This document shows, in pieces, positions 1-64,000 of a stretch of 64,000 bases of DNA. Every line of letters begins with the position of its first letter. Positions within the stretch are counted from its first letter, which is position 1. A program made the translations under genes and the position numbers. This DNA comes from Lingula anatina (taxonomy: Eukaryota; Animalia; Brachiopoda). The notes under the pieces are model-generated. The model was not told the origin of the DNA. It did no database searches and was given only the letters and a program-made list of their open reading frames with translations. The DNA is taken from the NCBI GenBank assembly GCA_051362555.1, contig CM120640.1, forward strand, positions 57,700,788 through 57,764,787. Direction: 5' to 3'.

Positions 1-251
1 AACTAAACTTAATTTTTTTAGATAACCTTGTTAAGTCATTTTAATCGACGGTATATATATTTAAGTGTTTGGTGATCACTTTTTAATGTACAGAAAATAA
101 ACCTATATTTGTTGATAAAACTTCAGCCCAAGGATGGAGAACAATAACTGTAATTTAAGTGACTGATTGAAGAAATCACACCATAAAATTGATAAAGCAA
201 GCGATTAAATTATTTACTAGTATTTAGAATAACTTTTTTCTACTTTACCAG

Positions 252-3200
252 TAACAATTAGCGATGACGCTATGAACTACATCGGAGACAAAGACTGGAT
301 TATTGGTAATGCTCAGATGCCTAGCTACTACCGTGTAAACTATGACATCGACAACTGGAACAATATAGTCGATCAGTTATTATCGGATCACGAGGTAAGG
401 AATATTTAAGGAATATTTCGACTTGGCGACTTTTTATAACCTAATTTCATTATTGAGTTCCGTGTATCATTTTCTGCAACATATAATCGTTGTTTTAGTA
501 ATGGGTTGTTGTCAATGCTATCACTGTACCACTATCTTATAGTCGAGCATCTTTGTAACATATATAATCGCATAGGTTGTGCTGTACTATTGATTATGAA
601 GTTTTGTCAAGGCATATTGTATATTGAAAATGTTAATATCTGCATTAATTACCAATCTGCTTCTATTAAATTTTCATAATTTTACTATTTATTCATGTTT
701 ATACTATTTTTCTCCTAGAAAATTGACCCCATTAACAGAGCACAAATCATAGACGATCTTTTCAATCTGTTGAGGTAGGTTGTGTATTACAGATTTAGCG
801 GCACAAAGGTGAATTACTGGCAAAAAAAACTCCCCAATACGCACCTTAACCTGCTTTAGATACTAAACGTTCAATTCCAATTATACCATTTTCTTTTAAA
901 TAAAACGCTGTGTTTAAAGCCGTTTTCTTAGTATTTTTATCTTTGCCCCCTCCCACTGACCAGTCTCTGTGTTTAATTTTGCTGTAGCATTGCAAACGAC
1001 GCGTTTTCATTTGCCAATTAACCCGGCGTGATGTTATCTCACTAATTCAAAGTAATGGATATCATTTGATCGATTCGTCTATAAAAAACATGTAACAAGG
1101 CCAAATATAATCATCATCACATATTTAGAAAATAATATCTAAACAGGCACATAACACATCGAGAATACGCCCTCTTCAGTGAACTGTATTATCATGTTTT
1201 GGTAATTCCAGAGCTAATGTTGCTCCAGTGGACGTCAAGTTAGTGATGCGTGGAACTAGATACCTCGGAAACGAGACCGCTTTCTTGCCCTGGGCGGTGG
1301 CACTCCGACATCTTAATAGCCTAGATTGTATGCTGAGGAAAACTGAGGGATACGGAGACTTTAAAGTAGTTTTTTTTAATTTAAATTTTTTTATTGACAA
1401 ACGACTAGCGTGACACCTTTAAAAGAGCTCAAAAACATTGTTTTATTTTGTGTCATCATTTTTCTGATTTACAAAGATTTATTCATCTGTGAACAGATAT
1501 AACTAAGGAAAAATATTCATTCGACGTGTCATCTCTCTAATGTCAATTTTTTTTCATTATCCTGCTCTAGCGTTACGTCGAGATGCTTATAGGTCCGCAG
1601 ATTGAAAGGCTTGGTTGGGAGGATGATGGAACAACTTCGAATAGGTAAGCGTGTCTCGCGTTTGTTATTCTTAGGCCGTTGTAGCTTGCTTTGAAATATT
1701 CAATTTCGCCATGAATTGTTAGAATTTATTATGCATGACAGAAATTCTAGTGAAATGTTTTGAAAAGCTGTTGTCTCTATTTGAAGTGTATAAATTGTAA
1801 ATGCATCATAAAATCATATCATTTACTTTGTTTCCAGATTGTTAAGACCACTCCTTTTGAAAGTGGCTATGAATCTGAACCACGCTCCGTCCATAGCTGA
1901 GGCACTACGTCTTTTTAATCAATGGACTCAAAAAGAAAATCCAGATACGGAAAACACGTAAGATAAAAAAACCTTCTCTCCCTTATAGTCTGGATGACTG
2001 GTGCTATATTTTGGCCAAATTGCTCAAAATGTGGAAAAAGCATGAAACTTGGCACAATTGTTCTTTGGTCTATGCTGATCATTTTCAAGGGCAGTGCCCA
2101 AAATTTCCAAGCGTTGCTTAGCAACCGTTGCTATGGAAGTGAATTTCCTTAGTAACAAGCTAAATACACCTTTCTTGTCCAGTTTAAAAAGTTTATAAAT
2201 GCTAATAACTATGTTTCAGGGCATCAGAACTATCACTAGACTATTTTAAGGCAATTAAAACCCAAATTAACCTTAGCCACGATTGCTAGGCAGCATATTA
2301 CCCTAGCAACAAGCATTTAAAGTTGCGTTAGTCTATTAAGTAAGGCAAATCTATAATACTAGCTAAGAACTACACTTCTGAGCAAGATGTTCATACTTTT
2401 AATCCAGTAAGTTGAACCAATTGTGTGTTTACACACATCCGATCAAATAAATTGCCAGTGCAGATACTTAAGGCAGCATGTTCAAAATTAGTAACCAGCC
2501 ATTTCCATGCTTTTATCACCTTATGACTCTTTATAAAACTTTGCAATAGTTAATAATAATAATAATAATAGTTAATTCTCCCTTGTATGTGCAATATACA
2601 GTGCATTTTGCCCTTGCACATTGTCAGCCTCTACATCTGCACCTACATGCACACTGGAGCAACTCTGGACAGGTCAATAGCTTTTGGCAAATGTGTCCAC
2701 TTAGGCCCACTGTTCTGCACAAGTCCAACCAGAGTGAGCACATGGTATCTGATGACATGGCACCCTAGTGCTGATTCAGATATGTTCATCTCGCAAGAAT
2801 ATTCTTATATTGATGTAGAGCAGCCTTGGTGGAAGTACGATATGGCATCTAACGGCCTTTGGGTGTGAACAGAAACTTTTGAACTTTATTGATTAACAAA
2901 TAGAATTAAAATAGAACCATGCTGAACTGACAAAATACAATGTGAAAAAACTTTTTAGAAAATATTGAACAAAATGAAAAATATCTTGGAAATCTGGTCT
3001 CTGAGAAACCTTTCAATAATAGGAAAGTCAACAGTGGTTAAACCTTTAGTATTTCTCATCTTACGTAGGGCATGTATAAACTCTCCTACCAGCCCCCCCC
3101 CCTCCCTCAATACTTAAAATATGCATATCATATTTAACTTTATCAGGAATGGAAAAAGATACAAAATAAAATGAGCAAGGATGGCATCTGATTACAAAAA

Positions 3201-6200
3201 TGGACGGAAAAAGGTACTGCAAATAAAAATTTTTCCAAGGCCCTAAACTTTACATGGCTTAAGAGACTTCTTTATGAAGAAAATAAGAGTAAGTGGAGAG
3301 CGTTTTTCTTGGCAAAATGTCAGGAATCGGTAGTAACAAAAGGTGGATTAAAAATACTAAAAGCAACTTCTTATCCCTTTTGGCAAACATTATTGGTTCT
3401 TTGAGTGAAATTCAGGAAAATTTCAATTTAACCCCAGATGAAATCTTATCACAACCATTATGTCAAAACTCAAAAATTGAAAAAAATTAAAGAACTATTT
3501 TCCATAAAAGATGGTGTAAAAATGTTTTTGTTTTTTTTTACATCAATGATATTATTAATGACATTTGAACTCCCCTCTGTCTAGAGGAACTCAACAAAAA
3601 ATCAACCTTAACACTAACTTTCTGGGCTAATTCAGCATGTTAAATACTTGTTGCTAGGGTAATATGCTGCCTAGCAACTGTTGCAATGGTTTACTTGTGT
3701 TTTTAATGTCTTAAAATAGTATAGTTATAGTTCTGATGGTTTGAAACATTATTAAAAGCCTTTTTAAATCATTTAAACTGAACAAGAAAGGTCCAATTAG
3801 CTTGTTACTAAGGTAAATCACTTCCTTAGCAACGGTTGCTGAGCAACGCTTTGAAATTTTGGGCACTGCCCTTGAAAATGATCAGCATAGTCCAAAGAAC
3901 ATTTGTGCCAAGTTTCATGCTTTTTCCACCTTTTGAGCAATTTTTGCACCAGTCATCTAGACTATTATATCATACATAATTTTCAAGTGGTCATTGTCTA
4001 ATTATGACACCTTGTGGCTTAGCGCTTACATCATATATAGTTTGTCGAGTTTGTGACTTTTTTCAGAGCAGCAGTACTCCGTGACTAATACTGACCCGTC
4101 GCGTCTACGACGATAACCCATTCATATCTAGATCATTATCAATAATTAAGGACTAAAATAATTCTTTTGATCTATATCTAAATAACTATTTGTAATGTTA
4201 GTTCTGATTTCTATTTTACCCTGATACATTAATCAGTCAAGTTTATTTCACATTATACGTGTTCCTAGTATATGTTTCAGTGTTAGTCCATATTAAATAT
4301 CTGACTTGCCAGTATACCGGTAAAGCGTCTGCCGTGACTTGTCAATGACAAACCTTTCATCATCGAGTTCCAGTAGGGGCAATACGTATTTCATTCATTG
4401 CCAACACCAAGTTTAACTTCAGAATCAACCAAGATGTTCGGGCGGCTGTGTACTGCGCTGCAGTCCGCCATGGAGAGGAGACATGTTGGAATTTCATTTA
4501 TGACCGATATAAAAAAGCAACTGACAACGTCGAAAAGGAATTATTGCTGAATTCTCTGGGTTGTTCAAAGGAACCGTGGATTATAAAAAGGTAATTTGCA
4601 ACATTAACCTTTAGTCGTTTAAAGAGAGTTTTAAAAGCGAAAATTTGAAATTAATCATTAAAACTTTCCATATTTAAATAATCACTTCTCTTGAGACAAT
4701 GCTGTAAATAATCTGTGTTTCGAAAATTGGGTAAGGTTTGTAGGGATTTGTATGATTTGTGACACTTAGCGTAACGGCATATGTGCGATGGGCATCTTTT
4801 CCAGGTTGCTGAAGTACTCTCTAGAGGACGCCAAGATACCGAATAAGGATGCTGTTGCAATTCAGAGTCTTGCTGCTTGTTCCGATAAAGAGGTGGCCTT
4901 AAATTGGTTGATGTCCAATTGGTTTGCTCTTATGGACAGGTAAGAGTTTCCTTTACCAGAGTAAGTGGTTATCAAACTAGATAGCTCAAAATTGAATAAA
5001 AGGTTTTCGAGTGTTTGTTTTATTGGTGTATTTTGATCATCATAATTGATTGTTTACACTTTATACATGTACATGAATGTAATATGCATCGCTTGTAAGC
5101 CATTGCCTGGGTCTTGGAAAAGGACATGTCTGTACACTCCTTAATATTGTCTATCCATAGTTTTCTCTGTCTGCCTCTGTATCTCACACATTAAATTGTG
5201 CTTTGGACCCTTGGAGCATTAATCATTGATCTTGTTATATCTAAGTGACCATTTGATCTTGTTATGTGTAAGTGTCATCGATATTTCTTTTTCTTTACTT
5301 CTGTGAGAAAATCATCATATGGACCAGTGTGTAACTTGATGATATTACGGACCTTGGGCCGTATTCCAAAAAAAAAAAATTAAAATTTTATTTACAACAA
5401 TTTGTTAAGCCCATGTTCAATTTTATTCTATCTTTATATCAGATGGCTAAATCATTACTGTATCATCTCCTTTACCTTAACCTGGATTCATGTCTCAATG
5501 TTTATTGAGAGTATCCTTCAAATGTGACCATTTTAATCGGGATTTTCTTATCTTTCAAAGGTTTGAGCTATGTCATTAACAAAATTGAGTTCATTTAGAT
5601 TTTCTCAAATACTGATGGTACCCATATGGGTCTTCTGTGCTTTGATTCCTTCCAGTAAGATGTCGAAAACATAGGAGATAATATGCTTTCTTGCCGCACA
5701 CCTACAGTTGTCCGAAACATGTCCTACCTATGATGCCTTTGTTAAGGACTGCACTGCATGGTTGGAGTTAAAATTTCGGATGATATAAGCTCCCCACTTA
5801 TATTAAAGAATCTCATAAAAGTGTGGATCGTAAACTACCTCATTACATACCCCGGTGTAACATGAAAATCTGACTCCTCCAGTCAAAATTTCATAATGAA
5901 AATCTGACTCTCCCCATGAAATTTTGACTCCCCCTCACAAAACTTTATAAATCTTATTTATTTGAGTATATGACTTTTTATATTTTAGTATGCATAATGG
6001 AGGATTATTTATTTATAAAAGAAAATTTAAAATGTATTTTTTCCACCCAATGACTCCTATGAAAAGGCTATGGGAGTCCAAATCCTACAGGCAGTAAGAT
6101 GAATACTTGTTTCAAAAATTATCAATTTTCGCCAAAATTTTCCCACCAAAACTTTCTAATACTAACAAAATATAAGTCACAATGCAAACCATGTGGAAAA

Positions 6201-7566
6201 CAATGGTATGGTGATTAAATATAAAATAGGGTCTTTTGTTCATGGGAGTCCAAATCCCATGCGTATGAATATGAAGATTTTTTTTTCATTTTTTTCATTT
6301 TTTGCACTCAATATTTTACAACCAAACTTTCAAATATTTCTAATATATTCTTCATAAAGTGTACCTAAGGGAAAGATGTTGAAATGATCCCCAAATATCA
6401 AATAAACAGCTTTTTCATAGGGGAGTCATTGGGTGGTGAAATACACATTTTTAATTTTAATTTATCATTAAAATTTTCACCTGCAAACTAACAAAGAGTG
6501 CCAATGTTTCCTTCATTATGCATACTACAATATAAAAGTCATATACTCAAATAAAATAAGATTTATATAAAGTTTTGTGGGGGGAGTCAAAATTTCATGG
6601 GGGAGTCACATTTTCATTATGAAAACTTGACTGAGGAGTCACATTTTCATAATAAAAATCTGACTGGGGAGTCACATTTAGGGGGAGTCAGATTTTCATG
6701 GTACGCCTGTAAAAATCTCCATGGTATCTACGTGATAAAGTTATTTTTGTTTTTGAAGTTGTTTCTCGCATAGCATACGTAGATTAAATATTTCTTTTTT
6801 GTGCTTCTGCCTTAGCAGAACCCTGTTTCTGTGCAATGTTCAATTCAGCCTTAAATTAATATTCAAATTACAGCCTGTATAGGATGCTCCCATATATCAT
6901 ACAACTTTTCAAGAACTTCAATTTCATTCTTTCTTTTTGTGCAGATATAGTGAAAACCCTGAGAGTCTCGCCAAGGTTATTCAGAACATTGTTGGAAAAT
7001 TCAACGACGAGTATTCACTAAATAATGTAAATATAATATCTTCTTTTAATATATGCATTATTAATTGTCTTAATTACATGAAATATGTTTGATTTGTATG
7101 TCAACAAGCATTGCCGTAAGAGGAATGTTACTCTTTCTCCTTTCTCTTGGGAGATATCCTTTTGAAATGAGGATTTTTTAAATGAAAGGAAGATGCAAGT
7201 AACAATCATTATACAACCAATATATTATTTAAAGTGTTCATTCTATGAGGTTGTTGAGTTTGATCACACTACAGTAGACTGATGACCGATAAGTATACAA
7301 AATTGTATCTGATATCATTACCATGAATCCACCGCGAATTCCCCTTAATGGCTCTTTCAAATAAAAAATAATAAATTGAGAGAGTTAAGAGAAAAAAATT
7401 GCATTATTGCCATGGTAATATCTATTCTAGCTAGAAGACATACTCTCCAGTTACCCTGAACTTGGTGTTGGCAAGAAGTCGTTTCAAAAAGGGATGCAAC
7501 TAGTAGCTTCTAATGTCGACTGGATGAACAGAAACGCTGAGGACCTATACCAGTGGCTGAAATCAG
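252..7566 (+). CDS. Module 1: ERAP1-like C-terminal domain of an M1 (aminopeptidase N-like) unit; its catalytic domain lies upstream of the window
   Basis: Exons 252-394 ([21 protein letters not shown]), 719-774 ([13 protein letters not shown]), 1212-1365, 1571-1644, 1838-1957, 4423-4590 (VYCAAVRHG...LGCSKEPW), 4805-4939, 6945-7026 and the start of 7431 ([16 protein letters not shown]). These are typical aminopeptidase N C-terminal motifs. Confidence 0.9.
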
Positions 7567-10500
7567 AAACATCTGATCTCGGTAGAAAAATGTGCGGCGC
7601 ATATGTTGATATTCCATCTGGTTCGGGTGATTATACAGGAGGGTCCGGGTCTTATAACACAGGTGTTGTGGTAACACCCACAACACCAGCCCCTGTGGCT
7701 GTTACCACAACCACAAGGACAACATCTACTACCACCCGGCCTACCACAAGGCCTACCACTACGCCCAGGCCTACCACTAGACCTACAACTACCATTAAGC
7801 CTACCACTACCACTAAGCCTACCACTACCACCAAACCTACCACTAGACCAACTACAACGACAAAGAGGTCTACACGTGCTACAACTACAGCCGGTTCTCA
7901 AGGCACCTCCGGTATTCAGACAACACCCATTAGGGGAGACCAAGGGCAAACGGGTTTTACTGGTCCAGGCACAACTGAATTTCCTAAACCAATAATTTTA
8001 CCAGACGAACCGCAAATACAGGACGGCCAGGGAAGGGAATACATGATCATGTTCCCAGAGAATATGCTTCTTGACAATAATAATCAAAATAATCCTTCAC
8101 AAGAAATATTTGTATCAATGGTCAACAACGAATTGGATACATCTGTCATTCATATCGCCAATATGGAAGGCAATAACGTAGTAAACAATTCCATCGTTAT
8201 CAGACGAGGTGAAGTAAAGAAAATTGATATGACTGACCGCAATCTGGAAGTTATGGGGACCTCTGTAAGCAGAAAGGGTATCCAAATTACGTCTCCTGTA
8301 GATATCACAGTCATTGTGGTTAACAAGGACACGTTTACAACTGACGGTTACCTGGCGCTTCCAACAGATGCTCTAAGTACAGTATATTTCACAGCAAGCT
8401 TCCCGCCAAATCCGGAAGAACAGTCGTCTGTATCAGAGTTCGGCATTGCAGTGCCCTATAACTTTACAACAGTAACCATCAAGCTTCCAGACGTGCCTAA
8501 CTTGAATGTAACTCTTAATGATAAAGTTTACACAGGTGGCAATTTCATTCAAATTCAGCTCCATCAATTCGACACTCTCCAAGTTCAGAGTCTGTTCGAC
8601 TTGACTGGAACTTACATTTATTCAGATAAGCCTGTGGCTGTCTTCAGCGGTAATGGCCGAGCTGCCATACCTGGAGATCGCGCGTCACGTGATCACCTTG
8701 TGCAACAGTTGCCACCTGTTCAAACTTGGGGACAAGAATTTGCAACTGTCCCAGTTCCAAGACGCACTGTCGGGGATTACTTTAGATTCATTGCGAGCGA
8801 GCCAGACACGACCATTAACGTATTGAGCAGCAATGGTTCCTCCTTCCTCTATAATATTCCAAATGCTGGAGGTTCTGTCGGAGATATCCACAATTTCAAA
8901 TCCACAGACTTGTACAGAATTATGTCAAATAAACCCATCTTGGTCCTGCAGTTTGTTACAAGCCAAACAACGGCTAGTTCTCCAGAACAAGCGGACCCAT
9001 CTATGGCAATCATACCGCCGGTTACTCAGTACAGTCGAGATTATCGCTTTGCCCTGCCTAAATCAGCGAGTGCACTCACTGGAGCAGGCACCCCATATAC
9101 ACACATGGTTATGCTTATAATCAATGAGGCACTTAGAGGTGGCCTTACACTTGACGGACAACCAATTGTTCTCCCCGATGGAGAGACCTGGCGCCGCGTG
9201 CCGAATGCTCCTGCTGTGAGCCACCCATATAACAATTTGGTTGGTTCTTATATTGTTGTAACTGACGAAAACATTGTGCACAGCCTTACCCATATCAATC
9301 CAGGTGTTAACTTCATGGCTATCATGTACGGAGCAGGAGACAGAGAGTCTTATGCCACGCCAATGGGAATGAACCTAGACTTCATCAATGCCGATCTGGT
9401 AAGTTTTGCTTTAAATCCATCTAGAATGAACATTTAGTCCCTTTTTATTGTAGGTGATATCCAAAAAGAGCATTATGTCTAGAAGCAACTGTTATAATTA
9501 AAGAGAATACGATTTGTTCAAGGTCGTTGATAATTGGAAACTTGATTGTCGTCTTTTTATCATTTGGATGATTTAATTTTAGCCTCAACCGACAGATATT
9601 GAGAGAATTGACGCAGCTGGTCGAGAATATGTTATTATGTATACAGAAAACATGTTACTGGACAACTATCATCCACACAATCCCATACAAGACCTTTTCA
9701 TCGTCGCCGCAAACAATCAAGATGCTGGCGTACAGGTCTCGTACTATCTTGATAACAACCTTCAGATCCAATCATACAATTTATCAGCCAATCAGGTAAT
9801 TCAGGTTGACTTATCCGGCAAGGGTCTTGAAATGACAGGAACCACAATTCAAAGAAAAGCCATTTGTATCTCATCCACCAGTGACATTACCGTATACGGT
9901 ATGAACAAGGATACTTTCACAACCGATGGTTTTATGGCAATTCCAACAGATGCCATTGGTACTAATTACTACACAGTGAACTACCCGCCATACCCAGAAG
10001 AGACTGCATCTAAGGCTGAGGTGGGAATAGCTTCCGCCTTTGACAACACAAATATAACTATCACTCTACCAAGGCTGGATACCATACGCAGTGGGGTATA
10101 CCTGAATGGGGAGACGTATATTGGTGGAAACCGCATCAATGTCGTATTGAACAAGTACGATGCTCTTCAACTCACGAGCACTGACGACCTAACAGGAACA
10201 CACATCCAGAGCACTAAACCAGTTGCAGTATACAGTGGGAACGGAAGGACCGCTATTCCAAAGACTCGTGCCTCTCGCGATTATATAGTGGAACAACTGC
10301 CGCCGGTCTCTACATGGGGAAGAGAGTATGCAACAGTACCAATTCCTAAGCGTACCGTTGGTGATTACTTCAGATTTGTTGCCAGCGAACCCGACACAAA
10401 CATAAATGTCTATGGCAGCGATGGCTCTATATTTTCGTATAACATTAATGCGGCGGGTGGAAACGTGGATGATATTATCAATTTTAAATCAGGGGTTTAC

Positions 10501-13500
10501 TACCGAATCGCAGCTGATAAACCGATCCTCGTTGTCCAGTTTGTCACAAGCCAGTTAGAGGCTAACAGTAATGAGATGGCGGACCCTGCTATGGTATTTA
10601 TCCCTCCTGTCCCTCAATATAGTAATGATTACAGCTTCTTACTGCCAAGATCCGCAGGAGAGGGCGGGGCGGGCACTCCATTCCGACACTTCGTCATGGT
10701 GGTTGTCCACGACACACAAAAAGACGGTCTTCTTCTTGACAAACAACCTCTGCAGCTGCCACAAGGAGAAACCTGGCATGCGATACCAAATAACCCAACA
10801 ACTAACAACTCCGAGTATAATGACCTGGTGGGTGCCTTCTTCGAGGTCACGAATGTGACTGTGTCTCATATGTTTGAGCACACTGAGAGTTCGGTCAAGT
10901 TCATGGCTATAATGTATGGAGCAGGTGACCGAGAAAGTTATGCTTTGCCCATGGGTTTGAATCTGAAGGTTTTGAATGCATACGCGGTAAGTTTGTTTAA
11001 GTATCATTTGTCATCACATTGAAATTTTTATTAGAAAACAAACATTTATAAAAAAAGTGCCTAATGTTATAAAAAAAGTACATCTATGCGTTTAAAGACG
11101 CGTTGTATATTAAAATATACTAATGTCCTGGAGTAATACTGTTTGTTCAAATAAATTTACTTACTTATTACTTATTTATTTCAGGGTACGTCAAATTGAA
11201 GTTTCGCAAAATATCAGGTTTAATGAGAATATGAAGCTGAAGTGTACATGCAACTTGCAAAAACAAGTCACTAACAGTAGAATAATCCATTTGTTTACTT
11301 TTATTTCTACAAAAAATGAAAATTATAAGTATTTGGAAATATACACATGTGAGACTTTAGTAGAGACTAACAATCGTGGTATAAGTTGTCTGAGTGGCTA
11401 CCATGTTTAAACCATCGTTTGTTTTTTGGTCAATTTCTACAGCAATCTATGATTTTGTGTAATGTTGAGCGACAGAAAAGAACGGATTATCTGCACGTGA
11501 AACTGTAGTTTATAGATGAACTCCTCATAGATTCCACATGGATATTTCCCACCTTTCCTGCGTAGAAGTAGGTGGCATCGCCTCGCATGGACAATTGACT
11601 TCGGAAAACATGACATTCTGCCACTGAGCGACGTTCTTCTGCGTTTTATTTTAACCTGTTTGATTATGAAAATAACGTTTAAGCATGACTAGCATATTAT
11701 ACAATGCTATTTTATGTACAATGTAGATAACATGATAAGGGTATTAACAAACGTGTCTTCTGTTGTCATTTTCTTTTCCCCATCACTACCCAATACAAAG
11801 TTGATTTCATGTGTTCAATTGCAGTCTACAAACTAGGGTGTATCGAATTTTAGGCGCCATAAATTGGGGGAGGGATATTACATAAAACTACAGTGTAACA
11901 ACGACACCAGCACGTCAAACTTGCCTGCATGTCTACCTAACACATCTTTGGTTAGAGCGGCTTGCATGTGCATCCTATTACTAACCCAACTTATTATTAC
12001 ATTGCTAAAACAGATTGTGGTATTTTCTAGACTATGTTTGGTAAAGAAACAACGCTTGGGGTTGCTTGTGTTATAATGGTATTCGGCTCACCTGCAGTCC
12101 ACCAACGACACAAATCAAAGGGAAATATGATGATAAAATATTACTATAAAAAATGAGAATAGATGGCTTTGTGGCCAACCGTTTAAGGCACAAGTAATTA
12201 TGCATTGCTTCTGTAGTTCAATTCACATTATATATAATACAGATAATTTCCTGGCGCTTTAACCAGCGACTAACAACTTTTACTTATTTTCTTAAAATAT
12301 GCATAGTTTTAATAATTGTTTATCAATGTATGCTTTTCAATTATTCATAACATCCTTTTTAACCTTTATGCAGAAGGAAACTGGCAGGGCTCTACTTCTG
12401 GACAAGTAGGCATCACCGACCCTGACCTTTCATCCGGATCACAAACTTTCGGTCATTCGACAGAAACAATTACCACTAGTGCATCTACGACTGGGGGAAC
12501 TGCTTTACCAACTGCTTCACGAACTGTAGCATCAACTGCTTTACCTACTGTAGCGCAAACTACCACATCTACCGTAGCGCAAACTAAGGCACCTACTGTA
12601 GTGCAAACTACCACATCTACCGTAGCGCAAACTAAGGCACCTACTGTAGCGCAAACTACCGCACCTACTGTGACGCGAACCAGTACACCTACAGTAGCAC
12701 AAACTATTGCACCTACTGTCGCACAAACTGACGCACCTTCTGCTGCCCCTACTGTAGCACAAACGATTGCACCTACTGTCGCACAAACTGACGCACCTTC
12801 TGTTGCCCCTACTGTAGCACAAACGATTGCACCTACTGTCGCACAAACTGACGCACCTTCTGTTGCCCCTATTGTAGCACAAACGGTAGCACCACCTGTT
12901 GCACAAACTGACGCACCAACTATTGCTCCTACTGTAGCACAAACGGTTTCACCTACTGTTTCACAGACAAACGCGCCTACTGAAACTCAAACAGAAGCAT
13001 CTACTAAGGAACCTGTTGTATCACAAACTATTTCGCCCACTGTTAGTCCTACTGCCCCACAGACAACGGTGGAACCAGTGCAAACTACCACTGAGACACC
13101 ACAGCAACCAGTATTTCCGGGTGGAACAGGACCTAAACAGACAACAAACGTTGATGCAAAAACAACAAGTGCACCAACTGTCGCGCCTACTGTTGCACCA
13201 ACCACTGCACCTACTGTTGCTCCTACCACAAGACAGACGACAGCTGCACAAGTGCAAATCACCACTGAAACTCCACAACAACCAGTATTTCCTGGCGGAA
13301 CGGGCCCTGGACAAACAACAAGGCTACAAGAAAAGACAACAGGTGCACCAACTGCGGCGCCTTCTACCCAAACAACTGCCCCACCTGCTACAAGTAAAAC
13401 AACTACAGAAACTCTGTTTCAACCAACAACATCCACTGTAGAAACAGCGACTGTACTTAATACAGCCTCTACCGAAACTTCTACAGTGCCTACGGTGCCA

Positions 13501-16500
13501 ACTCAAGCATCGACTGCAGCACCAACTGTGGCGCCGACTGCAGCACCAACAACTCTGGCACCATCGGTGGCACCATCTACTGCACCGAGTACAGCACCAA
13601 CCCCTGCACCGACTACAGCTCCTACGACAACAGAAACCACTACCAGACAGACCACAACAGAGATTCCTTTTACATTCCCTGGTGGAACAGGACCTAGGCA
13701 GACAACTAGTAAGGTTGTAAGTCAGTCGACCGGTCAGCAACAAGAAACCACCACTGAATCTGGTGCCTCTGGACCTCTAATCACCGCATTATCTACTACG
13801 CCGCCCACGGCAGCATCTACTGTAGGACAGACAACTAGTCAAAGTAGGGGTACCACTACTGAAACTGCTTCTCTTGGAACATATACTTCATCTGCCCCTA
13901 TCGTCCAATCTACTGCTGCGCCTGCTCCAGCACCTACTGTTGGACCAACTCCAGGTCAACAACAGGACACGTCAACTGGCACCAGTGCAGCTGAGGTAAT
14001 CACTACTGTTGCAACGGCTGTGGCACAAACAACAGGCTCTGCTCTGAATCCCACCATGTTGGCACAGACGGTAGCACCTACTGAGGGTCAAACAACAACC
14101 CAATTCATCATTTCATCAAAACCATTCATTCCTGGAGTTGCTCAAGATCAAAATCGATTGCAGTACGATATAATCCCAAGGAATTACAAGATCGAATTAT
14201 GGCCTAATCCTTTACCCAGCGATTCAACGAACTTCCAGTTCTTTGGTAGAGTTGAGATCATGGTTTACGCCAATGGCCCTACTGATAAGATTATACTCCA
14301 TATGGTAGACCTTATCCCAGATAATAACTCAATTGCTATAGAAGGGCCCACAGGTTCAATACAGCATAATGGATATGATCGCGATCTTGAAAGAGAGTTC
14401 TTTATCCTTAAATTGGCCCAGCCTCTAGTAGATGGGAAAACCTATGTAATAAAAATAAATTATATGGGCGATATTAACCAAGAACCAAGAGGATTGTTCT
14501 TTATCGAACGTACGACACCATCAGGGGAAAAGAGGTGAGTTTATCCCTGCGTAAAGTAGCATTTTATTCGAGGCATATCTCAGAAGTAAATTTTTGTAAG
14601 GACATCTTGACATTAATTCAAAATATAATATCGTCTAAAAATTATAAAAATAACTCTGAATAATGTGGCTCCAATCAGTCTTTTTCCTTCCTAGGTACAC
14701 GTTCACAACGCAAATGGTACCAACACACGCGCGTCGTGTCTTCCCCAGTTTTGATGAACCACTTTTAACAGCAACATTTAACATATGCATCGTCCACAAT
14801 CCTAACTATATATCACTTTCAAACATGCCTAAAGAAAGAACAGAACAAAGGTGAGATGCTTGTTAGTTCAACTGAAGTTTGCTTAAGTTTGAAGTTTGCT
14901 ACCAGACGCTGCGCCTGTACCAGATTGAAGCTATGTGGAAACAACGTTTAATTGAGAATTATTGTCTCTATATGACCATGTTTAAATTATTTATTCTTTT
15001 TGGATATCGTCAAAATATTATGACGGATAACATTTTGAAAGATATTGACTTAATGGCAGTCAGTGAAAAGTGAAAGTTCGTGTGTTTTGACCATCTACCC
15101 AGAAATGCATTACTTCAACACCATATCGGTTATAAATGTTACATTATGTTAGTTATCTTTATTGATTTTGACAGACCAAACAACATGATTGCTGACATAT
15201 TCCAACAAACTCCAGAAATGTCCACCCAACAAGTCACGTTCATTATGACCGATTTACAACCAAAGTCCACCGCCACAGGGGATAATGTCACTGTAAGTCA
15301 TGTATTTTGAAACAAATTTAATTACATTGGGACAATACACACACAGTTAACGTACAAGTCTTATAAATGTTTTGGTCTGAACTTTTATCGTGTAACTAAA
15401 ATTCGTTTTAGTAGTATATAATGGGTGATGATTTAATGTTTTTATTACATAGTTTCAACTTTCAGACTGTGCTAAGATACGACATTTGATAACCATGTTA
15501 GTCTTTGGTGATTTTGATATTCATCGTGATAACCTTCATTGATTATTTAACCTGATTTTAGGTAACGACTTGGACCAGTCAGGAGACCAATAATCAGGGC
15601 ACTTTGGCACGGAACACGGCAGTCCAGACTATTGAATTCTTTACAAACCAATTAAATATGTCTTTCAATGCTCAAAAGCTAGGTTCGTGTGTGTTGCGAA
15701 ATAATTTTATAATACAAAAAGAAAGCGTTAAAGCCTTTAAAGTAAAAGAAAATGAAAGTGGTAAGAAAATGTAAATGTTAACATTTTACACTTATCATTT
15801 TAGTATCATCCATGTTTGTGACCAAGACTTTTAATTGTGAAGTCCATTATTAAGAATATGAGACTTGAGGGGAAAGCACCTTAAACTATGATAAATATGT
15901 CTTAACCGTATGAAGAAAGCCGTATTAAAACATTTGCTGTACTTCTATATAGATATTGTGGCATCGCCAAGCCCGGTTATAAGCTCTGGAACCATTGGAA
16001 TTGTCAACTTTAGAGATGAGCAGATTTTGTATGACTCAAATTCAGCCGATGAAACAAAACGACAAACAGTTACTAAAAATGTCGTCAGGGAAATCACTGA
16101 TACTGTGAGTAAAATTTCATCAATTTAAGTTTCCAATGATTTCTTTTTTTAATTTTACTTTTGATAATCAAACCGGTAAAACATTATAATTATAATACCC
16201 CTTCAGCACAGTCATGGTTTGTTTTCAATCAGGGTATGTCTTTTTAGACTGATGTTTCCATTATTTCAGATATTTGGCAATCTGGTAGGCCCAGGATGGT
16301 GGACTGACATATGGTTCAACGATGGTTTTTCAAAGTTCTGTGCAATTGAAGGAGTGGGTGGCGTGGCACCAGAGTTAGATCCGGTAAGAACCCTTTTACT
16401 AAAACAATTTGGTACCCCAACTCGTTTGACACAATTTTGCTTTAAACTTAAAAGTAAAAACAAACATCTGTTTAGCTACAACAGGCACATGTACCTTATA

Positions 16501-19500
16501 TGAATCCTTATTGGTGAATACATTTACAATAAACATACGTACACGCTCTTTTATTTCAGACACAGCAGTTTGTCTACGACGTAATGTTACCAGTAATGCG
16601 GGAAGATGCCAGCAATGCCACACATCCAATAATAACTGATGTCAGCCAGCCGGACGAGATCGCAGAGAAGTATACAAGTAGCGAATTTACAACGGACAAG
16701 GTATATACCATGCAACTATGATTTGAAATATGTTTATCTTTAAGATCTCGTCATAAGGTAGTATTGTGGAGCTTTGTATATATTGATTTCACAGTACCAC
16801 TGTACGAATATACGGAAGGCCCCTACTTCATTCATCAATACCAGTAAGACCCTGCAAAAGTCATAGCTTTTCAATTCTCGTTGGTTTTCGTTTGAATTGA
16901 GAATCTGAATTTATATTCCAGGCAGCAACTGTAATCAGAATGCTTCAATTCATTATGACCGACCCGTTCTTTAAACGAGGTCTGCAGGTGAGTGTTTGTT
17001 GGAAAACAGAGATTAATGATGGCGTGATGAAAACAAATGGCGATGAAGGATAGTTTCATGCTAGCTGAATAATCACAATTAAATCAACTTTTACATGGCT
17101 ACCAGAGAGTCATGAAAAATTTATGGATAGTTGATTAATTTTGCATATTTTTACAAGGAATATTTTAAGAAAAAAGAAGTCGTTGGAAACACTACAACTA
17201 AAGACGTGTATGATGCCTTCCAGTCTGTAAGTATTTGTAACTTGTCGAGTGTCGGTTCATGGTTCTGTTTTCGTTTCTGAGTCCCTTACATTTATGAATT
17301 CTAGAGCGGTAATTGCCTGTAAGTTTAAGCTGTTGAGAATGTTGTGCTACAAAAACGGTTAATGACATATTTCTGTGTGTTAAAGGAAAATTAATAGAAA
17401 TTAAGTAATTATTTTGACCGTCAATATGCCATTAATCTTAAATTCAGTTCAAGAAAAAAAACATGTTGCAACTTAGAATTTCTAACCGTGAAGTTAATTC
17501 TAAATATAGGTGTTGATTCGGTACCAGAATGTTGATCTCAATATCTCAGAAATAATGGATCCTTGGACCAAACAAGCAGGATATCCATTAGTGACCATAA
17601 CGCGCTCCGGAGATAATTCAGATATCCAAGTCACGCAAGAACAGTTCAAAAACGACCCCACTGCTATCAATAACCCCGAGTATAACACTGTGTACAAGTG
17701 AGGGTTTTGATGTTATTTTTTAAGCACCACGTCATATTGTTATAGTTGTGTGATGTTGAAAAAAGTTCTGTATAGAAAGTGATATGATCGCCGAAAGTAA
17801 CCAATATACAATATGTAAAAAGCAATGGTTAGGATAATGATAAGTACGTGCTGTAGGCTTACAAGTGCTACACTGTAAGTTTTTCTCTCACAAAACAATA
17901 ACAGATGGGAGAAAGGGATGTTACAATGCTAATTCTGCATTTTTTTTACCTCAGTTACACGTGGCATATACCGCTCACAGTGGTAACCAGCAAGGATTCC
18001 GATTTCAAAGGACGCCCAATTCACTGGATGAACTTAGAGAATAGTAAGTAAACCTGAACAGTCATCCACCCAGGTGTTCACTCAATAACAAAGTAAAGAC
18101 AAACCATTGGAAAACGAAGACTGTTTCAAAATTGTCATCGGAAAGTTGACCAAACATGGATTATAAAGCGATAAGTGTTTTTATTCCTGAAGGATGTTGT
18201 CACAATATTAAACTCTCAGACATACTTTTTCAAAACTTAATTGCTCCTTTTTTAATGAAAAATTAATTCAGTTAATGGAAGTGAAATATAACTGAGTTGT
18301 TCGGTGTTTTCTCCTCCAGTCAGCCTACAACCGTCAGATGTTGACAATGTGGGACCCCAAGACTGGGTGATTGGTAATCCGGAGTTAACTGGACTATATC
18401 GAGTCAACTACGATATAGACAACTGGCAAAACATCATCAAGCAGTTAATAACGGATCACAAGGTGAGGAACTACTGCGTTATATGGCGCAATTACCGGTA
18501 TATTTTGTTCTGATATTTATGTGGCACAGATTGAAAGCATCTCTATATAATGCACTTACCAGGGCTCCGTATCTCGAAAGGTTTGCTATGTTGCGCACGT
18601 GCGTTAGTGTCTCGATTCCATAACCGATTCTATTTCGAGATACGGGGCCACGGAATCGAGACATTTGCTCACGTGAGCCCAGTATTACCTAGCCATGGAT
18701 ATCCGACACTACATATACATATTATTCTGTCATTAGGTAATTGGTGACATCAACAGAGCGCAGGTTATTGACGATTTGTTCAGCCTAGCCAGGTGAGTAG
18801 TTAATTTGCCCTATTACTCCTAGACCCTGACGTTTAATTTGCCCTGTAACTCCTAGACGCTAACAACAATAACTTTATGTCTCCTTGATCTAACCCAGCG
18901 GGCACTCAACGTTGATTCAACATTGAGGATAGGTTGAGATGATGTTGATCCATCAATATTGATAGATCAACAAGATCTCAACATTGAATCAACCTTTTCT
19001 TGTCAACCAATTGTCAATGTTGATAGATCAACAGGGTCTCAACATTGATTTAACCTTTCTTTGTCAATCAATTTTCAATGTTGATAGATCAACAGGATTT
19101 CAACATTGTATCAACCTTTTCTTGTCAACCAATTGCCAATGTTGATAGATCAACAGGGTCTCAACATTGATTTTACCTTTCTTTGTCAATCAGTTTTCAA
19201 TGTTGATAGATCAACAGGATTTCAACGTTGAATCAACCTGTGTTTGTAAACCCTTTGTCAATGTTGACATATCAACAGGATCTCAACATTGGGCCAACCT
19301 TAACTTTATAACCTTAATCATAACCTTGATAATAGTTTTAAATGATTATCTCACTAGAGAGGTATGCATAGGGGTAATTACCCCTCATAAAACGCTTGTT
19401 TTACCCCTTTTTCATTAAAATTAATTTTGTGAAAAAAGCGGTCGTCAGTTTTTTTTTTAAACTTTCCACAGGTTATCTTTAAGAAAAAGAAAAAAACATA

Positions 19501-21106
19501 GGGTCACCAGCCTTACTTTATGGCAAATTGACAAAATTTTACTCAAGGTTGAAGAAAAAGCTTGAAAAAGCCAAAAATGCCTGTTTTTCTGGAAATTTAA
19601 GTTAGCTGTGAGAAAAAAATTAGACTGGTGACCCTTTGTTTTTGTATTCTTAAAATTATCTTAACTACCTGATGTGACGTTATAATTATTTTAGTAAAGC
19701 TAATTTGTTGTTTAATTTTTATGAGTAATTACCGTATGTGCCTGCATACTTGTATCAAAGTTGATTCAACCTTGATGGTTCAATGTTGAGTCAACTTTCA
19801 TAGTCAACGTCATATCAACATAGTTTCAACGTTGACCGTCAACGTTGATTCAACATTGATACCTCAAGGTTGATTCAACCTTGATGGTTCAACGTTGAGT
19901 CAACTTTCATAGTCAACGTCATATCAACATAGTTTCAACGTTGACCATCAACGTTGATTCAACATTGATTCAATGTTGATTTGCCCACTGGGAAGCTGAT
20001 GTAAGAAATAGGATCCGTCCTTTAAAGAATGGAACAAACTCAAGTGTGATGTTTGAAATTTGGCCGATGATGGCCGCTTTTATTGGAAGTCCCATTAATA
20101 AAAGAAATAAAGCTTATTATTAATAAACATTGAATTATGAGTCTGATACGTTACATGCAGCATTGAATCCGAGGCTAAAGCAAAATGTTGAGAAATTGTG
20201 TAGCATCGAATCCGAGGCTACAAGCAAATTTGTGAAGTATTAGACCGTCGCCATAAATAAACGTTTGACTACGCCAAACTTCCCTTGAAATCAGACTTTT
20301 GGGGATATCATTTCACCTCAGCATTATGTAAGGCGAATTTCAGTTGAGTTTAAAATGGATTCAGTACATGAATGGATTTTCTGTAACGGTAGTTTTGTCA
20401 GCTAAATCAAAAAAATAAATCTCAGTAAAATAAGCCGCATTTTTACTGAATGGACCCTTTTCAGCGCTAACATCGATCCGGTGACTGTCCCTCTCGCGAT
20501 GAACGCCACCAAGTATCTGGCAAGAGAGGAGGAGTATCTTCCTACTGTCACTGCCGTTTCTAACCTCAGATATTTAGATAACAGGCTGAGAAGAAGTCCG
20601 TATTACGGTGGATATAAAGTAGGTCAATTAACTGTTTTCAAATCTTTAATAATTGGATTACTGTTATTCATACCAGAGTTTAAAGTTAATTTCTGTCTTT
20701 TACCATGCACACGGTTTAATACATAGATTATTGTACAATGTATGCTATCATAAAACGATGAAAACATAACTTTTCTCCTGTTCATTATGCTGTTTATATA
20801 ACTGTATTAAAAAATCACAAAAATAAAATATTTTAGAACTGAAAGAATTTTAGGTAAATGTATCAGATATTCACGATTATGTCAGTATTTTATGTATTAA
20901 TGTCCTGTAGACAGAATCATTCATGCTGTCATCTATTTCTCTTTTTTATATAGCAATATCTGCTAAGTCTAATGTCAAGGTCATATAGTCGATATGGATG
21001 GCAGGACACCGGTTCTCCTATGACGAAGTAAGACATTTGAAAACCAATTCGTTATTTTCATATATTGTGTTACTTTTATAATAATAATAAGGAAATTTGA
21101 ATTATA

Positions 21107-21179
<73 letters not shown>

Positions 21180-24100
21180 AAGGGAGAGAGAGAGTGAGTG
21201 AATGAGTGAGTGATACCGGTACATACATGTACGTTCGCAACTGACTGCATGACGTTGCGGTCTCAACCTGATATTTTTAACTAGGTAATAACCTGGATGG
21301 ACTGGTCACCTGATCTATTGTCATACAGCTGGAAATAGGTTGAGACCGCAACGACGGTTATTTACTTACATAAGTTCCAGTATCAGAGTTATACAAAGTT
21401 ATACCTTCTAATTTTACCGGATAACTGAAATCATTCGCTCAGTAAAGGCCTTTAAATACTGTGTCAAAAATAGATACCCCTACAATAAATTGTTCTGATT
21501 AATAAACTTATGCCATATGTTTAAAAACTATTTTAACTACCATTTTATCATGGTTCTCAACTCTTCGAAAGGTTAACAAGGTCCAGGGTGCTGGAGTACG
21601 CCTGTGAGCTAGGCCACCAGCCGTGCGTTGACAAGTCTCTGGAAAAATTCCGTAAATGGATGAATAATCCAAATGCAGAGAACCCGTAAGTTTATTCTGA
21701 TTGCACAGTGAACAGGAAAAAAAGTCTTTGTGTTATATTTTGCTGGCGCGAGCACGCGTATTGTTAGAGTTAAGTGACGAAAATTCATTATTACATTTTG
21801 CGACATTCCCATGCAATGCGTTCACTTTTCTGATCTCTGACTGTTGTACATATAATGATTGTTCATTAGGATGTTAATTGAAACGACATGAAAAGTAATC
21901 ATTATATTTCAGTATTGAGCCCAACTTTCGGTCTGTGGTATATACGACTGCAGTAGCGAATGGAGACAAGGCCACTTGGGACTTCGTGTACCAACAGTAC
22001 CTGGACGCCACATCCCCGTCAGAGAAACAGCAGCTCCTGAGAGCGCTGGGGTCTTCCTCACAGTCCTGGATTATCAACACGTAGGATGAATTCTGATACA
22101 CATTGATACACAATTATAAATATTGTGGTTGTATAATGTTCAGCAAATATGAAAAAATGATGCAGTTTATAAAAGATACTATTCAGCTACTTTCTTAAAA
22201 GATGATGAAGCCAGATCGTTCTTTTTTACATTAAATAGTTCATATTTAACATCATTTTACACTTCAGAGCTCTGAGGTATGCGTTGGACTCTACAAAAAT
22301 CCCGTATGAAGACGCCGGATACCTGATAATTTTTATTGCCGATACCCCAGTTGGACAAACCATTGCCTGGAACTGGTTGCAAACTAACTGGCACGATATC
22401 CTTAAACGGTAATAAAACAAATCTTCAGACATGGTATTGGGGCCGTTTAATTTATACGCCTGCTTATTTATTTTCAATAGAGTTATTCTTAAACATTGTT
22501 ATCTTACCCATCTTCCTCTGTGTCTATGCAATTGTATATATACTAGCATTCCATTGCCTTTTTCATAATATATGTGTTTAGTGTTTATTTCATGGAAAAT
22601 AATTTATCCTCTTTAATTGCGTCTGTCATTGTAGTAATTTCTTCGATAGCACGTCACTCTTACACGATTTGCTTGGTTTTAAGATTCAGAAATAATCCAG
22701 AAATGATGAGGAAAATCATCTATCAAGTCACAAAGAACTTCAATAGTCTTTCCCAGTTGCAAGAGGTATGTTTCAAAGATTGCGATAATTTTTAAGATAA
22801 AAACAACAACACGACGGAGTGCCGTTTCCCATTATAAGTGTATCTGTCTTTTTAAATCTACAATATTTTTTGTATGTTATTAAACGCCAATATTAATATC
22901 TAGACTGAGAATTGATTTTGAGGTCAAAACCTTATTCAGATGGCAGAATTTTCTTTTTCGGCTAATACCATAAGAGGCATTGTGTCCACCACGCTGTTTT
23001 CTCTCATCCTTAGCTAACGTCTTGGTTGAGCGAACACAATCACAATATGGGTGCAGCGAGGCTTGAATGGCTGAAAGCTGTGGAGAGGACGAAGTCAAAC
23101 ATACGCTGGCTGCTTCGTAACGAGGAAGATATCGGCAACTGGTTGGCCGAGGAATTATTCAACCCGACAACCCCTGGTTTGTACGAACGTAGCCATGTGC
23201 ACGAAAGCCCGGTCGGCACTATTAGTGAGCTACGTCTGCCCTATGACGTCAATCCCACGTCATACGCCATTACCCTTAGGCCAGATATATACGGGAACTC
23301 CCCAGATCAGTTTACCTTCACTGGCGAAGTTGAAATGATATTCGATGCTATTAGGACAACAAATCAACTCACTTTACATGCAACTGACTTGATGGTTGAT
23401 GAAGGTACCATAGAGTTTACGGGCCCAAATGGTAACATTCCTGTAACAACTACAGAATTTATTCCCAAAAAAGACTTCTTTATCGTTAAAGTCGGGACAG
23501 TGTTGGAGCCTAACAACAGCTACTCTGTCAAAATGTCATTTAGTGGCGCTATAGGGCGTTTGCCGTATGGCATGTTCTACACCAGCTACGACTTCCCAGA
23601 TGGCAGCAAAAGGTAGCCATAACATTGTTATCCGCAATTTCTAAAAGTCTCTGTTTGAAATGTAAACTACATATAATTGTTTTACATCTCGTTTGTTACA
23701 CTTTCATGTAAATTTTTCTGAATAATTTTTGTTAATCCATTTGAAATGATTTTTTGCAATCGCAACAGTCAGGAAGCGTTCATTAAACTTTTTTTTTTCA
23801 TTTTTCCAGATACATTATCTTGACCAACATGGCCCCAACACATGCTCGTCGTGTCTTTCCTTGTCTTGACGAACCAGCTTTGAAGGCATTTTTTAACCTT
23901 ACCATCTACACTAAACAACCAATGCTGACTCAGATGTCAACTGACATCAAATTAGTCACAAGCAGGTAATACACAGTATTACACAGTATTATGATAGGGA
24001 GCTCAGTTATAACCGTGTAAAGTTAATTGGATTTCATTGCACTGCATTTAGCTTCTTCACTTTTGGAAATCATTATCATAAACCATTTAATACGGGCGAA

Positions 24101-27100
24101 TAATTTCGTGTGGGTGTGTCATAGCACAAAATTAAACAGTCGTCTCATCGTTCGAATGATATTTCATACACTGTACTTATTTCAGCGAGTCCGACGACTG
24201 GATAATTGAAGTATTTGAGCCAACGAAAAGACTTGCTCCCTCAGAATTGGCATTTGCTATTAATGATTTCAAGCCAAACACGAAGAATACTGGTCTAAAC
24301 ATACCGGTAAGTTTCGGTGCCTGTTTGGATAGTTAAATATTAATATAGTCCGTATGCTGTTCAAAGGACAAACTATTGACGTAATGAATTATGAGAAAAT
24401 AGTCGTGGCTAACAAACAGAGGAATATGTCAATCATTTGAGAATTATGCAGGTATGTGGTCTTGTTTCTCAGGTGACTGTCTGGGCCAGAGACGGCTTGC
24501 AAGGTCATACCGAGTTTGCTCTCAATGGAGCAGTCAGGACTGTAGAGATGTTATCTTCCTACTTTAACGTGCTGTACCCGATGCAAAAACTTGGTAAGAT
24601 CATTCGATATTGAACTTGTAAGATTCAGCAGTTTTGTTTCCTTTCTTTCCTTTTTCTAAGATAGGTCAAAATTTAACTTTCCAGGGCAGAACTTTTAAAA
24701 CGCAACGGAGTGTCTTTCGTATATTGACCTCAACTGACCTGTGGGAATTAGCAAATGATATCCAAATAACACCCATACCGATTGGTGTTATTCTGAAAAT
24801 AAATAGACTAAAATTAATATTAAATTAACCCGACATTAATCAGTGGCTTAAAATATCACAAACCCTGTTGTTTCAGATCTCATAGCGTCGCCAGTGGCTG
24901 GTCTGGATATGATGAGCAGTGGAGGGGTACCATGCATAAGTGAAAGTGACATCTTGCTAGACCCATCCAGCTCTGATGTTCGCACAAAATATAACATTGC
25001 CAAAAGGGTCATTAACAAAATTACGCTGGTGGTAAGGTTTTCGTCGGCTGAATTGGATCTGTGGTTTTATGTTACCATGTGTATACATAGTCCGTGTATT
25101 CTTTTTGTAAAAGCTTATGCTCTTCTTTTCTCACAAAATTCATCATCATAGTGAGAAGGAGCGAAACTCACAGTTTCTTGTACATGTTGTATTTGGCCGT
25201 GAATTCACGGGCGTTGTTTTATATGCTCGCTTCAGAATTTAGCAATTTCACATCTAAGGAAAAGGGAGTATTTGCAATTCAAATAACCTACCATGACATC
25301 TTGAAAGATTCACTGTTTTTTTTTTTTTTATTATTCCAGTGGTTTGGTATGTACGTAACGCCCGCCTGGTGGGATGAGTTGTGGGTGAATGCTGCAATAG
25401 CAAGATTCCTGGAAAGCGTCATGCTGCAATACATGGATCCAGATTGGAACGCTGTATGATTGATTTGAAAAATACAAATAAATGTTTAATACAACAATTC
25501 GGAATTCCTTCGAAAGTGTAATTGGCGCATGTATATAGACTGTGCAAGTTTGCCAAAATTTTACTAAGTTTAATTAATTTTAATTAACTTTAATTAATTT
25601 TATTTTAAATGTAAAAATCATGTCCCGTATATTCTACCTGCATGCTTATTTAATTATATTTCGATTGGTTTCTTTTCGTTTTTAGCTGGAGTTGTTTATT
25701 GACGAAGGAATGACAAAGGCGTTGGAGATAGATTCTCTCAACACTACGCATGCGCTGAACCTAGCGATCAACCACCCTGAACTGATTGCGGAAAACTACG
25801 ACACTATTACCTTGGACAAAGTATGTATTCTACATTTGTATCGGCTGTATAAGAGATTTAAAGTTGCATAATGATGACATATATCAGTTAAAATATCGCT
25901 AATACAGCTTTATCACGTGAATCTGAGACCGAAACGAAGGTTTACTGACTTTTCATTATTTCTTACATTTTGTTGATGGTAGTTGGTGGAAATGTTTTGA
26001 AGCTAAGTAAAATAAACACAAATAAGTATTATTTAAGCGAATAAAAAGTGTTTTGCCTGTTTCTTTTCGCCTTTACCAGGGAGCAGCTGTCATCCGTATG
26101 CTGGCAATGCTGATAGGAGAGGACACCTTTAGGCGAGGAATAACGGTATGCTTTTTAAGGGCAATATCAGTAAAATTTGTATTTTAAAACTTAACTAAGT
26201 CGTTGATTACAAAACGGTAGCTTACAGTGTTTCGTTTCTTATTTTTAACCGCTGAATAAACTGCTGGACACGATTTGATTTTAAACACCTCCTGTTGTGT
26301 TATATATATACGTTGATTGTATCTTGACATTGTAACCCGGATGGTTACTTAATTCTGAGCGGGTAGCAAACTTGAAAACACCGAAGACATCAATGGTAGC
26401 TCATGAAGATCTTTATTTTCTGACGGGCTACAATCTGGCACGCAGGCAGGGACAGTCACGACGATCTCCCGGGGTCTCCCTCTCACTAACTGAGAAGCCC
26501 TCATTTTATAGGGAATCGTTCTAAGTCCTGCGTGCCCAATAACTATTACTAAATGTGTGTAATTTATAGGAATAATAAAGGAACTAAAGGTAACATACGT
26601 GATTAATAGGAAGTATGAGAAAACTAAATACAGGGACTATATTACATTCCATAGTAGCCCTGAACACGGATATGTTCTCCGGGTAGGAAGGTTACATAAC
26701 GCTCGGACCTGGGAATGGCCTCAACTGGAATTTCCCCAGGTGTAGTGACTGTTTTTGGTGGAAGAGATCAAAAGAGCGAAATGACTATAATGAGGCCAAA
26801 GTATTTCTACAATTCTAGAGTCGGCACCGGGTTTCCATTTTCTGTCATCTGAAAGGGGTGTATCTTCAATTACTTAAATAAATTACTCTACTGAGATTTT
26901 TGTTTCTAATTTTGGTTTCTCTTCCGTGATTGAAAATGTGATTTAAAGGCAGAGACAAATTGTATAACACTACCGTGTTATATGACCTTCCGTCCGCGAG
27001 AAGTTTGGCCTCCGGCCAAAACAAAAACACTAGAAAACACTTAAAAACTATAAGTAAAGAAACACAACAAAAGTGGTTAAGTTGATAACAGTTGGAGATT

Positions 27101-30100
27101 CCTGGCGTAGACAAATGACCATCAAATAAAGAATCACGTTCAGGAGTGCGGCATCATAAAAGATAGTAATGGAAAATAGACGTGATTAAAAATAAGGACA
27201 TCTCATATACATATTTATAGCTAAGTAAAGTCCATTAAACCAGTATACATTAATATGCATTAATAAAGAGTGACACAATAAACACTAGAAGTAAACATTA
27301 AGTAAGTTGATAACGAAAAATGCATTTAACCGGTAAAATACTATATCCAAAGAGTTAAGGAATATGCATGAAATAAGGTTGTTATATGTCGCAGAATAAA
27401 CTTTGCCCCTATAATAAATATGTCTTTGATATAGTACTAAATCATTAAAATTATTAAATTATTAATCATTAAAAAGCACGAAAAACGTGAAGACTGAAGG
27501 CAAGAAGTTACCTAAACAAGAACATCAAGTGCTTCAATCGGCAATTTATATAGGAAATAGTTATACCCAATGACTCTAAAAGGGACAAAGAAAATTGGGA
27601 GACTCTTTACGGTAAAATCAGGCATGGTTAATTCATACGTATGGGACCAATATTCAACGGAAGGCAACATCTTCCCTATAGGTGTAAATACATATGGTAC
27701 CGTAATTAACGCGGTGGATAACTTTATCTTCATGGTATAACGCTTTCGTAACGGGTATCATCATCATCAACAAGCTGACTATGCAAATCTTCGGCAGTAA
27801 CTTAAACCTTGACAGAGGTTTCGATGGTACATACTGTGAGGTGACTCTCATGCGTGCATCAGTTTCATCTTTTGAAGAGATAAGTGCGTGTTAGTAGAAA
27901 GTAGAGTAGCCGGCTCAGATGAAACGGATGACGCTAGGAATCCCTCATGTGGGCCCACTAGTATGTAAATCATCTAATTTCGAATTTGGTACTGATAATT
28001 ACTATGAACATGTGTGCGTGTCACCGAACGCACGGAGAATCTCGAGCGCCCGAACTGTTATCTTCATGTCGCAAATACGTGTTTAAGGTGCATGAGCGCG
28101 AAACTGTAACATTAATCTTTGAAGAACTTGTCTAATTAAACTTTATCGCAATTTTCATATGAATACATAGCATGTGGAATAGATGCTAAAGAGACGGCAA
28201 TTGTTTCTTAATCACTGCTATAATAAGTTCGTGACGTACCGCTGATTACCGTATGACAAGGAAAATCAGTAGGGGTAGAATAAACCATGATATAACAGGT
28301 TTAAAATATCACATTGAAATAGCTGGGACCGTTAAACTCGAAATAGGTCTACGTAGAATAATAACCATGCCTAATGAAGGGACTTATCTTTTGCGACTTT
28401 TCCCACTAAGGGTTTTATGGATATGGAATTCTCTGATCAAGGAATGCGCAACGTTAAAGTGGGGCTCCCAAGTTGGGGTATATCCTTTCCACTTCACTAA
28501 GTAATGTTTGACGCCGCGTATGTTTTTACACTTCAGTAGCTTTTCAACATCGAACCATTCATCGGGCACTGGGGGTGGCTCATCAGCCGGTGGTGCCGGG
28601 GCAGGGTCAGCCTGATTGGGAATGGGTAACGGCTGCTGTGGTCTCAAGGGGCGATCTTGTGGATCTTTGTACAATTTCAACCGATTGGCATGAATGGGTG
28701 ACGGGTGCGCTTTGTTATTTTTGCAGTCACGCAACAGAAACGTATAACTAGACACTCTGTCTGTTATGTAGTAAGGTCCAACGAATTTTGAAGTCAATTT
28801 GGGGCTCTTTCCCGGTTTGACACGTGACCACTTCAACAATACTCTGTCACCTATATGGAAAGGGGGCGGATTTGCTGTGCGGTCAAAATTACGCGTGTAT
28901 TTTCCTTGTGCGCGTAATCTATTGTCGTGGGCTATCTTTCGTGCTGTTTCCAAATTTCTTTGAATATTGTCAATGTAATCTTCTACGGAGGAAGGCAAGT
29001 GATCCGGGGGTTTCAGAATGGACTCAAGGGGGGTGTTCATTTCTCTCCCAAACATTAAATGAAAAGGGGAAAACTCGGTCGATTCTGTAGCTGGCGTTGC
29101 TCTGAGAGCCATCATAACTCCTGGAAGAATGGAAGGCCAGTTATCCTGGGCTTCATTGCAATAAATTCTAAGGGATTGCGCAATGGATTGATTGTTTCTT
29201 TCAACGACTGCGTTTGAGGCCGGGTGATAGGCTGAGGTTAGTGAACGTTTGACATGAAACAGGTCACTCAATGTCTGGATCAACAGAGACGTAAAATTCC
29301 GACCTCTATCGGACACAATCACTCGGGGTGCTCCAAAACGGCAAAAGATTTCGGAGTACAAAACATGAGCTATTTCCTCAGCAGTTTGAGTTCTGAGAGG
29401 GAACGCTTCTGGCCAAGCTGAGAAAGAACAGACCACTAAAAGAATATACTTGTAACCTTCTTTCGATTTGGGTAAGGGACCCAGTATGTCCATATGTAGT
29501 CTGTCCCACACACCTACAATGGGAAGGGGTTGTAACGGAGCAGGCCGTTGACCGTGATGACGTTTCGCCTTTTGACAGGGTTCACAAGTTTTGACATATT
29601 GCATGATCTCAGAGTACATGCGAGGCCAGTAGAATCTGTGCCTGATCAACTCGTAACTTCTATCAAAAGCAAAATGAGCACCCGCTGCTAAGCTATCATG
29701 GTATGCGTGTAAAACATCATCCCTGTAAGGTGTAGGCACCGCTAATTGGCGTATAATTTTCTTGTCTGCCAAACTAGCGTTCTTTGATCGAGGTTGATAA
29801 ATATGGAACAGGAGATCACCATCCATTATGTACTGGTCAGACTCATAGACCGTTTTCCTCGCCAATTTGGGATCGCTAGGTAGCGTGTCTGTCTCAAGGT
29901 AACTGATTATGTGCTGACAATCAGCGCATTGTCTTTGAGCAAGGGCTAACTGAGATAAACTATCTTCGTCTGAGTGACTAATAGCGGAGAAAACATCAGG
30001 TTGTGTTTCACTAATGATCTCAGTAAGGATATGAACAGGGGATGACGGAATTGGAGGTTGCTCAACTATGGTGCGCACGGGCGCCTCGTTTTCATCTTTG

Positions 30101-33100
30101 GCTTTCCCTAGCAACGGGGTATCATCGTTGGTGACTTTGGGGACTGGGGCATCATAATCTCGGCGTGACAAAGCGTCAGCGGGATTTTTGTCGCCAGGGC
30201 GATGATGAATTGTGTAATCATACTCTTGTAAAGCTAAGGCCCATCTAATCAAACGAGGGGTAGTATGCTTAACTTGTTTCAGCCATTTCAAAGCCTGATG
30301 ATCTGTGTAAATGACGAATGGCTGATTCAGTAGATACGTTTGATACGTTCTCACTCCTTCAAGCACAGCTAAGCATTCAAGTTGCGTAATTGGGTACAGT
30401 CTCTCAGCTGGAGTTAATGAGCGACCACCATAGCATATGACCGTTTCCCTACCTGAATCATCTAATTGCCCTAATATGTAACCAAGAGCGTGACCTGACG
30501 CATCAGTCGTTAGGATGAAAGGTTTGGACATGTCGGGGAACTTCAGAATAGGCGGGTTAATAAGCCTATGCTTGAGTGTGGTGAATGCTGTTTCACACTC
30601 CTCTGACCATTGAAATTTCACATCTTTTTGCAACAATGCATTGAGAGGTTTTGCAATAGTGCTGAAGCCTTTGATAAATCGTCTGTACCAATTACAGAGA
30701 CCAAGAAAACTACGCACTTGCTTAACATTTTTGGGTTGTGGGAAAGTTTTCACAGCTTCCGTTTTGGAGGGGTCAACTTCAATTCCTTGTTTTGAAACAT
30801 AATGACCGAGATAAAGTACTTTAGGCATAGCAAATGTGCATTTGGATGGTTTTAATTTGAGGTTCGCCTGACGAAGAATATGGAAGACTTCTTGGAGGTG
30901 CAAAAGGTGTTCCTCGAAAGTTTTTGAGTATGAAAGGATGTCATCGATGTAAATGATGACTGATTTCCAATTTAGGTGCCGAAATAAGTTGCTCAAAAGG
31001 TATTGATACGAAGAAGGAGCATTTTTCAAACCAAACGCCATACGTTTGAACTGATATTGACCACTATGCGTCACAAAAGCTGATTTTTCCTTTGAATCGT
31101 CAGACAAACCTACCGTCCAAAAAGCTGTATTGATGTCCATAAGGGAAAAGTAGGTAGCTTTGGAGTCGGCAACAGAGTCAAAAATATCCTCTAAACGAGG
31201 GAGGGGGAAGCTGATTGTTTTGGTAACGGCATTCAATTTCCGATAATCAATAGCAAATCGAAAATCACCCTGTTTCTTTTTCACTAGTACCACGGGGCTA
31301 CTCCAAGGTGAAGTAGATGGTTCTATGATATCGTGCCGTAGCATCTTATCTATCTGACGATCAATCTCTGCTTTGGCTTGAGGACTGGCCCTGTAAAATC
31401 GTTGCGCAATCGGAGGATGCCCATCTGTTTCAATAGTATGTTTGTAGAGGGGAACGTGACCAATTTCAGATAAATCTGAGGCAAAAATGTCTTTGTTGCT
31501 ACCAATAAGACATAACAGTTGATTCTGTTGATTTGGAGAAAGATGAGTGAGATCAAAGGGAATGCCGAGAGAGAGAGCCGCTTGCTTGTTTTGAGGGGAA
31601 GGAGGAGGAATTGGAGGGGCGGGGCTGGAAGTGAAATCAATTTGATTTACCATAGATGAGTCAATACGGGACGCTTTGGCCAAAATAGTATTGCGACGTA
31701 TTGTGATAGTATTAGGAGTCACATTTGCCATACGGTAAAAGCAATATCGCGTTGACAAAGCATTCACTGAAGATGCGCCTAATAACGTAGAAACAATGTT
31801 GGTCGGTTCCAATAAAACAAGAGTTGACACTTGGGGTTTTAAGTGAACGCGAGAGACATGCACACGTACTAATTGTTCTGTGTGGGGCGCAATGGTGACA
31901 GTGGATGTATTGCGTGCGAGGCCCAATTGGTCAGAAACGGTAAAGGGGACTGTAATGTCGGGGTTACGCAAGATCAATTCCTGGGTGGACAAATTGAGAG
32001 TGGCTCCATGATTATGGAGGAAATCAAGGCCCAAAATAGCAGGACGAGTGAGTTTTGGTATAACTTGAAAATTGTGAGTAAATTTTGCTTTGCCAATGTA
32101 AAATTGGAGACGTAACACACCTAAAATGTTTTGGGATACACCACCTACGCCTATAATCGTTTTCAAATGAGAAGGCGGAGCTAACTGAGATAGTGAAATA
32201 CCTATTTTATGCAAAACGTCTTTCGATATACATGAAACAGAAGCACCCGTATCTACCAATGTGTCTATCCTACAGTTTCGTGTCGAAATAAAAATAGAAT
32301 TTTGTTTAACAGAATTTGACAGTGTACCGACAGCCTTTTCGTTTTTTCGTGCTTTTAACCGTCATTGGCGCCTACCAGAACGGCAGACCCTAGCTAAATG
32401 ACCAATTCTACCGCAATTTCTACACGTTGAATGAGAAGCGGGGCAAAATTTACGTAAATGCGACATACCACAGCCGTTGCATCTTGGTGTCTCTTGATTC
32501 ATGGCAAATTGTCTGTTTCCGCTGCGACCCAGTTGTCTACCTCCAGATCGTCCCTGGAATCGAGGGGGTGGAGGTCCATTGTTATAGCGGCGTGGTTGCT
32601 GGAATTGCCCGTGTGGAATGTACTCAGGGTACGCGTTCTGAAAATTAGAAGAGGGGGGTTGGCGCTGAAAATTGGGGTTCTGGGGATATGTCGCCGTGGG
32701 CTGCACAGGATTTACTGTGGCCGGTGTCGGGGGAGAAGTTGACAGTTGTGAAATCTTTTCCTTGATTTCGGACAATTGCGTGCTTAGGGCCGTTAACGTG
32801 GCAGATGGCGACGATGAAGGTTGAATGGCTGTTTCCGCCTGGCGTGCGCGTGCGATGAGTTCTTCGAAGGTATGGGGCTCATGTTGCGCTACAAACGGTC
32901 GTACTTCAGGTAGCAGACCGTGTAAAATGGCTTGAATTGCTTGTTCTTCTGGCAGTTGAACTCTAGCCGCCTCTCGTCGCATTTCTGCGATATAGTCCTG
33001 GACTGGTTGGGACGGAGATTGAGTTTTGTGGAAAAGATTGGACACTGCTACCCATTTTGCGCTTTCAGTTGGCCGAAAGCGACGGGTAAAGGCCAATTCT

Positions 33101-36100
33101 ATTGTTGTCATGTCCTGGCGGTGCTCTTCTGGTAGTGTATCATACCAATCAAGGGCGGCCCCACGCAACAGTAGAGGAAATGCCGAACGTTGTTGTTCGT
33201 CTGACAACCCTCTGTATGCTGCGTAATTTTTAAAATGGGCTAGCCAACGATTGTAATCTTCGTGAGTTGAGCCTGTGAATTTCTCAGGCATCAAATGCAA
33301 ATCGGCCGGCATATTATCAGCGTGGGCAGGCGGTAGGGGGTGTGGGGGAATTGGTGAGTTTCTGGCGGAATCGGCGGGCGTGGAGCTCTCAGTGTCGGAA
33401 ACGCTGCTCTCTAAAGGCTGAATAACAGTGGGGTCGGTGATATCGTTGAGTTGCGATAATGCTGGTGAAGCGGAGCGGGAAGAAGTCGGTGAGGTGTGTG
33501 CCGACGGAGGAGACGTTGGCTCTTTAACGGGAATCGACGTACGTGACTCACCTGCCTTTTTGTGCCTGGTATTTGCTGACGGCGTTGACCAATAGTTTTC
33601 TGGCCTGGAAAACATGCGGGGACGTTGCTGTTGGCTCAGCTGCGGGAGAAGGAATCAACCGTGTTCTCCACCACCTTGTAACCCGGATGGTTACTTAATT
33701 CTGAGCGGGTAGCAAACTTGAAAACACCGAAGACATCAATGGTAGCTCATGAAGATCTTTATTTTCTGACGGGCTACAATCTGGCACGCAGGCAGGGACA
33801 GTCACGACGATCTCCCGGGGTCTCCCTCTCACTAACTGAGAAGCCCTCATTTTATAGGGAATCGTTCTAAGTCCTGCGTGCCCAATAACTATTACTAAAT
33901 GTGTGTAATTTATAGGAATAATAAAGGAACTAAAGGTAACATACGTGATTAATAGGAAGTATGAGAAAACTAAATACAGGGACTATATTACATTCCATAG
34001 TAGCCCTGAACACGGATATGTTCTCCGGGTAGGAAGGTTACATAACGCTCGGACCTGGGAATGGCCTCAACTGGAATTTCCCCAGGTGTAGTGACTGTTT
34101 TTGGTGGAAGAGATCAAAAGAGCGAAATGACTATAATGAGGCCAAAGTATTTCTACAATTCTAGAGTCGGCACCGGGTTTCCATTTTCTGTCATCTGAAA
34201 GGGGTGTATCTTCAATTACTTAAATAAATTACTCTACTGAGATTTTTGTTTCTAATTTTGGTTTCTCTTCCGTGATTGAAAATGTGATTTAAAGGCAGAG
34301 ACAAATTGTATAACACTACCGTGTTATAACATTAAGTGTGAGATAATACACTGTCACCCGAGCGATATATGCCATAACACCTCGAGCGTTAGCGAGAGGT
34401 GTTCATGGCATATATCGCGAGAGGGTGACAGTGTATTTATTTGACATACATACCGAGAAAAAAATACAGTCATTTCATCCTAAAACACCCCTAAAACCGA
34501 ATAAAGTGACCCTATATCACGCTCTAGAGATGTTATATGAAATAAACCCGTCCACGTGCGCTGGTCACCTCCCGCCAAATTCTTACGTAATGTCTGACCA
34601 ATTAGGTCAATTTTTGCTAAATACTTGTCCAGCTACGTGTGGCTCAGCTGAGACGCGCATGGTCAGTGTAGACGATTTATTGATTAAATACTTTTCACGC
34701 CAGTTGAACGTCTGTTAAGATACTTCATGGTATATTACCACTTCATGGGATAAATGCTCTGATTTTACTGTCAAATCGACTTCATAGGATAAAATGCGAC
34801 TTCATCTCCACATAAGATATTGCCTGCGACTTCATGGGATAATGGTGAAAAAGTACCTGTTGTTGGCCCAACGCTATGAGAGAGAACGTTTTTGAAATTA
34901 TTAATATAATGTTTTTGTACTGTAAATATTATCCAAAATAGGTAAACTGTACGTTTTAATTTACTTGTATGACTGAATAGGGTTTCTTTAGTGGTATTGG
35001 ATGCATGTTTTGAGTAATTTTAAAATACACAGGCGTATGTAGGTGAGGATCCAGTATTTCTAAAAATCAGTACATTATGGGAGATAATGGTCAACGTTGA
35101 AGAAAAGGGGGTCCAGACCCCCTGGGCCCTCCCTTCCCAGATCCGCTTGATGCATAAAACTAATGGATCAGGTAAACCAGGCTATGAAAACATAAGTTAG
35201 GCGTAGGTTACTGGATTATAAGATGGATAAATAAACAAATAGGAAGCAATTATTAAAGATAAATAAATAGATAATAAAAAGAAGCAGAGAAGGTCGTGTA
35301 TATAATTGTGCTCTACAATTATCTTGATCAAGTCGCGTCCCACTCTGAAAAGACTAATTTTTGCATGAGGAAAGACGCGCAAGTGTAATTATTTACGTCT
35401 GTCCCTTGGTTTCCGAGATGCACTGTTCTGGTCCTACACCTGTGAATGTCCATCATGATGTGATCAATGGTGTCCCTGAAATGTGCCCTTGGCTGGCTCT
35501 CATTTGACCCGAAAGTATTATCTGCGGCACAGTCTGCATTTGGAAACCTGTTAATAAGGCGTTCGTCCGGGGGGGGGGGGGGAAGGGGGGAGGCCTACTT
35601 GTTGTTTAGCAGCCTAATTAACGTAGTTGATCTGCGAGATCAACAGCCTTGTAGATTGATATTTATTCAGAATTGTGGTTGATTGTAATTGTTGTTGATT
35701 GTAATTTTTACATCGTAATTTCTGCTATCTACCCGTAGACCTTTAGTAGTGGGACTTGGGGGGGGGGGTATATATTTTTTATATCGTTGTTACTGGTATC
35801 CTCTATCCATTAAAGTGAGGAACATGAGACGTTGGGGATATTTAAACTTGACATTAGGGATGTGCACGTGTCCTTCGGATTTTTGGTGACTTTGGTGACC
35901 TAGGGGTGGTTGATTATTATCTTTAAATTGTATTTTCTGCTATATACCCATAGGTCTTTAGGTTGAGGAAACTAAAATGTCGGGGTGTGCATAGGCAGTT
36001 TTTTTTTTTTTTTTTTTTTTTTTTTGTGACCTGGGGTGTGGCTGTCCCTGGGGATGGTACACATATATATTACCGTAATTTATTTCATCTCCCCCTAGAC

Positions 36101-38318
36101 CATTCGAATTAGGAACATGAGTCTTTGGTGCATGGGTGGGCTACATTAGTGTGACTTGGGGTGTGGCCGTCCCTAGGGGGTGGAGTGATTAGTGGTTTGT
36201 CAGGCAATGAAGCTGATTCCATAGATTGCACTTAAGATTCCTTGCAGAGTTGGACCGACCCAGCTAGTACTACATCCTATGTGTGAATCTGAGGGCGGTC
36301 TTCGAGTTAGGAAGGAAGGGGAAATGTAGAGAAAGCAACAGACAGTACTAAATAACAGACCTTCAGTCGTATTCTTGAATATAGGTCAAGTTAATTAAAA
36401 CCCATTCAAGACCCCATACTCTCAGGAATCCCAGGGTCCAAGTCCCATTGTTCTTTAACATAAAACACACATGTTAATTACTGCTCTTGGGAAATAAACA
36501 TTTTAGTTTTGTGTTAAGACACAACAGCAGTTAAACGCTAGGATTCCTGATCGAGTGTGTGGGGCCTTGTATTAGTTTTTAATTGGATTTCCTGACCTAT
36601 ATTTATGCATATGGCTGGAAGTCCATTTAGTTCTGTATGTGCTTCTCCTGTTCTCTACATTGCTCAAGGACCCATGCACATTCATTAAAATGACAGGTTC
36701 ATTATGTTCCTTAAAATTTAAGGGTATAGATGGCAGAAAAAAGTTGTGAAAAATATAATCAACCACCCCCCGGGATAGCCACACCTGAAATATCATACTA
36801 ACATTCCCGGAAACCTATGCATATCCTCAATGGTAAGCTTATCAGCCCGGAAGGTTTCATGTTCCCAACTGTATTGGCGTAAGGGTAGAAGCACGAATAA
36901 CGATGTAAAATTTAAAATCAACCTCCACAGGGACGGCCACACTCAATGTCACAAAAACCCAGAAGGACCCATACACATCCCCAAAGACAGATTTTTCAAT
37001 CCCCATAGCCTTACGTTCCCAGTTTTATTGGTCTAAGGATAGATATAGCAGGAATAATAATGGAAATTAGACTAAACCGCCCCCAGGACCCCCCCCCCAA
37101 AAAAAAAAAAAAAATCCGAAGTGCCCTTTCACATTCAAAATAGAATGTAGCCACGTTTCATGCTCCTAGCATAAAATACTATGTAAAAATTAGAATAGAC
37201 AACCCCCAGGGTCGACCACGCCCCAAGTCACAATTGAATTCCGAAGAGCCTTTGCAAATCCCTATAATGATAGGTTTATTAATCATCATTACTATGATGG
37301 TTTAGGAAATAACAATGTGAAATAGATCATGTATATAATAAATTGTCCACCACAGGGAAAGCTTGACCAATGTAAGCGTACCTAGCCGAGACAACCCCGT
37401 CCCCATTCCAATTCTACCTCTATAGAACTTCTCACTAGCTATTTATTGACTAAGAAAAAATTTTGGTTGCAAAATGCGTTCCGGTTGAAAAATTCGTTTT
37501 CACGATTTTCTTTGGTTGCAAAATGCCTTGCAGTTGCAAAATGCGGCTCTACACCAGTTTTATGAATCCCCAGCATTTCATTCTCCCCAACATCTATCTG
37601 GACAGTTGACCGTTTCAAATCATTCAGATTTCAGACTTTCCGACCTAAGCGTTTTCATTAAGTATATAGGCCAGGAGGTCAATCTTTTAAAACGACCGAG
37701 ATATTTTCGAAACATATTTGTTGCATATCAATAGAAAAGCCTATTTTTACAGCTTGTTATTGCAAGTCATAACATTTATGTCATAGTTACAAAAGAGATA
37801 CTTCTATAACACGAATAATGGAATAGACGGTTTGTTAAAGATATTAATGTACACCTAGTGTGGAGCAAAATTAAAACCTCTCTGCCTAGTAGAGTTCTCT
37901 ACCTACAGTGGAAAGACATACATTCTTGCTACTGTGTACTAGCCACATCTATAAACCTGCGCCGTCAATCAAACCACACATGGTCAGTTTTATGCCCTAG
38001 TTTAAAGGCAGGCAATGTGTTTATTTATACACTTCGTTTGTCTTATACATCTAGTGCCTCAGACCCGCCATGATTCAACGTCCAAATATTGTCAGTTTTT
38101 AAACGTCCTGAAATCTTAAAAATTTCAAAACTAAATGGGTAAAACAAAAAACTAGCTTTATGCTTTCCGCCACTGGACCGGAGCTCTTGAAAGAAAGTAC
38201 ATTATTTATAGAAGTTAATCTCACGGGTATCTACGAGAACATATGAAAATAACAGCTTCATTAAACTCCAACGAGATAAAATACGCACTATCATGTGAGG
38301 GAGTAATGTTACTCCCCC

Positions 38319-38349
<31 letters not shown>

Positions 38350-41300
38350 CATTTCGAATACACGCATCAGAATGAAACATCATATCGACCTTTACGCCTA
38401 ATTTCCACATCCAACCAGAACTGAAACATGTTTGGATACAATGTACCATGAAGTGGTAATATACTACGAAGTCTCCTAAGGGTCCTTATTTTTTAACCAA
38501 TGAAGTCGCCTTCTATCATGAAGTAGTAATTCTTATCCTATGAAGTGGTAATATACCACGAAGTATCTTAACAGACGTTCAACTGGCGTGAAAAGTATTT
38601 AATCAATAAATCGTCTACACTGACCATGCGCGTCTCAGCTGAGCCACACGTAGCTGGACCTGCTGCAGAAAAAAGGTCCCAAGGCAAAACCTCTACTTTG
38701 AAGTGACATTTCTGATAAACAAGGAGCGTCGGACCGGAATATAGTCAAACTAATTTTTTACAAGTGCAAAGGAGAAAGATATTTATTTTTTGGTGATATT
38801 TCTGACAACGAGGCAGTTTCGGAATATAGTTAAAATCAAACGAATGTTTATTTCAAGATCCCGGGAGTAATAATGCTACGTTTTGGTGACATTTTTTACT
38901 ACGAGGCGGTTTCGGAATATACGTGTGCTGGTTTCAGAGCATGGAGCATACTACATGTAATTACAAGTTCAAAGGGGGAAAATATTTGATTTTTACCGAT
39001 ATATCTGATAAAGAGGAAGAATGAACAGTTTAAAAACAAAAGGTAAATAACACAACCCTCGTTAAAAAGTTATAGATTTACAAGTAATTTGTACGCACGT
39101 GTGGCTTAAATGTAAACTAAATCCCGTTTTCAAACCATATCCATATGATAATGTAATAAAATTATAAAAAATAATTGTTAAACGTGAAATGTTTATGCTA
39201 ATTTTTTAAGAGTGTGAGAGATTTAAAATTTGTCTACTGGTAGGTATATAACGCAAGCAACGTCACTATTCTCGTGATGCCAAGGTCGTCTCATGATCAA
39301 TCTGTCTTTGACTTCCAGCATTTAAGAGACCTAGACTGATTTAACCAAGATGTAGTCGTGAAATTTTAGACTACATCGAGGTTAAATCCGAGTATTCCGA
39401 GAGACGCTACGCAGAAATGTCGAGTGAAGCGAGATATTTTTGGGTAGCGGCTCGAGGTTGCCCTCGATCTTCACTGAAGCTTGCCTAAATGGACAGGCTT
39501 CAGTGATCATCATATCGCCACGGTCACATAACATCCCTAGGTATGTATGTAGATTTAAACCCCGTACAAATTTTGATATTAACTTATCTTTTCAGCGTTT
39601 CTTCGATAATCATTCCTATGGAACTGCCCAGCCAAATGCCCTTTGGGAGGCAATTACCGAGGTATGACGGACAATTTATTTTTTTATTTGGAACAAGTTT
39701 AGTGAAGATACGTAGAATAGAAATGTTTAACAAAATTATGGCATAATGGTGTTTGAAGAAAAAGTTGAAAGTTATCGAACACCTCATAGCTACAGAAAAT
39801 ATTAACGGAGGTAAACATCTTGAAACACCGATTCCAAATACACCAATATCGTTCCATCTAACATTATTTTTATAATTTGATTTTTCTTCTTCAGCAAATC
39901 CGGTCTGAGGGCAAACACTTAAACGCAACACTGATTTTAACACCTTGGACGGCACAGATTGGGTACCCAGTAGTAACTGTGAATTTGGCACGGGATTCAA
40001 CCATTACAGTCACTTCATCCTCTTCTGCGGAGTCTAGCCCCGGTTTGCCCGGTCCACCTATTGGGAATGCTACTCAAGTGCATTTTGTGACAAATCCAGA
40101 CTCCGAATATGGAATGGCTGCAAAGTAGGTGTAGAACATACTTTGTTTTATTTAAAAAGGAAAACGATCATTTAACTAGTCTGATTCGTGGAAGAATGTG
40201 TTACAGTGGTATCATTTTTGTTGAGTAACAGAAAACAAAACAAAAATTGCGTGTATCAATTAATGCAAATGTCTATTATACACGTGTGAACGAAAAATGT
40301 CTCTCATATTTTTCATAATCTGTTTTAGTCCATGCAATTGCACCTTACTTCTTTTGATCGAGTGAAAAATGTGAATAACTGTACTTAGTATTTATTGTTA
40401 TTATCATTATAATTATAATAATTAATAATAATTTCTTCTTACAGCCAAGTGTGGTACATTCCCTTTACTATCACAACTTCTTCAAACCTTACCTGGGACA
40501 ACAGTGCACCGATCGTCTGGATGAACCTTAAAAACAGTAAGCGTTGGATAGAAAAACAGTGTAGATATGGGGGTACTTTCATACCTTGACTAGATTTTAA
40601 AAAGAAGGAAATATATTGCACATATATTTTAAACAATAAGAATCAATTTAAGTCTAAGTTATTGCTTAAAACTATTTTTCAGCTGCCATAACATCTTCAG
40701 CTGTGGGCACCTTGGAGAAAGGGGGCTGGGTGATTGGAAATACAGCAATGGCCGGGTTCTACCGCGTCAACTACGATTTGGAGAACTGGAATAATATCCT
40801 AAATCAACTCTTGAGTGATTATACTGTATGTTTGAATGATTTGGATAATATGAGGCCATATTAATTTAGCTTAATTTAACTTAGCATTTGAATATAAACT
40901 AATACTGCTCTTACATAGGCCTATTCCTCTTTATGATTATAGAACATTAATTGTATGTCAGCTTAATTTACTGGGTTACAAACACATTTTAAAGTTCCAT
41001 TTTACGGTTTTAAAAGTACATTTAAACTAGTAATTTGCAAAATGAAGTGTTCGTAACCAAACATACATTGTTTGTGTAACTCGATATACTCGTACCTGTA
41101 GTATAAAACGTACAAGTATTACCGAATAAGATTTAATAAGGAACAGTTAGAAATCACTTCTTATCCCTGCCATCGAACGGTTCTCTTCTTTTTTCTTTAG
41201 AAAATTCACACCATTAATAGGGGACAAGTGATGGACGACCTTTTCAATTTGTTAAGGTAGTGAATAGTTTTGTCCTTTTGGTTTACCGTGGATATTAAAA

Positions 41301-44288
41301 GAACGACAAATTAAAGTTCAAATTCGTTAATCATCAAGAAAACACATCATTTAAGGAAAATGGCGTAAATTCCAATAATATAGCTGTTTAAAATATGTAA
41401 AATAGATACAGCTCCATGAAGTAGTTGATTTGAACATTGGCCTCCTTTGGAAATAATGCGTTTCTCTGTTGCGTATCAATTAAGGAAACCATTTTAACAG
41501 TCATTGTAACATATTTCTCTGGTTTTATTGTTAGAGGAGATATCCGCCCAGTAAATATCGCCCTGGCCATGACATCAACGACATATCTCTCCAGTGAAAC
41601 AGACTACATGCCACTCTCAGTGGGCATTCGTCATCTGGAGTACATTTCTTATATGCTGGCAAGAAGTGAATTCTTCGGGATATATAGGGTTGGTCGCTTA
41701 AAATTATTGTAATAAGAACTAAATATTTTGTTTTCTGAAAAATCTTAGACGTTGTTTGGCTTTGAAAAAATGTTATTCTTATGATACATGGGTTTACTTA
41801 AGGGAAATTTTCCCAGAAATGTTTAGCGCAGATATAAATATACAATAATTATGTTGCTTTAATTTGTAGGAATATATTATTAAACTACTCACGCCTGTTT
41901 ATAACCGTATGGGTTGGACAGATACAGGAAAACAGATGGAAAGGTATAAGTTGCTATGTATTGTGTACATGATATTCAGAACTGGTTATGAAATTTAAAA
42001 AAATCATTTATAAATCAGTAATCAGTCGTCGCCAGTCTGTAACATGAAACTGGTATGTTTAAAAGGCCGTCATATTTTATCGCATGTTTTATATTTCATT
42101 TTTATTATATAGATTTGTTTTATTTTAATAAAATTTGTTTTGATATTTCATATTCAACTTGCAGATTCACGCGTATTAAGGTGCTTACGTTCATGTGTAG
42201 TCTTAACTACCGCCCATGTGTACTGAAAGGACTGGAGCTGTTTGACCAGTGGAAGGCTTCTCCAACCCCAGATCAAGTTAACCCGTAAGTCCACCTAACG
42301 TTAAAGCAATAATAACTCTTCGTTTCGGCCAAAAAATGAATTTTCCTGGAGTAAACAACAATTTTCCCATACTTACCAATGGTTAATGAATCCATTTTTA
42401 CATTCAAAGTTAGTCCCTGGTTTTTTTCTAAAAAGTTTGGTTTTTTGTTAAAATCTCTTAAGAGATTTTAACAGAGTATAGACATCAATGGAGGTCACGT
42501 GGTCTAAAGACAAGTTCAGATATCAGAATAAAAGCTATAACTGCTGTTTTTTGGTAAAACAGAATATATTATATTTCTATGAGTTATTCACAAGGTTTTT
42601 ACTGTGAAATATAGATATCATACGAAGAGTTATTATCCCTTTAATATACAGTAAATTACACCAATAGAGTAGATAGCTTTATCTCCTCCCTTGATTAAAA
42701 GACAATTATGTCATATGCAAGACAGATTTTTAAATTTCATTCGGTTTCGGTGTCACATTTTTGAGGAACAAAAAGATGTTCACATATATTAACCCATCTA
42801 GATATCAAGTGTGCGCGACTATATCTGTAAAGGGTTATAGGGAATGGGTAAATGTGAAAGAGTGATTATGCTCTGAAAATCACGCTGTTCGTAGTTATAC
42901 ATTAATTCTATTCATACAGTTTGTAGGATTCCATACATTACGACAAACACTGCATTGATCATTGTAAATATTACCTTGTCTCTTTTTAGGATCCCCGACA
43001 ACCTACGCGAGCCAGTTTACATGGCTGCTATCAAGTACGGCCCAGACTCCAACTGGGATTTCCTGTACGCAAGAAGCAGGCAGTCCAGAGTTGCCTCAGA
43101 CAGACAGAGGATGCTGCGGGCGTGTGCAAACACCAGGACACCTTGGCTAGTCAACAGGTGCGAGTTTTCTGTAGAGAAGACATTAATTCCACATTGCCTT
43201 GAAACTCAAGGAGAAACTCTGATGGCAGAAAAAAAACATTTTCGTAGTCTACATACACTGTTACATCAGCCGATAACATATTGGTTCCATGTGATTAATG
43301 ATGTAAGTTTTCCAATAAGATATGCTTACTTTCAGGTTGTTGAGATATACCTTGGACCAGACTCAGGTCCGCTATGAGGATGCGCCCACTGTGATGGCTG
43401 CGTGTGGTTTCACACCGGCCGGCAGAACCCTGGCATGGGACTGGCTGAGAGCTAACTGGCAGGCTGTTTATGACAGGTAAGCTGACCAATCTCACTTGTG
43501 TGTATAAAATCTGGGCAATTTTGTCTACAAATCATCAACTTCATCAGTTACTTTCCTGTGATAAACCTTTTTAGTAAAACCATTAGATCCACCTAAAACA
43601 TCTATTGTTGAAAGACTTCAGGATCTGCCAAGGTGTGGGAGATGAAGCGATACATATACCATTTAATCAGTTATTGCAATCCTTTATAATTTCCTTCGAT
43701 TTTCTAGGTTTGGTCAGTTATCCTACTATATGTCAGATATCATCGATAAAGTCACGATGCGATTCAATTCCCAATTTGAACTGTCGTCAGTAAGTAAACG
43801 TTTTTTTTCTTCACATTTTATTTACAGACATGATTTATTTTAAATGCCCTAAATTTTGAATAATTAAGTAATATGGAAAAATGTGTATGTCTGTCTACTG
43901 TCGACATAGAGATTTAAGCACTTAAGACTGAGTTTAAATCTTTGTGCGTGAATTGCACTCATTTTTGCTAGGGAGTACTACATGTACAACAGGTATTGGT
44001 GTGGAAGGTCTCTCAACGGTTAACTGTTTTTTTTTTCAGTTGATCGACTGGATTAATCGTCAAGAGCATTTAGGTACGGGCACACGTGCGTTTGAGCGCG
44101 CAGTGGAGAAAACACGGGCCAACATCCGATGGTTGGAAAATAACGAAGCACCCCTCGGAGAGTGGCTTAATGTTGAGAGGACGAGGCCAACTAGAGACGG
44201 GTCACCAACTAGAGACGGGTCATTGGATTCTGGGGATCACACTGGCCACGAGAACCAAACCTTTGTTGATCCATTTGCGTCAAGTTGA
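252..44288 (+). CDS. Giant multi-exon gene (5'-truncated by window): [M1 aminopeptidase C-terminal domain]-[Thr-rich linker]-[IgGFc-binding domain x2]-[mucin-like PTA region]-[inactive aminopeptidase-N module]-[inactive aminopeptidase-N module]
   Basis: 49 GT-AG exons read by eye with compatible phases, plus one inferred micro-exon. Summed length is 11,663 nt (2 nt + 3,887 codons including the TGA ending at 44288). Two module junctions lie inside single exons (7431-9398, 23014-23612). The only unresolved junction is 10986 to 12374. Confidence 0.8.
1986..3964. mobile_element. Non-autonomous DNA transposon with about 330-bp imperfect TIRs (TAGTC...GACTA) and a 3-bp TTA TSD; Academ-like by its termini
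   Basis: tagtctggatgactggtgc at 1986 is the near reverse complement of gcaccagtcatctagacta ending at 3964. Similarity extends about 330 bp. TTA occurs at 1983-1985 and 3965-3967. Superfamily assignment is inference. Confidence 0.8.
3170..3635 (+). mobile_element. Degenerate LINE (L1/Tx1-like ORF2 C-terminal) fragment inside the TIR element
   Basis: Broken frames give [27 protein letters not shown] and NFL, resembling the post-RT region of L1/Tx1 ORF2. Confidence 0.5.
5089..5765 (-). mobile_element. Degenerate RTE-like LINE fragment
   Basis: Minus strand reads [15 protein letters not shown] (RT GVRQG-LSP motif) near 5670-5720 and [20 protein letters not shown] (RTE-type C-terminal motif) near 5120-5180. 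Many disruptions. Confidence 0.65.
5852..6709. mobile_element. MITE/foldback-like element with long TIRs built from (atgaaaatctgactccc) subrepeats
   Basis: Left ccggtgtaacatgaaaatctgactc versus right gagtcagattttcatggtacgcctg. Inverted similarity continues for more than 150 bp. Confidence 0.8.
7431..9398 (+). CDS. Large exon: end of M1 module 1, Thr/Pro/Arg-rich linker and IgGFc-binding (FCGBP N-terminal-like) domain 1
   Basis: Within ORF 7494-9437. Acceptor ttctag|7431, donor 9398|gtaagt. Motifs [62 protein letters not shown] and [14 protein letters not shown] are characteristic of the IgGFc_binding domain. Confidence 0.88.
7670..7890 (+). repeat. Coding Thr-rich repeat ([10 protein letters not shown] units)
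   Basis: Repeated cctaccact units encode [16 protein letters not shown]...[12 protein letters not shown]. Confidence 0.85.
9583..10986 (+). CDS. Single-exon IgGFc-binding domain 2 (paralogue of domain 1)
   Basis: Phase-0/phase-0 exon of 1,404 nt, in frame with ORF 9637-11022. Same motif series: [69 protein letters not shown]. Confidence 0.88.
12031..12040 (+). CDS. Candidate 10-nt micro-exon (ACTATGTTTG) bridging the phase-0 donor at 10986 to the phase-1 acceptor at 12374
   Basis: Sequence reads tattttctag|ACTATGTTTG|gtaaag and restores the frame. Inference only. Confidence 0.35.
12374..14534 (+). CDS. Large exon: mucin-like Thr/Pro/Ala/Val-rich region (about 580 aa) followed by the N-terminal domain of M1 module 2
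   Basis: ORF 12316-14538 with APTVAQT repeats. From about 14155, [17 protein letters not shown]...FFGRVEI...IILHMVDL...RGLF is the M1 N-terminal domain. Donor 14534|gtgagt. Confidence 0.88.
12545..12965 (+). repeat. Coding tandem repeats: 24-nt APTVAQT units and a 60-nt higher-order unit ([20 protein letters not shown])
   Basis: The 60-nt blocks starting at 12721, 12781, 12841 and 12901 are near-identical. Confidence 0.9.
14155..23150 (+). CDS. Module 2: complete aminopeptidase-N-like unit, predicted catalytically dead
   Basis: Exons 14695-14850 ([13 protein letters not shown]), 15175-15292, 15562-15682, 15953-16104, 16270-16383, 16560-16700, 16922-16987, 17158-17226, 17510-17697, 17955-18043, 18320-18462, 18737-18792, 20465-20618, 20954-21027, 21572-21685, 21913-22080, 22268-22408, 22684-22765 and 23014 onward. 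The HEXXH position reads REITD and NEGFA reads NDGFS. Confidence 0.9.
18563..18649. mobile_element. Tiny MITE/hairpin
   Basis: Inverted pair ggctccgtatctcgaaa / tttcgagatacggggcc. Confidence 0.55.
18894..19992. mobile_element. Non-autonomous element with CCCAG...CTGGG termini, 2-bp AA TSD and subterminal tandem repeats (animal EnSpm/CACTA-like); contains a nested TIR insert at about 19362-19750
   Basis: Ends read aa|cccagcgggca ... tgcccactggg|aa. About 60-bp repeats (caatgttgatagatcaacagg...) span 18950-19290 and caacgttg palindromes lie at the right end. Nested ends are gtatgca...gtaattac and gtaattac...tgcatac. Confidence 0.8.
21110..21212. repeat. Compound microsatellite (TG)n(AG)n
   Basis: Read directly from the sequence. 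Confidence 0.95.
21253..21353. mobile_element. Small MITE/hairpin
   Basis: cgttgcggtctcaacct ... aggttgagaccgcaacg form a perfect 17-bp inverted pair. Confidence 0.55.
23233..44288 (+). CDS. Module 3: complete aminopeptidase-N-like unit, predicted catalytically dead; C-terminus of the protein
   Basis: Exons ending 23612, then 23810-23965 ([13 protein letters not shown]), 24186-24306, 24473-24593, 24877-25031, 25340-25453, 25686-25820, 26080-26145, 39596-39661, 39895-40124, 40445-40536, 40683-40825, 41201-41256, 41535-41688, 41870-41943, 42165-42284, 42990-43157, 43336-43476, 43708-43789 and 44040-44288. The HEXXH position reads NKITL and NEGFA reads NAAIA. Confidence 0.9.
26331..26982 (-). 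repeat. 3' LTR (652 bp)
   Basis: Direct repeat of 33677-34328, preceded in element sense by purine-rich GGACGGAAGG (putative PPT). Confidence 0.95.
27512..27851 (-). pseudogene. Frameshifted, truncated env-like third-ORF remnant of the Gypsy element
   Basis: Two overlapping ORFs (27654-27851, 27512-27733) join, on removal of 4 nt, into a signal-like [16 protein letters not shown] followed by [33 protein letters not shown]. The position is between pol and the 3' LTR. Confidence 0.55.
28384..32361 (-). CDS. pol: Retrotransposon Pol: protease, RT, RNase H, integrase, chromodomain; in frame with gag behind a single TGA
   Basis: LVDTGAS (protease), YIDD (RT), TDAS (RNase H), H..H..CEPC plus D-D-E (integrase), GPY, and chromodomain WFDVEKLL...[12 protein letters not shown]. 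The frame is open from 32361 to the ORF-track start at 32259 (34 codons). Confidence 0.96.
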   Translation of the reverse strand, partial: RLKARKNEKAVGTLSNSVKQNSIFISTRNCRIDTLVDTGASVSCISKDVLHKIGISLSQLAPPSHLKTIIGVGGVSQNILGVLRLQFYIGKAKFTHNFQVIPKLTRPAILGLDFLHNHGATLNLSTQELILRNPDITVPFTVSDQLGLARNTSTVTIAPHTEQLVRVHVSRVHLKPQVSTLVLLEPTNIVSTLLGASSVNALSTRYCFYRMANVTPNTITIRRNTILAKASRIDSSMVNQIDFTSSPAPPIPPPSPQNKQAALSLGIPFDLTHLSPNQQNQLLCLIGSNKDIFASDLSEIGHVPLYKHTIETDGHPPIAQRFYRASPQAKAEIDRQIDKMLRHDIIEPSTSPWSSPVVLVKKKQGDFRFAIDYRKLNAVTKTISFPLPRLEDIFDSVADSKATYFSLMDINTAFWTVGLSDDSKEKSAFVTHSGQYQFKRMAFGLKNAPSSYQYLLSNLFRHLNWKSVIIYIDDILSYSKTFEEHLLHLQEVFHILRQANLKLKPSKCTFAMPKVLYLGHYVSKQGIEVDPSKTEAVKTFPQPKNVKQVRSFLGLCNWYRRFIKGFSTIAKPLNALLQKDVKFQWSEECETAFTTLKHRLINPPILKFPDMSKPFILTTDASGHALGYILGQLDDSGRETVICYGGRSLTPAERLYPITQLECLAVLEGVRTYQTYLLNQPFVIYTDHQALKWLKQVKHTTPRLIRWALALQEYDYTIHHRPGDKNPADALSRRDYDAPVPKVTNDDTPLLGKAKDENEAPVRTIVEQPPIPSSPVHILTEIISETQPDVFSAISHSDEDSLSQLALAQRQCADCQHIISYLETDTLPSDPKLARKTVYESDQYIMDGDLLFHIYQPRSKNASLADKKIIRQLAVPTPYRDDVLHAYHDSLAAGAHFAFDRSYELIRHRFYWPRMYSEIMQYVKTCEPCQKAKRHHGQRPAPLQPLPIVGVWDRLHMDILGPLPKSKEGYKYILLVVCSFSAWPEAFPLRTQTAEEIAHVLYSEIFCRFGAPRVIVSDRGRNFTSLLIQTLSDLFHVKRSLTSAYHPASNAVVERNNQSIAQSLRIYCNEAQDNWPSILPGVMMALRATPATESTEFSPFHLMFGREMNTPLESILKPPDHLPSSVEDYIDNIQRNLETARKIAHDNRLRAQGKYTRNFDRTANPPPFHIGDRVLLKWSRVKPGKSPKLTSKFVGPYYITDRVSSYTFLLRDCKNNKAHPSPIHANRLKLYKDPQDRPLRPQQPLPIPNQADPAPAPPADEPPPVPDEWFDVEKLLKCKNIRGVKHYLVKWKGYTPTWEPHFNVAHSLIREFHIHKTLSGKSRKR
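32362..33615 (-). CDS. gag: Retrotransposon Gag (417 aa)
   Basis: PEKFTGS...WLAHF...[11 protein letters not shown] capsid-like region, [14 protein letters not shown] major-homology-like region and Zn knuckle [14 protein letters not shown]. Confidence 0.93.
   Translation of the reverse strand: MFSRPENYWSTPSANTRHKKAGESRTSIPVKEPTSPPSAHTSPTSSRSASPALSQLNDITDPTVIQPLESSVSDTESSTPADSARNSPIPPHPLPPAHADNMPADLHLMPEKFTGSTHEDYNRWLAHFKNYAAYRGLSDEQQRSAFPLLLRGAALDWYDTLPEEHRQDMTTIELAFTRRFRPTESAKWVAVSNLFHKTQSPSQPVQDYIAEMRREAARVQLPEEQAIQAILHGLLPEVRPFVAQHEPHTFEELIARARQAETAIQPSSSPSATLTALSTQLSEIKEKISQLSTSPPTPATVNPVQPTATYPQNPNFQRQPPSSNFQNAYPEYIPHGQFQQPRRYNNGPPPPRFQGRSGGRQLGRSGNRQFAMNQETPRCNGCGMSHLRKFCPASHSTCRNCGRIGHLARVCRSGRRQ
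33659..33673 (-). promoter_or_regulatory. Primer binding site, tRNA-Ala-like
   Basis: TGGTGGAGAACACGG lies 3 nt inside the 5' LTR and is complementary to a ...TTCTCCACCA tRNA 3' end, as in tRNA-Ala. The isoacceptor is inferred. Confidence 0.7.
33677..34328 (-). repeat. 5' LTR (652 bp)
   Basis: Direct repeat of 26331-26982. Element-sense ends are TATAAC...GTTACA. Contains TATAAAA and AATAAA on the minus strand. Confidence 0.95.
34627..38659. mobile_element. About 4-kb non-coding TIR element with about 125-bp near-perfect TIRs
   Basis: gtccagctacgtgtggctcagctgagacgcgcatggtcagtgtagacg... from 34627 is the reverse complement of ...cgtctacactgaccatgcgcgtctcagctgagccacacgtagctggac ending at 38659. 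Subterminal cttcat/atgaag repeats. No TSD or transposase found. Confidence 0.82.
38700..39020. repeat. Degenerate tandem repeat (about 4 copies of gtgacatttctga...cggaatata)
   Basis: Units recur near 38703, 38793, 38885 and 38997. Confidence 0.6.
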
Positions 44289-47033
44289 AACTTCCCAATT
44301 ATTTAGATTGTATTCTAGTCATCTGCTGTGATGATATTAGTAATAAATATGATAATGATAATGATATGCTATGATATGATAAGAGTATTTTACAGAGGTT
44401 GCGCTTTTAAAAACAACAGTGTAGCAGGGAGAGGTAATTAAAAGTATTAGAGACAATGGCCGAGTCTGATTTTGGCAAATCATCTTACTTATGTTGACCA
44501 CTTATTTATGGAATATTTACAAATCAGCAAGTTTTATACAAACTGTCAACAGTTCTGTTTCTACTGCAAGTTCTGATAGGACTGTTACGATTTTGCAATA
44601 CTGGGAGCATTGGCCCATTTGGTCGTTGGCGTGGTTTGAAAATCTAGTCGTTTCACATTTACGTTTCTTGTCTTAATTTTCCTTTAAGCAGCTATTAATA
44701 AAAAAGCATTTCTATTATACGCCATTGTCACTTGGAAGTTTCGTCATGTATCTCGTCGAGAGCTGGAGTTATAGAACTGATTGGTTTTTTTTTCTTTTAA
44801 CGCTGTAATACATGCCACACGACTACCGTTCCTCTTAACTAAGGAACAAACTATTATAAGTGGCAGGGTACCGGGTTAACTTTTATTCATAGCGCACTTA
44901 AAAAAAGTTCAAGTTTATGTTATCGTAAAAAGAAGGGAAAATGCATACAATAGCACAGTGTATTCATACTTCTGATGCAATATTCCAATGGTGCATTCTA
45001 AAACGAGCCTACAATTATCTTATTAACGCGTATCCCGTCATTGTTTTGTCGTTTAGAAGGGCTTTGTAAATGAAGGCACTGTGCTTACCAATATTATGCT
45101 ATCATAAGCCTAGTTTAAGTATAGACAGACACCGTTGATGTAAATCCAACAAACGCTTGTAGTAAAGGTATTACTCATTTTGTGTACACTAATGCACACT
45201 GAAATCTATACCGATTTAACAATAAACTATAAATAAACCCCCTTGAAAAACTATACTTCCAAGTTTTCTTTATTGACAATTTAAATGAGCAATATCATGT
45301 GGCATACACATAAATATCTGGCAAAAACGATGAAGGGCGAAAGCATCATCCTTTATCAATAGATGACATTAATTTGACATTCAGTTATCTTCACTTTACT
45401 CCAGTAACTAAAAAACTTAGTTTTAAAACAATGTTGATCCAATATTAAATGCCAATTCAAAATTAAACACCATTTTTTCACTTATTTTACTACAGTTTAT
45501 CAGTATCACTGAGCACAAAAAAAAGAGCACTAGCAAATGTCATACCAGCTGTAGCAAATGTTGTTCAAGTACACACTGTACCCATCAAGCTAAAGCCTCC
45601 TCTACTCAACGTGAAAGACATGAATAGCACAATAGCTGAAGGGAACTGAAATAAATGAACTTTTTTTTAGATGTTTACAGGATTTTAATACTTGAAGCAA
45701 TGTGAAAGAGTGGCAGTGACCACCACACATTGCATGGTTATAAGATATTGCTTCTTTTGCCGTTTAATAATTTAAATTGCATATTCCATATACACTAATA
45801 CATAATAAAGCATACTATTTAGGAATACTTGAGTGTCCTGTTTGCCGGACTAAAATACAGACAGCAATCTAATACATGTACATACTCAGCTGCCACAGCT
45901 TTAATACAATGATATATGTCAGCAGTGAACATCACATAGTGTATATCACAACATGGAGAGACATAATAAGCACCTAATCACTAAAGTTCTGTTCATTGAA
46001 ATACACTTGTATCAAGTTCAGAAAACCAAAGTGGGCTATCACACTTTTTACACATTTACCTCTTGCTAAATAGTGTTCTAAAGTAATATATGTTACAACT
46101 CTTGTGCAAGATCTTAATAAGAAGTCCTCTGTTGTACACTATATTTTATAAAAGTTAAATGCATCCTGAACTAATGGTTACTTGAAATTTCTCCACCATT
46201 AAACCTGTTTCAATACATAAATATTAATGTACTTGGTACAAAGCTACATCAACTGCTACAACAATTTTCCCATCTCATGTCACAGTTAACAACATACATA
46301 GATATATATACTGCAATAAATTAGATATGGCAAGTTCACAAGCAAAACAAAAGACATCACACAGACAAAATACATTAAATGCATATACAAGTATAAGTAT
46401 CAAATACAAAATGAAGCAACTTAGCAGCAAAAGCTGACAAACATCAACAACAATAATGCAGTGCTCCTACATATACCTAACATGTGTAGATAAGTAAAAA
46501 AGATTGTCATGGTAAATCCATGTACATGTATATAAATAACTGTAAAGCAAATGCTTGTTCAAAGTAATAGAACCCTTTATTCCTTTAACTAACAAGATAT
46601 TTATATGAAATACACAGAGAAAAATATTTAGAAAGGAATGTCAACTTTGTTTGGTCCACATTAAGGAATGAATCAAGGAATGTACTTGTAATGTAATCTC
46701 CCACATAACCCAAGTGCCCTGTTTTATAAAATATCAAGATAATAATCTTACAAAATCTAAAAAGAATCCAAGAAATAGAGAAATATACTAAATGCATATA
46801 CATAGTTTGATTTTTAATAATGCTTATTAGATATAAAGTGAATCTTTTCTATATAGGACATATATGGTATCTGTGTAAGGATTAGCTATAGGTGAAAATA
46901 TTCACTGACATTAACATAGACTTGAAGTGTGTGTGTCTGTGTGTGTGTGTGGGGGTATTTAATTAGCTTATTAAAGTCCTTATACAGGTTAGCATTCATT
47001 AGTCAATGTGTACAGAAAATTTTAACCCTGTGC

Positions 47034-47131
47034 TTGAGAGAGATATTGTGTATATACATCAATACTTTAAATGGCCCACACAGGGTCATAGCTTTAGAAA
47101 AAAACTACATAAATAAAGATGCCCATCAGAT
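47034..47131. repeat. Inverted copy of intronic segment 49451-49548
   Basis: ttgagagagatattgtg...gcccatcagat is the near-perfect reverse complement of atctgatgggc...cacaatatctctctcaa. Confidence 0.9.
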
Positions 47132-47465
47132 CTTTTCTTTCTTGTGAAGATGAGCACTAAAGACCACTTCTTGTTACAAAGATGTCATGGGGACCCCATC
47201 CTGTAAGGCAGATTTTCAAGAAGGATAAAAACTGGAACAATGTGGTAGGTAAGCTTAAAATATCTTCATGCACATATATCTTCTTTTTCACAGCTGTACA
47301 TGCCTATTTGCATTGTACTGACATACACCAGTCTACTTATCTCTAAAAGCTATCCTCATTACAAAATGTTTACCTCTGAATGATTTTGTAAAATACATTA
47401 ATTTTTAAATCCAAGATAAAATTATGTATGTGTGCATGTGCATGAGTGTTCTATTAAACATTGAT

Positions 47466-48624
47466 TTACATTGATTTATACAGCACTGAATTTACCTGAG
47501 GAACAACACCACAGCAGCTTTTTGAAAAGCTTGATACTTCTTTGCCATGCAGTTTTCTATCATGTTTAAGAAACATTTAATATAGGTTTGTATAAAAAAT
47601 AAGCTTACCTCAGTTGTGTAAGTAACAGCACCATCATAACTCTCCTCAAATCCTGAAACTCCCTTCAACACCTGCAGCTGGTGCAAAACTGCTACTTCTT
47701 CCTCTGTGAACGACTTCAGTGGTATATCAACATCCTTTTCTTCCTCCTTGGCATCCAGAGAACCATCATATGATTCATTGTCATATCCAAATGCTGTTGA
47801 TGTTATTGCAGGCTGGTACTTCTTTGGTTTCTTGGACTCTACAGAATAATAGGTTTGCTGTATATATATTTTTTTCGTCAAATCCAATTGGTAATAGCAA
47901 CTTACTAGTAGACCAAAAATATATGACCTGTTCCTTGTCATCAGAACCAATGCCATATACATGCACTAGACCTTTACCTTGTGATTAAATCCATGCCTGA
48001 TACAGCAGACATTTCTATGCAATGATATTTATTTCTCACTGATGACAATAGCACCCCCAAGACATGGTAAATTACACAGACAATTCTCACACATAATGCA
48101 GTATCTTTAAACCCAAAAATAAGATGAATTTTATTCTTTCTGGAAGACATTCATGATGTATGCTAAATGCATAGTAGCTACCGGGTTAAAGTTACCAAAG
48201 CCTTACAACCCAGTGCACATGCTGGTATCAGTATGTATAAAGGAGCCTAAAGTTGCCATTTCTCCTGAACAGGATACTAGTATGTGAAGTCAATATCAAG
48301 TAACTTCCAGACATATTGTGTCATTTTTAATACTTAAATACATGAGGTGGGAGCAACCAATGTGTTAAGTGCCTAAGGACATATTAAAGATTTAATGGCC
48401 GATATGTCATTACTCCTACACCTATTCGAGAAAAAAAAAACACTTAGAAACTATTTGTTTAATCATTATTAATAATTTTTGGAATCTTCATTAAAAATAT
48501 GAAGTTTAATCAGCTCATACCCCTGATAACTTCTCTTATCCTCCAGAGTCTGAAAACGATGAGAAGTCCAACCCCATCTTTGGCTGTACTGGGCATGACA
48601 ATCTTTCTACACTCATATGCTTTT

Positions 48625-48665
<41 letters not shown>

Positions 48666-51600
48666 AATATATTTATCCCTTGAGCATAATATATAACCAT
48701 ACCTGATAGTCTTCTCTTATCATCAAATGAGATTCTATGGTCATCTGTGTGCTGGTCATGGTCATCATGAAAGTCAGTGAAGACAGGCTGGGAAGTGGGT
48801 TTCTTCTTGAACCTTCCACCACCTTGCTCAGTTTTCTTTGTTGAGCTACTTTTTGACTTGAGTGCTGACTTTATCTCAGGAGCTAGAAAAAAAACATGAA
48901 AATACTCATATTTTATATGTTGTTGGTTACCATTTACAGAATCACCAAAATGAACAATTTTCATCTAAAACATAATGTATCAGTCACTTTTGAAAATTCT
49001 CAACCCAAACATATCTAATCTATCGATAAACATTCTGACTTACCTTGAGTGCTGGGCTGCAATCTGTCCTCATACTGGCTTAATTTCTCTTTGAGGCTAC
49101 TTATTTCTCTCTGGATAAAAAAAGAATATTTATTCACAAAGAGTCATGAACAAACAAATATAATTATATCTATAATGATTCTTATACTGGATATTTCTAA
49201 CCATTTTAACTACCTACAAAAACCTCCAATGTACAGTTGTACCCATTACACAGGTAATTTTATAGCCAATATTCCCCAAAGCCCTGCTTTCCTGACAGCC
49301 TACCTGGTCCCATTCCTGCTGTGATATTGCTTCCACTGCTTTACACTCAGCCTCTATGCGAGCTTTTCTTTCTCTAGAAAACTTCTCTATGGCTTCTTTT
49401 CTCAACTCCAATGCAGCACCTAGAAGACAGAAAATTTTGAACAAACAAACATCTGATGGGCATCTTTATCTATGTAGTTTTTTTCTAAAGCTATGACCCT
49501 GTGTGGGCCATTTAAAGTATTGATGTATATACACAATATCTCTCTCAATGTGCAATATTTGAGAAAAAAAACACTTAGAAACTATTTGTTTAATCATTAT
49601 TAATAATTTTTGGAATCTTCATTAAAAATATGAAGTTTAATCAGCTCATACCCCTGATAACTTCTCTTATCCTCCAGAGTCTGAAAACGATGAGAAGTCC
49701 AACCCCATCTTTGGCTGTACTGGGGATGATATCAAAACTGTACACCACATAAATTACAAACACCAGCGTCACTAACACAGCATCTAGCACCTGAAAGGTA
49801 GAAAAATGATAAACTGTTAAATAAACTTATAATCTTTGAACACATTATCATAATAAAGAGCTTAAGGGAGCATAACTTCCACACCTTTATTGAAAGTAAA
49901 AAATAATAAATACATTACATGCACTTCTTTATAGAAAAATAAGAGTGACATTCATTGGAATCTTACCTCGAGTTTATATTTGAAAAAAGCACCACTCCTT
50001 GCAACCAACTTCAAAATAACCTTTAAAAATAATAAAATTACACTACTGTGAAAATGCAATATATACACTGTATAGACACACACACACACACACACACACT
50101 ATTATCAAGTCTAAACTGTCAGAAATGCAAGAACCATGAAACTGTAGATAAACTGTTACAGCAATGCTAACTGTGAATACTTTCAAGATGCTGAGTTGTT
50201 TTTAATATATTTATGTTATAAAATGGTATTGTGCATCCAATTATTTCCATACCCAGATCAAAATGTGTTAGCAAACTATTCCAGTCAATAATGCATCCTA
50301 TACAAACATAATAAATACATATGGGTGGCTACGAAAAACATAAGTAATTTTAAAGTTCAAATACTTCAACAGTTCAAAAGCTTCTGAATTAAAATTCGGC
50401 TCAGTTTCTTGATACCTTATTATTGGTCAATGAAAATGTCAAGTGTTAAGGTGAAACAGTTTTGATATAATTATCAATTGCCAGACACTGAAAAGTACAG
50501 TCATGAAATTAACATTTACAAAAAGCATTATTTTCCAAAAGTATCCTAAATCTTATTTCATACAATATCTTCAAAACTGTTGAAATTAGTTTACTTAGAA
50601 ATTAGTAATGTTTTTTTAGCCACCCGATTTGTATTTTCTTATCATTATTTAAAAAAAGCAAAGTTACGACGCATACTAACCTCCAGCATAAACAGACACA
50701 AAATACAAAGACTGATATAATGTAAAATCTCTCCAGCTAAATTAACCTGGCTATTTGGTACTGGAAGCACCTTGTTTGTAAACCCTGCAGTTGAGCTTCC
50801 ATTGATTGTTGAACTATGATTGTCCTCAGCCAGTGAGCAAGTGCAAAGTGCTGAAAAAATAAACATACAAGTTATAATCATATATTCATGAAAATGTATG
50901 ATTTTTTAAAAGTTGCAAGTATTCTGCAGGTGTGTGTGTGTGTCCAAGTATGTGTGTATCTGTGTCTATGTGTCTATACGTGTGTGTCTAAACGCAGCTC
51001 TCATCACTACTCTCTTTAATAAATATCTAAAATGCTGGATATAATGTGCACATATGACTTTAAAATACCTACCCTTTCTAGTACCATACTCACCATGTAT
51101 AATCCCAATATCAATCAGAAGAAGCATATAGATAATTAGACTGTCTAAAACAACCAGCACCAGGATAACACTGTTGGCAAGCTGACAGTAAAGATAATGG
51201 TCCAACCATTGTTGATAACTGAAATATGTGAAATAAAAGTACATTCAAATGAAATGTTAATGGTGGTCTTAAACAGGTGTTCGATTTCACTACATGTAGA
51301 TGAACCATAATAATCGCGTTAAGCTACTGTACTTTAAAGCTCACTCTTTTTAACGAACAATTTGAAGTAAAATTATTACTTATAACAAAGCTGTACATAT
51401 CAAAACATAAAACGTTGCCGAAACATACAGGACCCTTCCTAAATAGTTTTTTAAAGCTAACTCTTTACATTCATGACAAAATTAGAAAGCCGACATATTC
51501 ACAAGTGGACCGAAGCTTCCACTTACGTTTGTTTCTTAGTTCCGTTTTCTACGTTGTCAATGGTGTGTTCCAACCTCCGGGAACCATCATCCCTACGTAA

Positions 51601-51698
51601 AGGTGTAATATAATGAATACATCTTTGAAACCAAAGCCATTAGATCTCATAAAATGAGAAATATCACGATTAAGAAAAATAACTTACCTATCCGCCAT
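47466..51698 (-). CDS. Voltage-gated proton channel (Hv1/HVCN1)-like voltage-sensor-domain protein with divergent S4, coiled coil and long charged tail
   Basis: Exons (minus) 51698-51688, 51592-51527, 51218-51094 (S1 ILVLVVLDSLII), 50850-50681 (S2 ILHYISLCILCLFMLE), 50020-49967 (FFKYKLE), 49790-49652 (S3 VLDAVLV; S4 LLIVFRLWRIREVIRG), 49419-49304, 49110-49044, 48882-48703 and 47838-47609, all with compatible phases. The last exon is uncertain (47495-47466 or 47293-47288). Confidence 0.85.
48428..48593 (-). repeat. Intronic direct duplicate of 49561-49723 (3' half of the S3-S4 exon, its donor site and adjacent intron)
   Basis: Near-identical by eye except for poly-A length. Confidence 0.9.
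50322..50627. mobile_element. MITE (Tc1/mariner-like ends)
   Basis: Inverted pair gggtggctacgaaaaacataagtaatttt / aaattagtaatgtttttttagccaccc. Confidence 0.6.
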
Positions 51699-52669
51699 TT
51701 CAGTGTGTCACATTTCTACCTTTTTATTGAAGGTCAAGGTGAAACAAGACAAGCTATTTAAGGTCCCATAGGTTGTGTATAGGTCATACATGAGGTTAGC
51801 TCTTTTTAAAATTAAATATACTTAGGCTAATTTGATAATTATGTTAAAAATGGTTAAACTATAATTCTATGTTTGCTAACTTTACTTTGTTTAATAATAA
51901 CGAAATTATATTAAAAAGACCCAATATTGTGTTAGATGTGACACCCAAGGATGGCTTACAGTTGTCCCCACAGTCTTGATCACTGCCAAAAACGCAGTTA
52001 GAAGAAGCCAGGGCTAGGCTAGTCATTGTTTTGCAAATGTCATGGCACATGGCTTACAATTTGACAAATAACACACCTAATTGTCAGGTGGGCCAGCAAT
52101 GCAAATGCCAGCAATCCCAATCCATGTAGGCCTACATGCCGTATATTTATTTTTACGCATTTTATCACATTTAATTGATTTTGAGAGTCTTTAGTCCATA
52201 TAAAGTAGATATATTGATGTTTTATACGTTTCCTTCGACATTTTGAATTTGTTGAAAAAGTCATAACAAGATTCAAGGTTCAACTTGCTCCGAATTGTGT
52301 TAGATGTGACACGCAAGGATGACCGAATTGTAGTAGATGTGACACCCAAGAATTACCGTTTGCACACCAATTTCTAATCTTACTGTGGTCCTGCACAAGT
52401 TGCAGCAACCGGTTCGCAGGCCAACTGCCAGTCGTATCCGTGTTTGATCCAAAAGTCATATTTCCTGTCTTCTTAGTGCATATCCTGAAATGCTACCCTT
52501 ATTTCCCAATTTAGACCTTAAAAACAATAAATTCACTAAAATAAAGTGCCCACTAGTGACATCGACATTTCCTTCTAAAATTAAATGTACAGGAAGATCT
52601 TTTAGGCCAACGTTAACGGGAATTTTTCCCTTAAGTTAGAGGGTTATTACGGAGAAACACCACTGATAC

Positions 52670-53097
52670 CCTATTGCCAACGTTCACCGATTGATTCATA
52701 GCTAGCTGACGAAGTTGGCCCGACGTTGGCATAACAGCAGCTAACCGCCGATAGCAAAAGCTCATAACGACATAAGCCCAACGTTGGCGCGACGTCGGCA
52801 AAAGGTCGGCATGGTTATCGATAATATGACGTCGGCCCAACGTTGGTGCAACGTTGGCAAGATAGTGGCATCGTTGGCATAACAGCGGCTTACCGCCGAT
52901 AGTAATAGCTCATAACGACGTTGGGCCAACGTTGGCGCAAAGTTGGCAAATGGTCGGCATAACAACGCAGACCACCGGTGGGCCGACAGCGCGCCGCCGG
53001 ACACGCCGACCTGGAGCCGACGTCGTCTGCCAACGTTGGCCCGACGGAGGCAAAGTCGTCGGGCCACCGTTGGCGCGACCACTGTTTGCTATCTGGG
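52670..53097. mobile_element. GC-rich repeat element with many CCAACGTTGG palindromes, ending in tttgctatctggg (CCCAG-terminus class); left end not identified
   Basis: Repeated ccaacgttgg / cgacgtcgg units and an internal about 130-bp duplication. The right terminus resembles that of the 18894-19992 element. Confidence 0.6.
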
Positions 53098-53777
53098 ACT
53101 TAGTGACCGGGCAGATATTAAGGATAACGAGTATATCATTCAATAAATTATGGTATACAACATCGAATCCAAGTGCAGGGGCGGCTCGAGCAAACTGAGC
53201 CATGAATCGGTAGTAGACTTAAATTGCTGCTTTTTTTAGCGAGGACAGAATACCTTTAACGGCAAATAATATTAAGTTTGTCCGCTTTATGTACTGATAA
53301 TAAAACAACATGGATGGAGATTAAATCGTTTTGATTATTCTTATTCTGTATCCACATTCACTGTTTCACCTATTCATGTGTAAAGGCATATTACATGATA
53401 AAAAATGTAAGTCGGCACAGCATTATGAATACACTGTAATAATTTCAAGAACCTAAGAAATATTTAGGCCTACTGTCATACATGTATTCAGTATTGTGTG
53501 CTTCTCATTTGTTTAAAATGTATAATCTTCAAAATATCCCTACATGTTGGTTTACTTTAGGCCTAACTGATAAAAGAAAATAAGTTTTTCAGTGTTAAAC
53601 AGTGTATGTTACTGATGAAAATATTGATCTTTTACGCCATGTACGTGTTTCTCTCCCATTGCACACTTAAGAGTCAGTAAAAACATATTCCACAACAAAA
53701 GCAGCTCATAATCTCTAAGTTTATTGGCTAGTTGATAGACCCTTGGTTCGATCAGTCACTTTGCCTTCTTGATTCTT

Positions 53778-56700
53778 TTAAATATAAATCGCCTCTCGAT
53801 CTGATGTGTATCCCGTAGGTGCAACCTACCAATGAAAAAAAAAACGATAGAGGTAGAAAAAAAGACAGGTATATTTTACATTTTTTTTTTTCGTTTAAAA
53901 TGGGATCAAACGATTGATAATTATTATGCCTTAATGTTAAACGATAACAACATTGCTGATAAAGTGATGAACGCGCATAATTAACACTTAAGCTAAATTG
54001 TAAGTAACCAATTGCAATTTACACAAGTGAACGAATTTATTAAAATGCAATATGAAAGTACCACGCGTAGTTCGCCAGCCTTGCCGATTGTTACGTGATG
54101 TTTGCTGCCCCGAATAAATTCAATCAAACCTTGCTTTCCATTGATCATATTGTGAGTGATACTGAAAGAAGGAGGATAAAAATGTCTCAGAAAACAATGT
54201 AAAACCAAAACCAGAAAAAGAAACCAGGAAAATATTTTAAACGATTATATCGCTTGGGGTAATTGTTCTTTCTCTCTGTGATCATAGATAACATTATACT
54301 GTCTACTAACATAATATAAGATATCCGTATAAGTCTACGCTTAGGGTACATGTATATATACCTTCCTTCTCTTGCAATTTCCACGGCACGCAGTTTCTTG
54401 GCGGCAACAGCTATTTTTACAATGGCCTCTATTACATGTCCGCTCCGCAAAATAATGTCGCCCTAGAATTGTAATTATATGATAAACAAACTAAACAAGG
54501 TTATCTATCTATTTTCCGGCATTTTTCTATTGACATAGACAATATCAATATATACTCACTATTAAAAGTTGCAATCAACTCACCTTGTTGTAGATCCTAT
54601 TGTTGTTTCTTTCGGAAGAATTCGTGTGGAGTACAAAGAAATCATCGGACAGTTCGCTGGTGGTGATAGCTGTAAATCACAATTTATGGCTTGAAGATAC
54701 AATAAACAATGATCGATAACTGGAATCAATATTGCGATTTAAATTCTACTGAAAATAAGATTTAACAAAAGCACGATGTTCTTTGTGCGCCCACATGCAT
54801 TTTGATCATCCGAGAACCTCGATCCGAGTGAGACGATACATGTAGAATGATAGCCTCTCATTAAAGGGCCTATTCATTAACACATGAATTGAAACGGTTA
54901 ACTGACCTTTTAAATTTTTGTGGAAGATTTTGTCCCTGAGTTTGTAATTATATCGACTGAGGATATAAGATGCTTTATCCGTGACGACAAGGATACGCCT
55001 CCTGGAGCCGTAACCGTTGCGGTTATACTTCAAAACCTGGGACACGTACTGTAAAATAACTAGCATGGTATTAACTGTAAATTAAATTATCAATTTAATA
55101 TTTAGAATAAGCTTATGTCATAAAAACATGTCTAAATTATCTTGAACACTTAAAACTGTGAAGTATAAAAAACTTTCTAAATTATAAAAATGTTCTATTT
55201 CATTATTAAAAATAGGCCTATGTTAAAAATTATCTAACAGCGTGTAAAAAGTTGTATGCACCTTACCGTCAATTAACATGTACATTGGAAATGTAGTGCT
55301 TCATCGTACGCGTGTCACATGTATTAACTGAGAGTAACTTACCCTAATTGCTTCTTTTCTTTGCTTAACGTTAGCAATAAAAACGTTATTCAGCATAATT
55401 TCTTGGGATTTGGCTGAAATATATAGACATAGTTCGTACTGCATGTATAAAGAAACCAACTTTAAATTTTACTTCAAATAATGGTATACATTTTTTTTTA
55501 CTAACCATACCTCTGATTATATAGTCGATACAATATTTGCCTTATTTACCAAAAATGAAATATTGCAAAAATATATATTTAAACCTGGGATATCACACAA
55601 AATTAGGATGATATTATCTCAGTTGATAATATCAGCTGAAAAGACAATATCAGTCAAAGATCAACTTACACAATCTTGAGGTACGGAATGGTTCTGGGAT
55701 ACTGTTCTCATAACCCTCTTTGTTTCCTTTGAACAGTTCGTGCGCTATCAATTTTTGCTCTAGCTGAAAAAGGTCCACGTTAAATAATTCAGACGTTTTG
55801 GGGTTGTGCCATTATATGTATGTGAACGAAAATAGAATTATGTCTTGCAAGAATTCGATTGCCTGCTGTTGTCAGTTTCTTGTTAGAACCATGTGCTTCT
55901 TGTTTGTGGACAAAGAGTTAGACAGTTGAAGAAGGATTTAGCGATTTGATGTATTTGATTGTTGAATAATGGATAAAATCATTCTTTCGTTGATAAGTTA
56001 ATTTTGGGTCCATCGCCGGTCGCCACTTTGTCAACGACAAAACCTACAGTACATACAAATAAATAGATTTACTTTTCAAGTCCAGCGAACTTACCTGTCT
56101 CATTCTTTTTCTATCCTTTTTAAGTTGTAAGCAGTATTTTCTAATCAAGTTTTTACGATGCATTTTCTGCAGCAGACGAGCGGTCTGAAATATCAATAAG
56201 GCGTAAGGAAAATGGCGGATAGAAAAAAGGAGATACAGCTATCTCATATCTGTCAATTTTTCCACTTTACTTTAATAGCTTAAGCACAAAATGAAGGTAT
56301 AGGATTAGTAAGTATGATAAACTGCCCTGATTCATCACATGCAGATTTGGGAAGATACCATTATAAGCGCAGCGCTTATTGAAAGAACGATGCTCATTCT
56401 ATTACTTCTAAACAAGCAGATCGACATGCATATGAACGCAATTCGACTAACTTGAACTTTTTTCGCACAAAATCACTACATCCAAATAATATAAGCCGGT
56501 TGATCAGTAGAATAATCAGTCACTACATCCCAATTGATTAAGCCGGTTGATCAGTAGAATGAACATTTATTATTTTAATACAACCAGTCTCTATGAATTC
56601 TAGACGATATATGTATTGTCCAGAAAAATACAACACATTCGGGCGTGATTTCACTTACAGTCTCCATAAAAGGATGTGTTGGCGGCCATGCGTCATCCAG

Positions 56701-58932
56701 GAAAGATGTCGGCAGCCTATCTCTGAGTCTCCTAATATAATTAATGCGCATATGGTGGATGAAAGCTTTGTTCTCTGGGCAGAGTTCGTTGTGTCGGTTA
56801 ATGAACCCTTTCACAAATCTGAGAGATGGAAACATTAAGATATCTAAATCCTGTACTTTGATACAAGTATATTTGTAAAATAAATCATTTCCATTTCCAT
56901 GTATGCATACATGTAAACTGACGAACTGAATTTAGAAGAATGAATTGATAATAATCTAAAGAATAATAAATAAACCCAAAGGCTAATAATGTAACTAGTG
57001 TCAGAAATGTTTTTTTTTTTTCTAAAACGCTTCTTGAACCTACTTTCGAATACACAATGCCGCACGTTTTCGTCTTTTGAGCTCTTGCCGTGCCAGGTAA
57101 CTCCGCCAGTGAGCAGCTATGATAACCGCTGAAATAAATATTTTGCCAAGTTTTAAATAATTATTCTAAATAGGATTCTGAAGGTGAATACCTCACTATA
57201 TGCCTATACTTACATCGCCTTTTTTTCTACTTGAAAAAAGGGAAGTATGTAATACTGCTTCAATACAATTTTTCAATTTTAACCATGACATCTTACCTGC
57301 CCATTTCATCTTGAGAAACTTCTGCCTGTAGTAATATGCTCTGAAACAGCACTGGATGATACTGGCTAGTGACAGAAAATAGGAGCAATGGCTAAATAAC
57401 ATTTACAGATGCATTTAGGTGTTTTCACTTGCTGGGTGTGACACATTTGGGAGCACTAAACTGAACTTTAAATCAAACAAATTCACCAGGCTCGTGTAGG
57501 CCTAAACTTAAAGCAGCACAACGTTTTAATCTTACGTCTATTGTTCTGTGATGAAAGGTGTAATAATAATAACAACTGAACTTTTATTTGATTTAATATT
57601 TCATCATCTATGCCACTCTCAAGAAGAACGAGCTCCGTATTTCCACTCACCAAATCGGTTCCTGGATTCTTGCAATACATCCTCAATTGCAAACAGCGTT
57701 TCTGGCAACCGAATAAAAATCTTGGTCCTTGAAATTGATAATACAGGTAGAAAATAAATAACTCTTTAAATGTCGAAAGAGGCAAAATTTTAACCCAATA
57801 AATCAACATACATTTTCATACCAATTTACAAATCAAATCATACAGGAAAAGTAGGCAAGTACCTTTTATGCATATCAAAATTTCTACGCAATTTTCTCTC
57901 AATAATGAGTGACAAAATACTTCTCCTCTTTTAAACTCTTTTACTTTTTTAAACAAAGACCATTACACGTGACTTGACTTACTCTCCCAGTCTGAAGTCG
58001 TCTTCTTTCATTGGCAGATACTTCACAAGCAGCTGTGTACCATGTCTTGCAGTACCATGGAACACGGGCCACGTTTCCTTTGATAAGCATTTGTATCTAA
58101 GTTAGAAAAAATACGTTAAAGCAGCTTTATCAAGCTTATAGAAACCCCTAGTGCTTGATTAAAAAAAAAACAAATATACTAAGGCTTGCAAGATTTTTTT
58201 ATTTTCAATGGCTACTTACATCCATCAAAAAAAAAAAAAATCCTACCTACCTTCTGAAGAAAACTTCGTATGGCCGTCTGTAAGCAAAGCCCGCTCTTCG
58301 AAGTCGGACATTTTCCAGTAAGCCTAAATAGGTGACCTGGTGTCTTACAAGCCTTTCATCAAAAGTGTCTGAAATTTTCAACAATTAGATATTATTGTTT
58401 AATCATACTCACTGCCAATGGCGCGCTATAACTTTTGTTTCGTGCGTGTCGAAATGATGAATGTGACATCGTGTTAAGCACCGCGCATTTGATTTCACGC
58501 ACCAAAAGATATGTTCAATTTGAGTGCAGGAGGCTTTTTCAAGCTAAAAATAAGAGCATGCAATTCACACCAAAATGGAATCTGAATATTATATTAAGAT
58601 GTTACGTTAACTCTCTTTCTTACATGCCCTCTTGTTGTTATTAGGCTTGATGCAGCGGACGTAACATGGTTGTTTAGACATCAAAATGTCCATCAGCTCG
58701 GCTAGACTTGTCCGGAACTGGGACCCTGCCTAAATATAACACGGGTTTTGCATATACGCATATATGTGTCATCAGCTTGGCATACATGTCAAAGTAAAAA
58801 AGAACACATGAACAAATCTTTTTCTCCTTTTTGTACTGGCTAACTGGAGAAACATTTTGTTTCGATATTATCTTTTAAGTGAATTATCTGTACATGTTTT
58901 CAAAATCTAGAGCACATGCACATACAGAAAAT

Positions 58933-58963
<31 letters not shown>

Positions 58964-61114
58964 CGGTTATTGACGGATGCTACTTGACGATGAATTAAAT
59001 CTAAGAAACTCGCGTTAGGGAAGTGTCTCACTTACAGTAACAGGTCTTTTCTTGTTGTCGGCACAGATTTCCTCTTTTGGGAAACAGTCGGAACTCACTC
59101 TGTTCTTTGACTCACTGATGACCTATGTATGAAACATAATTTGGTGTAAAATACACTTACAAAGACCGATATAAAACAGGTTTATAGATGGGATTTTGAC
59201 AAATGCTAAATATAATCTTTTTTGAGTAATAGATTTCGTATTATAGTAACTTGATGCATGCAATTCTGTCTCGCGTACCTCCTTCAAGTTTCTAAAGAGT
59301 AGGTCATTGTTTTTGTCCATGAACCCACGTAGTTTGTACGTCACATCACCGGCGTAGTGCAATATCCGAAACTCCTAGAAAATTAGAAACGTACTGGTTT
59401 GATAGAGCTTTTGAAAGAGAAGCATAATTAACTATATTTTGCCACAGTCGAATTACATTCCATCACAACTTCATGTAAAGAATGAACCACTTTTTTTCTC
59501 TTGCTGAATCAAAACAAATCATACATACATAATCAGTAATAGCCAAGATTACTTAAAAACATTGTATTTTATAAATATATATATTCATAAATATGTACAA
59601 AATAAAGATCGCCTTGGAAAATATTACATCTAGAACAGGTTGTTTTCCACTTACCCCTCTCTCTCTCTCTAAGATATCTAATTACCGTTGCTCATTGTTA
59701 CAAACTGAACATGATGGTTGAAAATGTTTGCAAATCAAAATTGATAGAGAATGTACAAAACTTACGTCCTGTTTAAGTGTTCGTCTAATTTGATATTCTG
59801 CTGTGGCATGGCACACAAAGTGGGGGTGCGTGCCAAACGTGTCTGCAAGCTTTTCTAGAAATGTGAAATCAGTGGCATCCCCCGGTCTCAAACACTCTTC
59901 GTCCTAGAACATATCCATACTTATTTTTATAGAACGTCTTATTTTTTTAAAGAAAAGTATTTCTGCAATGACACCTAAATGCAAAATGTGAAATTATGGT
60001 AAGTGACGGGACCAGTTCGCAACAAAGCACGTATGAGTAAAATGGTGCCTATTAAAACTGTATTGCAATACAAATTCGCTGTGTGCAGTGGCATTTTATT
60101 GTTAAAACACTTCAGTTAACTAGTAATAAAACAAGCCTGTAAAAGATGGAACTGCACGTAGTTGACATACCAAAATTGCCATGATTCCTACTGGCTTAGC
60201 GTCGATTAAGTCACAGATGATTTTGTTATTAAAGAACTGTACTGGTTCCCACTGAAATACATTTACACATATAAAGATACAAAACACTGATTACCATGAT
60301 ATGAAACGCAAACATGACGAAACATACAAAAATGGAACACTCTCCAAGCAGAGGTACAAACTGCTTAGAATTGTTTAAAACTAAAACTAAACATCTATGA
60401 TACACCCAGAGACCATAAGAACTTTAGTATATGCACTGCCCAGGCCTGTATTTAATTCGTTTCCGAGCAAAATGAGATATAAAAATAAACGACTACATAA
60501 CAAAATACACTGTAAAGAGTAATAAATAAATAAAATAGACCGTACAAAAAGAAACCTTGAGTAAAAGGTCACCAACTATCATGATCAATCATTTCATGTT
60601 GTGTTGTACTAGTAAATATCTTTCCAAAGCCAACTGCTCTTGCCCAGCACTTACCTCAATACCTTCATTAATGTATTCATCTTGCTCTGATTTCAGGGTT
60701 AGGGTGATGAAAAGCTGTTGCAGCTTCTCGTTACAGTAGTTGATGCAAAACTGCTCAAAGCTAAAAGAATAGGACAAGGGTGGATGCACAGTGCATTTAC
60801 CGGAACACATTGTACTGAAACACACTGATCTTCATCATTGCTGTATCGAGGAAGTATGAAAAAAAAGTGTTGGGCCCTGAGCCATTCCTCTCTTTGATAG
60901 ATATTGGGACTGGATCTCCCATTTTTTTCTGAGCACGCTCAAATGTACGTTATGCATTGATTTAGGATGATACTTTACGAAAACCATTCATCATGCGGAT
61001 TGTTAAGAGAGAAAACTAAACCAACCTGTTGTGAAGAAATACTTCAAATCCGTAAATGTCCAATAACCCCATAACTGGCTTGACCTCTTCGTCCTAATAA
61101 CACGAGCAAAAAAA

Positions 61115-61145
<31 letters not shown>

Positions 61146-64000
61146 GAATAACGAACGACATAATGACGTTATTGTTTTTTTTCTTTTTTCTTCAACTTAT
61201 CATAATACACAGGATAGTTTAATATAAATATAGTTAGGCCTGTCCGACCTGTAAAATGAAAGCAAAACAAACGAAGAACCAAAAACAGACACACCTCTTT
61301 GGCTCCTAGTGAATCATTAATTCTTTTGACAAGCCATGAAAAGAGTCGGTCATAAATTCCTTTCGCCAACGCATCTCTAGCGTGAATGGCTTGTTCTTTT
61401 GTCAACGGGGTCACCACCTGTAAGCAATTTAATTAAGTTTTATAACATTTGTCTATTTTTTCTTTTTTCTGATAACAATTATTCATAAATGAACTGCTCT
61501 ATTAGCCTACATCACTTTCTGTATGGGAAACCCGGCCCGTTGGACAAATGCAGTCTACACGCGGCCTGCAACAATTGACTGTATTTTTCAGTGAAACTGT
61601 ATGATAAACTTTTTAGATATAACTTATAGTCATAAATAGCAAAATACACTAACCTTTTCTCCTCTGACATCTATAGTTCGATTGAGCAAACCCCGAAGCA
61701 GTTTTTCCTCTTTACAGCCCAACAACTAAGTGAAAAAGAAACGCTCCTATAAAATCACATCCAACATGAATAATATGTAATTTGTATAGGGAAATTTGTC
61801 GAATATCGATGCAATCCAGCCGAGAAACCCTGTTAGCTAACGTACCTGACTGACGATTTCTACTGGGACTTTATTCATGACGTCAGCACTGCCGCCTCTC
61901 TCTGATGCAAACTTCATATTCCCGAGATGCATGACTGCTGCGACTACTGTAAACAATTCCTAAAGCAGAATCAAACAAAAATATTAATGTTTTTAATGTG
62001 GACAAATATGAATACAATTGCGACAACGAATTGTAAGATTCACGACTTGATTGACTCACAAAAAGTGCAGTCGCGTTCTATTAAACCTGTAGTAAGTCCT
62101 TGTAAAAAGGTGCGTTTAACGTGATAAGTATATCGATGACGACATGAAACATATTCAAGGATCACATTGCTGCTAAATCGAAGTCATACCATCTGGTCAC
62201 TCTCTTTAATCTCGCATATTTCCATAGCTTTTCTCATCTCTCCGAATTCTGCGGCATCGTCAATTGTATTGACCGAAATACACTGCCCCTAAAATGATAT
62301 TGTGTGTAAAAAAATTGAAAGCAGTATTGCATTTATCACTTTTCTGACCGGCATGTGCTTATTTGAAAATGAAAAAGGAGGAATCAAGAAGCAGGGTGGT
62401 GGTTTACAATATTTATTATAAAAAGCTACATAAGAAGATAATGTAAACTTGTATTCAGTCTAACACAAATTTAACGATAAGCGAGAATAGGTTAGAAAGT
62501 CAAATTGCAATGCAATAATGGAAGGTGGCTTAGCATATAAGAAAGTTAAGATTGCAATGTATAACAAACTGAACAAATGACAAATAAGAAATATACATGG
62601 GGCCCTGTAGGAAAACACCTTGTGTTTTATTTCTTTCGAAATTTCAAAACTGTTTTAACTGTTTTAAAGAGAAGAAAATTTTCACGTTCAATGTCGTTGA
62701 ATAAAATCTCGATGTCAACTAACCTTACAAAGAATCGCATACGAGTTTGGATCTTTGTGAAGTCGAAGATGATCTAATAGTTTTCTATCTCCGCTGGCCA
62801 GCAACTAGGAAGAAAATGTAAGAATTGGGTCCTTGCTGTTTTCTTAGAACATGTTATACATATTCACAAGCAAGATGGCCTCGATATCTTTAATAAAAAC
62901 ACAATAAAAACCACCTATTGTATTACTGAATCGAAAATAAGGTAAAGTACAAAGTATTATACCTGATAGAATATATGGAAATTTCTCTCTCCGGTTGTTT
63001 GGTTGACAATTCTAGATTTTTCTAGTAGGTAGTTGAGGATATGACCGCCTACGGGATGTCCCTGAAATGCCACAGACTGTCACTTTGCACACAGCTGACT
63101 GAATAGATTCCCTGCGATACATGTATAGATCTACAGGGTGGTCCATAAAAAACGACCTATTCCCCCCCTCTAAAAGATGGTTCTAATGATATTGCCCCAT
63201 TATATTTTAGGTGATATAGAGCAGAGCCCCAACAATTCTTCTGATATGTATACTGCCTGTTCAGATCCATATTGGTACCAGAAGAATTGTCTGGGACTCT
63301 ATAAATACTGAAGCACTATCATTAGAAATATTTTTAGAGGGAAAACAAAAAAGGTCTTTTTTTATGAATCACCCTGTCTTTAATAATATTCAAATGACGT
63401 ATAAAATGACATGTGCAGAATCCAATCAGGCACAAAGGCCTTTATTTTCGACTACTTAATTTTATTTATTTAGAAGGACGTTACAAAGGACTCGGTTTCG
63501 CGATTCACCCGTGGAATTGTATGCTGCTCATTCAAATAAATGTTATACGAATGTGTGCAGTTCTTTCTTTGTTATGCTTTTTAATTCATAATGCTATTTG
63601 TATCTTAAGTTTACCGACCTTGATACTGAACTGTATGTCCATGTACTTGCCAAACCGACTAGAGTTGTCGTTTCTCGTTGTCTTTGCGTTTCCAAAAGCC
63701 TAAGGAAGAGAAAGAATCAATTCCTAAAATAATTTGAAAATAAATATAGTAATTGCGTTTTTACCCGGAACACATTTTTGTTTCAGTGTGTGCTTGCACT
63801 TACAGCTTTCAAACACATGCTACACATACATGTAATAACTGGAATTTCAACATATGAGTAGACAAGTAAACATACAAGTTAAAACGTTGCTTACTTCTAG
63901 GATAGGATTTGATTGTAACAGCCGTTTCTTGACTTGGTCTACCTTCACTGTGTGTGGACAGCTGGCGGCTATATAGTGCAAGATTTTTTTGGTAGCTTCG
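53778..64000 (-). CDS. MYO1C: Unconventional class I myosin, myosin-IC-like (5'-truncated by window)
   Basis: Exons encode EATKKIL...SNPILE (64000-63895), [19 protein letters not shown] (63699-63619), LLEKSRIV...[75 protein letters not shown], two IQ motifs and a TH1 domain ([18 protein letters not shown]). The protein ends ELRV|[15 protein letters not shown] (53825-53778). The 1C subtype is inferred from tail motifs. Confidence 0.92.
63134..63376. mobile_element. Tc1/mariner-like MITE in a myosin intron
   Basis: Ends read ta|cagggtggtccataaaaaa ... tttttatgaatcaccctg, with internal inverted similarity. Confidence 0.7.

Follow-up and report, generated by a model that had tools for sequence, protein, structure and literature searches.

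We found that three modules of the M1 aminopeptidase family, two IgGFc-binding domains and two Thr-rich tracts follow one another on the plus strand of a single locus in Lingula anatina. With about even confidence, we read this locus as encoding one very large extracellular glycoprotein, a non-enzymatic scaffold of mucus or matrix that may be secreted or tethered. The extracellular fate, the location in mucus and the function as a scaffold are suggested by the types of domain present. The window that was analysed is a 64,000-nt stretch of contig CM120640.1 (assembly GCA_051362555.1, 57,700,788 to 57,764,787), and all coordinates given here are positions in that window. It is AT-rich (37% GC) and its introns are short.

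The gene model consists of 49 exons (10 + 39) in two blocks, A and B, as seen in Table 1. Their 1,434 and 2,448 aa come to 3,882 aa, which agrees with the roughly 3,890 codons that the first-pass annotation had estimated. GT-AG borders were found in 47/47 internal introns, and there is no internal stop in the 3,882 codons. Pfam searches of plus strand ORFs placed IgGFc_binding in 7431-9434 and 9583-11019, Peptidase_M1_N in 12316-14535 and 23014-23613, and Peptidase_M1 in 16180-16500; another four ORFs matched ERAP1_C. Together with the exon model, these matches confirm the colinear order of modules, domains and tracts from 252 to 44288 that had been proposed. All plus strand ORFs were also compared with one another, and the boundaries were then read from the pairs; the homologous exons of all three M1 modules are equal or nearly equal in size. 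Three fusions between parts had been claimed to lie within exons, and each was found there. Exon 7431-9398 runs from the C-terminal helix of module 1 through Thr tract 1 into IgGFc domain 1, exon 12374-14534 carries Thr tract 2 into module 2, and exon 23014-23612 carries module 2 into module 3. Since each fusion is inside a single exon, all three are independent of splicing predictions.

Table 1. Coordinates of the features of the locus and of its surroundings in the 64,000-nt window.
Feature	Position	Strand	Details
Block A	252-10986	+	10 exons, 1,434 aa; C-terminal half of module 1, Thr tract 1, two IgGFc-binding domains
M1/APN-like module 1, C-terminal half only	252..7568	+	8 exons and the start of exon 7431-9398
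Thr/Pro-rich tract 1	7626..7991	+	~122 aa; T 40%, P 13%, no Cys
IgGFc-binding (FCGBP_N) domain 1	8022..9398	+	PF17517, E 2.8e-55; exon in common with the end of module 1
IgGFc-binding domain 2	9583..10986	+	PF17517, E 3.9e-64
Strong splice acceptor (predicted)	11185..11199	+	Acceptor 12.1; donor 5.5 (GTACGT) one base later
Weaker bridge candidate	11531-11567	+	From a splice-site scan of the gap
Alternative bridging micro-exon candidate	12031..12040	+	10 nt, phase 0 to 1; acceptor 5.5, donor 1.8 (weak)
Block B	12374-44288	+	39 exons, 2,448 aa; 585-aa Thr tract, M1 modules 2 and 3
Thr/Ala/Pro-rich mucin-like tract 2	12374..14130	+	~585 aa, no Cys
M1/APN-like module 2, complete	14152..23157	+	~890 aa; Pfam Peptidase_M1_N, Peptidase_M1, ERAP1_C; catalytic motifs lost
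M1/APN-like module 3, complete	23230..44177	+	~905 aa; catalytic motifs lost
C-terminal tail and stop	44178..44288	+	36 aa, hydrophilic, Cys-free; exon model
Ty3/gypsy LTR retrotransposon	26331-34328	-	In intron 26146-39595
~4 kb element	34627-38659		In intron 26146-39595; 127-nt terminal inverted repeats, 98% complementary
Inverted-repeat and minisatellite elements (intronic)	2017-3943, 5880-6633, 18560-20290, 47034-49548		
Three coding-looking ORFs	47495-49465	-	Charged sequence, no Pfam match
Exons of a myosin motor-domain gene	59126-61432	-	Converging on this locus

Block B closes with a short tail, and an AATAAA lies at 44342, 54 nt past its stop. No transmembrane or GPI-type hydrophobic end was found at its C terminus. 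The part of the protein inside the window has no hydrophobic anchor, with no 19-aa stretch above a KD value of 1.31, and the modelled protein has no signal peptide in the window; its 5' end lies upstream of the window. The 3,882-aa model contains 26 N-glycosylation sequons.

Modules 2 and 3 are separated by a linker of ~25 aa, and their exons align to solved chains of APN, ERAP1/2 and IRAP. Pfam recognised Peptidase_M1_N and ERAP1_C in module 3, while its catalytic domain was identified by alignment to PDB chains and by 35% identity to module 2. Neither HExxH nor GxMEN is present anywhere in the 3,882-aa model. The HEXXH-(18)-E zinc motif has become REITD...ND in module 2 and NKITL...NA in module 3. 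When aligned to solved chains, module 2 shows VVREI at the position of IAHEL in IRAP and WFNDG at that of WLNEG in ERAP2, and module 3 shows WVNAA at that of WLNEG in porcine APN. The Tyr of SYxKG is catalytic in M1 aminopeptidases and is lost in both modules: module 2 has TTDK at this position, and module 3 has TITLDK aligned with DVSYDK of ERAP1. The exon covering the GXMEN region of module 3 matched no M1 chain in PDB and was placed through its alignment to module 2; it appears to have drifted beyond recognition by these chains.

Protein identity among the three modules is about 35-40%. Nucleotide identity between them is 0.48-0.52 at the first codon position, 0.61-0.65 at the second and 0.34-0.36 at the third, and since third positions are this dissimilar while the protein is conserved, the silent sites are saturated under long selection on the protein. 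Because GXMEN, HEXXH-18-E and the Tyr are absent and the codon patterns are those of selection, the sequence identifies modules 2 and 3 as presumptive pseudo-peptidases, long selected as protein and not decaying. Both modules have the derived residues ASP, xIT and TxDK at the lost motifs, suggesting that catalytic activity may have been lost ahead of the module duplications. The first-pass annotation had proposed a scaffold built from peptidase folds, and it is directly supported by conserved modules that no longer have the zinc ligands, GXMEN or the Tyr; a single fusion protein would depend on an additional micro-exon at the A-B join.

The two IgGFc-binding domains are 54% identical to each other. 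Their name is misleading because human FCGBP_N did not bind IgG, according to the available part of PMC8267560. AlphaFold predicted domain 2 to be all-beta with several beta-sandwich subdomains (pLDDT 93.5). Searches by sequence revealed no solved relative of the IgGFc domain, and Foldseek with the whole predicted domain gave TM values of 0.17 at most. The first subdomain (9610-9957) matched Thermotoga TM1070/ASRT in Foldseek with E 1.6e-5, TM 0.60-0.63 and an rmsd of about 5 at 10-11% identity, and in VIA with Z 7.8 and an rmsd of 4.1 over 106 aligned residues (next row Z 4.5). In its predicted model, this subdomain has a clear resemblance to the fold of TM1070 and the transducer of sensory rhodopsin from Anabaena (ASRT), a structural link that may be unreported for the domain at the N terminus of human FCGBP. 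Sugar binding has been proposed for the TM1070/ASRT superfamily (PMC2739507, available part). As a lead, sugars would then be the predicted ligand class of FCGBP_N through its TM1070/ASRT-like fold.

Thr tract 2 (T 28%, P 12% and S 9% over 585 aa) has imperfect repeats, whose periods range from 12 to 72 nt. At 13030-13700, three copies of FPGGTGP break up the Thr-rich sequence; these are possible turn, cleavage or binding sites.

Next is the join between blocks A and B. The first-pass annotation had treated both blocks as one protein; a continuous reading frame does not hold for a direct splice. The donor of IgGFc domain 2 at 10986 (score 11.2) is in phase 0 and the acceptor of the mucin exon at 12374 (score 5.6) is in phase 1, so splicing one to the other is out of frame and reaches a stop after 11 codons. 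Joining the blocks requires an additional micro-exon. Because the 47 junctions of the model itself served to train the splice matrices, scores of the real sites are in-sample; 10986, 11185 and 12374 were outside the training set. The acceptor at 11185 is the best in the gap. Its score is reached by only 6 of the 47 modelled acceptors, and no decoy of 12 or more was found in 17,547 nt of intron (transposon intron excluded). Reading on from 11185 gives a last exon that ends GTSN-stop. If the RNA is instead cut after the single G at 11185, this G and the AA of the acceptor would make a Glu and bring all of block B into frame by way of a predicted 1-nt exon. A donor of at least 5.5 one base past an acceptor-like site was present at just 3/488 sites on both strands, 11185 included, and at 0/47 modelled acceptors.

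Two other candidate bridges are listed in Table 1, and several more were rejected. The in-frame phase-0 acceptors near 12374 score only -4.4 (12388) and -4.2, exon 11185-11348 and other bridges ending in T form a TAA at the join, and exon 12267-12327 forms a TAA as well and also leaves a 46-nt intron. Exons of 1 nt are very rare, and the available text of a plant survey describes two clusters of them (PMC8831610). In the accessible parts of these reports, the single-base exon of plant APC11 (PMC4674806) and that of VPS55 (PMC8831610) are spliceosomal, restore the frame and have intron-retention isoforms, which is the same logic as at 11185; they are validated and conserved, whereas the 11185 exon is a prediction in an animal gene. 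Weighing the very low prior for a 1-nt exon against the coincidences in the gap, we consider some joined A-B mRNA to be slightly the better bet, and the 1-nt route at 11185 to be a tentative proposal for how the join is made.

The leading alternative, to which we give a sizeable minority share of the probability, is that A and B are two neighbouring genes of one tandem family. Gene A would comprise the M1 module or modules, a Thr tract and the two IgGFc domains, ending GTSN-stop; gene B would comprise the mucin tract and two dead M1 modules behind a first exon of its own, and each would still be an unusual fusion. The phase mismatch fits this explanation, as does the strong acceptor at 11185 with its natural-looking short tail and in-frame stop, and the rarity of 1-nt exons in the available part of the plant survey (PMC8831610) favours it too. 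Block B has no Met before residue 561, which favours the join. The first exon of gene B would be either unseen or the signal-peptide-like exon at 5570-5654. This exon has a good phase-1 donor (one of three such among 39 candidates) and could start block B separately, but it would need to skip three exons of block A. Against two genes, the gap leaves just 1.2 kb for a 3' UTR, a promoter and a first exon. It holds no canonical poly(A) signal (0 AATAAA/ATTAAA vs 3.6 expected, P about 0.03), and of the 10 ATG exons listed there, not one has both a hydrophobic stretch and a good phase-1 donor; candidates ending in T make TAA with the AA of the acceptor.

RNA reads were taken from eight of nine runs of the same species, with 6-30% of each run read and with X8 and region 26300-44288 excluded. 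In run X1, the module 2 junction 21685>21913 (GT..AG) was covered by six reads with four different starts, spliced exactly as modelled and in the orientation that sense RNA would have in a stranded library. In these samples the locus shows low-level expression and splicing. The modelled junctions observed were 1/24 in the first stretch and 0/28 in the second, so the junction mapping that had been called for upheld splicing in module 2 but gave no read across the A-B join. Read depth was 0.47 in bin 10135-10781 of X2 and 0.88 in bin 10782-11428 of X6, and no reads fell on 11429-14016 in the eight runs at the 6-30% sampled. This handful of reads at or before the join, with none on the mucin tract, slightly favours a transcript ending near 11185 and thus two genes, but is too small to settle the choice.

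Most mapped reads came from intronic repeats; the elements at 5880-6633 and 18560-20290 attracted the most, from copies elsewhere in the genome. The reads on Thr tract 1 were assigned to another transcript, as they have loose ends at 7801-7833 in X1, X2 and X3. These loose ends indicate that a second mucin-like gene exists in L. anatina; this other expressed gene has a Thr/Arg/Pro repeat with 33 nt in common with Thr tract 1.

Intron 26146-39595 of module 3 contains two transposons. In the Ty3/gypsy element, the LTRs (26331-26982 and 33677-34328) are identical, the target duplication is ACAT, gag (32365-33654) and pol (28387-32361) are both open with one in-frame TGA between them, and there is a C-terminal chromodomain. 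Its insertion is very recent. It is a chromodomain Ty3 element in an invertebrate, for which read-through of the stop is possible. No long ORF was seen in the second, ~4 kb element (34627-38659). Past block B, the ORFs at 47495-49465 could be the tail of the myosin gene; otherwise they belong to a different gene.

Modules 2 and 3 share the series Peptidase_M1_N, Peptidase_M1 and ERAP1_C with APN/ERAP/IRAP-type M1 enzymes. However, each of the solved chains is one unit of about 780-980 aa that carries zinc motifs, whereas the modules here are in tandem and lack the catalytic motifs. As all three motifs are absent, modules 2 and 3 would fall outside the active M1 family. The midgut APNs of insects also place an M1 fold beside an O-glycosylated Thr-rich stalk, and in this they resemble the locus, where an M1 fold is next to a Thr tract; they differ in being single active enzymes that have a GPI anchor and lack FCGBP_N. 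Neprilysin-like M13 proteins of Drosophila are reportedly extracellular metallopeptidase homologues without catalytic activity, and are thus inactive extracellular peptidase relatives as here, but of a different family. Gel-forming and membrane mucins have long Cys-free Thr/Ser/Pro tracts between globular modules, as does this locus. They also have VWD, CK, SEA or a transmembrane segment, none of which was found in the window, though an N-terminal anchor may lie upstream of it, and the C-terminal cystine knot of gel-forming mucins contrasts with the Cys-free 36-aa tail. Because cysteines are few, any polymer would be non-covalent.

As in FCGBP, full PF17517 domains are present, here two of them. 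The VWD-C8-TIL units of FCGBP were not found in the 10 plus strand ORFs scanned. VWD had been reported absent, and this was borne out: Pfam matched no VWD family in those ORFs, and all 49 exons of the model are assigned to other domains. With no VWD, the locus would be neither an FCGBP nor a gel-forming mucin, and its product probably functions in the manner of a modular protein of mucus or matrix. According to the available part of PMC4948705, invertebrate FCGBP_N proteins have varied architectures, mostly with an N-terminal FCGBP_N and without VWD, commonly with tandem copies and varied partner domains; they are linked to mucus and often have signal peptides. FCGBP_N is usually N-terminal but is internal here, with M1 folds as its partners. 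The available part of the main text mentions no peptidase partner of FCGBP_N, and two of the three supplements contain no Peptidase_M1, ERAP1_C or aminopeptidase (PMC4948705).

The IgGFc relatives that could be named belong to bivalves, a brachiopod and a lancelet and are 32-41% identical. A profile search with the IgGFc domain gave no match above 43% identity in the best 150 of 1.84 billion representatives, bar one short match of 45%, and hence no close orthologue that would show conservation. Among 220 IgGFc relatives retrieved, none had an M1-like match (0/220). Twenty-one long relatives were scanned, and they carry TSP1, VWD, EGF, CUB, ZP, lectin, Sushi or bacterial Ig domains and no M1 domain. 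Word-based searches with M1 pieces (targets of 1,296-3,700 and 351-2,000 aa) gave no match, but they missed even ordinary APNs and are therefore uninformative on tandem or dead M1 proteins elsewhere. In the ESM Atlas, only generic Peptidase_M1_N clusters (0.83-0.84) were returned. Database entries with several APN modules exist for some invertebrates, so that a tandem arrangement of M1 may not in itself be novel. No description of an architecture with M1 and IgGFc_binding was found in the accessible part of the published literature, which is consistent with the first-pass annotation's failure to recognise it among characterised proteins. The fusion of M1 to FCGBP_N and the chain of dead M1 modules are apparently undescribed.

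In the scaffold that we propose, the protein would be directed out of the cell by either a signal peptide or a type II anchor, encoded upstream of the window. The Thr tracts would be O-glycosylated and form extended spacers, and the FCGBP_N pair would bind glycans or other components of mucus. The dead M1 folds could serve as bulky spacers or as cross-linking beads through non-covalent pairing; alternatively, they could hold peptides in a cavity that no longer cuts. A micro-exon would connect blocks A and B, the simplest candidate being the single G at 11185, and read-through at this site would give a short form ending GTSN-stop. In its fullest form, which we put forward as unproven and somewhat doubtful, the proposal is one chain with a length of ~4,400 aa or more (3,883 from the window and the rest from the other half of module 1), a new mucus or matrix polymer of dead M1 folds and sugar-binding FCGBP_N, with the 1-nt exon at 11185 switching between the giant and the short form.

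Another explanation, with perhaps a one-in-four standing, is that the protein is a tethered enzyme in which module 1 or a module further upstream is active while the remainder serves as a stalk to retain it in mucus of the gut or surface, made by one gene or two. Only the C-terminal ~357 aa of module 1 are inside the window. Its N-terminal half and active site lie upstream and may be intact, and its ERAP1_C match (E 1.9e-15 on 4349-4591) indicates an APN/ERAP-type C-terminal domain. However, module 1 is as near to the dead modules (36-40%; about 35-40% for modules 2 and 3 taken together) as those are to each other, and the derived residues common to modules 2 and 3 suggest a loss of activity that preceded the duplications.

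It is rather unlikely, though not negligible, that the locus instead encodes a surface or secreted binding protein for adhesion, recognition of gametes or microbes, or use as a peptide or toxin decoy, with the dead cavities as its working parts. APN ectodomains are receptors for viruses and toxins independently of catalysis, which agrees with such a role, as do the adhesive TSP1, VWD, lectin and ZP domains of FCGBP_N relatives. Very low expression in the eight runs would fit a restricted tissue or stage. On the other hand, the cavity residues of modules 2 and 3 differ, so no single ligand is evidently conserved, and the window holds no anchor. The enzyme and binding-protein explanations are both compatible with one gene.

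A decaying pseudogene cluster or an assembly artefact is very improbable: the lost catalytic motifs, the frame problem at one join, the two transposons in one intron and the near absence of RNA could be taken for either, but they are countered by 47/47 canonical introns, 3,882 codons without a stop, saturated silent sites with a conserved protein, a junction (21685>21913) spliced exactly as modelled, three fusions inside single exons, and modules too diverged to be collapsed repeats.

If the scaffold reading is true, a complete enzyme of ~900 aa and four domains has repeatedly been co-opted as a non-catalytic unit from which an extracellular glycoprotein is built, and this would be an unusual route to a component of mucus or matrix. 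The locus would also be a natural test of the role of the M1 fold without catalysis. The link between FCGBP_N and the ASRT/TM1070 fold points to sugars as a testable class of ligand for a mucus domain of poorly understood function. If the 1-nt exon is real, it would be a splicing curiosity that is invisible to gene predictors.

Follow-up and report, generated by a model that had tools for sequence, protein, structure and literature searches.

What becomes of a peptidase fold when its catalytic residues are replaced and the rest of it is kept? The question is raised by a 64,000-nt window of the genome of the brachiopod Lingula anatina (the whole stretch of DNA analysed here), in which a first-pass annotation had described a unit related to the M1 aminopeptidases (module 2) with all its catalytic motifs replaced, and had read it as a selected non-catalytic unit and not as a decaying pseudogene.

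Layout of the locus

In a splice model derived from the window, a mucin-like stalk, module 2 and a further M1 module (module 3) are joined in one stop-free 39-exon open frame of ~2,450 aa (Table 1). The splice sites of this model are predictions based on sequence and homology rather than RNA; 38 of the 38 introns are GT-AG, with zero stops and zero frameshifts, in agreement with the earlier statement that the splice sites are intact and the frame is open. Module 2 ends and module 3 begins within a single exon, so that the two modules belong to one polypeptide. Pfam Peptidase_M1_N and Peptidase_M1 were both matched on single exons of module 2, whose domain I exon is predicted to fold as domain I of aminopeptidase N (APN) (TM 0.76–0.80 to APN; model of domain I only). 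The stalk contains 24/60-nt tandem repeats, and modules 2 and 3 carry nine and seven N-glycosylation sequons, respectively. Hydropathy of the modelled chain revealed no membrane or GPI anchor segment from the stalk to the stop (peak 19-residue value over the stalk and both modules, 1.31), and no signal peptide was seen; the N-terminus either lies beyond the window or was not located. M1, PF17517 and Thr-rich segments together make up the modelled chain.

Upstream of the stalk lie two IgGFc-binding (FCGBP_N) domains, preceded by a linker (S+T 40%, P 13%) and by the C-terminal half of another M1 unit, module 1, which matches HMM positions 627–972 (E=1.2e-87); its catalytic domain is encoded further upstream, beyond the edge of the window. 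The exon of IgGFc domain 2 ends in phase 0 and the stalk exon begins in phase 1. The top-scoring acceptor at this junction (11185) opens a frame that hits a stop after 4 codons, and there are two candidate linker exons, one of 10 nt at 12031–12040, whose donor is weak, and one of 1 nt at 11185; a signal-peptide exon, as a separate gene would have, was not found at the junction. The 13-kb intron of module 3 is filled by a Gypsy-type element, whose LTRs (~26327–26982 and ~33673–34328) are 99.85% identical over 656 bp, and by a second element.

Table 1 Features of the locus in window coordinates (position 1 is the first nucleotide of the window).
Feature	Position	Strand	Evidence or remark
Module 1, C-terminal half only (M1 domains III–IV; 8 exons and the start of the 7431 exon)	252..7574	+	Open splice model, GT-AG
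One exon: end of module 1, 143-aa Thr/Pro-rich linker, IgGFc-binding (FCGBP_N) domain 1	7431..9398	+	PF17517 E=2.8e-55
Exon with IgGFc-binding domain 2	9583..10986	+	PF17517 E=3.9e-64; phase agrees with the preceding exon
Junction between IgGFc domain 2 and stalk	10987..12373	+	Splice sites scored on the introns of the window itself
Mucin-like stalk, 588 aa	12374..14139	+	Thr 28%, Ala 14%, Pro 12%, S+T 36%, no Cys
Module 2, full-length predicted M1 pseudo-peptidase (domains I–IV, ~900 aa, 20 exons)	14140..23158	+	HMM 57–973 of 977, E=7.7e-241
Module 2 exon: lost GxMEN (ISSGTIG, from 15979) and HExxH site REITD (16087–16101; Glu kept)	15953..16104	+	
Module 2 exon: third Zn ligand Glu to Asp (WFNDG; Asp codon 16321)	16270..16383	+	
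Module 2 exon: HPI and lost distal Tyr (FTTDK, 16686–16700)	16560..16700	+	
Single exon: end of module 2 and start of module 3	23014..23612	+	PDB search: APN C-terminus and domain I both matched
Module 3, second full-length predicted M1 pseudo-peptidase	23215..44175	+	E=8e-226
Gypsy-type LTR retrotransposon in module 3 intron 26146–39595	26327..34328	-	gag and pol Pfam matches
Short polar C-terminal tail and stop	44176..44288	+	Without a hydrophobic stretch suiting a membrane or GPI anchor

Judged from exon structure and phylogeny, modules 1–3 are shown to be products of local intragenic duplication. Six of eight exon lengths are equal in modules 1 and 2, and 11 of 18 are identical in modules 2 and 3, the others differing by multiples of 3. 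The three modules form one clade (FastTree support 1.0), in which module 1 clusters with modules 2 and 3 on an equally long branch.

Loss of the active site in modules 2 and 3

On the splice model, the substituted motifs of module 2 lie at the positions claimed for them. The codons AGG (16087) and GAT (16099) replace the first His of the HExxH site by Arg and the second by Asp, and the third ligand is changed from Glu to Asp, with the 18-residue spacing between the second His site and the third ligand site retained. The stretch corresponding to GAMENWG is one residue shorter, so that its exact register is ambiguous, and GxMEN is restored in no register; the column of the distal catalytic Tyr is Thr in either register. 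At the amine-anchor column, occupied by Gln or Glu in 40 of 50 homologous modules, module 2 has Val and module 3 has Ala. The statement that all catalytic motifs are replaced thus holds motif by motif but not residue by residue, as the general-base Glu (GAA 16090) survives. A frameshift or mis-splicing behind the odd motifs was rejected, since the alignments are ungapped on either side of the intron: exon 15953–16104 aligns without gaps to IRAP, with HEL opposite REI, and exon 16270–16383 to ERAP2, with WLNEGFA opposite WFNDGFS. No alternative exon with HExxH was found in the window; six HExxH strings occur in its six frames, none of them in an M1 context, and tblastn with five active catalytic regions returned, among the matches listed, only the exons of modules 2 and 3 at meaningful E-values.

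Outside the active site, the flanking structural motifs of module 2 (27 protein letters, not spelled out here, and YRVNYD) are present, as had been described. Of nine conserved catalytic columns the module keeps one, compared with 80 of the 104 conserved columns outside the catalytic set (Fisher p=1.5e-4); for four of the nine, conservation in the reference set is a given, as the Zn motif served to define "active". This framework count lies at the low end of the active modules (75–102, median 96), and of the further conserved columns, 13 of the 35 near the site have changed, compared with 11 of the 69 elsewhere. With two of three Zn ligands replaced non-conservatively and the amine-binding residues and the Tyr lost, the sequence supports the proposal that module 2 is non-catalytic as a canonical Zn aminopeptidase; the catalytic roles of the lost residues are described in passages of PMC6222927 and PMC3244404.

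Module 3, overlooked in the first-pass annotation, is by its residues dead as well. Its HExxH site reads NKITL (25014–25028), with the general-base Glu changed to Lys; GxMEN is absent (from 24906), the third ligand is Ala (25391, WVNAA) and the Tyr site is Leu (25812, ITLDK). It keeps one of nine catalytic columns versus 79 of 104 others. The residues at the five core sites differ between modules 2 and 3 (R/N, E/K, D/L, D/A and T/L). Because module 3 appears dead too, the picture of a single dead helper beside an active downstream partner does not apply.

Probable selection on the fold

Purifying selection was estimated between the paralogous modules 2 and 3, and not as dN/dS between orthologues. 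Over 887 codons, pS was 0.78 (saturated) and pN was 0.43, with no stop, and the five core codons of module 2 have undergone at least 8 base changes in 15. In neutral simulations the mean number of stops was 5.6 with 0.05 changes per site and 28 with 0.4, where module 2 has none; at 0.02 changes per site, 10% of the simulated module 2 frames were still open. Since the frame is stop-free though the silent sites between the modules are saturated, it points to long purifying selection and not to decay, which, together with the intact splice sites, bears out the view that module 2 is not a decaying pseudogene.

The loss of conservation is uneven along the chain. Compared, with approximate domain bounds, to the active reference P0040 (a cluster with a Penaeus monodon APN-like protein), domain II of modules 2 and 3 is 31% and 30% identical versus 45–56% for three active comparators, whereas domain I (32% and 29% versus 30–38%) and domains III–IV (36% and 32% versus 31–36%) are on par. 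Between modules 2 and 3, identity is 29% in domain II, 34% in domain I and 40% in domains III–IV. The confinement of the loss to domain II and the differing pockets suggest that selection would have acted on the fold and its outer surfaces rather than on one pocket ligand.

Comparison with known proteins

The nearest active M1 relatives (APN/ERAP/IRAP; MEROPS M1; PF17900, PF01433, PF11838) are P0040 and P0027 (Tubulanus polymorphus APN-like), with which module 2 shares the four-domain length, 30–34% identity over ~890 aa and the framework motifs. Unlike active APN, ERAP and IRAP, module 2 has no His ligands, an Asp as third ligand, no GxMEN and no Tyr, and the chain has a long mucin-like stalk, a tandem fusion and no membrane or GPI anchor that could be seen.

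Tandem M1 proteins with at least two whole M1 units per chain occur in molluscs, starfish and insects (Haliotis XP_067653450, Batillaria KAK7475553, Solemya KAL5020570, Acanthaster XP_022081852), although some of these database entries may be fused gene predictions, and the best matches span the same module-to-module junction as here. Their modules group apart from those of the window on the tree, 32 of 35 full modules retain HExxH(18)E, unlike modules 2 and 3, and IgGFc_binding was found in none of the 23 long homologues scanned. The other three of the 35 are dead, and all are from wasps (Prorops XP_066591881; Chelonus XP_034947292, XP_034944909). Like modules 2 and 3, they keep few catalytic columns (3, 1 and 5 of 9) versus most of the framework (86, 80 and 93 of 104); unlike them, they have an independent origin on the tree, an intact module in each chain and, in three of three, the third-ligand Glu, which is lost in both modules here. 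A class for M1 non-peptidase homologues, M01.UNW, is listed by MEROPS, according to a table in PMC4826915. As tandem M1 proteins are common and dead wasp modules exist, the kind is already known.

An M1 fold in a non-peptidase is also seen in TAF2, which is compared here with modules 2 and 3 by fold and differs in being nuclear, ancient and single copy. It is not known to have peptidase activity. TAF2 (TFIID subunit 2) has APN domains in common with the family, as one passage of PMC12047770 states.

The two PF17517 domains and the Thr/Pro-rich stretches, in or beside the gene, resemble the FCGBP_N/PTS-domain mucus proteins. Vertebrate FCGBP and gel-forming mucins have VWD/C8/TIL units, whereas no VWD-C8-TIL Pfam match was found on the long exons scanned here, and the PF17517 domains are internal. 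In the relevant part of Lang et al. (PMC4948705), FCGBP_N domains are considered secreted and mucus-linked, and PTS domains typically have S+T of ~40% or more and P over 5%; the stalk lies under the former value and over the latter, and the upstream linker reaches both. In Lingula, two IgGFc-binding-protein genes, not shown to be the present gene, are nearly mantle-specific (PMC4595640 Suppl. Table 19).

Closer relatives were not recovered in the searches made. With the junction exon, none of 583 candidates among proteins of 351–2000 aa was orthologous; with the catalytic-helix exons of modules 2 and 3, none of 59 candidates was found at E<=10. HMMER against 1.84 billion representatives gave 840 matches, the best 150 of which hold none closer than general M1 relatives, and the Atlas search gave only Peptidase_M1_N clusters, under 0.9. 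Among IgGFc relatives of 820–2340 aa, 0 of 76 list a Peptidase_M1 domain, a weak test. No description of the gene or of M1 and IgGFc fusions was found in open-access literature, and the text and supplement of the Lingula genome paper, including the shell-protein tables, hold no M1 name. The homologues searched gave no other case of a mucin stalk bearing two dead modules next to IgGFc-binding domains.

Interpretation

Because the zinc residues of both modules are lost and the modules stand behind a mucin-like stalk, the product is likely a non-cutting structural or binding protein, not an enzyme. On balance we favour module 2 as a stripped full-length M1 unit, fused to a second one behind the stalk and serving as a non-cutting structural or adhesive bead of a predicted secreted mucus or matrix glycoprotein. 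With the first-pass annotation, we infer that it was selected as a "binding or structural unit". Within the locus one APN gene was duplicated in tandem, giving modules 1–3 with the same intron positions; modules 2 and 3 lost the active-site residues and retained frame, splice sites and framework. Conservation was lost in the catalytic domain II alone, and the dead pockets of the two modules became unlike each other. By analogy with APN structures, rigid four-domain units might self-associate or bind partners, for example via domain IV (the dimer contact of APN according to part of PMC5385526), with an extended, O-glycosylated stalk holding them at its tip, and the product would be extracellular, in a mucus or matrix layer. 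The extracellular setting draws on the Thr/Pro-rich stalk, the sequons, the adjacent FCGBP_N domains and the mantle bias of the two Lingula IgGFc-binding-protein genes. Counting against this reading are the RNA runs without spliced reads, the unseen signal peptide, the top-scoring acceptor that closes the IgGFc frame, the orthologue searches that returned none, the S+T share of the stalk, the low-end framework count and the missing M1 name in the Lingula genome paper.

A repurposed pocket is possible, although clearly less likely: the Arg and three carboxylates of module 2 (the kept Glu, Asp for His and Asp for Glu) would form a non-hydrolysing binding site for a peptide, an anion or a Ca/Mg-type cation, which would make the module a receptor or decoy. 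All the residues substituted in module 2 carry a charge, the 18-residue spacing is exact, and active-site mutants of puromycin-sensitive aminopeptidase reportedly become binding proteins, by a title cited in PMC6857582; yet the holders of the free amino group (the GxMEN Glu and the Q/E column) are gone, module 3 has none of these charges, and the two modules resemble each other least in domain II. It is doubtful that the whole locus encodes one secreted glycoprotein of >3,900 residues, in which APN folds would have become beads with a structural role in a mucus or mineralising matrix, alongside FCGBP_N domains and stalks, and the former zinc site of module 2 would hold calcium or phosphate through its Arg and three carboxylates. 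Regulatory partnership, with modules 2 and 3 holding, positioning or tuning an active module 1 or other aminopeptidases in mucus, is improbable; dead units have such a role in other tandem enzymes. All three wasp proteins with a dead module have an intact one in the same chain, and module 1 could be the active unit if the locus is one gene; however, it groups with the dead modules, its catalytic exons lie outside the window, and ~1,650 residues of IgGFc domains and stalk would separate it from module 2 across a join that is a candidate only.

A once-selected pseudo-enzyme gene silenced so recently that stops have not yet accumulated is an unlikely explanation. No read joint was found at any predicted intron in eight of eight RNA runs, which had no positive control, came from tissues not known, and were mapped on 1–18850 or part thereof with 6–30% of each run read; depth lay on intronic repeats, with traces on the IgGFc exons (runs X1 and X2) and on 16355–17612 (X3). 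These absent joints, the very young LTR element and the second element in the module 3 intron speak for silencing, but a tissue-restricted gene would give the same RNA picture, and 39 exons without a stop, frameshift or broken splice site, like the small share of simulated module 2 frames open at 0.02 changes per site, speak against it. Least credible, and very improbable indeed, is a hydrolase with a rebuilt metal site of two Asp residues and the retained Glu as base. The catalytic Glu is kept and Asp can ligate metals; Arg, however, cannot ligate Zn, the Tyr, GxMEN and amine anchor are all lost together, and conserved columns near the site have changed more often than those elsewhere. Replacing the Tyr by Phe alone abolishes activity in M1 family members, as part of PMC6222927 states.

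The preferred reading, a non-cutting structural or adhesive bead, concerns dead M1 peptidases, a group that is catalogued, yet in the literature reached barely studied in animals. Automatic annotation would score the gene as two or three active aminopeptidases. A new class would be warranted only if a ligand or matrix role were shown. The locus offers a clean contrast, two whole modules long kept with the catalytic machinery alone lost in a mucin-like setting, and would serve as a natural test of the roles of the APN fold apart from cutting: dimerising, adhesion and ligand capture.

Gene model and domain order

The window (G+C ~36%) is intron-rich animal DNA. From its sequence we scripted a plus-strand gene model, with every splice site predicted, in which 39 exons from 12374 to 44288 join into a single frame of 2,448 codons plus a stop, all 38 introns being GT-AG. 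The fusion of modules 2 and 3, two aminopeptidase N-type (M1 peptidase) units, is independent of the splice guess because module 2 finishes and module 3 begins within the single exon 23014-23612 (+).

Upstream of the stalk, ten exons in an open frame encode the C-terminal half of module 1, followed by a linker rich in Thr and a pair of IgGFc-binding (FCGBP_N) domains. The phases of this part and the stalk exon are mismatched at the candidate join. The best acceptor in the gap, at 11185, scores 11.9 bits (median of the 49 modelled acceptors, 9.2), and reading through from it meets a stop after four codons. Possible linker exons between the second IgGFc domain and the stalk score weakly, and no signal-peptide exon for a separate second gene was found in the gap region. 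Directly after this strong acceptor come a single G and a donor-like GTACGT; speculatively, a 1-nt exon here would bring the second IgGFc domain in frame with the stalk exon.

Features of the gene model, its introns and the neighbouring gene
Feature	Position	Strand	Description
Stalk	12374-14139	+	588 aa, Thr/Ala/Pro-rich; first part of 39-exon model
Module 2	14140-23158	+	splice model
Module 3	23215-44175	+	splice model
C-terminal tail		+	short, polar; end of 39-exon model, before stop
Intronic elements	2017-3943; 5862-6650		long terminal inverted repeats (304 and 146 bp)
Intronic tandem arrays	18933-19991		61-bp and 109-bp, flanked by inverted ends
Gypsy-type LTR retrotransposon	26327-34328	-	inside module 3 intron
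Possible DNA transposon remnant	34627-38659		same intron; ~4 kb between 127-bp inverted repeats, 98% alike
Convergent neighbour gene	47100-51700	-	Asp in first helix, RLWR stretch, coiled-coil-like tail
Duplicated stretch	49447-49729		280 bp; two 98%-identical copies of 47034-47135 and 48423-48598, neighbour gene

The Gypsy-type element has an open gag (430 aa) and an open pol (1,325 aa; protease, RT, RNase H, integrase and chromodomain), and its two LTRs have a single mismatch in 656 bases; therefore the insertion is very recent. RNA reads of 90-99% likeness pile onto the two elements with long terminal inverted repeats, which indicates further copies of both elements at other sites in the genome. 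The exons of the neighbour gene presumably resemble a voltage-sensor or Hv1-type proton channel, a label that single-exon Pfam and PDB searches did not support. The duplicated stretch copies part of a coding exon of this gene, by either a small rearrangement or an assembly error.

Selective loss of the active sites

The motifs listed for module 2 by the first-pass annotation are all present at the locus. Single module 2 exons span the zinc helices and align gap-free to IRAP and ERAP2. At the core sites, whose catalytic roles are described in PMC6222927 and PMC3244404, the first and second His of HExxH are replaced by Arg and Asp, the third zinc ligand by Asp and the distal Tyr by Thr; GxMEN is absent, and Val stands at the distal amine anchor, where 40/50 homologous modules have Q or E. 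The claim that all catalytic motifs were replaced thus holds for the motifs and fails for the residues, as the general-base Glu is retained. No alternative HExxH exon occurs within the window, in line with that annotation. Module 3 is likewise catalytically dead by sequence: its five core sites read Asn, Lys, Leu, Ala and Leu.

Modules 2 and 3 were aligned with 50 full modules from 150 listed homologue proteins; these were of at least 700 aa and had to start at or before profile position 110 and reach 840 or beyond, partial modules being left out. A zinc motif is present in 46 of the resulting 52 modules, and 113 columns are conserved in 80% or more of these 46. Module 2 retains 1/9 catalytic and 80/104 other conserved columns (p = 1.5e-4), four of the nine being fixed by the definition of "active" (zinc motif), and module 3 retains 1/9 and 79/104; active modules retain 75-102 of the 104. 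Identity to an active reference is 30-31% in domain II of modules 2 and 3 versus 45-56% in three active comparators, and lies in the normal range in domains I and III-IV. The fold model, of domain I only (AlphaFold, 140-aa exon, pLDDT 85.6), matches APN domain I (Foldseek E ~7e-9, TM 0.76-0.80).

Selection, decay and alternative readings

Over 887 aligned codons, modules 2 and 3 differ with a saturated pS of 0.78 and a pN of 0.43, third positions having changed most. Turning the canonical residues into those of module 2 at the five core sites takes a minimum of 8 changes over the 15 bases of their codons. When the module-2 frame was mutated neutrally (500 runs), it stayed open in 10% of runs at 0.02 changes per site, in 0.6% at 0.05 and in none at 0.1 or above. 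Together, these results show that the active site was lost long ago and the reading frame maintained since, which is compatible with silencing in the very recent past. That module 2 is not a decaying pseudogene, as first proposed, is borne out by the 38/38 GT-AG introns and by a frame still open where neutral ones close at 0.05-0.1 changes per site. On sequence grounds, modules 2 and 3 are real, selected pseudo-peptidase modules whose function we infer.

Between modules 2 and 3, identity is 29% in the dead pockets versus 34-40% elsewhere, and the replacing residues differ in charge and size. Because of this divergence we favour, with slightly better than even confidence, selection on fold and surfaces, in which the modules would act as rigid units carried on the end of an O-glycosylated stalk in mucus or matrix, where they would self-associate or bind partners. 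APN dimerises via domain IV (PMC5385526), and FCGBP_N proteins are considered in PMC4948705 to be secreted and linked to mucus. Two Lingula IgGFc-binding-protein genes are nearly mantle-specific in Suppl. Table 19 of PMC4595640, as entries without a tie to the locus; a name search of the text and supplement of that paper found no M1 aminopeptidase. It is unlikely, given the same pocket divergence, that the module 2 pocket was repurposed as a charged one, its Arg and Asp replacements notwithstanding. That module 2 is a rebuilt enzyme is highly improbable; it keeps the general base, with the zinc ligands replaced. Modules 2 and 3 as helpers of an active module 1 seem a distinctly poor prospect, module 1 being upstream of the mismatched join.

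The main result against selected scaffold units is the absence of any splice joint of the gene in eight RNA runs of the same species label (6-30% of each run read, over positions 1-18850 or part of them). This absence is inconclusive, as that region contains no gene that could serve as a control and the runs carry no tissue labels. RNA depth falls on intronic repeats, with exons empty except for traces. The absent joints would also fit a recently silenced gene, which we consider rather improbable, since so few neutral frames stay open even at 0.02 changes per site, and module 2 is open.

Relationships among the modules and their homologues

Modules 2 and 3 have all intron phases in common and equal lengths at 11/18 exons; between modules 1 and 2, 6/8 exon lengths are equal. 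In FastTree analyses, the full-length tree places module 2 as sister to module 3, and for domains III-IV the three modules group in one clade (support 1.0). The dead modules have lost 24 and 25 non-catalytic conserved columns, 12 common to both (p = 0.002), a pattern that would fit either a single inactivation preceding their divergence or two separate rounds of the same relaxation.

Among active relatives, a nemertean protein lies nearest on the tree, and the best IgGFc-domain matches are bivalve and Lingula proteins. Protein searches, judged on the best 150 of 840 profile matches, gave no orthologue of the locus, and a protein combining M1 and IgGFc domains occurred in 0/23 long homologues and 0/76 IgGFc relatives, within length limits. 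Searches of open-access papers found no description of the gene; a supplementary figure of PMC4948705 with all FCGBP_N architectures could show an M1 fusion. Tandem M1 proteins are present in gastropods, bivalves, octopus, starfish and wasps, and 3/35 of the modules in such proteins are dead, all in wasps (Prorops XP_066591881, Chelonus XP_034947292 and XP_034944909). In the wasp proteins P0006, P0020 and P0117 the first module lacks zinc or catalytic residues and the later ones are intact; these modules are unrelated to modules 2 and 3 on the tree and, by sequence, represent an independent case of the pattern. A MEROPS class exists for M1 non-peptidase homologues (a table row in PMC4826915). 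Tandem M1 proteins and dead M1 modules are therefore of an already known kind.

Follow-up and report, generated by a model that had tools for sequence, protein, structure and literature searches.

Does the S4 helix of an Hv1-like gene in the brachiopod Lingula anatina truly carry an acid in place of its third gating arginine, and if so, what kind of protein does this gene encode? To address this question, we analyzed a 64,000-nt window of the L. anatina genome (GCA_051362555.1, contig CM120640.1, 57,700,788-57,764,787, forward strand; all coordinates below are those of the window). The gene comprises 11 coding exons on the minus strand, running from 51698 to 47174, with an open frame of 394 residues and ten introns that are all of the GT-AG type. 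Its parts, and a local duplicate of exon 6, are:

51688..51698, minus strand: exon 1 (ATG, 11 bases), with a GT donor and the N-terminus of the RefSeq protein; without read cover
51527..51592, minus strand: exon 2, N-terminal cytosolic part; AG/GT ends, joint to exon 3 seen in reads
51094..51218, minus strand: exon 3, S0 and S1; splice sites, reads, and alignment
50681..50850, minus strand: exon 4, S1-S2 loop (about 40 residues) and first half of S2; splice sites and reads
49967..50020, minus strand: exon 5, end of S2 and S2-S3 linker; splice sites and reads
49652..49790, minus strand: exon 6, S3 and S4; frame, alignment to Hv1, and reads
49304..49419, minus strand: exon 7, G189 (split codon) and start of the helix aligned with the Hv coiled coil
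49044..49110, minus strand: exon 8, end of the coiled-coil-like region; splice sites, reads, and alignment
48703..48882, minus strand: exon 9, charged low-complexity tail; splice sites and reads
47609..47838, minus strand: exon 10, acidic tail; splice sites and reads
47174..47200, minus strand: coding part of exon 11, eight residues ending in PMTSL, and stop; joint 47199/47608 in three of four runs
46000..47173 at least, minus strand: 3' UTR; read cover to the edge of the region aligned
48430..48598: 169-base repeat, with two mismatches, of exon 6 (3' half) and adjoining downstream intron sequence; within intron 9

RNA reads from four runs of three studies, picked by species label, contain nine of the ten splice joints (exon 1 and its joint are uncovered), and the transcript lies on the minus strand, because all first mates fall on the plus strand in two of the runs (X1 and X4). 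For exon 6 we mapped a second set of four runs, one of them common to the first set. Zero differences were listed at the codons of E185 and R188 in these four runs, in which the mean depth over 49659-49669 was 3, 8, 15, and 17, and the only one of the five variant places listed on the exon that falls within the S4 motif is synonymous (R184, 4/7 reads, run X6). Among the variants listed across the coding sequence, at least 19 could be scored; 12 are synonymous and none of the other seven lies at a core site, these being placed in the N-terminus, the S3-S4 linker region, and the tail, while the listed helix variants are synonymous. Judged by this pattern, the gene looks to be under purifying selection. 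The window base at 51190 is at odds with every read in four runs: residue 36 is Tyr in the window and His in the reads of all four runs and in the RefSeq protein. We conclude that the Lingula gene is a real, expressed, and spliced Hv paralogue whose sequence had already been deposited. That its motif is no sequencing error, as the original prediction held, follows from the unchanged Glu codon in four runs and the same motif in the RefSeq protein.

The prediction had also drawn on the duplicate, citing its identical sequence at 48521-48583 as an argument against error, but this argument is weak, given that the 169-base copy is intronic. Reads join exon 9 to exon 10 straight across it and the copy is not spliced in, which rules it out as a second coding exon. 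One read joint that 'goes back 899' consists of reads of the exon 6/7 joint misplaced onto the duplicate; we dismissed it because its longest side (66 bases) is shorter than the 78 exon bases that the copy shares. The local region also holds microsatellites.

The S4 motif reads R179-L-W181-R182-I-R184-E185-V-I-R188 (49682-49653, minus strand), with E185 encoded by GAA at 49664-49662 and R188 at 49655-49653. R179 and R182 correspond to the gating arginines R1 and R2, E185 occupies the R3 site (R211 in human Hv1), R188 the N214 site, and G189 is G215. R184 stands at the A210 site (the K213 site of TMEM266), out of gating register, and points away from R182 on an alpha as well as on a 3-10 wheel. 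Exon 6 aligns with human Hv1 without a gap through S4. When scored against a profile of 42 Hv segments, the ungapped placement after R2 gives +12.2, +20.4, and +30.1 over 10, 20, and 30 residues, and the shifts of one to three residues in either direction are all six negative. The distance from the start of R1 to the GT donor is 31 bases here, and it is the same in 8 out of 10 Hv loci from metagenomes. The ungapped scores and this conserved donor position place E185 at R211, R188 at N214, and R184 at A210 and exclude an indel in S4; they likewise rule out a one-residue slip that would put R184 at R3. The predicted changes (Glu for R211, Arg before it, and Arg for N214) are thus borne out by alignment, register scoring, and reads.

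Outside these sites, the protein retains much of the Hv core. According to the gene model and the alignment, it is a stand-alone four-helix voltage-sensing domain without a pore domain. Kept relative to Hv1 are D112, the acidic filter residue in the middle of S1 (D51, 51145-51143), D123 (D62), H140, F150, E153, and K157 in S2 (H111, F121, E124, and K128), E171 (E142), D174 (D145), F182, R205, W207, R208, and G215; the charge-transfer centre F150/E153/D174 is therefore intact as F121, E124, and D145. The S1 Asp and the RxWR of S4 (R179, W181, R182) are present as predicted, and the Hv signature RxWRxxR/K breaks only at its third position, which is Glu. The alignment further agrees with the prediction in placing Tyr (Y156) at the D185 site and Leu (L58) at the E119 site, and it adds two changes, V152 at the S181 site and Y139 at the H168 site. 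Residues 190-245 align without a gap with the Hv coiled-coil region and form a candidate coiled coil.

To see how unusual this combination is, we compared the protein with a reference sample of 49 Hv-family proteins (51 fetched, two unrelated ones removed), which is biased toward canonical forms because its members were recruited by shared words. In this canonical-leaning sample R3 is Arg and the D185 site acidic in 49/49, a basic residue precedes R3 in 0/49, and the N214 site is Asn in 47/49 and the E119 site Glu in 43/49. Ten metagenome loci, found with patterns that end before R3, carry Arg (eight) or Lys (two) there and never an acid; the two Lys loci, L007 and L008, have the same S4 and both carry Arg at the N214 site. 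The match of the Lingula protein to the Hv family is not due to chance, given E values down to 4e-30, and its identity over the aligned core is 32-43% to 47 out of 48 Hv proteins. In a tree of 49 rows with low deep support (P0001 dropped and P0002/P0003 left out), it has a terminal branch of 1.36 substitutions per site and falls outside the Hv1-like and Hv2-like groups. All that this tree, one without TMEM266, Hv3, or Hv4, reveals is that the protein belongs to neither the sampled Hv1 group nor the sampled Hv2 group.

Other searches returned little. A phmmer search over 1.84 billion representatives gave three matches, one of which is a true Hv exon (P0001); the other two are repeats that lack any matched stretch and were discarded. 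Two profile searches, with 37 and 14 proteins, contained no REVIR orthologue and neither a P-x-T-S/A-L end nor TMEM266, blanks that carry little weight, and no TMEM266 sequence was returned by any of our protein and metagenome searches. A word-based search with exon 6 alone scored in 0/35 candidates, Pfam gave nothing at cut-off for six exons, the PDB gave no match to exon 3, and a metagenome scan yielded 576 pattern matches with none confirmed. In the ESM Atlas, exon 6 matched Ion_trans clusters at 0.90-0.85 and exon 10 gave nothing usable. AlphaFold modeled exon 6 alone as two helices (2-21 and 25-45; mean pLDDT 75) with an unbroken S4, a model too small to speak to function, and Foldseek found no match to it.

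The sequence itself is in print. Figure S1 of Chaves et al. 2023 (PMC10377628), which shows putative Hv channels and marks doubtful ones in red, includes Lingula anatina LOC106178050 (XM_013561049); the listing used here comes from the text, without that colouring. Compared by eye, this RefSeq protein equals our model over residues 1-351 except at residue 36 and has the same S4 motif. Near residue 352 it shows an X, departs from the frame of exon 10, and ends differently; it has lost the true C-terminus, and the read-supported end is PMTSL. The main text of PMC10377628 contains no 'Lingula' and no mention of Glu; as natural variants of R3, its section 3.2 names only Lys and a single Gln, its section 2.2 names Ci-VSP, Oikopleura, Saccoglossus, and Limacina, and not LOC106178050, as degenerate forms, and it refers to work in preparation about unconventional channels of molluscs. 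Its supplement carries the automatic label 'C15orf27 homolog' on another Lingula paralogue whose Hv motif is intact, which makes automatic names unreliable here. Our literature search, which had most subscription papers outside its scope, turned up neither a paper about the REVIR motif nor one about an Hv channel carrying R211E or R211D as its sole mutation. The charge reversal at R3 in LOC106178050 has gone unremarked in the literature searched.

Proteins that end in S/T-x-hydrophobic carry a class I PDZ-binding motif, and we take the PMTSL end, which closes a tail of about 150 residues behind the putative coiled coil, to be of this type. The error in the RefSeq end had hidden a link to other long-tailed paralogues. 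We compared by eye an informal group of six, consisting of the Lingula protein and five sequences from the supplement of PMC10377628, where they are listed singly and ungrouped. The closest end is that of Aplysia LOC101854637, whose last nine residues are those of Lingula save one I/V, with more matches just upstream, but which has Ser at the filter and Phe at R3 where Lingula has Asp and Glu. Two Limulus proteins (LOC106463214 and LOC111087200), one of which is auto-named TMEM266-like, end in IPMTSL and have a Glu filter and Lys before an intact R3. A partial centipede sequence (Scolopocryptops GCIY01027533; filter region missing) ends in IPVTAL, with Lys before Leu at R3 and no acid at D185. 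The lancelet protein (Branchiostoma LOC109467017) ends in APATAL and has a non-acidic filter, Arg at R3, and Pro-Met at the 184-185 sites, like P184/M185 of TMEM266. R-x-W-R is present in 6/6 of the listed sequences and a basic residue before R3 in 4/6; R3 is Arg in three (both Limulus proteins and the lancelet) and otherwise Glu, Phe, or Leu, and only Lingula combines an Asp filter with an acid at R3. The P-x-T-S/A-L end occurs in 0/49 of the reference sample. On these sequences, the common features of the group are R1-x-W-R2 and the tail, filter and R3 differing among its members, and the Lingula protein is apparently a member of a long-tailed invertebrate group that seems to have gone unrecognised. 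Since R3 is lost in three of the six and the S1 Asp is labile, REVIR is the state of one lineage and not a conserved motif; the expectation that orthologues would share it has failed, the putative orthologues carrying other residues there. We found no current recording of any tail-sharing protein in the literature searched.

Published Hv1 mutants indicate what the individual changes may do. According to the data available from PMC4969798, opening shifts by +70 mV in R211A, +42 to +58 in D185A, +20 in E119A, and 0 to +18 in S181A. The same source gives R211A/S/Q/N/C/H, D112R/R211D, D185A/V/M/N, and E119A as conducting and vesicle flux as unchanged in E119L, and it describes R211 as accessible from the inside only and its mutants as still H+ selective. 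N214R gave no current in oocytes and a small inwardly rectifying one in HEK cells, and N214R/K rectify inward (PMC4969798). N214R has been used to cut outward current and abolished liposome uptake, with inward current persisting, and H168 is tied to internal pH sensing (PMC8926398). A cut of S4 placed between R2 and R3 leaves the current intact, and the double mutant D112R/R211D is selective for H+ (PMC10377628, PMC4969798); Aplysia Hv3 conducts without R1 (PMC10911540). A simulation preprint (10.64898/2026.10.06.757015) places the pairs R1-D185 and R3-D174 in the down state, which means that opening could become easier once they are lost. The statement in the original prediction that N214R-type changes block outward current therefore holds insofar as outward current is reduced, but inward current remains and a HEK current was seen (PMC4969798, PMC8926398). 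Its overall reading fares likewise: the long branch, the TMEM266-like traits, and the conserved PDZ-type end common to invertebrate paralogues all support a divergent Hv paralogue whose long tail is of a signalling type, whereas non-conduction does not follow, since single Hv1 mutants conduct.

Our leading, if tentative, proposal is that the Lingula protein is a tail-anchored voltage sensor that passes little outward H+ current. Such low current would be expected because the single mutants each shift opening to positive voltages and N214R lowers outward current. R1 and R2 of S4 would still cross F121, but without R3, and with neither the E119 nor the D185 site supplying an outer counter-charge, the open state would be less stable and opening would require very positive voltages. 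In the up state, R188 might come to lie in the inner mouth and, as in N214R, obstruct outward flow; it could also pair with the inner acids E124, E142, and D145 in place of R3. The coiled-coil-like helix would then dimerise the protein and pass the motion of S4 to the tail, with the PDZ-type end as the predicted anchor. Such a protein probably stems from a TMEM266-like lineage of old bilaterian age, with relaxed constraint on the filter and on the inner half of S4; TMEM266 is reported to be vertebrate-only, retains R3, and has Asp at the N214 site, which counters such an origin. The sensor proposal treats the mutant shifts as additive, which is an assumption, and it is countered by the fact that D112, the charge-transfer centre, R2, and the S4 Trp are kept and that each single change conducts in at least one system. 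Oyster Hv4 with Val at the E119 site, the conduction of Aplysia Hv3 without R1, and the down-state pairs of the simulation preprint count against it as well. Because every one of these changes conducts in Hv1 mutants, a channel that is still H+ selective but re-gated is a close second and a serious possibility. In such a channel the D51-R182 filter would work, the R3/N214 charge swap would partly compensate, and inward or leak current would dominate; E185, which would point into the inner vestibule, could titrate there and switch the channel by internal pH in a protein with Tyr at the H168 site. The kept filter pair and gasket agree with it, as do the inward rectification of N214R/K, the selectivity of the R211 mutants, and the inside-only access to R211 (PMC4969798), the persisting inward current of N214R and the role of H168 (PMC8926398), and the Arg at the N214 site in loci L007/L008. 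It has to accommodate five unusual sites at once (E119, S181, D185, R3, and N214), the loss of the filter in the tail-sharing relatives listed in the supplement, and the silence of TMEM266 even with its Asp restored (PMC4148356), and a single R211E or R211D mutant is missing as a precedent from the literature searched.

The remaining readings appear unlikely to different degrees. R3, E119, D185, and N214 may tolerate more than the signature implies, leaving a near-normal outward Hv channel: in the sequences of PMC10377628, R3 is Lys in fungal Hv as well as in Hv4 and Gln in one case, while protist, fungal, and Hv4 proteins can have His, Glu, or Thr at the N214 site, and that source places LOC106178050 itself among putative channels. 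We consider this improbable in view of the charge reversal at R3 being found in 0/49 proteins and 0/10 loci and of the strong reduction of outward current by N214R (PMC8926398). A degenerate sensor under relaxed selection, acting as a voltage-insensitive membrane scaffold in which the REVIR charges have no special role, would suit the long terminal branch (1.36 substitutions per site) and the turnover of R3 into E, F, and L among the six tail-sharing proteins; it is slightly more improbable still, with the R1, W, R2, F150, E153, and D174 sites kept, R1-x-W-R2 present in 6/6, and the listed helix variants synonymous. Sequencing or assembly error, or a pseudogene, has the local duplicate, the microsatellites, the X and wrong end of RefSeq, and the mismatch with reads at 51190 in its favor, but the read evidence refutes it, and we regard it as exceedingly improbable against the spliced reads, the 394-codon open frame, the Glu codon unchanged in four runs, and the same motif in RefSeq.

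If the sensor proposal is correct and conduction is truly low, the protein would provide a natural Hv sensor scaffold for gating-current work. Moreover, a protein that retains the filter Asp but has an acid at R3 is a natural test of the disputed roles of R3 and N214 in gating and selectivity, and the corrected C-terminus ties the Lingula gene to uncharacterised Aplysia and Limulus paralogues. More speculatively, and with considerable doubt, we suggest that TMEM266 is not confined to vertebrates but is part of a lineage of stand-alone, PDZ-anchored voltage sensors that dates back to early bilaterians and includes the brachiopod, sea hare, horseshoe crab, centipede, and lancelet proteins, with Lingula as a charge-swapped, pH-switched sensor or an inward-only proton path; within that lineage, Lingula would have kept the Asp-Arg filter while having at R3 a Glu that can titrate and, one turn further down, an Arg that blocks. 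If the tail-sharing proteins are TMEM266 relatives, they would offer tractable invertebrate models and a candidate PDZ anchor for TMEM266. The weight of all this is limited by a sequence already printed, a motif that is not conserved, and a role proposed from sequence.

Among known systems, human Hv1 (5OQK) shares with the Lingula protein the stand-alone S1-S4 domain, D112, F150, E153, D174, R205, W207, R208, and G215, a putative coiled-coil helix, and an intron in the G215 codon. Lingula differs from it by R211 to Glu, N214 to Arg, A210 to Arg, D185 to Tyr, E119 to Leu, S181 to Val, and H168 to Tyr, and by a longer S1-S2 loop and the tail of about 150 residues past the putative coiled coil. 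The molluscan Hv2, Hv3, and Hv4 (Aplysia, Crassostrea) are lophotrochozoan paralogues as well. Hv4 resembles Lingula in lacking E119 (Val at this site in oyster Hv4, a characterised channel; PMC10377628) and in its variable R3 and N214 sites, and both Hv2 and Hv4 have the longer S3-S4 linker. The Lingula protein is not an Hv3, having Leu where Hv3 (xPWRxxR) has Pro before the S4 Trp; it lies outside the Hv2 group in our tree, and Hv4 is short with Lys at R3, unlike Lingula.

TMEM266 (HVRP1, C15orf27) is described as having K213 just before R3, D217 at the N214 site, V111, and M185, a coiled coil with a long disordered tail (about 250 residues), no proton current, and orthologues in vertebrates only (Papp 2019, PMC6392501). 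It shows voltage-dependent fluorescence without current and is not rescued by V111D, and P184/M185 are given there too (Kim 2014, PMC4148356); the S1 Asp alone is thus not sufficient for current. The accessible text of PMC8346283 and PMC13095418 contains no invertebrate TMEM266. Lingula shares with TMEM266 the basic residue before R3 (R184), a feature not unique to Lingula since Lys there is a described TMEM266 trait, the non-acidic D185 site (Y156), and a long tail past the coiled coil, putative in Lingula, which is about 150 residues in Lingula and about 250 in TMEM266. It lacks the hydrophobic filter, having D51 instead, and the three S4 arginines followed by Asp at N214. TMEM266 combines a filter Val with Glu at the E119 site and has Arg/Asp at R3/N214, whereas Lingula combines a filter Asp with Leu at the E119 site and has the reversed charges, Glu/Arg. 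By analogy, the Lingula protein perhaps functions like TMEM266, and we do not file it as a member of that family.

At residue 36 of the Lingula anatina Hv paralogue, the window encodes Tyr, whereas the RNA reads and the RefSeq model XM_013561049 give His. The window base responsible, 51190, is contradicted by every read in four runs (5/5, 7/7, 12/12, and 7/7), and either the window carries a rare allele here or its assembly is wrong at this base. The RefSeq model itself, as printed in Figure S1 of PMC10377628, runs out of frame from near residue 352, within window exon 10 (47609-47838), and in that printed form it lacks the true C-terminus. The annotation of XM_013561049 needs correction.

Repeated sequence occurs both within the gene and upstream of exon 1:

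47034-47135, 3' UTR: a 102-base inverted copy (98%) of 49447-49548, part of intron 6

52700-53100 and 51922-52355, upstream of exon 1: degenerate, G+C-richer repeats (an 89-base pair and 11-base units), together with a 33-base motif present three times

Given the inverted copies in intron 6 and the 3' UTR, the pre-mRNA could fold into a long duplex. Over the same 3' UTR stretch, the UTR alleles in two RNA read runs (X7 and X8) are strongly divergent.

The surrounding coding regions and an LTR retrotransposon carry names that we assign presumptively, from motifs and domains:

2500-44300, plus strand: exons presumably of aminopeptidase N-like genes, with Thr/Pro-rich linkers

7431-9437 and 9583-11022, plus strand: two large exons, presumably an IgGFc-binding-like domain

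59123-61432, plus strand: exons that we take to encode the motor domain of a myosin, probably of class I

26349-33982, minus strand: presumed LTR retrotransposon

32362-33654, minus strand: gag-like frame

28384-32361, minus strand: pol-like frame

Because 26349-26636 and 33695-33982 yield an identical 95-residue translation, the terminal repeats of this element appear to be young and identical.

Beyond Lingula, two metagenome loci found with patterns stopping before R3 (L007:3001-3130 and L008:3001-3130) encode an Hv-like S4 in which R3 is Lys and the N214 site is occupied by Arg, and their intron position is the same as in animal Hv. Judged by sequence, this S4 is a second natural N214R-type form. 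Figure S1 of PMC10377628 also prints Schistosoma XM_012937229, in which R2 is Tyr and both the residue preceding R3 and the N214 site are Lys, and Saccoglossus XM_006812030, in which R3 is Leu and the N214 site is Lys. A basic N214 site is a recurrent state of degenerate paralogues.
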